A DNA stretch of 63,120 nt, counting the filler, from Reclinomonas americana ATCC 50394 (Eukaryota), in NCBI GenBank assembly GCA_048213135.1. It is 6 parts of 4 records of this genome, joined end to end, with 100 filler letters (N's around TTAATTAATTAA, not from the genome) between each part and the next. Parts side by side here need not be neighbours in the genome. Positions count along the whole stretch, not along the records: positions 1 to 17,473 come from PS015126.1; positions 17,574 to 41,314 come from PS015127.1; positions 41,415 to 51,568 come from PS015127.1; positions 51,669 to 55,752 come from PS015128.1; positions 55,853 to 61,264 come from PS015128.1; 1 more part is not named here. One strand, 5' to 3'. Positions 1-63,120 of this stretch are shown here, one piece after another (the first letter of the stretch is position 1; each line of letters starts with the position of its first letter). The notes beneath the pieces are model-generated. The model saw only the letters and a list, made by a program, of their open reading frames with translations. It searched no databases and was not told the origin of the DNA. Made by a program: the position numbers and the translations under genes.

Positions 1-182
1 TTGCACAACCTGAAACTGACAGCGATCACACAAGAGCACGACAATAACAAACAGTCAAGAGAGAGAGAGAGAGACAAGGCAACAGCGACAATCATCCAAT
101 AGGTCGTGATAAGAAAGAAATCATGATGAATTAATATAAAACACGGAGAAAATGCGACCAGTGCAGCAGTCGCGCATTCTCC

Positions 183-421
183 TCACCGTTGCCACCCATA
201 ATCATCCTCTTGATGCCCGATACTATCACACTCCACACAATGAGCATCGCAGCAAAAAAAAACGCGACACACAGAGAGCAAGAGAGACAGACGCACGTCT
301 TGTGCTCAATGACAAACACAGAGTCGCTGTTCTTCTGCAGAAGCAAGAGAGTGAGACGGAGAGAAAGAGAGAGAGAAAGACAGAGAGAGAAACGCACCGG
401 CTTGCCTCCTCCCGCGCCCAT
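183..421 (-). CDS. Putative 33-aa spliced microprotein with N-myristoylation-type start (MGAGGGKPKNSDSVFVIEHKTIGHQEDDYGWQR)
   Basis: Exons 421-398, 334-297, 222-183 joined by two GTGCGT..YAG introns of 63 and 74 nt give an open frame ending in TGA. A GTGAGG donor at 186 could instead extend the gene off the window. Confidence 0.55.
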
Positions 422-560
422 GTTTATGATCACTTGAGAGGACATCTTCTGTGCATTCTGCTCAAGTGGTGTTGTCGATGTTGAGAGTAAGCCCCTCTGA
501 AGACACACAGCCTCGAGACCAGGTCAAGGAAAAATGACTGTGAACGCCACGAGAAGGCCT

Positions 561-723
561 CGACGTCGACGCGTACGTCCACTGCACAGCGCCACAAAGA
601 TCTTCCACATAGCATAAGACGTCAGTGACGGCATCTATCTGTGCCACACACTTGTGCTTGTTCTACATAAGACTGCGCTGCATTTCACAGCAGGAGAAGT
701 CATCGACGTACGCGTCGACGTCG
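561..723. repeat. Perfect 19-bp inverted repeat (CGACGTCGACGCGTACGTC) with 125-bp spacer in a divergent intergenic region
   Basis: 561-579 is the exact reverse complement of 705-723; no obvious target-site duplication. Confidence 0.85.
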
Positions 724-854
724 CAACCCACCTATGCCACCGACGTTCTGCTCCGCGTTCCACATATCATTCGATAGCCTACCAAACACACCACCCGCAC
801 ACTGTGCAATCAGTGAAGCTCTCACACAGGACCGGCCATTTTTTAACATCAATC

Positions 855-1455
855 ATGTGCGCCAATCGCATTGTGGTGTCAGAGTACGGCGACCGCGCGT
901 ACTGGGAGGAGCGGTACCGTCGCGATCAGCACACGTCGAAGCACGTGTTTGAGTGGTACCCGTCGGCGTGCAGTGATGTGTTGAAGGTGGTTCGCGCGCG
1001 CTTTGGCGAGGATGATAAGGCGTGCAGGTGCAGGTGCTTGGATTTTGGGTGTGGGTCGTCGACGCTGCCGGAGCAGTTGTATGATGCGGGGTGTCGGCCG
1101 GTGGTGGCGGTGGATGTGTCGGAGGTGGTGGTGGAGCAGAAGCGCAAGGAGCAGGATGTGGAGAGGAGGAGTGAGTTGGTGTTTGAGGTGAGGAGGAGGT
1201 GGGGGAGGGGGTAGAGGGGGAGAGGGAGAGAGGGGGAGAGTGAGAGAGAGAGAGAGGAGGAGAGAGGAGGGGGAGGGGAGTGGGGAGGGGAAACGGAAGA
1301 GAGAGAGGTAGAGAGAGAAGAGATGAGAGGGAGACAGAGGGAGAGAGAGGGAGAGAGTGAGAGAGAGAGAGAAAGAGAGAAGGGGGAGGGAGAGGGACGG
1401 GGAGAGAGTGAGATAGATGACTGGTGCATAGCATCAGAAGCACATGAGAAACTGG

Positions 1456-1513
<58 letters not shown>

Positions 1514-1633
1514 GAGNNNNNNNNNNNNNNNNNNNNNNNNNNNNNNNNNNNNNNNNNNNNNNNNNNNNNNNNNNNNNNNNNNNNNNNNNNNNNNNNNNNN
1601 NNNNNNNNNNNNNNNNNNNNNNNNNNNNNNNNN

Positions 1634-1675
<42 letters not shown>

Positions 1676-2225
1676 TGGAGGGGGAGGGAGGGAGGGAGAG
1701 AGAGGGAAAGAGAAAGAGAAAGAGAGAGAGAACAGAGAGAGAGACACACACAAGACTGCAAGTTGCAGTCGGTTTCCCTTGCACTCCGTGGTGGTAGTCA
1801 CGCTTGCCCTCCTCGTTTTGCGTGCACGCAGGTCATGGAGGGCACCGACATGAGCGCCCTCGCCACCAGCTCGTTCGACCTCGTGGTCGACAAGGTGCGT
1901 GGCCGTGGTGGCTGTTCCTCATCGCCTCTCCTCCATCCTCTGACATTCGCCGCCGAGGCAGGGCACGCTAGATGCCATTGACTGCGCGGAGGATGAGATG
2001 GCGTCGAGTCGCGCGCTGTCCGAGATCCACCGCGTGCTCGACGCCTCCAATCCCAAGTGCTTGTACCTGTGCATTTCGTGTCGGCAGCCGGAGGTGCGCG
2101 TGCCGTTGCTGGAGGCCGGCTCGTTTGTGGTTGAGTCGCAGACGCCGGTGTGGGATCCGCGGGATCCGAGGGCGCCGGTGCCGAGTGCGTATATCTATTG
2201 TTGTGTGCCGAGGGGGGTGGAGTAG
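855..2225 (+). CDS. Class I SAM-dependent methyltransferase, EEF1AKMT4/METTL13 N-terminal-like (3 exons)
   Basis: YGDRAYWEERY, FEWY, LDFGCGSS, VDVSEVVV and spliced FDLVVDK|GTLDAI motifs; GT-AG introns starting at 1188 and 1895; TAG at 2225. Confidence 0.85.
1459..1670. repeat. (GA)n microsatellite flanking an N gap, inside methyltransferase intron 1
   Basis: Direct reading. Confidence 0.9.
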
Positions 2226-2427
2226 GCGAGGATGGCGATTGCTGCATTATGGCAATAGATGTGATATCGGTAACTGCAGTGAGCAGCATCGTTGTGATAG
2301 GAGAAAGAATGTTCAGTCTTTGCTAGGGTCGGTCTCGGCAAGGTCCGAATCAATGATTCAGCTTCATTTTGATGAGACGAAAGGAGCGCAGGAAAGGAAT
2401 TGGCAGCCGACTGATGGCGGCCACAGC

Positions 2428-5400
2428 TCACGGTGGCGCCGCAGCTGTGTCCGACCTAGAATTCAGGTGGCGACTGTGACTGACAAGACCACCGCCAGCA
2501 TTTTCAAGGACAGTTTGGAATTGCTCGAAAGTGGCATTCAGCTGCACTTCGTCCAACGACCGATCCACGCGACTCTTGTCTGCGTCAACAACACGGGCCA
2601 ACGCCTCCATGGGGGCCAGCCCACCACCGTCGTTACCGAAAAGGATGCAGAACACGTACAGTGAACGACTGCAATTTGCAGAGCGCACTCGAAGTAAGAA
2701 GTAAATCAAGGTTTGCAACTCGAACGAACTTCGGATACTCTGTTGACCAACAACGTACCCTTGCGTTTGCGCATGTCGAGCGATGGCTTGTAACTCAGCG
2801 ACACCCCCGCTACCGCAGCCGTCGCTGAGAAACACGATAACTGGCGTGAGCGGGAGCTGATCGAAATCTTGAAGAATATCGCGAGCCATCGAGAGACCCT
2901 GCGCATATATCAGCTCATCAGTGACTTGCTAGGCAATGGAAACCGGAGCGAGAGCGCACACTCAACAACGGAAAAGTTTGTCCCGCCGCCAGGCAAGTGA
3001 TTACGAACAAGCGACACGATGCGACCTGGGTCCGGTGGTTCAACCTCAAATATCGATTGGGCACCGCCGTTGAATAGCACCAGTGAGTATCGGTCCGTCG
3101 GGAAGGTCCGAGATCGGCGATCAACGAAGCGGTAAACGGCTTCGTACACGGAGCCAAGACGATTTCCCAGTCCCTGCAGAGATATCGTCCATGTACAGCA
3201 GGAAGACGCGACTGTTGTTACAAACTCCGTCGAACGCAGTTGTGTGACAGTTATTGGGTGCACTTAATGCTGACCTGAATGCCGACAAACGGCGGGTATA
3301 GCGGTTTGCAGTCCTGTGCTTCCATTGAGCCTGACCGATCTACAACGAAAACGCTTCGCATGTAACAGTAAGGCATAAAACGTCGTCAGCCTCCACAGTA
3401 AATGCACACGTACACGTGGATAGCGCCAACTCCCTTCTGGGGGTGAGTGCAAGCGAAAGCATGCCCGTCTGATGCAAACAGCGCTCCTGGTGGCAGCGGG
3501 TCACCACGCCCAAGTGGCTGGTGCCAGACAGGAAGGATGCAATACGATGGTTCATGCGGAGTGGATTCGTCACCACTGTGACTCGGGTGACCGCACTTGC
3601 ACGAACACAACGCAAAATTGCGCTGATCGTCAGTTGATGTTGGATCCTTCCACCCAAGCTTGCGCCAGTATGCTGAGGATGACCTGCTCAGTTCAGAAAC
3701 ATCAACCACGAACCACGTTTAAGTGCATCTTACCCTCGTGAGTGAGCTCATCCTTGGGAACATCTGCGTGAACCAACAGTCTGCGTTATGCGCATTCTCA
3801 AATGGCAAGAACTGCATAGTACTGTGAACCTGGATCAGGCTCATATCGTCTGGTCTCATGGCGAGCACCAGGGAAAACCGCAATTGAACAACTTTCAGCT
3901 TCGTCCGCTGCGCCTTCGCAATATATCAAGTGCTGATGGCCCCTTCCAAGACGACGGCAATGCATGTCTGGAGATCATAATGCGTACTCAATAATGATAC
4001 GTCACATGCACAACGCTGGCGACTAAGATCTCCGAATAAAAACTACAAACCGCACATCTCGGCTTCTCCGGACTCGCCAGATCCATAAATGCGATCTCCA
4101 ACGACAAAACGCTGGAAGAAGCATTGTAAGCAGGCAGCTCAATAGGTACACGAAAGCCGACACAAAGCAAACGCACATCAGTATCAGTTGCCGTCGCGAC
4201 TATATGCTCCCGCATATTGCCGTGTGCAGTTTCGTGCAAAGGATCTTGGTGGGCGTACTCCAGACGGCAGACGTAGTTGCATCCAGGGCACCGCTGATGA
4301 CTGCAGAACAAGCGAAAATAGTCAGGAAGAAGCACCAATCTCAGCGCTCTTCTTAGACGCATACCAGTAGTGAACGGCCGTCGAGCTCAAGGTGCAAATG
4401 CAATCGCCGTCGTGGCTCATCTGACCGGCAGGAATGGTGACAGCACACTCTTTCTTTCGACCGTTCTGATTCGTGACAATCTCATACTCGAAGTTAGAGA
4501 AGCGTCCGACAAAGTGCCGTGTTTCCTTCTCCATAACTGTACATCATTGAGCTCGAGGAGTGGTCCATGCAGACCACACGAAGAAAACTCACCAGCAACG
4601 ATTTCACAAATTCCTGGGTGCGCACAGATCTGCGGGCACACATGCTCATGGCCGCACAGGTGGTGGTCACCTGGCGAGTCCACCACATGGAAATGGTTGT
4701 CCGACACGCAGCGACGGTTGCAGCCGAGAGGGCATTTCACCGGGCATGTGCGATCTTGGCACACGTGCCGATCGTGCGGGCCCTCCACGATGGATACGAT
4801 ACACTTGCCAAGGCAACCCTCAAGCGAACAGTCCGCTGACCGTCGAATGCAATGTTAGCTCTCATCAGCAATGACACGAGGCAAATCAGTCTCACCTCCA
4901 CAGAGATGGTTGGCCAGTGGAACATTGCAAATGTGCTCAAGGTCGCCGGTGTCCTACGAAAACGGGGAGACGTAAGAATTGCACCCACCTGCACAACAAG
5001 TGTGCGCACTCTGAATCTGCACCTCGTGTCGCGCAGGCTTCGAACACCGCTTTTGGCAGCCTGCACAATTGATGTGGTTGCATTCCATCTGGCACGTGTG
5101 GTCACGCATCCAACAGTTATGGGGTCCAGCGTGACCAGCCTTGTCAGCACAGCGAATGGCATCACGACTGGAGGACCACAGGCGTGATGAGCAAGAATCG
5201 AGTCGCACACATCTCGGTGGCAAAACGAACGCACCCGACGTGTCCATGCATGTGATCTGCGGAGGCAAGATGATCTTTAGCCTCTGCACCAGTTGCCGAG
5301 CCACCAGCCGGTTGACCATTTTCGTCACCGTGCTCCTCATCGTCCACGTGAAGTTCAAACACCTCAGCGGCGCAGAAATCGCAAACGTGTCCGCAGCAGT

Positions 5401-8400
5401 GATCACCCGAGCAAGAATGATCCCCGGCGTGCCCGCGCTGCTCGAGGCATCCATAATAGCACCTGCGCACGGAACGTGCAATAACAAGATGAACAGATCA
5501 ACTGGAAACCGTAGCAAAGCAATACAACCGACTCACTGACTGCAACAAGCCAGACAAAGGACAAAGCTCGAGAGCATCACCGTGGACATGTTGCTGAACT
5601 CGTTCGTCACTCGGTCGCATTCAGCCTTGAAGTTATCCACGAAGTCAGCCAAATTCTTTTCCAGCCAATGCTGAACACGACCCAAGCGGTGGCGGACGAC
5701 GATATCTGCGAAGCATGACTGAGCGAGTGATTTTGCAAGACGTGAGAATATTGTAACAACCTAGCAGCTGTTGGAAACCCTTCGCCCACATATTGTGGTT
5801 CGAGTGAGAGCGATGCGAAACAAGAGCCTCGAAGACTTCGCGAATCGGCTCGGTGACTTGAGCAAATGATCGATAGCCTTCAGGTGCCGCTGCGCGAGAA
5901 CTGAGTGACACGCAGTCGAGATTGATCGTGGAATCGAGGAGTGGGAATTCCACTGGAATATCAGCATCATCATCTTCATCGCCTGCACGGAAAAATTATC
6001 TCGTCATGTAGAGAAGCAAACCGACAACACACAGAAGCGATTGAAGAAGGTCACCTGCAATGCCCAATTGTCGGCGAGTAATGATGAAACTTGAGTCCTC
6101 AACATTTTCGCCTGTGTCCAACAACATAAGCGGCGAAGAGTCCATCGTCGAGTCAGTCGGATCCAAGAGGCGGCCATACACCAACGCGACACACAGCTGT
6201 GCACTTAGCATCTCCGTCTGGAGTCCAGCGCGTTAACCACTGGCACAATCGCGAACAAGACGTGCCCCGCCTCCAACTTACCCGCACTCGCGCCAACTGA
6301 TTGTCAGCTGAGTTCCAGTCCTTCACGGCCACTGATCATGATTGCATGTACAGGAGTAGTAGTAAATCATCACAATGCACAGTGCAAAAACAACTCTCTG
6401 AAGGCACACACAAACCTTTTGCCATGAGCAGCGTGAGCGCTTCGCGGAATCGGCGCCCGCCCTCAAAGGATGGTGGCAGAGTTCGAATCGACTCCCCGAG
6501 GTCTATCATGTCGTCGTCTGTGTACGAGCAAAGAGAAGCGAATCAGGGACACGAGAGAGCACTGGAGAGAAACATACTACCAATGACTCACAAAAACCAA
6601 CAGAGCCAAGTGGAGAAAACATAACGATGTTAACACGTCCGCCGTACATCTAATCGAAAGCAGATGTTATTCCTGAATGGTCGCCTGCATAGCACTGCAT
6701 TTTGCTCAATTCGCACCGTTGTGAGGAAATCGTCATCATCTTCGTCAGTGACAATCGGTCTGAGCTTCTCGACAAACTCGCTGCCAACATCGCCGGCGTC
6801 GCTCATCGGCACGTCGCGAACGATTATAGTGAGTTGCCCCTGCGCACAATCGTGTGACTGATTTTGCGAATATGCACTAGTACTGGAGGATTGCTAAACC
6901 AACCTTGAAAAACTGCCCACTTTGTTCCTTCTGCATGTACTTTGATCCGACCTGGAATCGTTTGAACGTGCTGGCGGTATCCTTGTCGAACCTCCATTCC
7001 GTTTTGAACAACTGCGACAGTCCAGCAGCAGTCATGATCACCTTGTAAACAAGAAGGAAATTTTGAGAACGCAACTGTGGCGTTCGAGATCGCCGCATTG
7101 AACACGGAGAGCAAAACGTCTTCCTGCTCAGTGCGCTCGAAAGAACCAAGTCCCTCGAAGTCCATGATCACGTACAGTTCTCCGCTGAGTTGCGGCGACA
7201 ATTATGTAAGATTTAAGCATGGAAACAGAGCAGGAAACAGCAACCACGCACACACAATACGCAACTTGAACTTACGCGTGGTCATCCACACACCGTCCGT
7301 GCAGCGGGCTCCGGATATGTCGAAGAGTGCGCCGGTCAAATGATTCAGCCTGTGCTTCGCGATACAACGAATCAGAGCTCTGTTTCACAAGGAAGAATGA
7401 CAGCCATTGCGTAACATGTAGCTCTTTCCCGTACTCTGCTTGCCCATGGAAGAAATGACCTTGATCGGACCCGTCCAAGCCTGCAAGATCGCCTCGTATG
7501 GCCCGAAGCGAATGGTGCGCATGACATCTTGCAAGTGGCTAACAGTTGACAGCTGATTGCTGGCACGGAAGCCATCAGAGTACAAGTTGAAGGCATTGCG
7601 CTCCGCACGAGCGATCTGGATAGGAACGAGCGACACCAAGAGCTCAACGATCTCCAACAATGTGCGAGGAGGCCCACTAGCCACGTGCTGGAGGTTTGCC
7701 ATCGTGAGTCAACGGATCACAATAAACAAGACTTAACAATCAAATCACCTGGTTGAAAGAAACTCGGAGGCTGGAGAACGGTCGACACTCAATTCGAGGG
7801 TCAAGGCGATCAAAGTCTTTTTTCGTCTCATCCTGAAGTTGACGCAGTACAGCATGTGCATCTACGACAGGCGACTCAGTTGAGCACCGGGAGTGTTCTC
7901 GATAGGGTATCACGCAACATTGAGTCATCCGCGTGGCTTTGTCGCGGAATTCTGTTTCGACAGTGTCAAGATAAAAAATGCAGCGCAAAAGAGCACGTTG
8001 AGGCGACATGGAGGGCTGTACGGCATAGCGCTCGAAAATAGCTGCAAAAAAGTGAGCACGAAAGCGCGTACATATGCACGCCAACAACAGCATTTCGAAT
8101 ACCATGGAGATACACAAGCAAAGGATTGGCTTGAGCAATCTCTTCTTTATCTCCGCGCCCAGGAGCATTGGCTACTTGGAGTTGTCTGAATCCAACACAA
8201 GTTACGAGCTTCAGCTTCAGCAAACGATTTAAGCACCCAGCGGACGTGTGTAACCTTCGTTTCTCCTCTGACTGGATGTCAACGCGGCGTGCGGTCCACT
8301 GCTTCACCCCTGACACTGAGACTTCCACGGCAACAAGAAACATAGTGTCTTCCACGACGCACAACTGCAATGTAGAGACAGAGGAGTCATCAACGAAATT

Positions 8401-11400
8401 GTTGTCTGCAGCTGTCCACATTCTCAAGATACTTACGTTAAGAGAATCGATGTCTACACCTGAACTCATTTCAATCGGCGAGAGGATGCGCCGAGAAGAA
8501 ATGACAATTGGATCCACAAAAACAGCATCACTGTGAAAATACTGGCCATCTTGAGACCCTTGATCGTCGCTCTCCGCCACAGGCGCTGCTGCAGCAGCTG
8601 CAGGTGCTGATGCATTGTCGGTGCTGGCAACTGAACTCGATTCGGAACACTTCACGCAAAGCATAGGCGAGTGAGATGCACAGGGTTGACAAGCGGCAAA
8701 CAATACTGTCGTACAGATACCTCTCCTTCTCCAGAAGCAGACGACTCCACCCGCTGATGCACTCGTCGTACGACGAAGAGCACCACTCCATCAGGTGACA
8801 CAAGACGCTTCTCTCCTGTGCAGAAATAATAACAAGGAAAGGTAAGTATCACACAACGGCAATCGGAGAACTAAAGTTGCGTAAAGCCAACCGAAAGGCA
8901 TGAGCTGCCATTGTTTCAACACAAGTAGCTGGCGCTGAGTAATGTCTGTGCATGTGGAATAAAAGTGAGGAGAACGGAAAAACCACCCAAAATGACTACC
9001 AACTCGCCGTAGACATGAACGAAGTGATTCTAGAAGAAGTATCGCTCGGCATCAGCACTTCCCAAAAGAACGCTGCACACGCAAACATTACGCGTACCTC
9101 ATCGACAAGGAGCAACTGATTCTTCTTGGGTACAAGTAGCATGTCGATTAACGTTGATCGACTGCGACCGAGAGACTGTTCGAGTTGTATCTGCCCTCCC
9201 TTTTGTAGCTCAGAAAACGATTCGTTGAAGTGGTAAATGTCCACCTGCGCGAGGTGAACGTCGAGAGCCAGATCTGAACAACTTGCGACATACAGTGACA
9301 AGAGTAATGTGCTCACCCTTCGAACTTCGGCAGAATGGACAACCAATGACCGAGAGCTCTCGTCAAAGGCTAGGAACCCGGGCTTCTGAAGGTTGAGGCG
9401 ACGGCACGTTCGTTTCGTCGCCAGGTCTGAGCCCTTCCCCCAATAGATGGCGACAATTCCGATGTCCGGCTCTTCAACAACCACCAAATACCTTTCTTGC
9501 CCGAGTGCGTGGAACAACCTTAATGAACAATGAACATGAGTAATCTCTGAGAGAAAATGCAATAGGTCATCTCACTGCGAAGGACTGCCTCTTACCGAAG
9601 GCGATGCTGGTCAGCAATTTCGATTCTTGGAGTGTCAACGTGTTCATCGCGAAGCATCTCTGCCGCAAGCTGTGGCCGCCATACGGCAGTGGCGTCGTGG
9701 CGAAGTGCGTCCGCCTCTTCCTTTCGTAAGCGCAATGGGATGTGCTTGTAAAGCACTCGCCGACCGATTCGCTCTTCATACGAGTAGGTGAACTTCAGCA
9801 ATTGACCGAGACGCGCGGCTGTAAAATAGCAGCCGAGTAGTAAGCGGCAAACGCAACAGACAACGAAAGGAGAAGCACCCGAACCACTTAAGTCTGGCGA
9901 TCCGGGATAACTGTATCCGGATTGGCGCTGGAAATGAGCGTCGATACTGACAATCCAGAGGCCAGGAGTCCTAGTGCTCGTATACAAGAACCGTAAGCAA
10001 CTGGCAGTGGAAGGAATGACCAAAAGTTGTAGATGTACGTACGGTGCTAAATTCGCCGAGTCCTGACGGAGTGGAGAGAGATCTGACAGCACCTGAGCAA
10101 GCTCGTGCAGAGTGTGAGATAGATCGCGATCCTTCTCCTCCGTCGCTTCCCGAAGTAGCAGCTGCAGCCGGTCCATCTCCAAAGCGTATTGCTGATGTCG
10201 CACGCTGCGACTTGCAGACAACAGAATTTCCACTCCGCGATCCATCACGTCACGTAAGTGGCGTTCCCGAAGGGTGGCATACTGCAGTGCATATCACACA
10301 GCATACATGAGCGAAAACAAGAATACCAGTAAATCTGCACCTATGTCAATTGTGACTCGTATACGATCGTAACTTGTCCGAGAAAGTCGATGTTGCGGAC
10401 AGCTTGCCGATCATCCCAGTTTGAGGCTACTCGCCGAATTTCCTGCTCGAGGTCACCTCGAGTGGGAAGATCTGAGAAAACGTTCAACCGCCAGGCGGTG
10501 CACTTGTTCTTGAGAACATCCATCGACCTGTTCTTCCTGAAGATCTTGGCTGACAATGACTGCTTTTTCATCCTGTCAGAGCGAAACGAAGGGACGAGCC
10601 GTTGAACAGCTTTGTGGAGTTGCAGCCTCTCACGAAGAGGCCGGCACTGCCAGACGGCATGCAATGAGCACAATATCACCGCCAACGCAACTCGACAGAA
10701 GCCAACTACCTCAGCAGCAAGTCGATCACGCACTTCTCGCATAATCTCATTCAGTTGATCGGCGTGCTCAGGGGAAAGGGAAGCGTGTCCTAATGTTGTC
10801 ACAAAGAGTTAAACAACTTGGCAGAGGAGGCTGTTTAGCAACAGATTATGAAGCGCAAACCCTCTGCAGCCTGCTGTAGCCACGTGATCTCACCCAAGAT
10901 ACCAATTTTGACGGATTCTGGGGTGTTGCACGGACGGTCGTGAACGCGGCACGGGATCTGCAGAAAGAACAAATTGAGTCGCCCGCAAGGCTCATGCAGT
11001 AGATGTCTTGCTCGAGAGCACTTACAAAGCGGTGCCCCTGTCGTCGGTGACTATCGAAACAGGACGCGCAGACGAGGTGGCCACAAACGAGGCGAAACGC
11101 GACGACCCACATACTGTAAGAGTCAAGCGACGGCCCATCGTCGGCAATTGCTACGAAAATACGGCAACGTGAGACAAAAGAGTAAGACATTTCTGACCCG
11201 ACGCGGCAACTCGACAAGGTCTGCAGTGTACGCAACTCTTCTGGCACCCTTGGCAACGCTCAGTTGAAAGACGCTTGACAAGAGAGACTTCTTCCCTGTG
11301 AACGAGTCGATGCTTATGAAAGCACATTACGAAAGCAAGCACGCGCCCACACTCAACTGCAAGGGCTGAATATGCAACAAATGATGCATAAATGCGAGCT

Positions 11401-14400
11401 CGACTTGCTGTTCCGCCAGTTTGCGTTCTTCAGCTTCGGCGGCTGCGGAGACACGCTCTGCGTCGCGTCGGCCATCCGCAACAGTTTTCATCGCGAGTGC
11501 GAACGAGTTGACTGCCTACAACGCAGTTAACAAATGCACAGGTGACGATGCTACACAGCCAACACGTGTACGAAACTTGCTCGAATCCGGTCTTGATAAC
11601 TCGGACCCTGTCGGCCAGACAGCTCTCCAAGTGCTGCGGGGCGTACGCATACGTACTGTGCTCCTTGAACAGCAGCGCATCACAGAGTCGCCTGATGCTG
11701 GTCACATCAATAGCAGTGTCGATTTGAATGCCGTAGTTCTTGACAACCATCCCTTTCAGCCATTCGATGACTTTGCTTTCCCTGCAGACGCATCTCATGA
11801 GCACCAAGACACAAAAATTTGTCATCGACATAAACACGTACCGCATTTCGCTCTGATCGGAATGTCTGTGGGTCCTCGGCTCCAAATACTTGTGGGCAAG
11901 AACTCCAAGGCTTCGAGTGCTCGACGGCAAGCTGAACTCGTAAGAGAGTGCAGAGTGTAACGCCGTCGAACCCGTGACGTCGTCAATCTGCACTGAATCG
12001 TGCTTAACACTCAATGTCGTGTTGCGAAGTTCCACAACCCGGCGACTGCGCTGCGACGATGCACGTGTGGGAATGTCGCACTGCCCAGACTGTACAAGAG
12101 ATTGTGCGACATTAACTCGTGACAGTAGCGCACAATTGGTGGCTATTTAACGGGGACGCACCAGAGTCTCGTCGAAGAGGAGACACAACTCGTCAGAGAG
12201 TTCGAACAAGTATCGAACAAAGCGGCTGAACTTGTGTTTCGCAGAAGGTTCTGACATGGCAGTCTTGCTGGGCCACAGAAATACCGCACACTCCGTCCGC
12301 GAGAGCATAGTGCCATACAGTCCAGGAACGCGATCAGATCTACAGCGTTCAACAGAGTCGAATGAATGTGAGAAAAATGAAATAGAATGAACGATATGAT
12401 TACGACAAACCCGTCAGTTGTGCTGGCATCTGCGAACTCGCAGCCAAGCTCACTAATGGCCTTCAGCAATGCTGGCTCAGTGCCATAGTAACCAACGACG
12501 CGTATCGGCAGTTCACTGGCGGGTGCGTCATGGAAGAGTCCCTCCAAGCTGAGCACAGGCGAAGGTCGCTGCAGAGCCATCCCAGCCAGTACACCGAGGC
12601 CTTGCACATCGACTGCTGTTTTCTCCACTGCGTGCACACGAATATATGAGCCCATTAACGATAAACCCACGCAACAATACATACCGAGCGACTCATCGAC
12701 GACATCTTCGCGTGACAGAATGAGTGGAACAAGAAGAAGGCGAGGCGAGGGATTCATCGCTGCGCTTGACGAATGGACATCAGCTGATGGGCTTGGCAAC
12801 CGCGGACAGGGCTGAATGGTGCGCAATTTCAACAAAGAGTTCAACTTGACTTGCAAGACACAACGCTGCAAACCTTGTAGGCGTCCTCAGACGCTGGCGG
12901 AGTCTGCGATCACGAACGACATGTGGGTAAGGGCAGCACGAAATAAGAGCATCAAAGCACGCGAACCTCGTCAATTCTTGCAAGAGAGAAATCAGCAGCA
13001 GATACCGCTACCGCAGGCTGTAGGAACAGATGCGTCAATAGATACATCATTATCACAGCAACGAACAAAAAACAGTCGCAGCTGACCTCAACCAGCACTT
13101 CAGAGTGCTCACCAACTGGCGACCCAGACCCAGGAGCCATTGCGCTGAGCACTGACGCATCTGCGAGATGAAGTGATTCATGCTCCGACACATTTGACGA
13201 GTCGGCCGCAGCAACTGCACTTGACGCGACCGACAGTTCGAGATGCGATTCCATTGGTAAAGGTACCGGCGCTGGCGTGGATATCGCCTCGAGAATAGGC
13301 GCCTCAGTCCGCGGAGCAGGACCATTGAATTCAACACTGCAAATTGCCGTTTAGGCTTGCAGTGAGATTCAACATTTGCCACATCCATAAAAGTTGTAAA
13401 GCACCACACACGTTTGCGGAATGCGTACAAGAAGTGCCATCGCCGAGTCAGTGGTTGATTGCACTACAACAGGGACTGCCGAATCGACGGCAACGGAACT
13501 GGCAGGTACAGCACTGTTGTATAGTGTGAGCGCAAAGATGGCAGTGTCATAACTCATCGCAAGCGCCATACCTCGCCGACAGTGACGCGACGAAGGGAGC
13601 GCTTGCAGCTGCTGCTGCTGAGACGAAGGTGGCCGAAAGAGAGGCTGAACCGTCGATGCCAAGGTCGCCGAGTTCAAACTCGGCGTCGTCCAGGTCAATC
13701 ATAACGCCATCATCGGGATCGTCAATAACCAGTTCAAGTCCAGTGATTTGGACATCTGAGAGTTTCAGCGTGTTTGCAACTCGCCTGCTGAGGGCAACGA
13801 GCAGCTCAGCGAGCGTCATGCCGGCGTGGACAGCTGGAATCCGTGTGGACTTGCCAACACTTGGTAGCTTCACATCAAGCACGAATTTGCGGCCATGAAA
13901 ACCAGAGACTGAATTCACACTGGCGCCTGTTGAAGAAGCTGGAGCAGCAGCCGTTGCACTGGGAGCGAAGGCAACTGGTGACGGCGGTAAGGGAGTCATC
14001 ACACTTGTCACCACCATCTGCGGGTGCGGCAGTCAAGCCAGCTGCGCGCGCAGCAACTGTGTTGCTCAAGGGGCAAGTAAGAGGCAACATACCTGCTCTG
14101 CAGCACCAGCAGCAGACGACGACAAGTCGGAGTCCGGCATGCAAGGAGGCGAGTTGACAAGAACCTGTTACAAGTGTCTGTCACTCGGCAGAAGAAACTG
14201 GCAGAGTGTGACGAGGGAGTACCTCCTTCATTGCATCGTTGTCCTCAGCAGAATGTGAGCCTGCCGGGGCGGAGGCATTCGACATCAACTGCAGAAGGAA
14301 GTAAGCAAATGTCAATATTCCACTCCGTGAACAGGAGAAGATGCAGCACTCACAACAGAAGGTGGCGACGGCAGACTGAAAGTCGGCGGCGACCGCAGCA

Positions 14401-14569
14401 ACGGTGGCAACTGATCCTGCGTCGGCAAACCGCACACAGCACACAAACGAGGCTCGTCGGCGGCACCGGAGGCCACGACAGCTTCACCACATTGACACCA
14501 GACCAATGATTCCTCCGGCGGATAAGCAGCCGCAGAGGACTCGTGAGGCGCCGGCGGCGGCGCACTCAT
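2428..14569 (-). CDS. Very large multi-exon protein: N-terminal low-complexity and ubiquitin-like region, VLIG/URG4-type (GBP superfamily) GTPase, Cys/His-rich repeat region, C-terminal vWA domain
   Basis: Spliced G1 SSMGKQSTGKSYMLNH (~7340-7450), G2 ARCTDGVW, G3 DFEGLGS (~7150). Many CxHxCxxxC/CxxxxxH motifs at ~3440-5500. vWA MIDAS VVFVVDRSGSM (~3325-3353), GGTNF, VIVFLSDG. Continuity as one gene across 8-14 kb is inferred; not every exon was traced. Confidence 0.75.
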
Positions 14570-14920
14570 CTGACACACCACCAGTAAGTTGGGGGACGCG
14601 AGGGGATGTATGAGAATCGAGTATCGGTCGAGTTGCAGATGCAATCAAGCGCAGCGCGACACACTGCCTCTTCTGATGCACAGTGCACGCCAACAATAAC
14701 ACACGAGTGTAGTGCCACAGAGACGCACTCGGCGTCAACACAACAAGAGACACGCAACTGTGAGAGTTTTCCCGGCTCTGCACAAGAGGAAATGCAAGAC
14801 AATGGACAAACAATTGAATTGTCATACTGCTCGCTCGTGACTAACGGCTTGCCTTGTGATCAGTTTTCCGAGTAGGATGAACGCGCTGCACCTGCGTCAG
14901 TACGACGACGGGTCAGTCCC

Positions 14921-14961
<41 letters not shown>

Positions 14962-15114
14962 TACTACCTACTACCTCTCTCTCTCTCTCTCTCTCTCTNN
15001 NNNNNNNNNNNNNNNNNNNNNNNNNNNNNNNNNNNNNNNNNNNNNNNNNNNNNNNACGTAGGAGTGAACGACGCTCGCACCTCGCGTCACGTACGACGAC
15101 GGTCGACGTCCCTC

Positions 15115-15147
<33 letters not shown>

Positions 15148-15158
15148 TCTCACTCACT

Positions 15159-15193
<35 letters not shown>

Positions 15194-15224
15194 CAGCGCT
15201 GACGACTCTGCCTCTGCGAGTTAC

Positions 15225-17151
15225 ATGCCACGAGTGCCTTCGTCGTTTGACGGCGGCACAGAGAGCAGTCTCGACGACGACGATCTCATGCAACTGATGG
15301 AACGTGTGACACGCGCACATGACACACTCGTCGGCAAAGGACAGCTGCTGGAGGCGGTTCAGTTCTCGGAGAAGCTGTCGCAGTTGCACAGGGTGCGTTC
15401 CCTATCTCTCTGCCTCTCTCCCTCTTCTCTCTCTTGTGACTGTGTGTGTGAGCTCATATGTGTGTGTGGGGAGCAGACGGTGTATGGTGCGGAGAGTGCC
15501 GAGTTCATGATGGGAGTGATTGCGTTGGCGAATGAGTACAACAGCGTGGCGTCGGAGTGTGTCAGGCATGGTGAGTGCGTGGGAGAAGGGAAGGGAGGAG
15601 GGAGGGAAGGGGAGATGAAATCGGCATCCTCGTTCAACGTGATGGATCTCTTCTGATCTTTGTCTTGTTTGATCTCTCCTCTCTTGGGAAAGTTGACAGT
15701 GAGCGATCCTGGCAGTCTCAGGGGTGCACACGCTGATATTCCACTCGTTGATCTTTCCGAGCACTTGTGAAGCGATCCAGACTGAGGCAGAGGCTCGAGA
15801 GACTCTACACAGCTGATCTTTCTCCTGTTGGTCTCTTGGGAACTTGAGAGCAAACGCACCTGACAGTGTCAAGGGTCTACAAGTTGATGTATCGCTCGTT
15901 GATCTCTCCGGGCTCTTTGGAAGCGGTCAAGAAAATATCACAGACTTCAGCTGATCTTTCTCCTGTTGATGCTTGAGTGGCATCTTGGGAAACGATCCAG
16001 ACAGAGGCAGAGGCTTGGTCGCTGCGCTGATCTTCCTCTTGTTGATCTCTCCGAGCGCTTGTGAAGCGATCCAGGCAGTCCCGGGCTTGAATGTCTCTGC
16101 GTAGTTGATCTTCCTGCCATCTGTCTCTCCCGGCACTTGGGAACTCGAGAGTAAGCGATCAGACAGAGTTGTGATTTGATCTTCCACTCTGAAGCCATCC
16201 TGAATGTCTCTTCAGGTGCTCTTCCTGTCATCCATTATATCCTTGCACTCGGGACTCGAGAGTGAGCGATCCAGACAGAGGCAGAGGCTTGAGAGTCTCG
16301 GCAGCTGATTTCTCCACTCGCTGATCTTTCGTGTCATCTTGGGGAGCGGTCAAGACAGAGCTGAACGCTGAGAGCTTCGTTGCAGCTGATCTTTCTCTCC
16401 AGACGCTTGTGAGCAATGCAGACAGAGTCACGAATCTGCGAGTCTATGCGCAGTCAATCTTCCAATCGTTAGTCTCTCCGAACACTTGGAAACGCGAGAT
16501 CTCTCCAAAGAGGCGCCGTATCATAGAGTTTCCTCACCAATCTTCTTCATCTCTTTCTCTCCACTTGTCTTCCTCGTTCAGAGTCGCCCCTCCTTCTCTC
16601 TCATCCTCCCTGTCTTCCCCCTCCTTGCCCCTCACCTCTCCCTCCCTCCCCTTTCCCCCACAGGCGACTACGCCAACGCAGAACGCCTCCTCCGACAAGC
16701 AGAAATGGTCACCGAAGCCGACCGCTACCTCGACGCGGCCAACCCCGACCGCCTGCTCGCACGCCGCGAGACCCTCAATCACCTCTCCGCCGTCTTCCGC
16801 AAACAGGGCAATTTCAAAAAGAGCCTGCAGTTTGCCGAGCGCGCTCTGAAAGTCGAGTCGCACCTGGTGACTGTCGAGTCGGACCCGTCGGCCACCTTCC
16901 TCAACTTGTGTGCAGCGCTATCGCGACTGAAGAGGTAAGCTGGGTGGAAGGAAGAGTGGCGATGCATGGGAGCTCATCTTTTACTCGCAGGCACAAGGAG
17001 GCACTGGGGTTTGCGGATCTGGCGGTGGCGGATTTGGAGGAAAAATCGTCACGAGTTTCGTCGTACATTCTCTTTCTCGCTCCTCCCTGTCCTCGGCTCA
17101 CTCTCCTCCCACCAGTCGAGCATGCTGGCGATTGCGTACCACAACCGAGCG
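15225..17151 (+). CDS. Tetratricopeptide-repeat protein (3' partial)
   Basis: TPR-like helices GDYANAERLLRQA, TLNHLSAVFRKQGNFKKSLQFAERAL, TFLNLCAALSRLKRHKEALGFA, LAIAYHNRA across GT-AG introns; runs into a scaffold end. Start uncertain. Confidence 0.75.
15650..16430. repeat. Degenerate mosaic repeat array inside the 1.1-kb TPR gene intron
   Basis: Recurrent GATCCAGAC(A/T)GAGGCAGAGGCT (~15774, 15994, 16268), CAGCTGATCTTTCTC and GATCT(C/T)TCCG blocks. Confidence 0.75.
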
Positions 17152-17473
17152 GTGAGTTGACTTGGATGACAGTAGAGTACGAATCAAGGAGCTTGTTCTT
17201 GCTGTGATCGAGCTTCCGTTTTATCGTGTCACGATTATTGTGGACGAAATCCTGCATGATCTCACTCTTGCTTTCGTGCACCCTCCTTTCTTTCTGTCTC
17301 TTTTTTTCTCTTCCTTCAATGCCACTTACTCTCGCTCTCTCCTCCTCACCCTCTCCTCCTCACCCTCTCTTTTCTCTTCTTTTTTCTCTCTTGCCCTCGC
17401 TCTCCTTTCCCCACACGCTCTCTCTCCCTCTCTTTCCCCATCTCTTTCCCCCTCTCGCTCTCCCCTCTCGCTC

Positions 17474-17573
17474 NNNNNNNNNNNNNNNNNNNNNNNNNNN
17501 NNNNNNNNNNNNNNNNNTTAATTAATTAANNNNNNNNNNNNNNNNNNNNNNNNNNNNNNNNNNNNNNNNNNNN
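17474..17573. other. Artificial scaffold linker 44N-TTAATTAATTAA-44N
   Basis: Six-frame-stop 12-mer centred in exactly 100 bp; identical structure five times in the window. Confidence 0.97.
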
Positions 17574-18192
17574 ATCTCCAAGACGAGTTTCGTCGGTGCT
17601 TTTTCGCTCTGCGCTCATCGTCTCGCCTCACTCACTCCCGTCGGCGACAGGCTACGCCTTCTACTGGCTCTTCGACAACATTAGCATCCTGGCCGAGTTC
17701 TTCTCTCGGGAGCCAGTGCATGCTGCTCGCTTGTCTCGGGCGGCTGCGCTGGCCTGGCTGTGTGGCTTGCTGTCGCAGTTGGTGTTGGATGTGCGCGACT
17801 TGTACTATCTGGATCATCCGGAGCAGAGTCCATCGGCGGCGCGCTCACGTCTGCTTCACGCCCGCCACTCGGAACTGTGGTTGAGTGTGATCAAGACACT
17901 CGGCGACACGACAGCCGCCGTCAACGCTGTCGGTCTGCCGGAGCTCATTGGCAGTGAGCCACTCTCCGACGGTCTGGTGGGCACGGCGGGCCTGGTGTCG
18001 GCCGTGCTCACCGTGCATCGACTGTGGCGCGCACACATGGAGAAGCGACGACGACGGGCGCTCTTTGACAACGACGACGACGAGGAGGAGGACGTGGACG
18101 ACGCAGCGCCGTTCACTACTGCTTCCACAACTACCGCCGCGAGTGTAGATCATGATCCACCGACATCACCGCTGCCGCCAGCCGCTCCATGA
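17574..18192 (+). CDS. PEX11: Peroxisomal biogenesis factor 11 family protein (5' partial)
   Basis: GYAFYWLFDNI, AWLCGLL, LSVIKTLGD..A and LSDGLVGTAGLVSAVL match the PEX11 C-terminal pattern. Confidence 0.8.
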
Positions 18193-19950
18193 TGATCACT
18201 GCCCGGCGCTCCGAAATGGAAGCGTGCCGGCGCGGCCACCGGCGCCCACCCGCTGCTGAGAACAGTGTTGGGGTTGACACCTGCGTGCAACACGGCCGCG
18301 GGTGGATGCGACGGAGGCGGAGGCAAGTCCTCGAACAGGTCCTCGTCTTGCTGCGCCGGCCGCCGTGCACGAGAACGCAATGAGACGAGGAGTCACACGC
18401 AATGTGATCGCAAACGTGTGGCTCTCGCACGCAACTTCCTTGTAAAAGAACGTGTCCAGCAAGTACGACGAAAACTGACGAAGGGCATCAATGGGAAGAT
18501 CCTGCAGGCGCTCCAGCGCATCCTGGCCACCCAACTCGGCCACCACTTGCGCGTGCTGCGTGGAGAATGCAGTCAACAACAACACCACCACCAACATGGA
18601 CTGGTGGTAGCGCACCGAATCATCGAGCTGCATGTAGAACTGCAGGAAGCGCATTGCCATTTCCTGCACGCTCGGGCGCGGAGCTGTCACCAATTCCACA
18701 TATCGTCGCACCACTTCGTGGGAGATGATGTCCGCCGCGTGCCGACCGTCGCTCACGATGTTGGCCACGACGTAGGCCGCCTGTGGAGAGGTGCATAAGT
18801 GGGGAAGGCGAGTGACTCTGCACATGGAGCAGCTGGAGGCCACACACACCTCCATTTTGATTTCGAGTTCCGGCGCACTCAGATGCTCGAGAATAATGTC
18901 GAGAACGCCTCCGCCGAGGACGGCATCCACGTGGTGTGGCTCACTGGCTGCCACGTTACTGATCACCCACAGCGCCTCCCTCACCACCGTTCTGATACGC
19001 AGATTCGCGCGTGCGTGTCAGCCAAGCGGCAGCATGCGCGGGAAAAGAAGCTGGAAACTTCCGCACACACACCTCGTGCCTTGCACCTCGCGACTCAGCG
19101 ACAAGGCGTGCATCAGTGCCGGGAAGAGTTCAGCAGCGTGCAACAGCAGCGCTTCCACCAACTCCGACGGCCCATTGGCAATGTTGCCGAGCGATCGTAA
19201 TGCTCCCATCACCGCTTCGCGGTCGTCGGCACCAATGTTGCGAATCTGCCGCACACGTGCGAGTGAGCCGGCGACCCTGTGGGGAGGAAAGAGGACCATT
19301 GCGACGACGTAACCAGCGGTTGCACACACTCGCACTCCACCACGGCCGCCTTGTACATGGGACATGCCGCGAGGTACGCCACCAGCCAGCACACTTCACG
19401 AATCACCTCCAGATTCTGCCAGTTGGCGAAGTGAGACGGTGTTGCTCGTTGTGGTGGCGAACGGAACGCAACATCTTTCCACAACAGTCGCGGCAGCTTC
19501 GGCAGCAGCCCAGCATCGACCGCCTGTCGTGCCACCTCGTCGCGGTTCTCGCCATGCATCAGCATCGTCAGCGCCCACGCCCCCACGGCTTGCGTCGATT
19601 GTACCTGCGTCGCGAGGTTGGTGAATCGGAAGCAGCACTTCAACTCGTACGTGTGGCGCACGCAACTGGTGAGCTCAGCACGTGCACCAGACCAGGCACC
19701 ACACCCTGCGCAATCAGCGCCTTGCGCATCTCGTCCTCACCACCGGCCAAGTTGCCGACCACGAATGCACACTGCTCTTGCATATCCTGCTCCACACCAC
19801 ACAATCATCTCAGCGACGACAGCAATCGTGCACAGACAACTGCACAACTGCACAACACGCAACACTGCTGCCGCCACTCAGGAACTGAATCACGTGCGGC
19901 GCAAGCTCCATCACCGCCACGGCATGCTCGTGCGATCCACTGGCCACATC
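18150..19950 (-). CDS. KPNA: Importin alpha, ARM-repeat and C-terminal part
   Basis: EQCAFVVGNLAG, EVIREVCWLVAYL, ALRSLGNIANG, VREALWVISNVAA, EAAYVVANI; acidic tail ending ..RFHFG..; TGA at 18150-18152. Confidence 0.88.
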
Positions 19951-21149
19951 TGCACACAACAGTGAGCTCACCACCACCATCACCAATCGCAAGTGANNNN
20001 NNNNNNNNNNNNNNNNNNNNNNNNNNNNNNNNNNNNNNNNNNNNNNNNNNNNNNNNNNNNNNNNNNNNNNNNNNNNNNNNNNNNNNNNNNNNNNNNNNNN
20101 NNNNNNNNNNNNNNNNNNNNNNNNNNNNNNNNNNNNNNNNNNNNNNNNNNNNNNNNNNNNNNNNNNNNNNNNNNNNNNNNNNNNNNNNNNNNNNNNNNNN
20201 NNNNNNNNNNNNNNNNNNNNNNNNNNNNNNNNNNNNNNNNNNNNNNNNNNNNNNNNNNNNNNNNNNNNNNNNNNNNNNNNNNNNNNNNNNNNNNNNNNNN
20301 NNNNNNNNNNNNNNNNNNNNNNNNNNNNNNNNNNNNNNNNNNNNNNNNNNNNNNNNNNNNNNNNNNNNNNNNNNNNNNNNNNNNNNNNNNNNNNNNNNNN
20401 NNNNNNNNNNNNNNNNNNNNNNNNNNNNNNNNNNNNNNNNNNNNNNNNNNNNNNNNNNNNNNNNNNNNNNNNNNNNNNNNNNNNNNNNNNNNNNNNNNNN
20501 NNNNNNNNNNNNNNNNNNNNNNNNNNNNNNNNNNNNNNNNNNNNNNNNNNNNNNNNNNNNNNNNNNNNNNNNNNNNNNNNNNNNNNNNNNNNNNNNNNNN
20601 NNNNNNNNNNNNNNNNNNNNNNNNNNNNNNNNNNNNNNNNNNNNNNNNNNNNNNNNNNNNNNNNNNNNNNNNNNNNNNNNNNNNNNNNNNNNNNNNNNNN
20701 NNNNNNNNNNNNNNNNNNNNNNNNNNNNNNNNNNNNNNNNNNNNNNNNNNNNNNNNNNNNNNNNNNNNNNNNNNNNNNNNNNNNNNNNNNNNNNNNNNNN
20801 NNNNNNNNNNNNNNNNNNNNNNNNNNNNNNNNNNNNNNNNNNNNNNNNNNNNNNNNNNNNNNNNNNNNNNNNNNNNNNNNNNNNNNNNNNNNNNNNNNNN
20901 NNNNNNNNNNNNNNNNNNNNNNNNNNNNNNNNNNNNNNNNNNNNNNNNNNNNNNNNNNNNNNNNACGATCGCCCACGGACAACAGTCGCGATCGGCAGCG
21001 ATTCTCGGTGCCCATGCCATCAGGGAGAAGTTAGAGAGTGAGAAGGAAAGAAGAAGAAGAGAGCTATGCAGAAACACAAGAAGAAAGGCGCGACAACTTC
21101 CGTCAGTGTCGTCCCCACTAAGCAGGACCTTTTTCATCAAGCACACATC

Positions 21150-21678
21150 ATGGAGGGCAGTGACGCACCGCAGCCCCCTTCTCGACTGAAAGACTACAAA
21201 AAGGGCATTGATGTGGATGCCAAGCGTGCGGAGCGACGCGGTCACGCCGAGTCTGTGCGCGCCTCACAGAAGCGCACACTGCTGCGCGAGAAGCGACGCA
21301 GAAAAGGCGACGATGTGCGCGAGGAAGGTCCGCACACACACTCACACACTCTGGAAAAGAGAGAGAGAGAGAGAGCTTACACCCTTCCTCTCGTGATAGA
21401 TTTCGATCCGGAAGAGTACACAAGCATGGCCTCGGTGCAGCCAATCTATCAGGAGTGTGCGTATGGAAAGGGACAGGCGAGGGCAGTGGCTCTCCGACGA
21501 CTGCGCCAGATTCTGGGCAGTGAGGAGCCACCCACAGATGGACTGCTCAAGGCCGGTCTCATTCCACTGCTGGAGGTTGGCCTCTCCTGCTCTGTGACAG
21601 TCGAGTCTGTGCGCTCACTGCGTCGTTGTAGGAGCTGTTGACGGGCGTGGTCCCTGAGTTTGCGTATGAGGCGGCGTG
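21150..21678 (+). CDS. KPNA: Importin alpha, N-terminal IBB part (contig apparently inverted relative to rest of gene)
   Basis: RLKDYKKGIDVDAKRAERR..VR..KR..LL.EKRR IBB motif, LRRLRQILGSEEPP, FAYEAAW. Confidence 0.88.
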
Positions 21679-21771
21679 GTGCCTGTCGAGTTGAGTGGAT
21701 GTCNNNNNNNNNNNNNNNNNNNNGACTCTCCGAAAGTGGGCCGCGACCGCTTGCTGCATTCTTTCCTATCC

Positions 21772-24700
21772 TCACACGACGTCGACAGTCCCGGCCGCGG
21801 ACGACGGGGGGCAAGACACTGTCGCCGACGCAGGCACCGGTGGGCACGTGGCAAACCACTTGTGCTTCAAAGCATCGGCGGCACTGATGCGGTCGTCGGG
21901 ATTCAGCTTCGTCATGCGCTTCATGAGGTCGATGGCCAGGTTCCACTTGCGCCACAGAGCCGATCCCTCCTCGGCGCGTACGTCGCGCTCCTCACAAGTG
22001 GCCTCCTCGAGCAGCTCCCGCACGTCCATCGGGTGCAACGAGTCCGTGTACCACGGAAAGTTTCTGCCCATCAGCATCATGGCCAAGGTCACCACCAAGC
22101 TCCACATGTCGACTTCCACGCCCCACGCATCGCTCTCGCCGTCCCACCCGCACATCTCCGGCGCCTACCGTCCATTTGGTGTTACACATACAGTTAGAAA
22201 CAGCAGCTTGCAGACAGAGGCGTGGTCGTTGTACGCACAAAGAAGCCGCGGGTACCACGCTCGTCGCCGTACTGGCGAGCGCCGCCGTTGCGCAGCATCA
22301 CGCACAAGTCGTAGTCGATCAGAACCGCGCGCTGTCGGCAACGGTCGAAAAGGATGTGCACCGGCTTGATGTCGCAGTGCACAATGTGGCGGGCGTGCAT
22401 ACTGCGGAGTACCAGGAGCGTGTCGCGCACCGCCACAGCTACCTCGTCAATGTTGAGAAACGTGTCGTCGGGGGCTCGCTTGAACACCAGGATGCCACGC
22501 CACGGTTCCTCTCTCAGCAGCTGTGGCAAGCAGTCGCGGATGGCAACATCGTCGAACAGCATCCTCAGCACTCGCGCCTCCAGGTGCGTTTGCTGTGGGC
22601 TAGTTGTCTTGGTGAGGATGCTGAAGATTCCGCGGCCGCCACCAGTTCTCGACGGCGCGGTGTGAGGAGTGATCCCACCCGGGTTGACGGTACGAATCAA
22701 ATCGAAGAAACTGGGTTGGTGTACGCCGTCGTGGGAGTGAAGCAGCGCGGCAGTTCGGCGCGCCGTCTTCGCGATGGCCAAGAGCACTGCGTGCAGAGAT
22801 ACCATTGTGCCCACTGCACGGCGCGTGGATGAGACACTCGCGAAACTAGATCCGGAACACCGAAACGCACCTCGAAAGCCAAGAAACTCGCTGCACAGCA
22901 GCATCTCTGAAGCCGTCGTATCGCGGCGGGCAAACTGCCAAACGCCGAGCGCAGAGTAGCCGACAACACCGGCGATAGGGTCGACAAAATGGCACTCGAA
23001 AATGGCCACCGTGGAGTGCCCGGTGAGTGCACCGAACACAGTGAGCTCACTTTCGCGTCCTTGCTCCACGCGTGCCGCCAGGTGCAGTAGCGAAAGCCAC
23101 ATCGACTCGAACACCTTCTTCGCGTCGGGATGGCGCAGCAAGCCAAGCGAGGTCCGCGCCCTCCGCTCAACAGCGCCAGTGCCACAGAGTGCGTTGATGT
23201 CGCCCGGCTCGATCCGTTCGGCATTGCCAGCCCGCACTTGTGCACAGACACGAACGAGGGCATCGGAAGCCTCACCAACAGGTCGCAGGGCAGCTGCTGG
23301 TATCACCCTGTGACCAGAAAGACATGAGTGCCATCTTATGAGCTCATTTCAGCAACGCAGCGCACTCACGTATTCCAGAACGCGAGGCCCGACTTGTTTT
23401 CCGTCAGAAAGACTGGGAGCGTGAAATCGACTTCACGGACGGCGGAATACTTGCGCACGACGAGGCCCAAGTCCATGCACATGCAGCGCATAGCGGCCGC
23501 GTTCACATTACCGACGGTCGCGAGGTCACGCGACTGATCGTCCTCATAGCTGTCTGACGACGATGTCTCCGACCCATGTGTTGCTGACTCCGACGCTGCT
23601 GCAGCACAGAAACGTCCCAATGACTGAGTCACGGGCAAGCGTGCGAGAGGCAAAGCATGCAATGCAAACCGCGGTCGTCCACCCGAGGCACCATCGCGCC
23701 GTGCGTGAAGTCCACGAAATACATGGGATATTCAGCTACCGCGACTCGCTTGCTGCACAGCATTGCTCCAAACATGCCGTTCCACACTCTGCCCTCGACA
23801 TATACTTCGCTGCCAGTGAAGACTGCGTGGAAAACAGCGGAAAGGTTAACTGCCGCACGTTGTGTGTGTGAGTGCAGCTGACAGCACGCACGATTGTCGA
23901 GTTGCGAGTGGAGACAGAGCACGCGTTTGGTCGGTAGCGGGTCACCGCTTCCACTGGCGGCGTCATTCTCGCCAGCAACTTCGGCGCTGTCCATGAGAGC
24001 GCGCACTTGACTGATAGCCCTGATGCACGACGAAGGTAAGAAGCACACGAGGATAACAATCGCGACGACAGCATTGCACCAATTGAAGTCGACGTCCACA
24101 TCAGCTGTGTCACCAGTCGGCACAGGTCGCCCATGCAGCAGTGCCTCGTCCTCCACCACCGACTCCAGAGTGGAATAGCTCATCCCCAGCATCGAACCAG
24201 ACAACAACTGGTGGAGCGAATCGAGAATGTCGTTCTCGACCGACTGCAAGCAGTCGGCACTGACAATGGCGTGCGATTCTTTGCCGAATTTCAGCAGCTT
24301 GCTCATTCCGTTGTTGGCAAGACGCACAAGCCCTGCCACAAGCAAACACACTCAGTGGACGCGAGAGCAGAATAATTGCACGCTGTCACTCGTACCTTGC
24401 ATGAGATCGCGACGGCATTGCACGTCGAGAACACTCCTTCCCTTGCTGACGAGGTCGGCAGCCACGCCCAAGAGGAGACGCAGTCCCCACTTCAGGCTCT
24501 GAGGTTCAAGGACGGCGTCAAAGGTGGTCGCAAGCGGCGGCTCTGCAAGGAGCGCAGGTGAGACGCTCATTGCAAAGATGCACAAACTCTGGCGGTCATC
24601 CGCCTGTGAAGGTGCACGCAACTCGCACTGTCGTCGGCGGAAGCAGTGGTGAGTTGGTTGCAATCACCGCGCCGTGGGGAATGCCCACCAGTTTCCACTG

Positions 24701-25301
24701 CCAGGCCACCAGCGGCGGTGGCGGCCTCTTTCTCGCGACGGAGCTTGGCATTTTCCGCAGCGAGCGAGGCCCTGTCAATCGCACTGCTGAACAATCTCCG
24801 CTTGCGCTCTTCCAAAGCGGAGAAGCTTACGTAAGCTGCAAGCAAAGAAGCTGGTATTCAGAAGGGCACGGGCGACCTTACCTGGTCGTAAGGAGTTCCA
24901 CTCCTCCGCAGGATAGTCATCTTTCACAAATTTGAAAGCAGCCTCCACCAAGTGTTCTTCAGCAGCCGGCAAATCCGACGGCCCACAGCCATCGAATTCG
25001 AAGACATAGTCTCCGTGTGCACCTGAGCACACACGCACACGCGTGAGGTGGACTCATTCAACGCAGTCCCGGTGCCTCTCTCTCTCTCTGCAAAGCGTGT
25101 GAGAGAGTGAGATCTTTGACAAACCCACTGCAGAGCCTCCGACATCAGTGCCATCTGGGGGCGCAGCGCATGCATGAGTGGAAGACAACAACAACCAACA
25201 CGCAAACAAAAACACAAACACAAACCCATCGCTCGTCAAAGTCACTTTAGGCCACTTAACAGAAGGCAAGCCAGCAGCAGGACGCCGACGTTCTCTTTTC
25301 T
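21772..25301 (-). CDS. Multi-exon protein with long unassigned N-terminus and C-terminal atypical Ser/Thr kinase domain (5' partial)
   Basis: HIVHCDIKPVHIL, LIDYDL, GTRGFF|APE, VDMWSL, LNPDDRISAADALKHKWF; upstream exons join in frame via intron 24622-24544. Confidence 0.72.
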
Positions 25302-25477
25302 NNNNNNNNNNNNNNNNNNNNNNNNNNNNNNNNNNNNNNNNNNNNNNNNNNNNNNNNNNNNNNNNNNNNNNNNNNNNNNNNNNNNNNNNNNNNNNNNNNN
25401 NNNNNNNNNNNNNNNNNNNNNNNNNNNNNNNNNNNNNNNNNNNNNNNNNNNNNNNNNNNNNNNNNNNNNNNNNNNNN

Positions 25478-25665
<188 letters not shown>

Positions 25666-25713
25666 TTCAGCACTGCGATTCACGACAGAATAGACGTGGG
25701 GAGAACACGGAAC

Positions 25714-26384
25714 TGCGTGAGGTCGTGGAACGAGCGGTCGGCAATCGAGTTGAGGTACATCAGGTAGTCAAAGTTGGAGAGCTTGCCGCTGCGCCACTTC
25801 TCAAAGTAGCTCATCTCTGGGCTCTCCAGATTGCTCAACTCTGCAATCGCAACAATGCTTCAGCACACACACGAAGTGGAATGAATATTTCCACCGATGA
25901 GCAGTCACCGTTCTGATCCAAAATCGTGTTGTACATCCTGTCGCGCTCACGTTCGGAGCGGAACGCCAACAACACCGACTTTTTGCCAACGGTGCGCGCC
26001 AGTGTGGGGGCGAAAAAGAGCTCCAGGCCGCGATGCGTCAGCATGTACCGCCGCTTCACGACTTGCGTGATGCGGTTCAGGGGGAACTTGAGCACCGGAT
26101 CCGACGTCACTGCGTTAGGCAAGCCAGGTGTGAGCAGCATGCAAGCGGAATCTCTAAAGAGCGTGCAGACACACACGCACCATTGTTGAATGTCTGAAAG
26201 TAGAGGCCATAGTCCGTGCACGCCAGACGACCCGGATTCTCCATCAGAGGCGAGACGAGCACAGCTGTATATTGACGCTGGTGAGGGAAAGAGAGAGGGT
26301 GCACGCTGATGAGAGATCAGCAAACGCACCGCGCTCCTCCAGCACCAGGTTCTCCATGAGGTGCTCGAGACGAGTCAGATCGAA
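25714..26384 (-). CDS. NSMAF: FAN/NSMAF-like protein, PH/GRAM region and start of BEACH domain (inverted contig)
   Basis: VSPLMENPGRLACTDYGLYFQTFN, VKRRYMLTHRGLELF, KWRSGKLSNFDYLMYLNSIADRSFHDLTQ. Confidence 0.8.
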
Positions 26385-27091
26385 NNNNNNNNNNNNNNNN
26401 NNNNNNNNNNNNNNNNNNNNNNNNNNNNNNNNNNNNNNNNNNNNNNNNNNNNNNNNNNNNNNNNNNNNNNNNNNNNNNNNNNNNNNNNNNNNNNNNNNNN
26501 NNNNNNNNNNNNNNNNNNNNNNNNNNNNNNNNNNNNNNNNNNNNNNNNNNNNNNNNNNNNNNNNNNNNNNNNNNNNNNNNNNNNNNNNNNNNNNNNNNNN
26601 NNNNNNNNNNNNNNNNNNNNNNNNNNNNNNNNNNNNNNNNNNNNNNNNNNNNNNNNNNNNNNNNNNNNNNNNNNNNNNNNNNNNNNNNNNNNNNNNNNNN
26701 NNNNNNNNNNNNNNNNNNNNNNNNNNNNNNNNNNNNNNNNNNNNNNNNNNNNNNNNNNNNNNNNNNNNNNNNNNNNNNNNNNNNNNNNNNNNNNNNNNNN
26801 NNNNNNNNNNNNNNNNNNNNNNNNNNNNNNNNNNNNNNNNNNNNNNNNNNNNNNNNNNNNNNNNNNNNNNNNNNNNNNNNNNNNNNNNNNNNNNNNNNNN
26901 NNNNNNNNNNNNNNNNNNNNNNNNNNNNNNNNNNNNNNNNNNNNNNNNNNNNNNNNNNNNNNNNNNNNNNNNNNNNNNNNNNNNNNNNNNNNNNNNNNNN
27001 NNNNNNNNNNNNNNNNNNNNNNNNNNNNNNNNNNNNNNNNNNNNNNNNNNNNNNNNNNNNNNNNNNNNNNNNNNNNNNNNNNNNNNNNNNN

Positions 27092-30550
<3,459 letters not shown>

Positions 30551-31114
30551 GAATAAAAAGTGAGAAAAAGAACGCATTGCATGTGCTCTCTTGACAGTGT
30601 CACTGCTTCGATTCGTCGCATACCTTTACACACAAACATGCACACACACACACANNNNNNNNNNNNNNNNNNNNNNNNNNNNNNNNNNNNNNNNNNNNNN
30701 NNNNNNNNNNNNNNNNNNNNNNNNNNNNNNNNNNNNNNNNNNNNNNNNNNNNNNNNNNNNNNNNNNNNNNNNNNNNNNNNNNNNNNNNNNNNNNNNNNNN
30801 NNNNNNNNNNNNNNNNNNNNNNNNNNNNNNNNNNNNNNNNNNNNNNNNNNNNNNNNNNNNNNNNNNNNNNNNNNNNNNNNNNNNNNNNNNNNNNNNNNNN
30901 NNNNNNNNNNNNNNNNNNNNNNNNNNNNNNNNNNNNNNNNNNNNNNNNNNNNNNNNNNNNNNNNNNNNNNNNNNNNNNNNNNNNNNNNNNNNNNNNNNNN
31001 NNNNNNNNNNNNNNNNNNNNNNNNNNNNNNNNNNNNNNNNNNNNNNNNNNNNNNNNNNNNNNNNNNNNNNNNNNNNNNNNNNNNNNNNNNNNNNNNNNNN
31101 NNNNNNNNNNNNNN

Positions 31115-32232
31115 AGAGATTCAAGAAAAAGAGCGCAGATTGACGAGACGATGCTGCATGCGAACCTTGAAGTCGCGCACAGACAGCACAGACGACATTT
31201 CACCGTCCTCATCGACGACCGGCAATGCAGACAGACCATGCGCACTCATGATCTGCATCGAAAAGGAGTGAGCATCCAGACTGCAATGTCGGGACGATCA
31301 CAGGAGCACACCTGGAACGCGTGCACTGCCCTGTCCTCCTCCGACGCCGTAATCACATCCCGCACGGTGATAAAGTCATTGACCTGGTAAAATGGTGAGT
31401 GGACGGTTACGCAAGAGACAGCGCGCGACTCGCTCCACCCGACCTTCAGTGGTGAGTGCGTCAACACACTTTCGCACTTCTCCACGACAAGACGAATGAC
31501 ATCGGTGGCCGTCAGAATGTACACCAGGTGGCCGTCCCGATCGAAAATCGGCACACGCTTGGAGATGCTGAGTCCACGAGCCGCCTCCAACACTGTTTCT
31601 GTGTCGTGGTGCGCCACGAACGGGTTGCGACCCGAGTAGTCTGCACAACAGACAGTGCGTCAACACCGTGCACCTCCCAGAGTCTAGCATCACAAGAGCA
31701 CACCAGCGACATCGCCGGCTTTTGTGTCGAGGAATTGACGTGCCAGCTCCTGGCTGCTGAGCTTCTCATCGGACACGGGATCCGCACCGTCACCACCCAA
31801 CACCTTCATCGCGTACGCCAGCTGCACACACGCACACACACACAAACGAACAGTGAGTGACACCAGCAGCGACACACACACGACATGAAAACGCAGTTGA
31901 ATGCACCAAATCTGCGTGCATCGACAAGGTGAGTGAGTGGAGATGTGTGGGGATGGGGAAAATGCTCCATCACAACAAGCAAAGAGGCGACTCACCAATG
32001 TAGTCGAGGAACTTCATTGAGCCGTCGGCAAACGTCACCGGAACACTTCGAATATCCTGCGCCACCCCACACCTCTCACCATGAGCATGTGTGTTTGTCA
32101 CGAAAGTATGCGTGTCACACGACTCACCTTCTCCACCAACACCTGTGAAGCAAGAGAGAGAGGCACACAAAGTGAGAGCTCTTGTTTGACAACTGGGCAC
32201 TCGAACACGCAGAAGTGCGCACACAGCAGAGT
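31115..32232 (-). CDS. CBS-domain protein (SDS23/AMPK-gamma-like), both ends uncertain
   Basis: LVEK|DIRSVPV, FLDYIDLLAY, DYSGRNPF, KRVPIFDRDGHLVYILTATDVI, MSAHGLSALPVVDEDG. Confidence 0.75.
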
Positions 32233-32683
32233 CTATTCCACTCACACACGCACACACAGAGAGGAAGACAGCGAGAGACAGAGAGGCGGGAAGAGAGGGG
32301 AAAGAGAGAGACAACACAAAGACGCGCGCGCGCGTGCGTTTGATGGCGCGCACAATGTCCACACACTCTCTTGCTCTTGCTCTTTGCTCTCACTTGCTCG
32401 TACTGCTCACACCTGCAGCGCGTGGAGTACTGTGGTTGTCGACTGAATGGTCACGACGGCCGTATGTCGGTGCACCACCAAATCACGCACTGGCTTGGAA
32501 GCCAGAAACTCCTTCAACGCTGCAAACGACATTTGCTTCTAACGGTCTATGCACAACACAAGAACAAGCACGCACACGCAAAACAAACAACGCGCGTGTG
32601 AAAAAGATGCAGCACGAAAGAGGGGGCAGTTGACCTTTCAATCGATTGACGGAAGGCGCATCAATCAACAAACTAACATAGGC

Positions 32684-33160
32684 ATGAGCGAGAAGGGCTC
32701 CTTTGACGAACGAGGGTATGTTGTCCTTCTGTGTGTGTGTGTGCGTGCTCTCTATCTCGTGCTGCATTTGATGCGCTGTGTGTGTGTGTGTGTGTGTTTG
32801 TGTGAGTGGCGCGTGCATGGAGCCATGTCAGACTTGTCGCTCACACGCTCTCTCTCTCTCTATGTGTGTGTGTGTGTGTGTGTGCACGCACAGGTGGGAA
32901 CGCACCGACTTTCCCATTCTTTGCGAAACATGCCTGGGCGAGAACCCATACGTGCGCATGGTAAACACAGTTGGACTTCTTGTTTTTTCGCGCGCGCACA
33001 CACACAGACACTCACTCTTCCCCCTTCCCTCCCCTCCTTCTCTCTCTCTCTCTCTCTCTCTCTCGTCGTTCATGCGCGTTCAGTTGAAGGAAGAGTTTGG
33101 CAAGGCGTGCAAGATCTGCGATCGCCCGTTTACGGTGTTTCGGTGGAAGCCCGGTCCCAA
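32684..33160 (+). CDS. RBM22: Pre-mRNA splicing factor RBM22/Slt11, N-terminal zinc-binding region (3' lost in gap)
   Basis: [46 protein letters not shown]. Confidence 0.93.
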
Positions 33161-33597
33161 NNNNNNNNNNNNNNNNNNNNNNNNNNNNNNNNNNNNNNNN
33201 NNNNNNNNNNNNNNNNNNNNNNNNNNNNNNNNNNNNNNNNNNNNNNNNNNNNNNNNNNNNNNNNNNNNNNNNNNNNNNNNNNNNNNNNNNNNNNNNNNNN
33301 NNNNNNNNNNNNNNNNNNNNNNNNNNNNNNNNNNNNNNNNNNNNNNNNNNNNNNNNNNNNNNNNNNNNNNNNNNNNNNNNNNNNNNNNNNNNNNNNNNNN
33401 NNNNNNNNNNNNNNNNNNNNNNNNNNNNNNNNNNNNNNNNNNNNNNNNNNNNNNNNNNNNNNNNNNNNNNNNNNNNNNNNNNNNNNNNNNNNNNNNNNNN
33501 NNNNNNNNNNNNNNNNNNNNNNNNNNNNNNNNNNNNNNNNNNNNNNNNNNNNNNNNNNNNNNNNNNNNNNNNNNNNNNNNNNNNNNNNNNNNNNNNN

Positions 33598-35364
33598 GTT
33601 TGACTCGGCGCCGGCCGTGTTGCGCGCGCTGTTGCATGCACCGGACGGAAGCGGTGTCCAGTACATTGCGGCGGGTGCGTTCTCCCTCTTCCCCGCCTGC
33701 CTCTTGTGTCGCGTGTCGGCTCATCTCTCTTGCGGATTGCAGGCATGAACAGTGCAATGGTGGAGGTGCGGCGACTGGGCGCGCATGCCATTGCTCTCGG
33801 CTTTTCGTCGTCGGCCGAGGACATGGAGGCTGTGGTTGCGTGGCCTGCAGAAACGCTTCTTGTTGATGTATGCTGCATACTGATGGGCGATGCAGTTTGC
33901 CACCGACGCAATTCGTGTGTTGTGGGCGGCGTTCACCGACGGCGAGTTGTCCGTGCACAAGGAGGCCGACGCGTTCCTGTTGAAGGTTTGTGTAAAGTGA
34001 ACGCTGTATATCACTGCTGTTCGTCTCATCATCGTTGTGTTGCTGCTCGATAGGTGTTGACGGAGCCTGCACTGTTCGAGGTCTTTCACCGACGCGAGGA
34101 GGTGGTGCGCTACTTCCAAGAGTTGCTGTCGCCGCACGGCAGCAAGAGCGCACTGATGTTGTCGCTGCGCGGCATTGACGTGCTGCTGCGCGCGTCGCAA
34201 TCCTCGGAGGCGGTGCTAAAGTAAGTCACGAAATCCTCTGGCGCGCACAAGGAAGACTTCCTCTCATCGTGTTGTCGTGTAGCTTTGCGATCGATGTTGG
34301 CATGATCACCGCGCTGACAGCGGGTGTGGCGTACGACGACATTTTGCATCCGGCGGCGTGCATGGAGCTCATTCAGCAGGTGGGTGTCTGCGTGATCTCA
34401 CACCGTGCTCTCCCGATATTTGTGCCTCACCTCGCGCGTCTCGTGCGCAGGCGATCAACATTACACACGGCGGCGTTCCGCGTGGTCTGCAGCTGCTGGC
34501 CGAGACGGTGCGAGAGGCGACGTATGGCACGCTGTGCAAGTGGAGTCGCGAATCGGTGCGTGACGAAGGGGAGCTTCCGATGGAGGCCACCTTTGGCATG
34601 CCATCGTTCCTGGACGCACTGTCGGCGTACTTTGCGCGTGTGGCCAGTGCGGATCCCACCGAGGAAACACGTCGTGAGTTGATGGCTGGCTTTGATGGCG
34701 TCTTTACGATGATTGGATCGCTGTGGAAGGCGGCAGCGACCGCACGCGAGCCATCCATCAAGGTGTGTGGGTCTGTGCTCTTTTGGTGACGTCTCGTGTC
34801 AGGTTTGCTGACGCGGGGGGAGACAGAATGGGTTGCTGGTGTGCCTGCGTGGATACTTGCACACGCGTGAGGCACTGGAGTTGCTGCGCGCGTCGCGTTC
34901 CGCCCAGGAGGTGGTCTCCGATGTGTTTTCTGTGCTGCAGGCCGGCCAGCGCGAGCAGGTCCGTCTCGTGGCCTGTGTCAATCTGGCACGCCTCTTTGAG
35001 GCACATGCCACGTTGCGTGGCGATGGCGAGAGAGTGTAGAGGGGGTGTGTTGCTCACACCATGGTGTGTGCAGAGTCCCGCAAGTGTCTGAGGCCGAGCT
35101 GAAGAGTGTACTGTACGACCGACTGCCAGGCAAGCCGGTGCTGGCTGGTCTCCTCATTTCGTACACCACTCTCCCGTTTGCGGAGATCAAGGCGGCGAGC
35201 TTCGATGCCGTGCGAGTTGCGTTGCTCTCTGTCTCTCTCGTTTGCCGCACATCTGTCAGCCATTTCTCACTCATTCAGCATCGTGGTAGGCCTTGTGCTT
35301 GCTGCGGTTTGGCGCCGAGCACGTCATGGAGTACCCGGGATTCCTGCAGCGCATTCTCGATCGC
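33598..35364 (+). CDS. PSMD5: 26S proteasome regulatory-particle assembly chaperone PSMD5 (S5b)-like, partial
   Basis: Helical-repeat protein with DDILHPAACMELI, PFAEIKAASFDAVRAL and MEYPGFLQRILDR resembling PSMD5 conserved segments. Confidence 0.65.
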
Positions 35365-35935
35365 NNNNNNNNNNNNNNNNNNNNNNNNNNNNNNNNNNNN
35401 NNNNNNNNNNNNNNNNNNNNNNNNNNNNNNNNNNNNNNNNNNNNNNNNNNNNNNNNNNNNNNNNNNNNNNNNNNNNNNNNNNNNNNNNNNNNNNNNNNNN
35501 NNNNNNNNNNNNNNNNNNNNNNNNNNNNNNNNNNNNNNNNNNNNNNNNNNNNNNNNNNNNNNNNNNNNNNNNNNNNNNNNNNNNNNNNNNNNNNNNNNNN
35601 NNNNNNNNNNNNNNNNNNNNNNNNNNNNNNNNNNNNNNNNNNNNNNNNNNNNNNNNNNNNNNNNNNNNNNNNNNNNNNNNNNNNNNNNNNNNNNNNNNNN
35701 NNNNNNNNNNNNNNNNNNNNNNNNNNNNNNNNNNNNNNNNNNNNNNNNNNNNNNNNNNNNNNNNNNNNNNNNNNNNNNNNNNNNNNNNNNNNNNNNNNNN
35801 NNNNNNNNNNNNNNNNNNNNNNNNNNNNNNNNNNNNNNNNNNNNNNNNNNNNNNNNNNNNNNNNNNNNNNNNNNNNNNNNNNNNNNNNNNNNNNNNNNNN
35901 NNNNNNNNNNNNNNNNNNNNNNNNNNNNNNNNNNN

Positions 35936-36912
35936 ACTGGTCGAGCGGCGGCATCGGCCGGCAACAGTCGCTGCACGACCTCGCCCTTGCACAGGTTGAC
36001 GGCACAGCCGGGGCAAAAATCGTTGTTGTGGTACGGCGTGATGACGAGGCGATGCCGTGCGTCTGAAGCACGCAGGTGTAAGTCGCGACAACTCTGAAGG
36101 GAGAGTGTTGAACAATGCAATCACCATCGCCGTCGACAGGCACCCACTCGGTCGGATTCGTGTGGATCTGGTGCACGCAGTCGGCCACTCCATGGTGCTA
36201 TCGTACACCGATCAGCAACGATAATAACAGCAGCAGGCGCACAAGGTCCACCTGCAAAATCTCGCTGATGAAGAACTGGTTGCTGTCGGAGACAATGTAC
36301 GTCTCGGCGTCGACGCTGCGCAGCCATCGAAGCATCTCCACCACGGCCGGATTCTGTGTGTCCCCCCTCCTCTGCAATCAGCACGAAAGGAAAGGGCAAG
36401 GGGATCGCATAAAAGACCGACCATGGGCGTGGTGCGAATGGCACGACTGAAATCCGCCTGCTGGAAGCCCTCCTCGCACAGACGCGTTACGCCATAGTTC
36501 TGTTGCAAGCGGGCGAGTGAGTTGCGGAGTTGTGGAGCTGTGGAGGGATGGAAGAAGGTATGTGCACCATCAGCTTGGTCCACTGCATGGTCGACACACG
36601 CTCCTCGACCTCGCGCAAGACAACATCCGGAGACAGCTCCTGATCAGTGCATGAGATGATGATGATCGTGTGAGGGAGATGAGTGTGCGTGTGTGTGAGG
36701 CACCTTGAAGATCCACCGATCGGTGTTCTCATCGCTGTGGAGAGTGTGCGTGAGTTAGGGAGAGAGAGTTTGTGATTGAGTGAGAGAGTCGTGACGAAAC
36801 ACCAGCGTCCTGCGGCATGGGTGAGCGTGAGACACAGGCGCAGGTGTGAGTGAGTGCACCACACACACCAGTCAAAGTCGAAGATGGCGAGTGGGCGACG
36901 CGCAGCGGCCAT
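35936..36912 (-). CDS. PHOSPHO1/PHOSPHO2-family HAD phosphatase (3' partial)
   Basis: IFDFDW|TLV|DENTD motif I, YIVSDSNQFFISEIL, IHTNP, C..CAVNLCKG. Confidence 0.88.
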
Positions 36913-37108
36913 GACAAAAAACTTATCATCTTTCTGTCGACTGATTGACGGACGGATTGCAGAAGTGCATGCTGTACACTTGTCTCAGACGCACGGCTGC
37001 GGCAGTGATTGTGCGGTAATACCGCTGCTCGCTCGCCGCTCGCCGCGATTCAATCATGAAAACGATAAGAAGGAAAGGGAGAGAGAAGATCTGGGCGATC
37101 CGTCGTCC

Positions 37109-38368
37109 TTAGCCGAACGAGACCTTGACGACGGTCGAGTCCTCGTCGACGTGCACGTTCATGCGCTCAGGGCGGTAGTCCTGTGAAGTGGGGGGAAAGG
37201 GAGGGGGAGGGTAAGGAAGAGAGAGGAACAGAAAGGCAGGCTGCGAGGAGACTATCGTGCTGCAATCTGCAATGGAGATCTACAATGCGACTGCGCGTGG
37301 TGGAATACCAGAGTGCGCTGGGTATGATAAACTTTGCAGCTATCGTGCACTCGTATCACCTCTGGCAGTCTACACTATGGCTGCGACCGCTGCAAGTTGC
37401 AATGGAGATCAAAAACACGGCTGCGCGTGCTGGAACACACCGAGTGCGCTGGATACGATCAACTCTACAACAAGCACGTGGATCCATGTCGCCTTGCTGG
37501 CAATCTCTGGCCTCTCTGACTGCTGTTGGTGACGATGACCGTCTACGATACGACTGCACTTGCTGAAACATCCGGGTACGATCAACTCTACAACTAGCAC
37601 GTGGATCCATGTCGACGCGCTGGCAATGTGTGGCAACGACAACATCTCTCTGGCCCCTCTGGCAATCTACACCGCTGGAACGTGCGAGCCTACACGTCTA
37701 TGGCAATCATCTCTGAATGCAACTGCTCCTGCTCCTCACATCAAAGCCCGAAACCGACGATGCTCAACTGGAGAGTCAACACGATCGACTCACACACACT
37801 CTTCTCTCACACCATCTCAACCAACACATCATCAACGTGAGCCTGTTTCAAGACCTCACAATCACTCAATGATCCTTGTCAATCCGACGCGTGTAACAAG
37901 ATCCTCTCTCTCTCTCTCTTCTCTCTTCTCCCTCTTCTCTCTCTCCTCTCCTCACCACTCACCATGGTCACCATCGTTCCCGGTCGCACCACGCGCGCGT
38001 TCTCCGGCAGCTCCTCGCGGTACACAAACGCCCGTCGATCAGAGTGCGTGCGCACCGCAGGCATCGGCGTCGTCACAAGCTTCTTGCCCACAAGCTCGTG
38101 CTTGTTGAACTGAGCGACAGAGAGAGAGAGAGAAAGAGAGTGCGTGAGATGGCCGCACAAACACCGGACATCTTTCTCTCTCATTCTTCTCGTCGCCCTC
38201 GTGCTCTCACGTCGTGCTCATTCTCCACTATGTGTGTGTGTGCGTGTGTGTGTTTGCGCGCACCGCACTGGACTCCATCACCGCCACGGCCGTGAGCGCC
38301 ACCAGCGCCATCAGCGCCATCAACACAAACGAGCGTCTACGCGAAGAGGATAGTGACGTGCGCATCAT
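37109..38368 (-). CDS. Secreted peptidase inhibitor I78-family protein (3 exons)
   Basis: Exons 38368-38264, 38109-37963, 37180-37109; hydrophobic N-terminus; RVVRPGTMVTM|DYRPERMNVHVDEDSTVVKVSFG*. Confidence 0.82.
37255..37690. repeat. Degenerate ~125-130 bp tandem repeat inside I78 gene intron 2
   Basis: TGCAATGGAGATC at 37268/37398; GAGTGCGCTGG at 37311/37442; TACGATCAACTCTACAAC.AGCACGTGGATCCATGTCG at 37454/37577. Confidence 0.8.
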
Positions 38369-38859
38369 GTGAGTGTGATTACTTGCGAGACACAGTGAGG
38401 GCGGAGAGAGGCGCTCACCGCATTGTCTTTGAATCGTGTTTGTCCTCTTGCCCGCCGCGAGCCGCTCACGAACTGTCCAGCATTGATTGTGTTTTGCGAG
38501 CGCGCGCCCAAGTTCCACGCAAACACACACGCGCGCACACACCTCTCTCTCCCTCACACACACACACACACTTGCACGTGTTGTTGTTGTAGTAGTTGTT
38601 GCAGTTGTTGAGCAACTGTTGTGTGCGAAAAGGTCGGTCAAAGTGACGCAGCTCTCTCGTTCTCTCTCTCGCCTGTCTCTCTCTTTCTCTTTTGTGTGTC
38701 TTGTGTGCGGCTGCATGTCGTCCACGTCACTCGTGCGCCCAACACGTGTGTTGTTCCTTTTGTGTGTTTTTTGGTTATTTTTTCGTTGTGTGGCATGTCT
38801 CTCACCCACTCTCGCACACACACATGCACACAGGCGCTCTTTTTTTATAACATTGCACC

Positions 38860-39798
38860 ATGTCGTACGGACGAGGTTTTGGCGCCGGTGGCGGTGGTGA
38901 GTCACTCCCCCAGCACTCGCACGTCTGTCTGCGTCCACATGCAACTGGTCTCTCACACTCACACGCACACATTTATAGGCTTTGGGTCGACAATGACCAG
39001 CGGCTTTGGTGCTCGTAGCACCATTGGTGGAGCGCCGTCGCGCTTTGGTGCGGGCGGTGGCAGTGTGAATCCATTTAGCACAGCGCCCAGTGGCTTTGGC
39101 GGCACGGGATCGGCGTTCGGTGGTGCGGGACGCGGTGCCGGTGGATTCGGTGCCAGCACGGGCGGCTATGGTGCCGCCAGTGGTGGAGGCTTCGGCATGG
39201 GTGCCTCGACTGGCGGCTTTGGCCGCGGAGGCACCACGGGCGGAGGCTTTGGCGCCGCTGCTGGAGGTGGCGGTGGTGCTGCGGGCGGCGGGAGCTTTGC
39301 TGGACGCGGCCGTGTGGGCACAGTTGGCTACCAGTTTGCAGGTGTGCGAGATCTGGATGGGAACAACAAGGTGTGTTGTGGTGATGGCGCTGTGTTGGCT
39401 CTTCTTTCGTCTCACTCTCTTCCCTGCACGCGTAGGTCACGCTGCACACAATTAGCGCCGACGCGGGCTTTATGAATCGATCGCTTGAGGAGTTGCGCAT
39501 GGAGGACTACGCACAGGGTCAGTACGTCTCTGACACGGGTGAGTTTTTGTTGCTGTGTTTGTGGATTGCATCTCTTGTCGCTGTGCTCACGTCCTCTGCA
39601 GCTGGATTCCCCGCAAATGGCGGCTTCCAGAACACCACCTCTGGCTTTGGCGGGGCCAGCACAAGTGGCTTTGCGCAGTCCGGAGCCGGCTTTGGTGCCA
39701 GTAGCGGCGGCGGCGGTTTTGGCCGTGGTACCTCCTTTGGCGCCAGCTCTGGCGGCTTTGGTGCCGGTCGTGGCGGCTTTGGCGCAACGGGCGGCTAC
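38860..39798 (+). CDS. NUP98: Nup98-Nup96 precursor, FG-repeat N-terminus with GLEBS motif
   Basis: Dense GFG repeats; TISADAGFMNRSLEELRMEDY GLEBS motif. Confidence 0.9.
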
Positions 39799-40451
39799 NN
39801 NNNNNNNNNNNNNNNNNNNNNNNNNNNNNNNNNNNNNNNNNNNNNNNNNNNNNNNNNNNNNNNNNNNNNNNNNNNNNNNNNNNNNNNNNNNNNNNNNNNN
39901 NNNNNNNNNNNNNNNNNNNNNNNNNNNNNNNNNNNNNNNNNNNNNNNNNNNNNNNNNNNNNNNNNNNNNNNNNNNNNNNNNNNNNNNNNNNNNNNNNNNN
40001 NNNNNNNNNNNNNNNNNNNNNNNNNNNNNNNNNNNNNNNNNNNNNNNNNNNNNNNNNNNNNNNNNNNNNNNNNNNNNNNNNNNNNNNNNNNNNNNNNNNN
40101 NNNNNNNNNNNNNNNNNNNNNNNNNNNNNNNNNNNNNNNNNNNNNNNNNNNNNNNNNNNNNNNNNNNNNNNNNNNNNNNNNNNNNNNNNNNNNNNNNNNN
40201 NNNNNNNNNNNNNNNNNNNNNNNNNNNNNNNNNNNNNNNNNNNNNNNNNNNNNNNNNNNNNNNNNNNNNNNNNNNNNNNNNNNNNNNNNNNNNNNNNNNN
40301 NNNNNNNNNNNNNNNNNNNNNNNNNNNNNNNNNNNNNNNNNNNNNNNNNNNNNNNNNNNNNNNNNNNNNNNNNNNNNNNNNNNNNNNNNNNNNNNNNNNN
40401 NNNNNNNNNNNNNNNNNNNNNNNNNNNNNNNNNNNNNNNNNNNNNNNNNNN

Positions 40452-41314
40452 CTGTGCCTGCTGTGTCTGCTGCTGCTGCTGCGCCGCCGCCGCCGTTGCT
40501 GCGGTTGTCGTCGTCTCCTCCTCCTCATCGTCCTCCAGGCCGTAACGCGAAAAGTGCTTGACCGAGAACTCCCACGTGCCCGAGCTGGCATCGTACGAGA
40601 TGAATGTGGCATCCTGCTCGCGCAGCACCGTCTTCAACTTCTCCTCGTAGGCGGCGGCGGCAGACGCCTTGCGGGGCTTCACGCCAAACAGCTGAATGTG
40701 CGCCCGCTTGTTCAACCCGTGACCGACCTCCGGCTTGTTGGGGCACGGCTCCGGGTATACGTCCAACACCTTTTCGCGAATGTTGACAATCTGGTCCAAG
40801 TCGAGACCGCGCACATCGGTGGGCGAGTCCACAAACACCACGCGACCAAAGTCCTTGTGGCCAATCTCAAAGTTCGGCACCGCCGCCAACTCCGAGTCCT
40901 TCATGCGAGCCAGCACCTCAATCGACGGAATGGTGTAGTAGCCGGGGCGAGTCAGGCGCGGTGCATTCTCGTTCACGGTCGGTGGGGATGGCGGCTGGGC
41001 CGGCGAGCGGCCAAAGCTCTCCAACAGCGATCCGTCGGTGGCCCGAGTGGGATCACCGCCGTAGCGAGCAGCGCTGCCGCCAAACACACCCGCACTGGAC
41101 GGCGGCGACACACGCATCGGCCGCGGCGTGAACTCATCGTACCGCGGTGTCATCGAGGCCATCGATACAGACGAGACTCCGGCAGGCGTGGCGTTCACGC
41201 CGCCGGCACCACCACCCGCGGCGGCCGACGGTGGCGACGACGCCTTGTGCGCCGAAAACTGCAGCCGGCGACCGTGCATGTTCAGCTTGCGCGACATGGG
41301 CGTCGCCGCTGAGG
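40452..41314 (-). CDS. NUP98: Nup98 autoproteolytic domain (inverted contig)
   Basis: PRLTRPGYYTIPSIE, DVRGLDLDQIV, KPEVGHGLNKRA, GTWEFSVKHFSRYGL with intact HF|S cleavage motif. Confidence 0.93.
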
Positions 41315-41414
41315 NNNNNNNNNNNNNNNNNNNNNNNNNNNNNNNNNNNNNNNNNNNNTTAATTAATTAANNNNNNNNNNNNNNNNNNNNNNNNNNNNNN
41401 NNNNNNNNNNNNNN
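41315..41414. other. Artificial scaffold linker 44N-TTAATTAATTAA-44N
   Basis: Same 100-bp structure. Confidence 0.97.
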
Positions 41415-41821
41415 ATAGGAGGAAGGAAGGAAGGAAGGAGGAGGAGTTTGGGGGGGAAAAGGCACGAGCAGCGAGTACGCCACTGCGTGTCGCGTCGACG
41501 TTCAAGTCACTGGATCACGGCACGGCACGGCAGACAGGACAACTGGAGAGAGCATGCAGTAGAGAGAGTGTAGTAGCAGCAATGCGGAAATCGCAAAATA
41601 AGATGTAGATTAGTTGTATCCATGTAGTTTTTCCCTTTTGGCCCCACACCACCACGTCGTCTCTCCTGTGTGCGAGTGTCGTGTTGCGTGTGTGGGTGTT
41701 TTTTTCCTCGTCTTCCTATTGTATAATCGTGTAGCGCTTGAGACAGACAGATAAAGTAACAGCAATGTTGATTCATTTATTGTGTGGTGCTTACTGGTGT
41801 TCTGTGTTATTGCTGGCGTAG

Positions 41822-44800
41822 TACTCGACGTTTGGTTCGCCATCGGCGGCCGAGTCGCCGAGTGCGCAAGAGGAGGATGCCGACATGGCGGCACATCAGG
41901 CGCCGTCGGCTGTCGGTTCCTCTATCAATCGGCGCACGTTTGAGCGCAGTTTCGTGACAGCGAGCGAGTGTGTGGAGTGACAGCAGGCTCCTGATGGACT
42001 CACGAGTTGCTGCTGCTTCTCAAAGGCCGCAAGCGCACTCTGTTGTCGAGTTATTCGTCTGCGGTGCGTGCGCGTGCAGCGTCGATGGGAGCACTCGGAT
42101 CACCTGGTCCCTCTGGCGACATGCTGTCGGCTGTGACTCCTCCACGAGGCTCCGCCAGTGCGTTTGGGGATGAGGAGCCGTCGCGACCGTCACCAGGTAC
42201 ATGGCGAGATGCGCGTCACGTCGATCAGTGATCAACGTCCGTGACACTAAGAATGCGATGGAATGTGTTTTGTAGGCAAGCGACACGTCGTGTTGTCGGG
42301 TGGGAGCCTCGGGGCGCGCGGCATTCTGGGACGCATCGATTCCGAGATGCTGGTGTCGCGCTTTCCCAACACGTCGCATCTGGATGAGTTTGAGCGAGCG
42401 ATCCCGCGTCGCGCCACCATCACTGTGCTTGCCGATGCAGCGTTTCGTTGACAGTTTGTTGACGGGGAGGGGAGGGCAATCGACAATTCTGACACTCGTG
42501 GAACAGGGGTGTTGCGGCACTGGAGCGTGAGTTGCGCAGCGTGCCGGGCGTGCGACATGTGGCATCTCAGCGGACGAGTGCGGCATCGGGCGTGCAACGG
42601 ACGCTGGTGACGGTCGAGTCGAGTGTCACCGAATTCGGCGGCCCCGGTGAAACCGCACATTATGTGTGCCGCAAGCTGAAGCTGCAAAACGCCGGTGCGT
42701 TTGTATGTGTACTTGCTGACAGAGAGGGAGCGCGTTGACCGACATGTTGTGTTGGTATGGCAGGCGATCCCTTGCAAATGTTCCGCCGCAGTTTTGGTGT
42801 GTGCTGGGGTCCAGCGGGCCAGTTCATGTATCCTGCCATGGCCGCCGTTGGCGCACACGCAGCGGGAGGCAGCAGTGGGGCAGCAGCGGCGGCGGCAGCG
42901 GCGGCGAACAGCAAGGTTGCCGTGTCTGTGATGGCGCGCTCACGTCTTCGTGCGTGTCCGACTCGCCTGCCGAGTTTCGTGGCACTTCTGTGTTTCCATG
43001 TTGATGTGTTGCTTGTCTCACGCATTGTACTCGCACGCAGCACCCGCTGGCCTGCAGCTCCCACTGCCGCAGCCCGACGACCACATTGTGGAGCGTGTGC
43101 ATCTCAGCATGGCCGAGCATTCACTCATCGAGCCAGTGGAAGACGAGCGCTCTGGTCGCCGAACTGTGCGCGCGCTGCACTGCTTGGCACCGGCGTCGTT
43201 TGTCGGCTACTTGAAGGTTGTGCAGAGGAGCTCTGACGCGCTGCGTGAGGGTGCACCTGTCGCCACGCAATATGCGGCGTACTTGCGTCACGAGGTCAAC
43301 CTGTGGTACTTGCTGGAGGCGCTGTTTTGTGATCGCGGCGTACTCGCAGCCTCGCAGTCTGCTCCTCTTGGTGCGTTTTTTCTTTGTGAGAATGACGGTG
43401 TTTGTGTCCTGTCGACTGACCGTGGCGCAGATGAATACTCGGAGCGTGTGCTGCGGCAAGAGCACGTGAAAAAGTGGCTGTGCTTGGCCGGCCAAAGGGC
43501 ACTCGAGCGTGCTCACGGGTTCTCGCCCGTGTCGGACACTCAGCAAATCTACGTGCACTTGGCCGTCGGTCGAGTTGCCGAAGCCATGACAGTGGTGCGT
43601 GGGTGTCATGCGTGCGTCTTCAACACCTCCATTACTGACTTGGTTGTGAAAGGCATTGCGCTCCGGCAACCCGCGCCTGGCCACACTGGTTGCGTCTGCC
43701 ACTCATCACTCGCCGCATGTGCGACAGCTGGTGGCGAAGCAGCTGGAGATGTGGCACGAGACTGGACGCGAGGCGTATGTCGACGAGGATTTGTGGCGTG
43801 CGTACGAACTGCTGGGTGGTACGGTGAGGATGCCGACAGTCGCGCCACTGGTGGACTGGAAGCACAATTTCTGCATGCATCTGCTGTACTCGGCACCACG
43901 TCACGATGCGCGAGAACTGGCCGACTCCGTCACCAAGTACTCGGGTCTGGTGAGAACAGGGGACGCCATTCGACCTGTGCCGTTTTACGCCGAGGTACGC
44001 TCGCTCTGCTGAAATCTGGGGAGACAAGAAAAGATGCTCACGCACCCGCATTTTCGTGTGGTGCGCAGTGGTCGGCAGGACGGGCTGCTGGTGGTGACGG
44101 CAGCCGCGGTGGTGCAGAGGACGCACTGTTCCACATTCTGCGTGCCTACACTTGCAACAATGGAGAAGAGTTGCGGGCCGCTTCCGTCGCAGCCGTTGAT
44201 GTTAAAGTGGTCAGTGCTGACTCCATGTTGCGCGTGTGTGCAGGTGGCCAGAGATGGCGAATCGCATTCTGCACTCGTTGTCGCACTCGCCGCACCCGCT
44301 GGACTATTCGCTGCCGTGGCATGTCATGGCTGTTTTGTTGCAGCGCGTGATGCCGCGCGATGGCTACAACTTCCCCATTGATGTCGAGATTCAAGATCTT
44401 GTCACTGCCAGGTTCACGCATACACTCACTCGCACGAAGTTGGTTCATGTCGATGCTCATGTTTTTTGTCATTTTTTGCAGTTTTGTGGAACAGCTGGAG
44501 ATCATGGAGTCGCCGAACAGCTGGCCGCTTGCGGTGTTTGTGGCCATGCATGTGTCATCTCATCTGAGGTACGTGTCTCTCACACCCTTGTCGTCATGCT
44601 TGTGCCACATTGGTTGATCACGTGCTCGGATGCAGACGCGAGCACCTCGTGCGAAGCATTCTCTCTCGCCACGTCCAACTCGGCAGTCGTACGGCTCTGT
44701 TGGACGACAACGATATCTTTGTGGTTGACCAGCTTGGCGTGCCGGTCGAGTGGATTCACGAAGCCAAGGTTCTGTTTCTCTCCCCTGTGTGCTGATATTT

Positions 44801-45790
44801 GTCGGCTCCCTCAACTCAAAAATGTATGGCAGGCATGGCGGGCGCGTATCGAGCATAGCGATCGTTTCCGGTTGCTGGAGGTCGATCATCTGCGGGAGTG
44901 CGGTCAGCTGGAGGAGGCCCTTGCCGTGTTCATGCCGTACGCCGTACGGCAGGTGGTTCTCGGGAATCGGTCGACCGTGAAAGACTACCTCTCCAGCTTG
45001 GTGGAGGCGTGTCGCTTCTCGGTTTGTCACACACACACACGCACACCGATCGCCCTTGTGCATGGTTGCGTGGACTCAATGCGTGGCTTGTGCGCGCAGG
45101 GACGGCCGATTGTGGGAAGCAGCCGCGCGGTGGATCTGTTGTGTTATCTGCGAATGGTCCAGTGGACCGACTTGGATGACTTGCTCAGGGTACGTTTTCC
45201 ATCACTCCACTTGTTCACATGCACTGCTTCCCTCGCTCGTCGTTCACTGTGTATATGTATGCGTGCGCGTAGAATACTCCCGACGTCGTACGGCACCTGT
45301 TGGACAGTGCGGTCGACGCCGGTAGCGATGCTGTCACGTTCATCCGACGTGTTCTCGATCGGCTGCGAGTGTGGGACGAGGAGGTGGCGCACAAATTCAA
45401 TCGCGATGTCAAGCGGAGCACGAATCTTCGGCAGTCGCTCCCGGACCGCGGCGAGTTGAATGGCGTGGTGGTGGCGCACCTGGAGCGTGATATGGGGTTC
45501 GAGCGGTGAGTTTGCTGACACCTCTTCATGTTGTCGACTTTCCCCTCACACGCGCGATGTGCAGCGCGTGTGTCGAGCTAATGGTGGGGTTCTTCACGGA
45601 CTTGGAGTTCCGCGCGGTATCGCACGTGCGCGAGCCAATTGTTGCGTTTCCTTTGTCTCCCATCTCGCCCGTCCACCTCTGGAGGTATGCTGATGTCTGT
45701 GTAGGAGCGCTCACGCGGACTGGAGGAGTTCTCGAGAAATCTGGTTCTGTTGCCGCTGGGATCACACACATCGGCACGAGCGATGGATGA
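41822..45790 (+). CDS. NUP98: Nup96 moiety of Nup98-Nup96
   Basis: FRRSFGVCWGPAG, WYLLEALF, ALRSGNPRLATLV, KQLEMW, YELLGG, DWKHNFCMHLLY, PLDYSLPWH, LGVPVEWIHEAKA; first visible exon opens at a TAG acceptor (41821), not at a start codon. Confidence 0.88.
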
Positions 45791-45883
45791 GTTGTTTGTG
45801 CAATTGTGTTCGGCATGAGTAGATAGATGAATGAAAAACAACTATAGCGAATCATATCGAGGCTTGTCTGTACACATTCTTGT

Positions 45884-47429
45884 CTATTCTTCCTTCATGT
45901 GCGGCTGTAATCGCCACCGCACCAACAGCATGGTGAGACTGAAGATGGTGGTGATTAGGACGCCGGTGCCAAACACAATCAGTTCCGTGCCTGGGTTGGC
46001 CATTGTGAAGAGTCGAATGCCAATGTCCCAGTCCCAACTGTGTGACGCGTGTGAGAAAACAGGGTGCGAGTGGAGTGAAAAGGCGGGGGAGTGACGAAAC
46101 TTGCTCTCCACCGTGGTCGGCTTGCTGCTGTCGGCAACAAAGAAGCGACCGTTTTCGTAGTCCCAGTCAATGCCAGNNNNNNNNNNNNNNNNNNNNCGAA
46201 CATGACCTGGCGGCGAGCCCGAGTTGCTCGCAGTGGCTGCGTGAAACAAGGGAAAGAAATGATCAGCAGTGCTCGACTGCGCGACGATGCAAGAGTCGTC
46301 GCAACGTCGCTGTTCAGCGCATACGCTGCGGCCAGCGCGGCAATGGCGCCAGACAAGTTGCCCTCGGCGCCAGTGGCAAGCGAATGGAAGAAGCCGGTGG
46401 CATCAAAGTTGCTGGTGACCATGACTGTGTACGGTGACATCACAGTGTGAGAGCCACCCCAGTCGCCATCATCTCGCTCGCAACACGACTCAACTAATGT
46501 CGTCATATGGCGTGCTGCTGGCGGGCGACGCTGCAGATCCCCACACGCCCCACACCGAGTTGCCGCCGACCGGCTGACACGTGCCGTAGTCGAGACACTC
46601 GGTCGACGACTGACCCATCGAGTTCATCACGCTGTGGAACTCGGCACCATTGACCGGCGGCATCATGCCGCGTCGATCGTTCTCCTGCGCCCGTTGCACC
46701 ACATCGATTCCCGTGGCATCGTCGAGCTGGAAGATCGGCACACGGAACGCCATGCCGCTCAGGCCGTTGCCCTGTGAATGCACGAAGAGCAGCTGAGAAG
46801 TGAACGAATTTGATGGGCTGCTGTGAGACAAGCGCACCACCGGATTCCACTGCGGCACCCGCGTCGGGTTCTTGGGCATCAGTGTGCGTCCGTACTGATT
46901 GGCCGTGGAGAACGCTGGTGTAACATGTGAGCGAGCGACAAGAGGCACACATGCAGACAGCGACACCGAACTGACGAGGCTCTTGGCGGTGCCCGGCAAC
47001 ACCATGACGCCCGCCACCTTCTGCTCCATCTGCGCCTGATTGCTGGCATACACACTCGCAAAACTGCTCTCCCACTCCATGAGCAACACACACGCATGCA
47101 CACAAAGGAGCATGACGGCGCAACTCGACCAAGAACGACGGCGGAATGACCCACGCATACTGCTCATACTGCGTCAGTCGCAGCACCTGCTCCGCCACAG
47201 TGCGATTGGCCACCAACACCAGTGGTCCGTACTGTGAGTCCTCCAGTGCCGAGCAGCCAAAGCCCACTGCACCGTCGGCCAACCACGCACACTCCACCGC
47301 CGAGGGAGCATGCACCTCGGTGTACACTGCGCGGTACAGAGCGTTGTCCTTGCCGCTGGCCACCTGCTGTGCGTGTGTCGCCCCGACAAGGAGCAGCAGC
47401 ACTGCCAGTGACAAGAGCACAGCGCGCAT
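45884..47429 (-). CDS. NCSTN: Nicastrin (gamma-secretase subunit), middle missing in a 20-N gap
   Basis: Signal peptide; WNPVGNGL..F..PIF; CQPVGGNSVW; FDATGFFHSLATGAE..SG..A.LAAA.AL; C-terminal VESNW...IRLF followed by one TM helix. Confidence 0.88.
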
Positions 47430-47655
47430 GATGGGAACGAAGGGCAGTGGTGTCCTGTGCGCCCGCGCGTGCACATTGACTGCGTCTGACTGAACAGTGC
47501 GAGTGCAGGTGCGTCACACACGCTGCGTGTTGTCCTCTCGTGCGTGCGTGCGAGTGAGAGTGCATGCGTGTGCGCGCGTTTCTCCGACATGTTGCGCGCC
47601 AACTCTCACACACACGCACTTGTCACACACAGAGAGCTTTGTGTTGTGCGAGAAC

Positions 47656-50600
47656 ATGGACCTCCCGCATGTGTTGCGTCGTGATGCTCTCCTCTCGCCC
47701 CTCTCTTGCATGCGCTCACACACGCGCACGCAGCTCATTGAGCACACCTCCGCTGCTGCAATGGCGAGAGCGTGACATCTCTGCGCACCTGCGATCGTAT
47801 GCCGACGAGTCGCGACGCGAGCTTATCTTTGCGGTGCACGATCCGCAAACGCACACTACGGTGTTCTCGGCCTTGTCGTACGCAGCGGCCGCGGATGGTG
47901 GAGCCTCGTCGAGTGTGATGGCTCGGCGGAGGCGACAGAAGCTGCCGGTGGTCTCCTCGAGTGGATCGCTGGCGGCGGCCGCGGCCTCGGCAGCCTCGGC
48001 AGCGCCAGGCACAGGTGCGCTTGCGTGTTGGTGCGGTCGCTCTCCCACCTGGTGCAGTTACTGATGATGGTCGCGGAGCACAGCACCGGATGATGAAGTG
48101 GTGATTCCGTCGCTGGTCGGCGAGTTCCCCGTGGTGCTCTCCGACGATGTGCTGGTCGCACGCAACGGACGACCTGACCCGTTGCTCGTACGGTGTGTGT
48201 CCTTGTGAGGTGCGCGTTGTTCGTCAGTCGCTCATGTTGTCCGTCGCGTTGTTGCAGCTACGCTCCCGATCACAGTCTCCTGTGCATCGTGTCGACCACG
48301 ACCGAGATTGTTGCGCTACTGTTTTGCTGTGATTCACTCGCTGCTTGGTCTCACGCACATACACACACAATGTACGCAGCTCTTTGTGGACTGCCAGCGA
48401 CCGGAGCACTTTGTGCACCAGTGCAAACCGATCATTGGTGTGCACTGGCTGGACTCGGCGCACATTGTCATCATCACGTCGACGGCCATTGAGGTGCACC
48501 GCGTGGAAGCGCGCAAGCAGCGACTGAAGCGCATCGAGGCCACCGACATTAATGTGCTGTGGTACATTTGGAGTCCGCACCTGCCGCAACCGTCGGTGCC
48601 GATGCCCTCCAACACGGCCGTGCATCCCGTGTCGGCTCACATGCACCAAGTTGCGCCAACGTGTAGCCGCCGCGCCCATGCGCAGTGAGCTGACAAACGA
48701 GTGTGTGCGTGCAGTATGCACGGCAAAACATGGCAGCGGCGGCCGACGCACAGGGTGTTCCGTCGCAGAGCATTCTCATTCTGGTGCCCGCCGACCCGAA
48801 GGCACAGACGCTGCGACCGTACATGATTACGGCGCCGAAGAAGAAGCCGATTACGAAAATGTCTCGTGTGCACCTGGTTCGTTGTGCATTCAGAACGATC
48901 GTTGCCGCCAACGCTCCTGGTATTGTCTCTCATCACTGCGATGTAGGAGGTGGCCGACAGCCGGCTGGTGGTGATACCGGAGCATCTGTGGATTGTGCAG
49001 CTGTACGGCGACGTGTATCTGATCCATGCCGACTTGCTGGCCGATGTGCGAGTCGGGGAGACTGCCGGCCAACCAACATTGGCCAACTCGCGAAGTGTGT
49101 CGACGCCCGACCGCGGTGCGCCAACCTCGTCGACCGGCCAGTCGTTGCATCTGCATCGGTTGAGTCGGGAGGCGCCACAACGCGCCTGCACGCTCTTCCT
49201 GCTCGACACGCATCCACTGCGCATCTCGGTGGTGGACAATCTCCTGCTCGTGCATGCCATTGATTCAAGTGTTTGTGGCCATTGGCGCTCTCTTTACGGT
49301 TTTGGCTCGTTACTCACGTCCTCGCGTGTGCTTCCGTTCTGTGCAGCGCACCACCATTTTCGACATTCGCACCTCGCTGGCGCCCATTGCACCACCATCC
49401 TCCATTGCGCCCTATGTTCTCATCAGCAATCCAGACACAGTTGGGGGCAGTGGCAGTGGCGGCGGCGGTGGCAGTCCCGACAGGTCTCACTTCTCTTTCC
49501 CTCGCTTCCACAATGTATACATGTGGCTGACCCTGTCGATATGTGCGTGCAGCGCGAGTGGAAGCAGCGCGGCTGGGGCAAGTGGCACGGCGGGTGTGTC
49601 CATGTTGGGTGCCGGCTGGGCTGCCGGCGGACTCCGTGGCGTTGGTGCCGCACCTGGCATTGAGCTCTGTTGCGTTTGCTCATTTGCGCCAGCGCGTGTG
49701 TGTATGTTCGTGATACAGCTGCGCCTGACATTATCACCAGACTCGAAGCGGTGGATCTTCCTGCTGCCAAACTTGGTGCTCGATCCCGGCATCGGCTGCT
49801 TGTGGGAGATTCAGCTCAACCTGGCCGAGTTGACCATGAGTTTCCAGAACAAGATCAATGCGGTCTGCATCCACCTCAATACTTGTGTGATTTGTCGCCC
49901 GTCAGACTTATGGATCGTCTGCAGATCGAGTTCCTCGTCAAGAGGCGCGGCGGCAAGGCACTGGTGATGGAAGTCATGCGCAACGTGCTGGAGGACAAGT
50001 ACCCGCTGCACATTGTGTCGTCCGTGTTTGACATGCTGAATCGAATCTACTACAGTGCCGTGTTGCACTAGTGCGTCCGCCACGAGCAAGACAGAGTGCG
50101 AGAGGCAAGCTGTCGTTCTTACTCTTTCGCTCCACCGCAGTGTCCGTATCTCGGAGATTAGTGCACGCGGCGCGGATCCCGCCGCCTTGGTGTCGTCGTA
50201 CTTTTTGGGTCAATCAGCCGATCCAGAGCAAGGAATCGAGAAGAATAGTGTGCTGACCGAGGCGTCGGGGTATGTGGTCGTGGAGGAGCTCGACATGTAC
50301 AAGGACGTGTTTGTCGTGCTCGAAGAGGTTTGTCAGCAGCGCTCTGACGCGCCGCCTGTCTCCTCCCCTGTTTCTCACTGCGCTGGTGGACGGAGTGCAG
50401 CACATCAGCATTGGCTACTTTGTGTGCGCTGTCACCGAGTACGTGAGGAGTCTGCACTCGTTCCGCCTGCCGGTGCACATTTGCCTGGAGCAGTTCTTGA
50501 TCTCCGTGCTGGTGAAGAATCGGCGGCATCACATTTTGCACCAGTTCCTGCAGTATCACGTCATCAGGTGTGCCAATGCGAGTATGAGAGAGTCAATGTA

Positions 50601-51507
50601 TGATGAGAACTGACGCCGCCACTGTGCAGTGACTCGGAGCCCATTGCGTTGCAGCTGCTGTCGCTGGAGAACGAGTACCCACCAGCGTACCAGGTTCGTG
50701 GGACGTGTTTGAATCGCACAGCGGCTGAATTTTGTGGTGACTCATTGATTGTGTAGCTGGGCATCGACATGCTGTGCCGCTTGCCGCGCTACGAGCAACT
50801 GGTGGACATGCTCCTGTCGCACAGGCAGGTTCACCGTGCCATGACTGTGACCGATCGCTTCCTCTCCGATGTGTCGGTGAAACTCGTCCCGCCGGCGGCA
50901 CCGGTGAGTGAGCCGTCCTTGGGTTAATTACCGCTGTCGATTCTCACTGTATGTGTCCGTGTGCGTGCAGCCTGCGGACACTGGTCTCGGCAACTCCGTG
51001 TCAGCAGCGGCGGCTTCGATGGCCGGCAATTCGATGGCCCACGTGGCCGAGCATGCAATGTTTGACGATCACACAATGTTTGCCGGTTCACCGCAGCCGG
51101 TGGCGCCCAATCGAGTCAGTCGGCAGAGCATCATGATGAACGTGCGCTCGCCTGTTCATCCGCATCAGTTCCTGCAGGCCGCCGTCGAGACCAATGACAA
51201 GCGGTTCGTGTGTATTGTGTGGTTGTTTTTTTGTCACTTGATGTGTGTTCTCACTGCGTGATGCACAGCATCTTCTTCAACACATACATGTATTGCCTGC
51301 GAGACTATGGCGCCGGCCTGCATCGCGATGACGGTGTGTGTTGTGATCGTTGTTATCCCTTATGCTGCTCCCACTCGTGCGCTGACATTCGTGCTTTACT
51401 TGGCAGACGATCCAATGGCCGAGTATCGACTGCGCGAGGAGATTGGTTGCAGCGAGTTCGAGGATTTGTTCCGTGTATGGTTCCTCGAGCGCGGCAACAC
51501 CAAATAG
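47656..51507 (+). CDS. RMC1: Regulator of MON1-CCZ1 complex (RMC1/MIC1/C18orf8)
   Basis: ELYSKRWIFLLPN..LDP..GCLWEI; TEYVRSL; LHQFLQYHVISDSEPIALQLLSLENEYPPAYQLGIDMLCRL. Confidence 0.9.
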
Positions 51508-51568
51508 GCGGCGCGAGAGAGAGTGAAAAAATATAAACGGGTAATCGAGAAGTGATTTGTTCATCTTG

Positions 51569-51668
51569 NNNNNNNNNNNNNNNNNNNNNNNNNNNNNNNN
51601 NNNNNNNNNNNNTTAATTAATTAANNNNNNNNNNNNNNNNNNNNNNNNNNNNNNNNNNNNNNNNNNNN
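51569..51668. other. Artificial scaffold linker 44N-TTAATTAATTAA-44N
   Basis: Same 100-bp structure. Confidence 0.97.
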
Positions 51669-51694
51669 GGGAGAAGGGAGGAAGAGGGGGAGGG

Positions 51695-51735
<41 letters not shown>

Positions 51736-52040
51736 GGGAGGGAGAGAGGAGAGTAATCAATGCAGCGATCTGTTTCCGAAAGTTTCATGACTGCCTTCAG
51801 CCTTCGTGGCAGCTTGTTTTCTGCGTCTCCCTCAGTCTATCTTTCTCTTCCTCCTCCTCCTCTTCCTCCTCCTTTCCTTATTCTTCTTCTTCTTCTTCTT
51901 CGTTGCCTTTCTGTCTTCATGTCTCTACTGTTCTTGTTGGCGCACCCTTCGCACTTTCTCTCTCTCAGTCCCTCTCTGAGTCTCTCGTCTGGATTCGTTC
52001 ATCTCTCGTCCCTCGCAGCCGCTCATTCCTCCCGCTTTCG

Positions 52041-52072
<32 letters not shown>

Positions 52073-52133
52073 TCATGTGCCAACCCTCTTTCTCCCTTTC
52101 CCACTCACTCTCTCTCCCTCTCCCTCCCCGCAG

Positions 52134-53520
52134 AACCCCCTTTATCTTCCAGGCCGCGGCCTCCAATTCGACGCACCTGCAATGGTGCCTCTCGGGCTAT
52201 GCTTGCAGCGCTGGCATTCAGTGGGACCTCACGCTGAAGGATGCGAACACCATGGAGTTTACTGTGCTCTTCCCGCCGCCAGTGGCGCACGCGTACGTCG
52301 TGCTGAAGCGTGTGGCCGATGCGCCGCCGGTGCCCGTCGGCACGCCCATGCACTGCAATTTCACCCGTGCGCACGAGGAGCCACGGCCAGTGGAGGGCGG
52401 CTGCCCGTTCCATGCGATGAAGAAGGCCGCTAATCGGGCCACGATGGATGCGGCGACCGTAGTGCAGCTGCAGGCCAATCAGGAGGCGACGCCGGTGGAG
52501 GTGCCGACGTGGACTGGCGACTACAACTTTTGCGTGGTGCTGAATCGCGCCGTGGACGCGCGACTGCAGTGGACGGTGCACGAGGATACCAAGTTGCGTG
52601 CACGCGGCGTGTCTGATGAGGGGCACAGGGCTGAACTGGCTTTTTCTCGGCACAGGATGCTGGATGTGGCGTTTTCTGTGCGCGGCGATGTGATGACCAA
52701 CTGGGTGTTGCGTAGTGGGAGGAGCGGCCTGCATTTTCACTTTGTCTTTCCCTCTCCCTGTTTTCTTTTCCTCCTCCTCTTCTGCGACTCACGATGAGCA
52801 GAGAGAGAAGGCAGAGGAGGAAGACGACGAAGGAGCAAGAGAAAGCAAGAGAATGACGACTGCAGAAGAAGAAGAAGAAGGAAGAGGAGAGGGAGGAGGA
52901 GGAGCAGAAGAAGGTGGTCTGCAGAGGCGTCCTCTCTCTTTCCCCTTTCCCTCCCCTTCCTCCTCCCCCTGTGGTTCAAGATAAGCTGCAGTGTGGAGAC
53001 GTTCACCTCACTTCCTCCCCTTTCCCTTTCTACAGTGGCTTCGGCTTCTCACCGGCCTTCCCGGGCATGATTGACGCCGACGTGGTGATTGGCTACCTCA
53101 TCAACGGCGACGCCAACCAGCAGTGCGTGCGCAGCATGTATACACGCGACTATGTCGGCATGCCGTACGACGACACCTCCATGCCGCTGACGCAGACTGG
53201 CGTGCAGTATTCTGCGTCGTCGGGCACCTACACGCTCATGTTCTCGCGCTCCCTGGCCTCGGGCCACCACAGCATTCCGGTGCACGTGCCGCCGTTCCCC
53301 AACTACGAGCCCTAGTGCGTCCACGAAACATACTCAAGTGTCTCTTGTCTTTCTATTGACCTTGTGTTGTTCTTGCAGCCTAATCATGTGGGCGACGGGC
53401 GGCGGTCCGGTTGGGTCGTGCACGGGCGCCAAGCTCAACTACCACAGCATCTTCCGCGGTGTGCGTGCCATGGACTGGACGACGCCCAGCAATGTGTTCC
53501 CGAAGGACATGTTTTGCTGA
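52134..53520 (+). CDS. DOMON-domain protein (5' partial)
   Basis: RLQWTV, spliced WVGFGFS...GMIDADVVIG, LMFSRSL, YLIMWATG, LNYH (Met/His positions typical of heme-binding DOMON). Confidence 0.8.
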
Positions 53521-53641
53521 GTGTCACCCCCCGAACTCGTTCTTTTTTCGTGAGTGGAATACATTAATACTTTATGAAGATGGCGAATCAGCAATACAAC
53601 AGTTGTGTGGGGGTAGGGTTAATCTTTGCAGCGCGCTCCAC

Positions 53642-55586
53642 TCAGAAGAGGGAAATGGAGCGCGCGTGAGACGAGCGACTGGGGCTCGATAATGACTGGT
53701 GCAGGCGGGCAGAGCCACCACCTCCACCAGCGGCAGCAGTCGGCGACGACCGTAACATCGACGACGACGATGATGGGGAGATCGCCGCCGCTACTGCTCC
53801 TGCTGTGCGTGTGCGCAGCAGACCGGTGCCAGACGCCGCCAGGGCTGCCAACGTTCCAAGCGCTCGCAACCTACTGGCGGCATCGGGGGCGATACAAGAG
53901 GCCGAACTCGGGTACGCCGGTAGGCGAGGGACACGGCGCCGTGCCACTGCACGACCTTCGCCTTGCGCACGACTGCTGGCGCGCGCACTGGCGTGAGCGG
54001 CCAACGAGAGATGCGAGCAGTGCGCCGAGTCGCGAATCTCGGCCGTGGGTATCATGCGATCAAAGCGCACCACCATCACTCCGTCGTGGAACGACACACC
54101 ACGGCTGCGTGTCGCTGGCGGTGGTGGTGGTACATCAAGGGAGGGAGCGGCACTGCCGTCGGCATCGGCATGCGTGCACGGTGACGCCGCGTCGGCGCCA
54201 CTGCCGCTGCCGGAGCCACACGACGCGGCGGCGGCCAGCAGCTCGTCACTCGCCTCCGCCGCATTCTCGTCGACAGCGGGGGTGACGGCAGCAGCCGCGG
54301 CCGCTGCAGCCTCAGCCTTTTTCTGCGCATGCACGAGCGGCGAGCTAATGACGACCCGTGGTGACGACCCACTGTTGCCGCTGCTGCTGCTGCGCAGCGG
54401 CGATGCCACCAGCTCGCCATCGTCCGCCGCCACCATCGACATGTCGAGAAAGAGTCGGCCGCGAGGACCCGATCCCAACACTGTCGTGTTGGGGGTCGTC
54501 GACGTTGTTGTTGTCGACGTGGCGGGTGGGGGTGGCGGTGGGGGAGGTGGCGGCGAGGGTGCCCAGAGGGGTGGTAATGGGGGTGCGGGGGAGCGGCGCG
54601 CGGGAGGTGACGCGGGGGAGCGAGGAGCTGCGGAAAGGGAGAGGGGTGAAAGGGGAAGGGATGAGAAAAGGGAGAACGGGGAAGGGAGGGAAGGGGGAAG
54701 GGAGGGAAGGGAGAGGAAAGGGGAAAAGAGTGAAGGAGAGCGAGTGAAGGAGAGGGAGAATATGAGAGCCAATGAAAAACTCACGCACACACACGCACTC
54801 TCTCACTCTGTACGTGCGTCCCTCTCTCCCTCTCCCCCCTCTCTCAAGAAGGGGACAGGGAGAGGAGGAAGGAACGCCGCAGGGAGATGCGAGAGCGGTT
54901 CAACGATGAAAAGGAAACAAAAGGGAACAGCGGTTGATGCAGGATACCAGTGGACTGACGTAAGCGCGACAGTGAACGAGAGAGAATGCGTCATGTTGAA
55001 GGAAGGACGAGAAGACAAATGGCTGAGCGCCACGCCCACTCACCATGCAGGCCATCTAGTCTTCCTTGGCCGCTAGTTCGAGAGCTGGCCGGAGAGACGG
55101 ATGCTGCAGAGGGAAGAGAGAAGAGAAAAAGTGAGCGACTGGAGAGAAAAGAAAACAGACGAGCGGACACGATGAAAAACGCAACAAGCAAGGACCCGAG
55201 ACGCTGTTGGTGACGACAAGCCTGCACCAAGGGAATCAGAGACACACCACGCAAAGAGATAGTGGCACAGACAAACCATCAGCAGCACCCTGTCTCCTCA
55301 ACACCGCATGCTGCTCGCCCGAGCTCACACGCGCCACCATCAACGCCGCCGCCTCACTCGCCGACACACCTGTCTTGCCCGTCACCAACGGCGATGACGA
55401 CGACGATGACAACGATGCGGGCGAGCGCAGAACACTCAGCGGATTGCTCATCCAGTGCTTACTCCGCGGTGATTTGGACGGCGACACTGGCGGCACCTGC
55501 TGCTGCTGCTGCTCGTCCTTCAGCAGCAGCGATGCCAGTGAGGAGGTCGAGGAGGAGGGCGAGAGGCTCAGGGTGGGCGATGACAT
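53642..55586 (-). CDS. Ser/Pro/Ala-rich low-complexity hypothetical protein with RVxF-like motif (RGVSF)
   Basis: Long GC-rich open exon 54628-53642 and first exon from ATG 55586; no recognisable domain. Confidence 0.5.
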
Positions 55587-55752
55587 GGTTTGGGGGCGGC
55601 TGTGGAGAGGGAAAGGGAGTGGGTTGGAGTGAGGCGAAGAGGGGGAGAGGAGAAGGCGAGGGAAAGAAGAGTGTGAATGAGCAAGAGTCAGACATTCTGG
55701 TTGTTCAATGGATAGATACCAGGAGGGCAAGAGAGTGACTGCGAGCTGTGTG

Positions 55753-55852
55753 NNNNNNNNNNNNNNNNNNNNNNNNNNNNNNNNNNNNNNNNNNNNTTAA
55801 TTAATTAANNNNNNNNNNNNNNNNNNNNNNNNNNNNNNNNNNNNNNNNNNNN
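55753..55852. other. Artificial scaffold linker 44N-TTAATTAATTAA-44N
   Basis: Same 100-bp structure. Confidence 0.97.
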
Positions 55853-58800
55853 CGGCCTGGAAGAGGGTGAGACAGGAAATGAGACGACTCCTTCGCTGAC
55901 TCTCTCGCTCAATTACAGAACTCCCACACAGAACTCATTCACTTCAAACCAACACTGCACTCCTTCGCTCACTCCTCTAATTGCACTCCATCACAGCACG
56001 TAGTCGTTGCTCATCTTGTCTCACTGTACTCGCTCACTGCACTCTATCTCTCCCTTTACTCTCCCACACAGCGCTAGCACGTCTTCGCTGCACTCTTTAC
56101 AGCTTTCTTTCAAATCTCTCTCTGTCTCTGCCACTAGATTCACTTAACTCCTTCACACTCTCTCACTCTGCTCCATGCAGCCATCTCCTTCGCTGCACTC
56201 TCCTCTGCCTCTCCGTTTCTTGCTCCCTCTCTCCCTCACCCAACACACCTCATATCTCGCAAACCACGTCGGCAAATCATCGGGCTCATCCTTCAACACC
56301 TGCACCACACCAATCCATCAACAAAAACACAACACATTACAGCATCGCTTGCTGGCAGCAACGCAACAAATATCTGTCCAATGCTCTCCGGCAACTCCCG
56401 CAACTCGTACTTGCTCGCATACGACTTGTCGTCTGTCACACTCGCCAACATAAACAAGAATGCACGCAATCCTCTCGCTTCTCCCTTGTCCATCACACAC
56501 CATGACGCACACCGCCGAGCACAATCACCGGCCGCTGACGATTGGCTTCGACAAAATCAAGCAGCGAATAGTCGCCCGGCTGGTCGCCGAGACCCCACCG
56601 CCGACCCGGCACCACCACACCCGCCAGGCGTGGTGCCACTCGTTTGGCGTACCACGGATACGACATAAAGTCGAGCTCCATCACCTGCACGTCTGGTCGC
56701 AGACCGTCGCACAGACTGGCGTAGCGGGAGGAGTTCACGAGCACGTCGCCGCGCACGAGGAGGATGCTGTGGGGTGGCAGGCGGCGCAGCATTTCGCGGC
56801 CCACGTCGGTGAGGAAGGTGCTGGAGCTGCGGTCGACCTGCGAAAGGGAGGGGAGGGGGTGGGGAAAGGGAGGTGAGTGAAGGGAAGCAGCAGACATGAA
56901 AGCGCATAGATGTTACGAAGGAAGAGACAATCATGCCTCACACTGGAATAACAAGCAAGTACGAAGCCTTGACGAGAGGTGACACACACCAGCATCCCTG
57001 AAAAAGACCAGTTCTCTGTCGCTGAGGCTTCTTGTGCTTGGGAAGAAAATAGACTGAATAACCGCAGCAGAGCAGATAGGGACTAGCCTCACGACAATTG
57101 CAAGCAAAAGACAGGCACGATTAGAAGAACACACAAGAAGTCAACAAAGCACATCAGAACCCAATGCAACAATGGAGCCTCGACGACAAGAGGCACACAC
57201 GCAAAAGAATCCCTGGAGATGACCCATTCAGCAACAACATGCATTCTGTCCATGCAGTGGACAAAATCATGGAGGAAGAAGACAGGACAGATCGTCCACG
57301 AGAGATACACAACAGAATCCCTGAAGAAGACTCCTTCTCTGTCACTGAGGCTTCATGTGTTAGAAGAAGACAGGACTGATCGTCCACGAGAGACAAACAA
57401 CAGAATCCCTGAAGAAGACTCCTTCTCTGTCGCTGAGGCTTCATGTGCTGATCGTCCATGAGAGACACACAACAAAATCCCGAAAGAGTGCCCGTTCTCT
57501 TCACCTGAGGATTCTTGCGATAGAAACGCGCGAGCAGCACATAGACTGAAGCTGCCTGCAGTAAAAGCAGAAGGGAATTACTTACGACGATTGCAAGAAC
57601 AGCAACCACATGCATACTGCTCATGCAATGAAAGAAATCACTGAGAAAGACTAGATGGGATAAAACCTCAACGAGAAGAGGTACACTCCACAGAATCGTA
57701 AAGAAGACCTCCCCCTCTTCGCCGACAAGCGCCGCGCCAGCACACACAAGGAGGAAGAAAAAAAGGAGACAGCATAGAAGTTCGTGGATGGGTGGCAGCG
57801 CTTTCCGCGGAAGTGCGCACACAGACATAGTGACACAGAGAGAGGGGGCTTTCCGTTCCTCCATTCCTTCCTTTTCCCCCTTCCCCCCTTTCCTCCTTCC
57901 CCTTTCTCCCCCTTCCCCTTTCCACCCACCTGCTGACGTTGCGCCACCACCTGCATCACACACACAGCCACCACCACCGCCAACACCACACCGCCCGATA
58001 TTCTCCTCAACGACATCCTCTCCACCACCACCTCACACATGCCGTGCATCCCGCAGGCCGCCAACAGCAGCAACACCAACGACGGCTGCATCCAGAATCG
58101 CGACACCACACTATAGTACAACGGCGACGACAGATCCAAGTTGGCGCGCGAGTGGAAAAAGAGCAGGTACAGCGCGAATGCCGACAGGAGAGGCACCCGA
58201 GCTGCAGCAAGCACCGGCTGCAAATAGAGAACACTCAGCGGCGACAAGCTCCTCGCATCCCCGTTCCTTTGTCATCAACTCACCGCCTTGGAGCGAGTGC
58301 GAAAGAGCAGTGCGACACCGAGTGCAGCGGCCGGCAGGCCCACGTGGAGCGACTCGGCGGAGAAATGCGCGGCAAACGTGAGCAGGCCCTGCAGCGGGTT
58401 GCTGCCGCCGGCGTACGACAGGCGGTTGGCCAAGTCGAATGTGCCGTACTCGGTGCGGAAAAAGTGGGCGAGAAAGCCAGCAAGAGTGGCGCTGTCGCCT
58501 GCGGCGAGGGAAGGGAAGTCAGTGACAAGAGAGCGAAAGGCGAGGATGCAATCAGCAGAGCGTACCCCAAGTGGCGCGCGACTCAGACCACGCAGTGGAG
58601 ATGGGCAAGTACAGGTACGGCAGCAGGCCCACGGCCAGCAGCACCACGTAGTCTAGCAGCAGTCGCGGCTGCCTTTGGAGGGTGGATCGGAGGGACCACA
58701 GCACCCAGAGCATGATGGGGAGCTGAGGCAGAAGGGGGGGGGAAGGGAAAAGAGTGAGAGATATAGGGGCAAAGGGGGAGAGACTGGGAGGCAAAGGGGG

Positions 58801-59365
58801 GAGAGACTGGGAGGCAAAGGGGGGAGAGACTGGGAGGCAAAGGGGGGAGAGACTGAGAGGCAAAGGGAGAGAGAGAGAAAAGCTAGAGACAGAGAGGCAA
58901 AGGGAGAGAGAGAAAAGCTAGTCACTGAGAGGCAAAGGGAAAGACTGAGAGGCCAACGGAGAGAGAAAGCTAGAAGCAGTGACTGCATGTTTGCGCAACT
59001 AAGTAAGGGAGTGTGTGACAGAGAGATTAGGGAGAGAAACAGCCATGTACGTGCGGACAAGCGGGGGAGTGAATGAGCACATACGTGAGTTAAGTGAGTA
59101 AATGGGTGCAAGAGAGAGAGAGAGAGAGCGAAACAGTCCAGTGTGTGCGAGCAGGTGAGAGTGAATGACTGAGTATGTATACGCGAGCATGTGAGAAGGG
59201 GTGAGTGTGTGAGAGAGACGAAGGGAGAGAGAAAAGCTAGAGACAGTAAGCGTGTGTCTGCGCGAGTGATCAAGTAAGCGAGTATGTGTGAGAAAGAGAT
59301 TAGGGAGAGATAGAGTATGCATGTACGAGCACGCGAGAGAGTGAGTAAGTGAGTGACATAGGGAA

Positions 59366-59396
<31 letters not shown>

Positions 59397-60706
59397 TAGA
59401 GACAAGAGTCATGTATGTAAGAGCAAGCGAGGGAGTGACTGAGTGAGTGACAGAGAGAGATTAGGAAGAGAAGAGTCATGTACGTACGAGCAAGCAAGGA
59501 AGTGAATGAGTGACTGAGAATGATTATCGACAGCAAGCAGCATGCAACGCTTCTCGTGCCCCTCCCCCCTCTTTCTTTGTTGCTCTCCCTCTAACATCCC
59601 TCTCCCCCTCCCTTTCCCTCTTTTCTCTCCCTCTCCCTCTCCCTCCCCTCCTGTCTTCCCCCCTCCTTTCCCCCACCTCATACAAGGCAATCGTGTGCTG
59701 ATTGGTCATTGCCAGTCCACACAGCACGGCACCATACCGACTGAGTGTCACTCGCCGCCGCTCCTCCGCCACCGCAAACTCGACCAGCAACCACAGCAGC
59801 AGCACCGTAAACAAATTATTCAGCGCAAACACCTCGGCCACCACCGCGTTCTCCCACGTGGTGGGCGAGAACGAAAAGAGTCCGCACACGAGCGCCGCAA
59901 TGGCCACGTTGTTCCGCGTGAGGCGGCACACCAGCGCAAAGAGACACGCGCTGGTGGCGCTCGCAATGACGGCGTTGAGCATGTTGACGCGCCAGGCCAC
60001 GGTGGTGGGCGAGGGGAGCCAGTCGAGGAGGCGGATGGCGGCGCGGGCGAGCAGGGTGAAGAGGGGGTAGCCGGGTGGGTGGGCGACGCCGCCGGAGAAG
60101 GCTGAGGGAGGGGGCAAGGGTGGGGAAGGGTGGGCAAGGAGAAGGGTGAGCATGCGAAGATGAGGAGAGAATGACGAGCGCCTCTGAGATGTGAGACGAG
60201 GAACAGTGAGAGTAAGTGAGCGAGCGAGGACAACAAGAGCTCAAAGGCACAATGAGGAGGACGAGGAAGAGTGAACGGCAAAGAGTGCGGGCACCGAAGA
60301 AACGAATCTGAGGACGACGAGCACACCTCTTAGAAGTGAGAAAGGAGGAGTCGCCGACGAGAGCGAGTGAAGATTGCAGCTGACCATGAGCACAGGAACG
60401 ACGAGGGAGATGCAGAGCACGTTTGGGATGCGAGGAAGAGCGAGAGCAGGGATGACAGCGCTCAGGTGGCGAGAGCGAAGAGGACGAGGCGATGTGCGAG
60501 AGACGCGGAGGAGCAAAGAAGAGGAAAGGAACGATAAGAAGGACGCGGAAGCAATGAGTGCAAAGATCAGCATGCAGGAAGCAAGAGCGATCAGAGAGCG
60601 AGAGAGACGCTGCTAACGTGATTATGAGTGCACAGGATGGATGGCAAGAAGGAGAGTCTACAATGCAAGCCAGATTGTGCGAGAGACAACTGCGAAATGT
60701 GGAGGA

Positions 60707-60758
<52 letters not shown>

Positions 60759-61128
60759 GAGAGTGACGAGAGAGAGAGAGGAGAGGAGAGAGACAGCTGT
60801 GTGCGCATGTGTGAGAGAGAGGCAACAGCACGGGTGCAAACTGCAGCACGATGAATGCATGCATCAATCATCCTTCCCTCCCTCCCTCTCTCTCTCCTTC
60901 CTCTCTTCACTCACCAACAGCCACCAACTCGCCACTATCAGCGCCACCAACACCCGCACCAACCGTCGACGCATACACCGACAGCACACACACAAACACA
61001 ATCGCCATCGCCATCGCCGCTGTCATCTGCCTCCCGCCTCCAAGCGCAGCAACATCGTGGACGCTCTTCTTCTCCTCTTTGTTCCTTTGCTCATCATCGT
61101 GGTTGGCGTTGACATGCGCGTGTTGCAT
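55853..61128 (-). CDS. TMEM260: TMEM260/DUF2723 protein O-mannosyltransferase family (3' partial)
   Basis: GGADSGELV, GVAHPPGYPLFTLL, AWRVN, AEVFALNN, GLAMTNQHT, GLLPYLYLP, HFFRTEYGTFDLA, VSRFWMQ. Confidence 0.92.
56990..57730. repeat. Degenerate repeat array in TMEM260 intron
   Basis: AACAGAATCCCTGAAGAAGACTCCTTCTCTGTC(A/G)CTGAGGCTTCATGTG at ~57311 and ~57399, with diverged copies at ~56993, 57471 and 57690; GATCGTCCA three times. Confidence 0.8.
58768..58870. repeat. ~23-bp minisatellite (GAGGCAAAGGGGGGAGAGACTGG) x~4.5 in TMEM260 intron
   Basis: Direct reading. Confidence 0.88.
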
Positions 61129-61173
61129 GACAGACAGCAAAGAATGCAGGCTGTCGATCGATCATTCGTTTCT

Positions 61174-61175
<2 letters not shown>

Positions 61176-61264
<89 letters not shown>
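61176..61264. repeat. Compound (CA)n(GA)n microsatellite at scaffold end
   Basis: Direct reading. Confidence 0.92.
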
Positions 61265-61364
61265 NNNNNNNNNNNNNNNNNNNNNNNNNNNNNNNNNNNN
61301 NNNNNNNNTTAATTAATTAANNNNNNNNNNNNNNNNNNNNNNNNNNNNNNNNNNNNNNNNNNNN
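61265..61364. other. Artificial scaffold linker 44N-TTAATTAATTAA-44N
   Basis: Same 100-bp structure. Confidence 0.97.
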
Positions 61365-61414
<50 letters not shown>

Positions 61415-61639
61415 GAAGCAGTGACTGACATGCGACAGCCACTGCAACGCATTGTCTTTTGCACACACACATACACGCACACATTCGTACCCACTCCTTT
61501 CCTTTCCTCCCCCTTACCTCCCTCCCTTCCACATTCTCTTCTCGCTCACATTCCTCATGACACTCACCCTTGCTTGCACCACTGATTCACCTCCTCCTCC
61601 TTCTCTCTCTGCCCCTTCTCTCTCTCTCTCTCTTTCCAG

Positions 61640-62695
61640 GATGCATCGCCGTCGCGCTCGTCTGGAGGAAAAGCGACGTGCTGAGGCGCAGGCGGAGGCC
61701 GAGTCGCGTGCAGTGGCTGCTCGTCGCGAGGTGCTCTTTGACTCGCCTCGTGCGCTGCTGGAGGCGTGGCTGGCGGAGCGTGATCGTGTGGCGTCGATGC
61801 TGGAGGGCGTGGAGGAGTCGTGGCATGTGCGTGTGATTGCAAAGGGACTCTACCCTTCCCTTTTTCTGTAACCCTTGGCGATTGGTCTTCCACATTCGCT
61901 TCTCACTGTTGACTCCACGATGTAGCATCTGCATGGCAACCTTTGCCTCATCTCTCTTCTCGTCTGTATCATCCGTTCTGGACACTGCGTTTTATGTTGT
62001 GCCCCCCCTTCTACGACAGCCATTGCTTCATCTCTTTCCTCTCTTCCGCATGATAACAACGACGATTGCTCCCGCATCCGGTTCTCATTCTGAGAGAGCA
62101 GAAGGAGAAGACGTGGAGCGATAATCACCAACAACCATTCTCTACCCTTTCACACAGTCTGTGCCCCTGCCTTGCTCTCCCACGAATCTCTTGTGTGTCA
62201 ACATGTGCATCACTGTCTCCTCTCTTTGTGTCTCTGCGCCCTGCATCACAGTCATCTCATGCCTTTCTTCATTTCCCATTGTGTCAGACTGTGCGGCATC
62301 TGTCTCCACAAGTTCCTCTTCTCTTTCCTTATCCCAACTCTCTCTTCCACCCCCCCCCTCCCTCATCGCAGACGAGCCTTGAATCCGAGGGCGGCCGCCT
62401 CGCCTCCCTCCGCAACGTGGCCATTGCATACATCAAGGAGATTGTGGACAGCGGTCGCATCGCCCAGCACCCGGAGATGGCTCTCCTGCTCAGTCTTCCC
62501 GAGCTCTCCGGCATCTTTCCCGAAGTGCGCCGTTTCTCGCTCATTGGACTCGCGGCTGCGTTTGCGGCGGCGGCCGCCAGTGAGGCGACAGGCGGGACTG
62601 GTGTGTTGTTTGGCAAGAGGGGAGTTGTGCATGATTTCTCACATTTTTATCAAACACAGACTCGGGTTCAGCAGCTGCCGGCGACAAACCAAGAG
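61640..62695 (+). CDS. Hypothetical helical/coiled-coil protein, internal exons
   Basis: GC-rich exons after CAG acceptors at 61639 and ~62371 (RRARLEEKRRAEAQAEAE..; TSLESEGGRLASLRNVAIAYIKEIV..); family not recognised and ends uncertain. Confidence 0.5.
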
Positions 62696-63120
62696 TTTCG
62701 TCAAGTGTATCTTCATGCTGCTGCGATTCTCGCTCACTATTTGCGTTCCACAGCCACGCTCTGTTGCGCTCAGTTCGGATTGACAGCTTTCAAGACCTTG
62801 TACTCACCCTCAGCGTTTCTCTTGTCTCTCATTGCAACAGAATTCGGGAAGAGCAGTTGCGTGACTACCCACACATGGAGATCATCCAGTCAAGCTCTTT
62901 CACTCATATGTCTACGAGGCTCACTCGTCTGTTATAGAGAGAGTACGCGCGAGTGTGTGCGTAAGGGAACATTTCCAAGATTTCTTTTGTTTGCTAGTTT
63001 GCATGATCGTGATAGTGAACGTGAGGAAGACTGTGCATGTGCGTGTGGCAAGTGAGGGAGAGAGTAAGTGATTGGCACCGTGAGTGTGCTAGATTGTATG
63101 ATCGTGATAGTGAACGTGAG

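Follow-up and report, generated by a model that had tools for sequence, protein, structure and literature searches.

The window analysed here, a 63,120-nt stretch of DNA from the intron-rich microbial eukaryote Reclinomonas americana, raises the question of whether introns can begin with GTTGCG, and how such donors would be recognised. A sequence-only reading had listed 22 sites of this kind, and its inventory was reproduced exactly: a direct check finds GTTGCG on the stated strand at 22/22 positions, the base before the cut (-1) is A at 11 sites, T at nine, G at one (33835) and C at one (35012), and the +7 base is T in 17/22. Three of the four related GTTACG, GTTTCG and GTTCCG sites in the same reading stand as given; the fourth, placed at 17054, starts one base further on, at 17055 on the plus strand. 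The word exceeds its background expectation: the window holds 66 GTTGCG against 51.9 ± 7.3 in shuffles (at least 66 in 3/100), 32 GTTGCGT against 12.75 ± 3.53 (a 2.5-fold enrichment; 0/100 shuffles get to 32) and 50 HGTTNCGT against 24.4 ± 5.1 (0/100 as high). The local gene strand, as inferred from gene predictions and AT skew, carries 30 of the 32 GTTGCGT, and the GTTGCG introns are not copies of a repeat.

Homology could be brought to bear on 12 of the 22 sites, where we scored the claimed junction and 700–2,500 in-frame junctions per site against homologues; the other 10 were judged by gene finder or hand splicing (Table 1). The GTTGCG junction is the best GT/GC-AG solution at 10/12 of the tested sites, with a winning margin of 2.3–6.1 bits or 3–14 alignment points, and the alignments spanning these pinned junctions contain no gaps; the comparison does not pin 48650 and 19666. 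At the 10 sites judged without homologue comparison, the gene finder retrieves six, while 7075, 7265, 35012 and 52707 are based on the earlier hand splicing (52707 also on a DOMON profile coordinate). The contention that conserved proteins require these donors is thus upheld, and GTTGCG sites are confirmed as genuine donors in the window.

Table 1. GTTGCG and related donors in the window. The slash in the donor column marks the cut; ranks are among in-frame junctions, and margins are over the next GT/GC-AG junction.
Coordinates	Strand	Donor	Gene (junction)	Basis	Remarks
7012..7075	-	aca/GTTGCGT	GTPase-like	claimed; site present, hand splicing	gene finder picks GTTTTG at 7117; homologue search for this gene found none
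7185..7265	-	caa/GTTGCGT	GTPase-like	claimed; site present, hand splicing	gene finder picks GTGTGC 12 nt downstream, acceptor unchanged
7415	-	cat/GTTACG		sequence check	related site
17055 (start)	+	cga/GTTTCG		sequence check	related site
18351..18435	-	gaa/GTTGCGT	importin-alpha-like ARM (FFYKE/QDEDL)	homology-pinned	rank 4/769; best by 2.3 bits; relative's genomic ORF P0122 shares exon ends AAY...FYKE, diverges thereafter
19246..19313	-	ctg/GTTACGT	ARM	homology	sister type, beyond earlier list; better of only two GT/GC-AG junctions, by 12.7 bits
19416..19472	-	gat/GTTGCGT	ARM	homology-pinned	57 nt, stop-free in all frames; rank 8/766; best by 4.1 bits
19605..19666	-	cca/GTTGCGT	ARM	claimed; compared with homologues, not pinned	rank 108/784; two other GT/GC-AG junctions 0.8 bit above
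19787..19863	-	agt/GTTGCGT	ARM	homology-pinned	rank 6/711; best by 3.9 bits
24541..24622	-	cga/GTTGCGT	kinase-containing	predicted; gene finder	read-through meets stop 24 nt in
25713	-	gca/GTTCCG		sequence check	related site
27436..27496	+	aat/GTTGCGC	FAN/lvsF-type BEACH (VRQ/CPEY)	homology-pinned	rank 1/757, any dinucleotide (profile of 60 homologues); best by 6.1 bits; homologue alignment runs across without gap
27812..27868	+	caa/GTTGCGT	BEACH (PPWAS/SPRDF)	homology-pinned	57 nt, multiple of 3; rank 1/772; best by 5.8 bits; missed by gene finder at penalty 14
28191..28268	+	gct/GTTGCGC	BEACH (LFDA/PHPAR)	homology-pinned	rank 6/797, at most 1 bit below top; best of four GT/GC-AG junctions by 5.9 bits
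29095..29173	+	cga/GTTGCGT	WD40 part of FAN/lvsF-type BEACH	homology-pinned	rank 1/2,549 within ±45 nt; best by 4.1 bits
33835..33895	+	gtg/GTTGCGT	unassigned family	predicted; gene finder	sole listed site with -1 G
35012..35073	+	cac/GTTGCGT		claimed; site present, hand splicing	gene finder favours GTGGCG 5 nt downstream, acceptor 2 nt further; by our reading of the sequence, products equal in length, one residue apart
35216..35289	+	cga/GTTGCGT		predicted; donor from gene finder, acceptor tentative	gene finder has 44-nt intron to 35259; from sequence reading, TAG at 35289 preferred, TTCTCAC upstream
36800	-	ggt/GTTTCG		sequence check	related site
44170..44243	+	aga/GTTGCGG	Nup96 part of Nup98-96	predicted; gene finder and Pfam Nup96 profile	profile coordinates of flanking exons contiguous to within about 5 residues
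45641..45704	+	att/GTTGCGT	Nup96	predicted; gene finder only	beyond earlier list
47055..47124	-	cga/GTTGCGC	nicastrin	predicted; gene finder only	beyond earlier list
47673..47733	+	tgt/GTTGCGT	RMC1 (MDLPHV/SLS)	homology-pinned	0/786 junctions beat it (against homologue P0121); best by 10 points
48310..48379	+	att/GTTGCGC	RMC1 (TTTEI/LFVDC)	homology-pinned	best GT/GC-AG, 200 vs 197; other-dinucleotide junctions higher in 12/777
48650..48714	+	caa/GTTGCGC	RMC1	predicted; gene finder	530/771 junctions score higher; region not conserved in P0121
49669..49740	+	tct/GTTGCGT	RMC1 (GIEL/YSKRW)	homology-pinned	72 nt, multiple of 3; 0/779 junctions better; best by 14 points; its 24 residues absent from homologue; missed by gene finder
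52593..52655	+	caa/GTTGCGT	DOMON-domain	predicted; gene finder	63 nt, multiple of 3
52707..53035	+	ggt/GTTGCGT	(...MTNWV/GFGFS)	claimed; hand splicing and DOMON coordinate	long, 329 nt; conceptual splice gives WVGFGFSPAFPGMIDADVVIGY; downstream exon enters the 124-position DOMON profile at position 33; gene finder takes different path
56300..56367	-	ttt/GTTGCGT		predicted; gene finder, penalties 11 and 13	

Donors in this organism fall into two discrete families. In a gene finder self-trained from GT..AG only, the commonest donor hexamers after training are GTGCGT (24) and GTTGCG (23); among 162 predicted donors GTTGCG is observed 17 times, against the 0.75 that, by our arithmetic, independent position frequencies would give. 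The main family, 91/162 predicted donors, is marked by +5 G (G/GTGCGT, GTGTGT, GTGAGT, GTACGT, GTTCGT and others), with C at +4 in 35, T in 34, A in 14 and G in 8. In the second, H/GTTNCGT, chiefly GTTGCGT(G), the block T-N-C-G-T-(G) is moved inward by one base, while cleavage stays at GT. GTTNCG donors open 25/162 predicted introns, and 46/162 predicted donors belong to neither family. The 22 homology-pinned donors of all types are of two kinds only, 11 with G at +5 and 11 GTTNCG. The second family makes up about 10–15% of predicted introns, roughly one in eight, and is as real and abundant as the sequence-only reading had held. The predicted set includes false positives, with 1–3 extra introns called against 26–27 true ones in three checked genes. 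GTTGTGT and GTTGAGT, the forms that a shift would make of the common donors GTGTGT and GTGAGT, are almost absent, so the GTTNCG class covers less than would result from sliding every main-family donor by one base.

The second family depends strongly on the -1 base. Among predicted introns G precedes the cut in 72/91 main-class but only 2/25 GTTNCG donors (p = 8e-11), and at a looser gene-finder penalty in 78/113 and 3/31, respectively (p = 3e-9), which places -1 G in about 70–80% of main-family donors; among homology-pinned donors the figures are 10/11 for the main class and 0/10 for GTTGCG. The association was not built in by the gene finder, since its first-order donor model is blind to dependence between -1 and +3 across the invariant G and T. 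Scored under the main-class matrix, the -1 column has a log-likelihood of -58.6 unshifted and -6.2 shifted; exon positions -3/-2 do not discriminate the registers (-67.5 vs -66.3), and the T found at -1 in 9/22 GTTGCG sites is accounted for by neither. The earlier statement that these donors lack -1 G therefore holds as a contrast with the main class; avoidance of G relative to background is not established, as GTTGCG copies that are not donors seldom follow a G either (6/42).

By length and 3' signals, GTTNCG introns are ordinary U2-type GT-AG introns: both classes have a median of 67 nt, 61/91 main-class and 20/25 GTTNCG introns contain CTNAY, and the acceptor -3 base is alike. Genes for U1, U5 and U6 snRNA were found nowhere in the 63,120 nt, and pairing was computed with the canonical U1 5' end and with a hypothetical ACGUAC variant. 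Canonical U1 pairs with GTTGCG sites at a mean of -1.5 kcal/mol, weaker than with random GT sites (-2.7 kcal/mol), and its minimum-energy pairing is in the shifted register at only 5/22 sites. The ACGUAC variant yields -5.8 kcal/mol on GTTGCG sites, with the +1-shifted register at 20/22, and -8.0 kcal/mol on the main class, with the canonical register in 73/91, as compared to -4.1 kcal/mol on random GT sites. Shifted or bulged U1 recognition had been proposed from the sequence: the -1 pattern supports the shift and, since a bulge would keep the preference for -1 G, speaks against the bulge, while the shifted duplex with canonical U1 is very weak. A +1 shift in which G(+1) plays the part of G(-1) fits the -1 pattern; it would work well only if the organism's U1 is non-canonical, an option that the sequence-only reading had also put forward. 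The weakness of canonical pairing leads us to predict a U1 with G at position 5 (ACGUAC).

We give about even chances to a mechanism in which a single ACGUAC U1 5' end, and later the U6 ACAGA box, would read the second family in a register displaced by one base. G(+1) would then lie opposite U1 C9 in place of G(-1), U(+2) would face C8 as a mismatch, UGCGU would pair as it does in the main family, and the U6 ACAGA box would pair likewise, one base off, with the catalytic core still cutting before GU. Such a U1 would also suit the C or T that the main family favours at +4.

A second U1 paralogue, or another dedicated snRNA, with a 5' end complementary to A/GUUGCGU could instead read these donors in the normal register, so that there would be two U1s and no shift. 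The GTTNCG class is indeed a discrete group and not the main family's tail, canonical U1 prefers random GT sites to it, and U1 5' ends vary in some protists, standard and modified U1 variants being mentioned for Physarum (bioRxiv 10.1101/2022.06.08.495308); we nonetheless consider this somewhat unlikely, as one ACGUAC U1 would serve both families more economically and the conserved block T-G-C-G-T-G is identical in both, as a single reader would give. If the same U1 kept its normal register and a U of GUU bulged out (bulge +2/+3), GT-T-GCGT would simply be the main-class GTGCGT plus one T; this fold is the minimum-energy structure at 2/22 sites, and the C at -3 of 16/31 GTTNCG donors agrees with an exon side that has not moved. 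A bulged helix should, however, need the -1 G:C9 pair no less than the main class does, which neither the predicted donors nor the pinned ones bear out, and this register accounts for only 54–68 of 201,541 human sites (Table 3 of PMC4856993), making it a quite improbable reading.

Recognition might also involve no special snRNA register, donors being set chiefly by proteins or U5/U6 contacts that span the short intron, with UGCGU as a favoured binding word at a flexible distance from GU. The donors are very degenerate (one pinned donor is gcg/GTCTGCA, and there are the 46 in neither family), pairing to canonical U1 is negligible, and human 5' splice sites reportedly form U5-type and U6-type classes (PMC11732430); yet there are just two spacings and a -1 base that switches with them, which is what two-register base pairing predicts, and many of the 46 are probably gene-finder errors, so we regard this explanation as unlikely. 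The most improbable reading is an annotation artefact, with the donor elsewhere (a GC 3 nt downstream, GTT/GCGYRC, or a GT at +6) or an error in what is a gapped draft scaffold. Every site offers an in-frame GC donor at +3, which usually comes second and leads by 0.8 bit at 19666, and 35012 has its alternative of equal length. Against this, the GT junction beats all GC and other GT options at 10/12 tested sites, which largely refutes the artefact for the 10 pinned ones, a sequencing error that made AGTTGCGT out of AGGTGCGT would alter the reading frame whereas the frames found are those that homology demands, and the heptamer is enriched over shuffles.

Parts of the proposed one-base shift have counterparts elsewhere. 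U1 has co-evolved with donors in Entamoeba (ACAAAC) and in Mastigamoeba balamuthi (ACGUAC), where an atypical +4 C consensus, GUGCGC, goes with an altered pairing region in U1 (Roy and Bowser, bioRxiv 10.1101/2022.06.08.495308); the Mastigamoeba U1 would pair well with both donor families of the window, although here this U1 is a prediction. Both organisms have one consensus in one register, and a second, shifted family is not described in the available text. The main class here equals the Micromonas consensus G/GTGCGT (PMC3879977); Micromonas, with AG/GTGCGT donors, and Thecamonas, with +4 C, both have canonical U1 ACUUAC, so +4 C is no proof of a changed U1, and in the accessible parts of these two sources (PMC3879977; bioRxiv 10.1101/2022.06.08.495308) a GTTGCGT class is not mentioned.

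The closest likeness is to the human shifted-register sites described in PMC4856993 (Roca and Krainer 2009, ref. 10 therein): these, too, have an extra U after GU, the block one base further in, G at +6 rather than +5 and cleavage at GU, and their G(+1) occupies the usual pairing position of G(-1), as we propose here. The human bulge +2/+3 register can likewise be read as the main consensus plus an extra U after GU; that model predicts that -1 G is kept, whereas the GTTNCG class has lost it. The human word is of the GUUAAGU type rather than GUUGCGU, and the duplex with canonical U1 is much weaker here, at -1.5 kcal/mol as compared to the -6.5 kcal/mol predicted for the tested human ACAGUCAAGUAUA. 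All validated non-canonical registers together make up 1.5% of 201,541 human sites, against about 10–15% of predicted introns for a single class here: a donor type that is a rare exception in humans is routine in this R. americana window.

All 22 sites for which the sequence-only reading had claimed a GTTGCG 5′ splice site carry this hexamer at the position and on the strand claimed, and its counts of the flanking bases hold as well: the base at −1 is A in 11 cases, T in nine, G in one and C in one, and T stands at +7 in 17 of the 22. Across the window GTTGCG occurs 66 times against 51.9 ± 7.3 in shuffles (3 of 100 shuffles reach the observed count), GTTGCGT 32 times against 12.75 ± 3.53, and HGTTNCGT 50 times against 24.4 ± 5.1, with none of 100 shuffles reaching the observed number in the latter two cases. 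The presumed sense strand of the local genes holds 30 of the 32 GTTGCGT words, a bias for which the excess of T over A on that strand partly accounts; AT skew tracks the coding strand, at about −0.2 in plus-strand genes and +0.1 to +0.3 in minus-strand genes. Some of these GTTGCGT words lie outside the earlier list (see the table), and the GTTGCG donor class in the window may be larger than 22.

The analysis covered this one window of 63 kb, a gapped draft scaffold with 22 runs of N and a G+C content of about 0.53–0.59 outside the gaps; its source is a eukaryote rich in introns, which are short (median 67 nt). Pfam matches on open frames identified a FAN/lvsF-type BEACH-WD40 gene, Nup98-96, nicastrin, RMC1, a DOMON protein, PEX11, a protein kinase, an importin-alpha-like ARM protein and a TMEM260-like protein. 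The spliced BEACH domain shares 64% identity with its best database homologue, and a database search with this domain yielded no close annotated relative; likewise, metagenome scans gave no DNA of relatives, and an exact 43-mer had no match among genome contigs. In the FAN-type gene, the PH-BEACH part (25478–26384) is encoded on the minus strand of a small contig flanked by gaps, with the BEACH domain resuming on the plus strand beyond the next gap (27092 onward). Homologue residues run from 26265 down to 25698 and continue upward from 27135, and the small contig is probably mis-oriented in the scaffold. A second contig, bounded by gaps, is probably inverted too: it has the Nup98 autopeptidase domain on the minus strand (40452–41314), upstream of Nup96 on the plus strand (43650–45456). 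Microsatellites of the (TG)n type abound throughout, for example at 27094–27130 and downstream of 25713 on the minus strand; GTGTGT occurs 267 times, often adjoining assembly gaps. One or more large genes with long open frames occupy 4954–14600 on the minus strand, a region with only weak Pfam hits (none at E ≤ 0.001) that was missed entirely by the first gene-finder rounds, and a homologue search with its P-loop (GTPase-like) exon gave no match.

For each intron, all junctions within ±24 nt (±45 nt at one intron) that kept the frame and contained no stop were compared, whatever their terminal dinucleotides, by scoring the protein product of each against homologues. This test covered 12 of the 22 claimed sites, and 10 of the 12 gave the best GT/GC-AG junction, in support of their being true donors. 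In the BEACH gene, scored against a profile of 60 homologues, all four claimed junctions are the best of this kind, by margins of 4.1–6.1 bits; two junctions that the earlier reading had taken to be pinned by conserved motifs align without gaps over YLVRQ/CPEY and PPWAS/SPRDF, as does a further one over LFDA/PHPAR. The ARM gene was scored against a profile of 40 importin-alpha-like proteins; a homologue search with its ORF returned no close full-length orthologue. RMC1 was scored against one homologue, P0121, which comes from a relative and is the sole protein found in the search for RMC1 homologues; its contig is probably transcript-derived, since 793 aa are encoded on 2,681 nt. The usual second-best junction uses a GC donor 3 nt downstream, at the cost of one extra residue, and 19666 is the only site where it beats the GT junction. 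P0122, a genomic ORF from a relative, reads as intron-exon-intron, and its exon ends (AAY...FYKE) match those of the ARM exon at 18435 (18436–18780, minus strand). Past that exon P0122 continues with the residues V-C-C, which imply a GTNTGY donor of the main type at a place occupied by GTTGCG here, a comparison which hints that the donor type can switch while the exon end stays put. A Pfam search with the exon upstream of 52707 found no match. Main-class donors, that is those with G at +5, are highly degenerate at other positions, as illustrated by a homologue-pinned RMC1 intron (see the table).

Claimed GTTGCG donors, a main-class RMC1 donor and additional GTTGCGT words in presumed sense orientation, by window position
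Donor	Strand	Intron	Gene	Junction test or basis	Remark
7075				hand splicing	
7265	−	7185–7265		hand splicing	length a multiple of 3
18435	−		ARM	rank 4/769; best GT/GC-AG junction	
19472	−	19416–19472	ARM	rank 8/766; best GT/GC-AG junction	length a multiple of 3; no stop in any frame
19666			ARM	rank 108/784; GC junction 0.8 bit better	
19863			ARM	rank 6/711; best GT/GC-AG junction	
27436			BEACH	rank 1/757	
27812	+	27812–27868	BEACH	rank 1/772	length a multiple of 3
28191	+	28191–28268	BEACH	rank 6/797, <1 bit from top	length a multiple of 3
29095			BEACH	rank 1/2,549	
35012				hand splicing	
47673			RMC1	0/786 junctions better	
48310			RMC1	best GT/GC-AG junction	
48650			RMC1	left unpinned by P0121	within a stretch without conservation
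49669	+	49669–49740	RMC1	0/779 junctions better	length a multiple of 3
52593	+	52593–52655			length a multiple of 3
52707	+	52707–53035		hand splicing and one profile coordinate	if real, 329 nt, about 5x median; CT- and GA-tract-rich
49863	+	49863–49924	RMC1	0/782 junctions better	gcg|GTCTGCA, main class
7918	−				further GTTGCGT
9857	−				further GTTGCGT
10691	−				further GTTGCGT
11236	−				further GTTGCGT
12675	−				further GTTGCGT
14758	−				further GTTGCGT
30020	+				further GTTGCGT
41683	+				further GTTGCGT
43689	+				further GTTGCGT; predicted donor at penalty 11
45065	+				further GTTGCGT
55185	−				further GTTGCGT; predicted donor at penalties 11 and 13
62856	+				further GTTGCGT; predicted donor at penalty 11
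Further GTTGCGT words other than the predicted donors sit in poorly modelled genes.

The size of the class was estimated with a Viterbi exon-chaining gene finder in which only GT and AG are fixed signals, and coding statistics, first-order donor and acceptor models and intron lengths are learned iteratively from a uniform start. With a low intron penalty its commonest donor hexamers were GTGCGT (24) and GTTGCG (23), but it over-spliced (380 introns across both strands), and the final runs used penalties of 11–14 with strand resolution instead. At penalty 11 these recover 27 of the 29 introns of three checked genes with three extra, and at penalty 13 they recover 26 with one extra. Penalty 13 yields 162 predicted introns, 91 with G at +5, 25 with GTTNCG (GTTGCG 17, GTTTCG 5, GTTACG 3) and 46 with other donors; penalty 11 yields 231, divided into 113, 31 and 87, respectively. 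Errors probably account for many of the other donors. Homology pins 22 donors in all, of which 11 have G at +5 and 11 have GTTNCG. The 17 GTTGCG donors at penalty 13 compare with 0.75 expected from independent positions by our arithmetic, and so show the enrichment for which the sequence-only reading had proposed a test. Fifteen of its 22 sites are recovered at penalty 11, a recovery that is not independent of the recurrence of the motif, because the donor model is trained on the finder's own output; the seven missed include introns with lengths that are multiples of three (e.g. 49669) and sites that have another junction in frame close by. A donor-agnostic finder without signal models placed boundaries arbitrarily and recovered 3 of the 22, and acceptor-only 3′ support per GT hexamer was powerless, with just 22% above the 90th percentile even for GTGCGT. 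For annotation, position-independent donor models will miss or misplace GTTGCG introns.

What sets the two classes apart on the exon side is the −1 base. It is G in 72 of 91 main-class versus 2 of 25 GTTNCG donors predicted at penalty 13 (Fisher p = 8e-11), in 78 of 113 versus 3 of 31 at penalty 11 (p = 3e-9), and, among pinned donors, in 10 of 11 main-class versus none of 10 GTTGCG donors; one pinned GTTACG donor has G at −1. The association of −1 with +3 is not made by the model, because a first-order chain carries nothing across the invariant G and T. GTGCG donors mostly follow G, as had been claimed (13 of 17 in the gene-finder listing). The claimed anticorrelation with G at −1 thus stands as a contrast with the main class, but not as a depletion relative to background: GTTGCG words that are not donors are also G-poor at this position (6 of 42).

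The introns resemble ordinary U2-type GT-AG introns: they have GT...AG ends, and at the 10 sites supported by homology their removal restores both frame and homology, the BEACH junction alignments being gapless. Of 20 claimed introns, 19 have YTNAY 12–44 nt upstream of the AG, and the length, CTNAY frequency, pyrimidine content and acceptor −3 base of GTTNCG introns equal those of the main class, which speaks against a separate 3′ type. U12-type (minor) introns have RTATCCTT-type donors; the donors here read GTTGCG, with 3′ features of the main class. Nor are these introns copies of an introner or repeat, since an alignment of 21 introns shows GTTGCG as the sole invariant stretch, along with a nearly invariant terminal AG, the mean column identity being 30%. 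If the cut moved with the register, yielding TT...GG introns, every acceptor should be followed by G, and this is not constantly the case. GC-AG introns starting 3 nt downstream score worse at 10 sites, by 2.3–6.1 bits or 10–15 points, and a base-calling error in AGGTGCGT would break the reading frames that homology demands. Lengths are multiples of three in 6 of 20 measured claimed introns (see the table); an intron such as that at 19472, if retained, would lengthen the protein and introduce no premature stop.

The intron side of these donors reads as the main-class signal displaced by one base: under the main-class matrix its log-likelihood is −355.5 unshifted versus −145.4 shifted, with the G of the displaced block at +6, and homology pins the junctions at the GT. 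Exon positions −3 and −2 fit the two registers about equally well. The missing G at −1 argues for G(+1) taking the place of G(−1), in a +1-shifted register, over a bulged U; a bulge +2/+3 register predicts that the −1 G is kept, at odds with 2 of 25. Of the shifted or bulged U1 recognition proposed by the sequence-only reading, the shifted part is hence favoured and the bulged part is not. A 2009 paper by Roca and Krainer reportedly described the shifted register. When donors were folded as duplexes with the canonical U1 5′ end (ACUUAC in the pairing region; sequence from PMC4856993), the 22 GTTGCG sites averaged −1.5 kcal/mol, the main class −6.15 kcal/mol and 500 random GT sites −2.7 kcal/mol, and only 5 of the 22 had their minimum-energy fold in the shifted register. 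As GTTGCG sites pair more weakly than random GT sites, no register of a canonical U1 can account for the class. With a hypothetical U1 carrying G at position 5 (ACGUAC), the means become −5.8, −8.0 and −4.1 kcal/mol, respectively, and 20 of the 22 sites fold in the shifted register.

In a +1-shifted register G(+1) would stand where G(−1) normally stands, and a U1 with G at position 5 would pair with GTTGCG donors in that register. The +4 base of main-class donors (C 35, T 34, A 14, G 8 of 91 at penalty 13) would also fit such a G. We tentatively infer, as a possible though rather doubtful mechanism, that one ACGUAC-like U1 reads both donor families in registers one base apart, with U6 following in both. 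If true, the spliceosome of this lineage would set its cut without dependence on the helices of U1 and U6 in over a tenth of introns. Instead of one U1 shifting its register, a second U1 paralogue may read the GTTGCG donors, or proteins may do so. No Rfam family, snRNA genes included, was found in the window at gathering scores. The finding yields a sharp prediction on the U1 5′ end.

A full-text literature search, mostly outside subscription journals, gave no description of a GTTGCGT/GUUGCGU-type donor, and we found no organism with a comparable second donor class in the searched literature, supplements and subscription journals aside. One preprint (bioRxiv 10.1101/2022.06.08.495308) reports a U1 with ACGUAC in Mastigamoeba balamuthi; the same preprint gives C at +4 alongside canonical U1 in Thecamonas and Micromonas, which counts against taking C at +4 as a sign of a changed U1 here. 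The GTTNCG class would be a natural system in which to study what determines the cut site if the helices of U1 and U6 are displaced by one base. In human, PMC4856993 puts all validated non-canonical U1 registers together at 1.5% of 201,541 sites, and the bulge +2/+3 register at 54–68 sites. Register-shifted 5′ splice sites are rare in human, whereas here a single class, with a clean exon-side rule, makes up about a tenth or more of the predicted introns.
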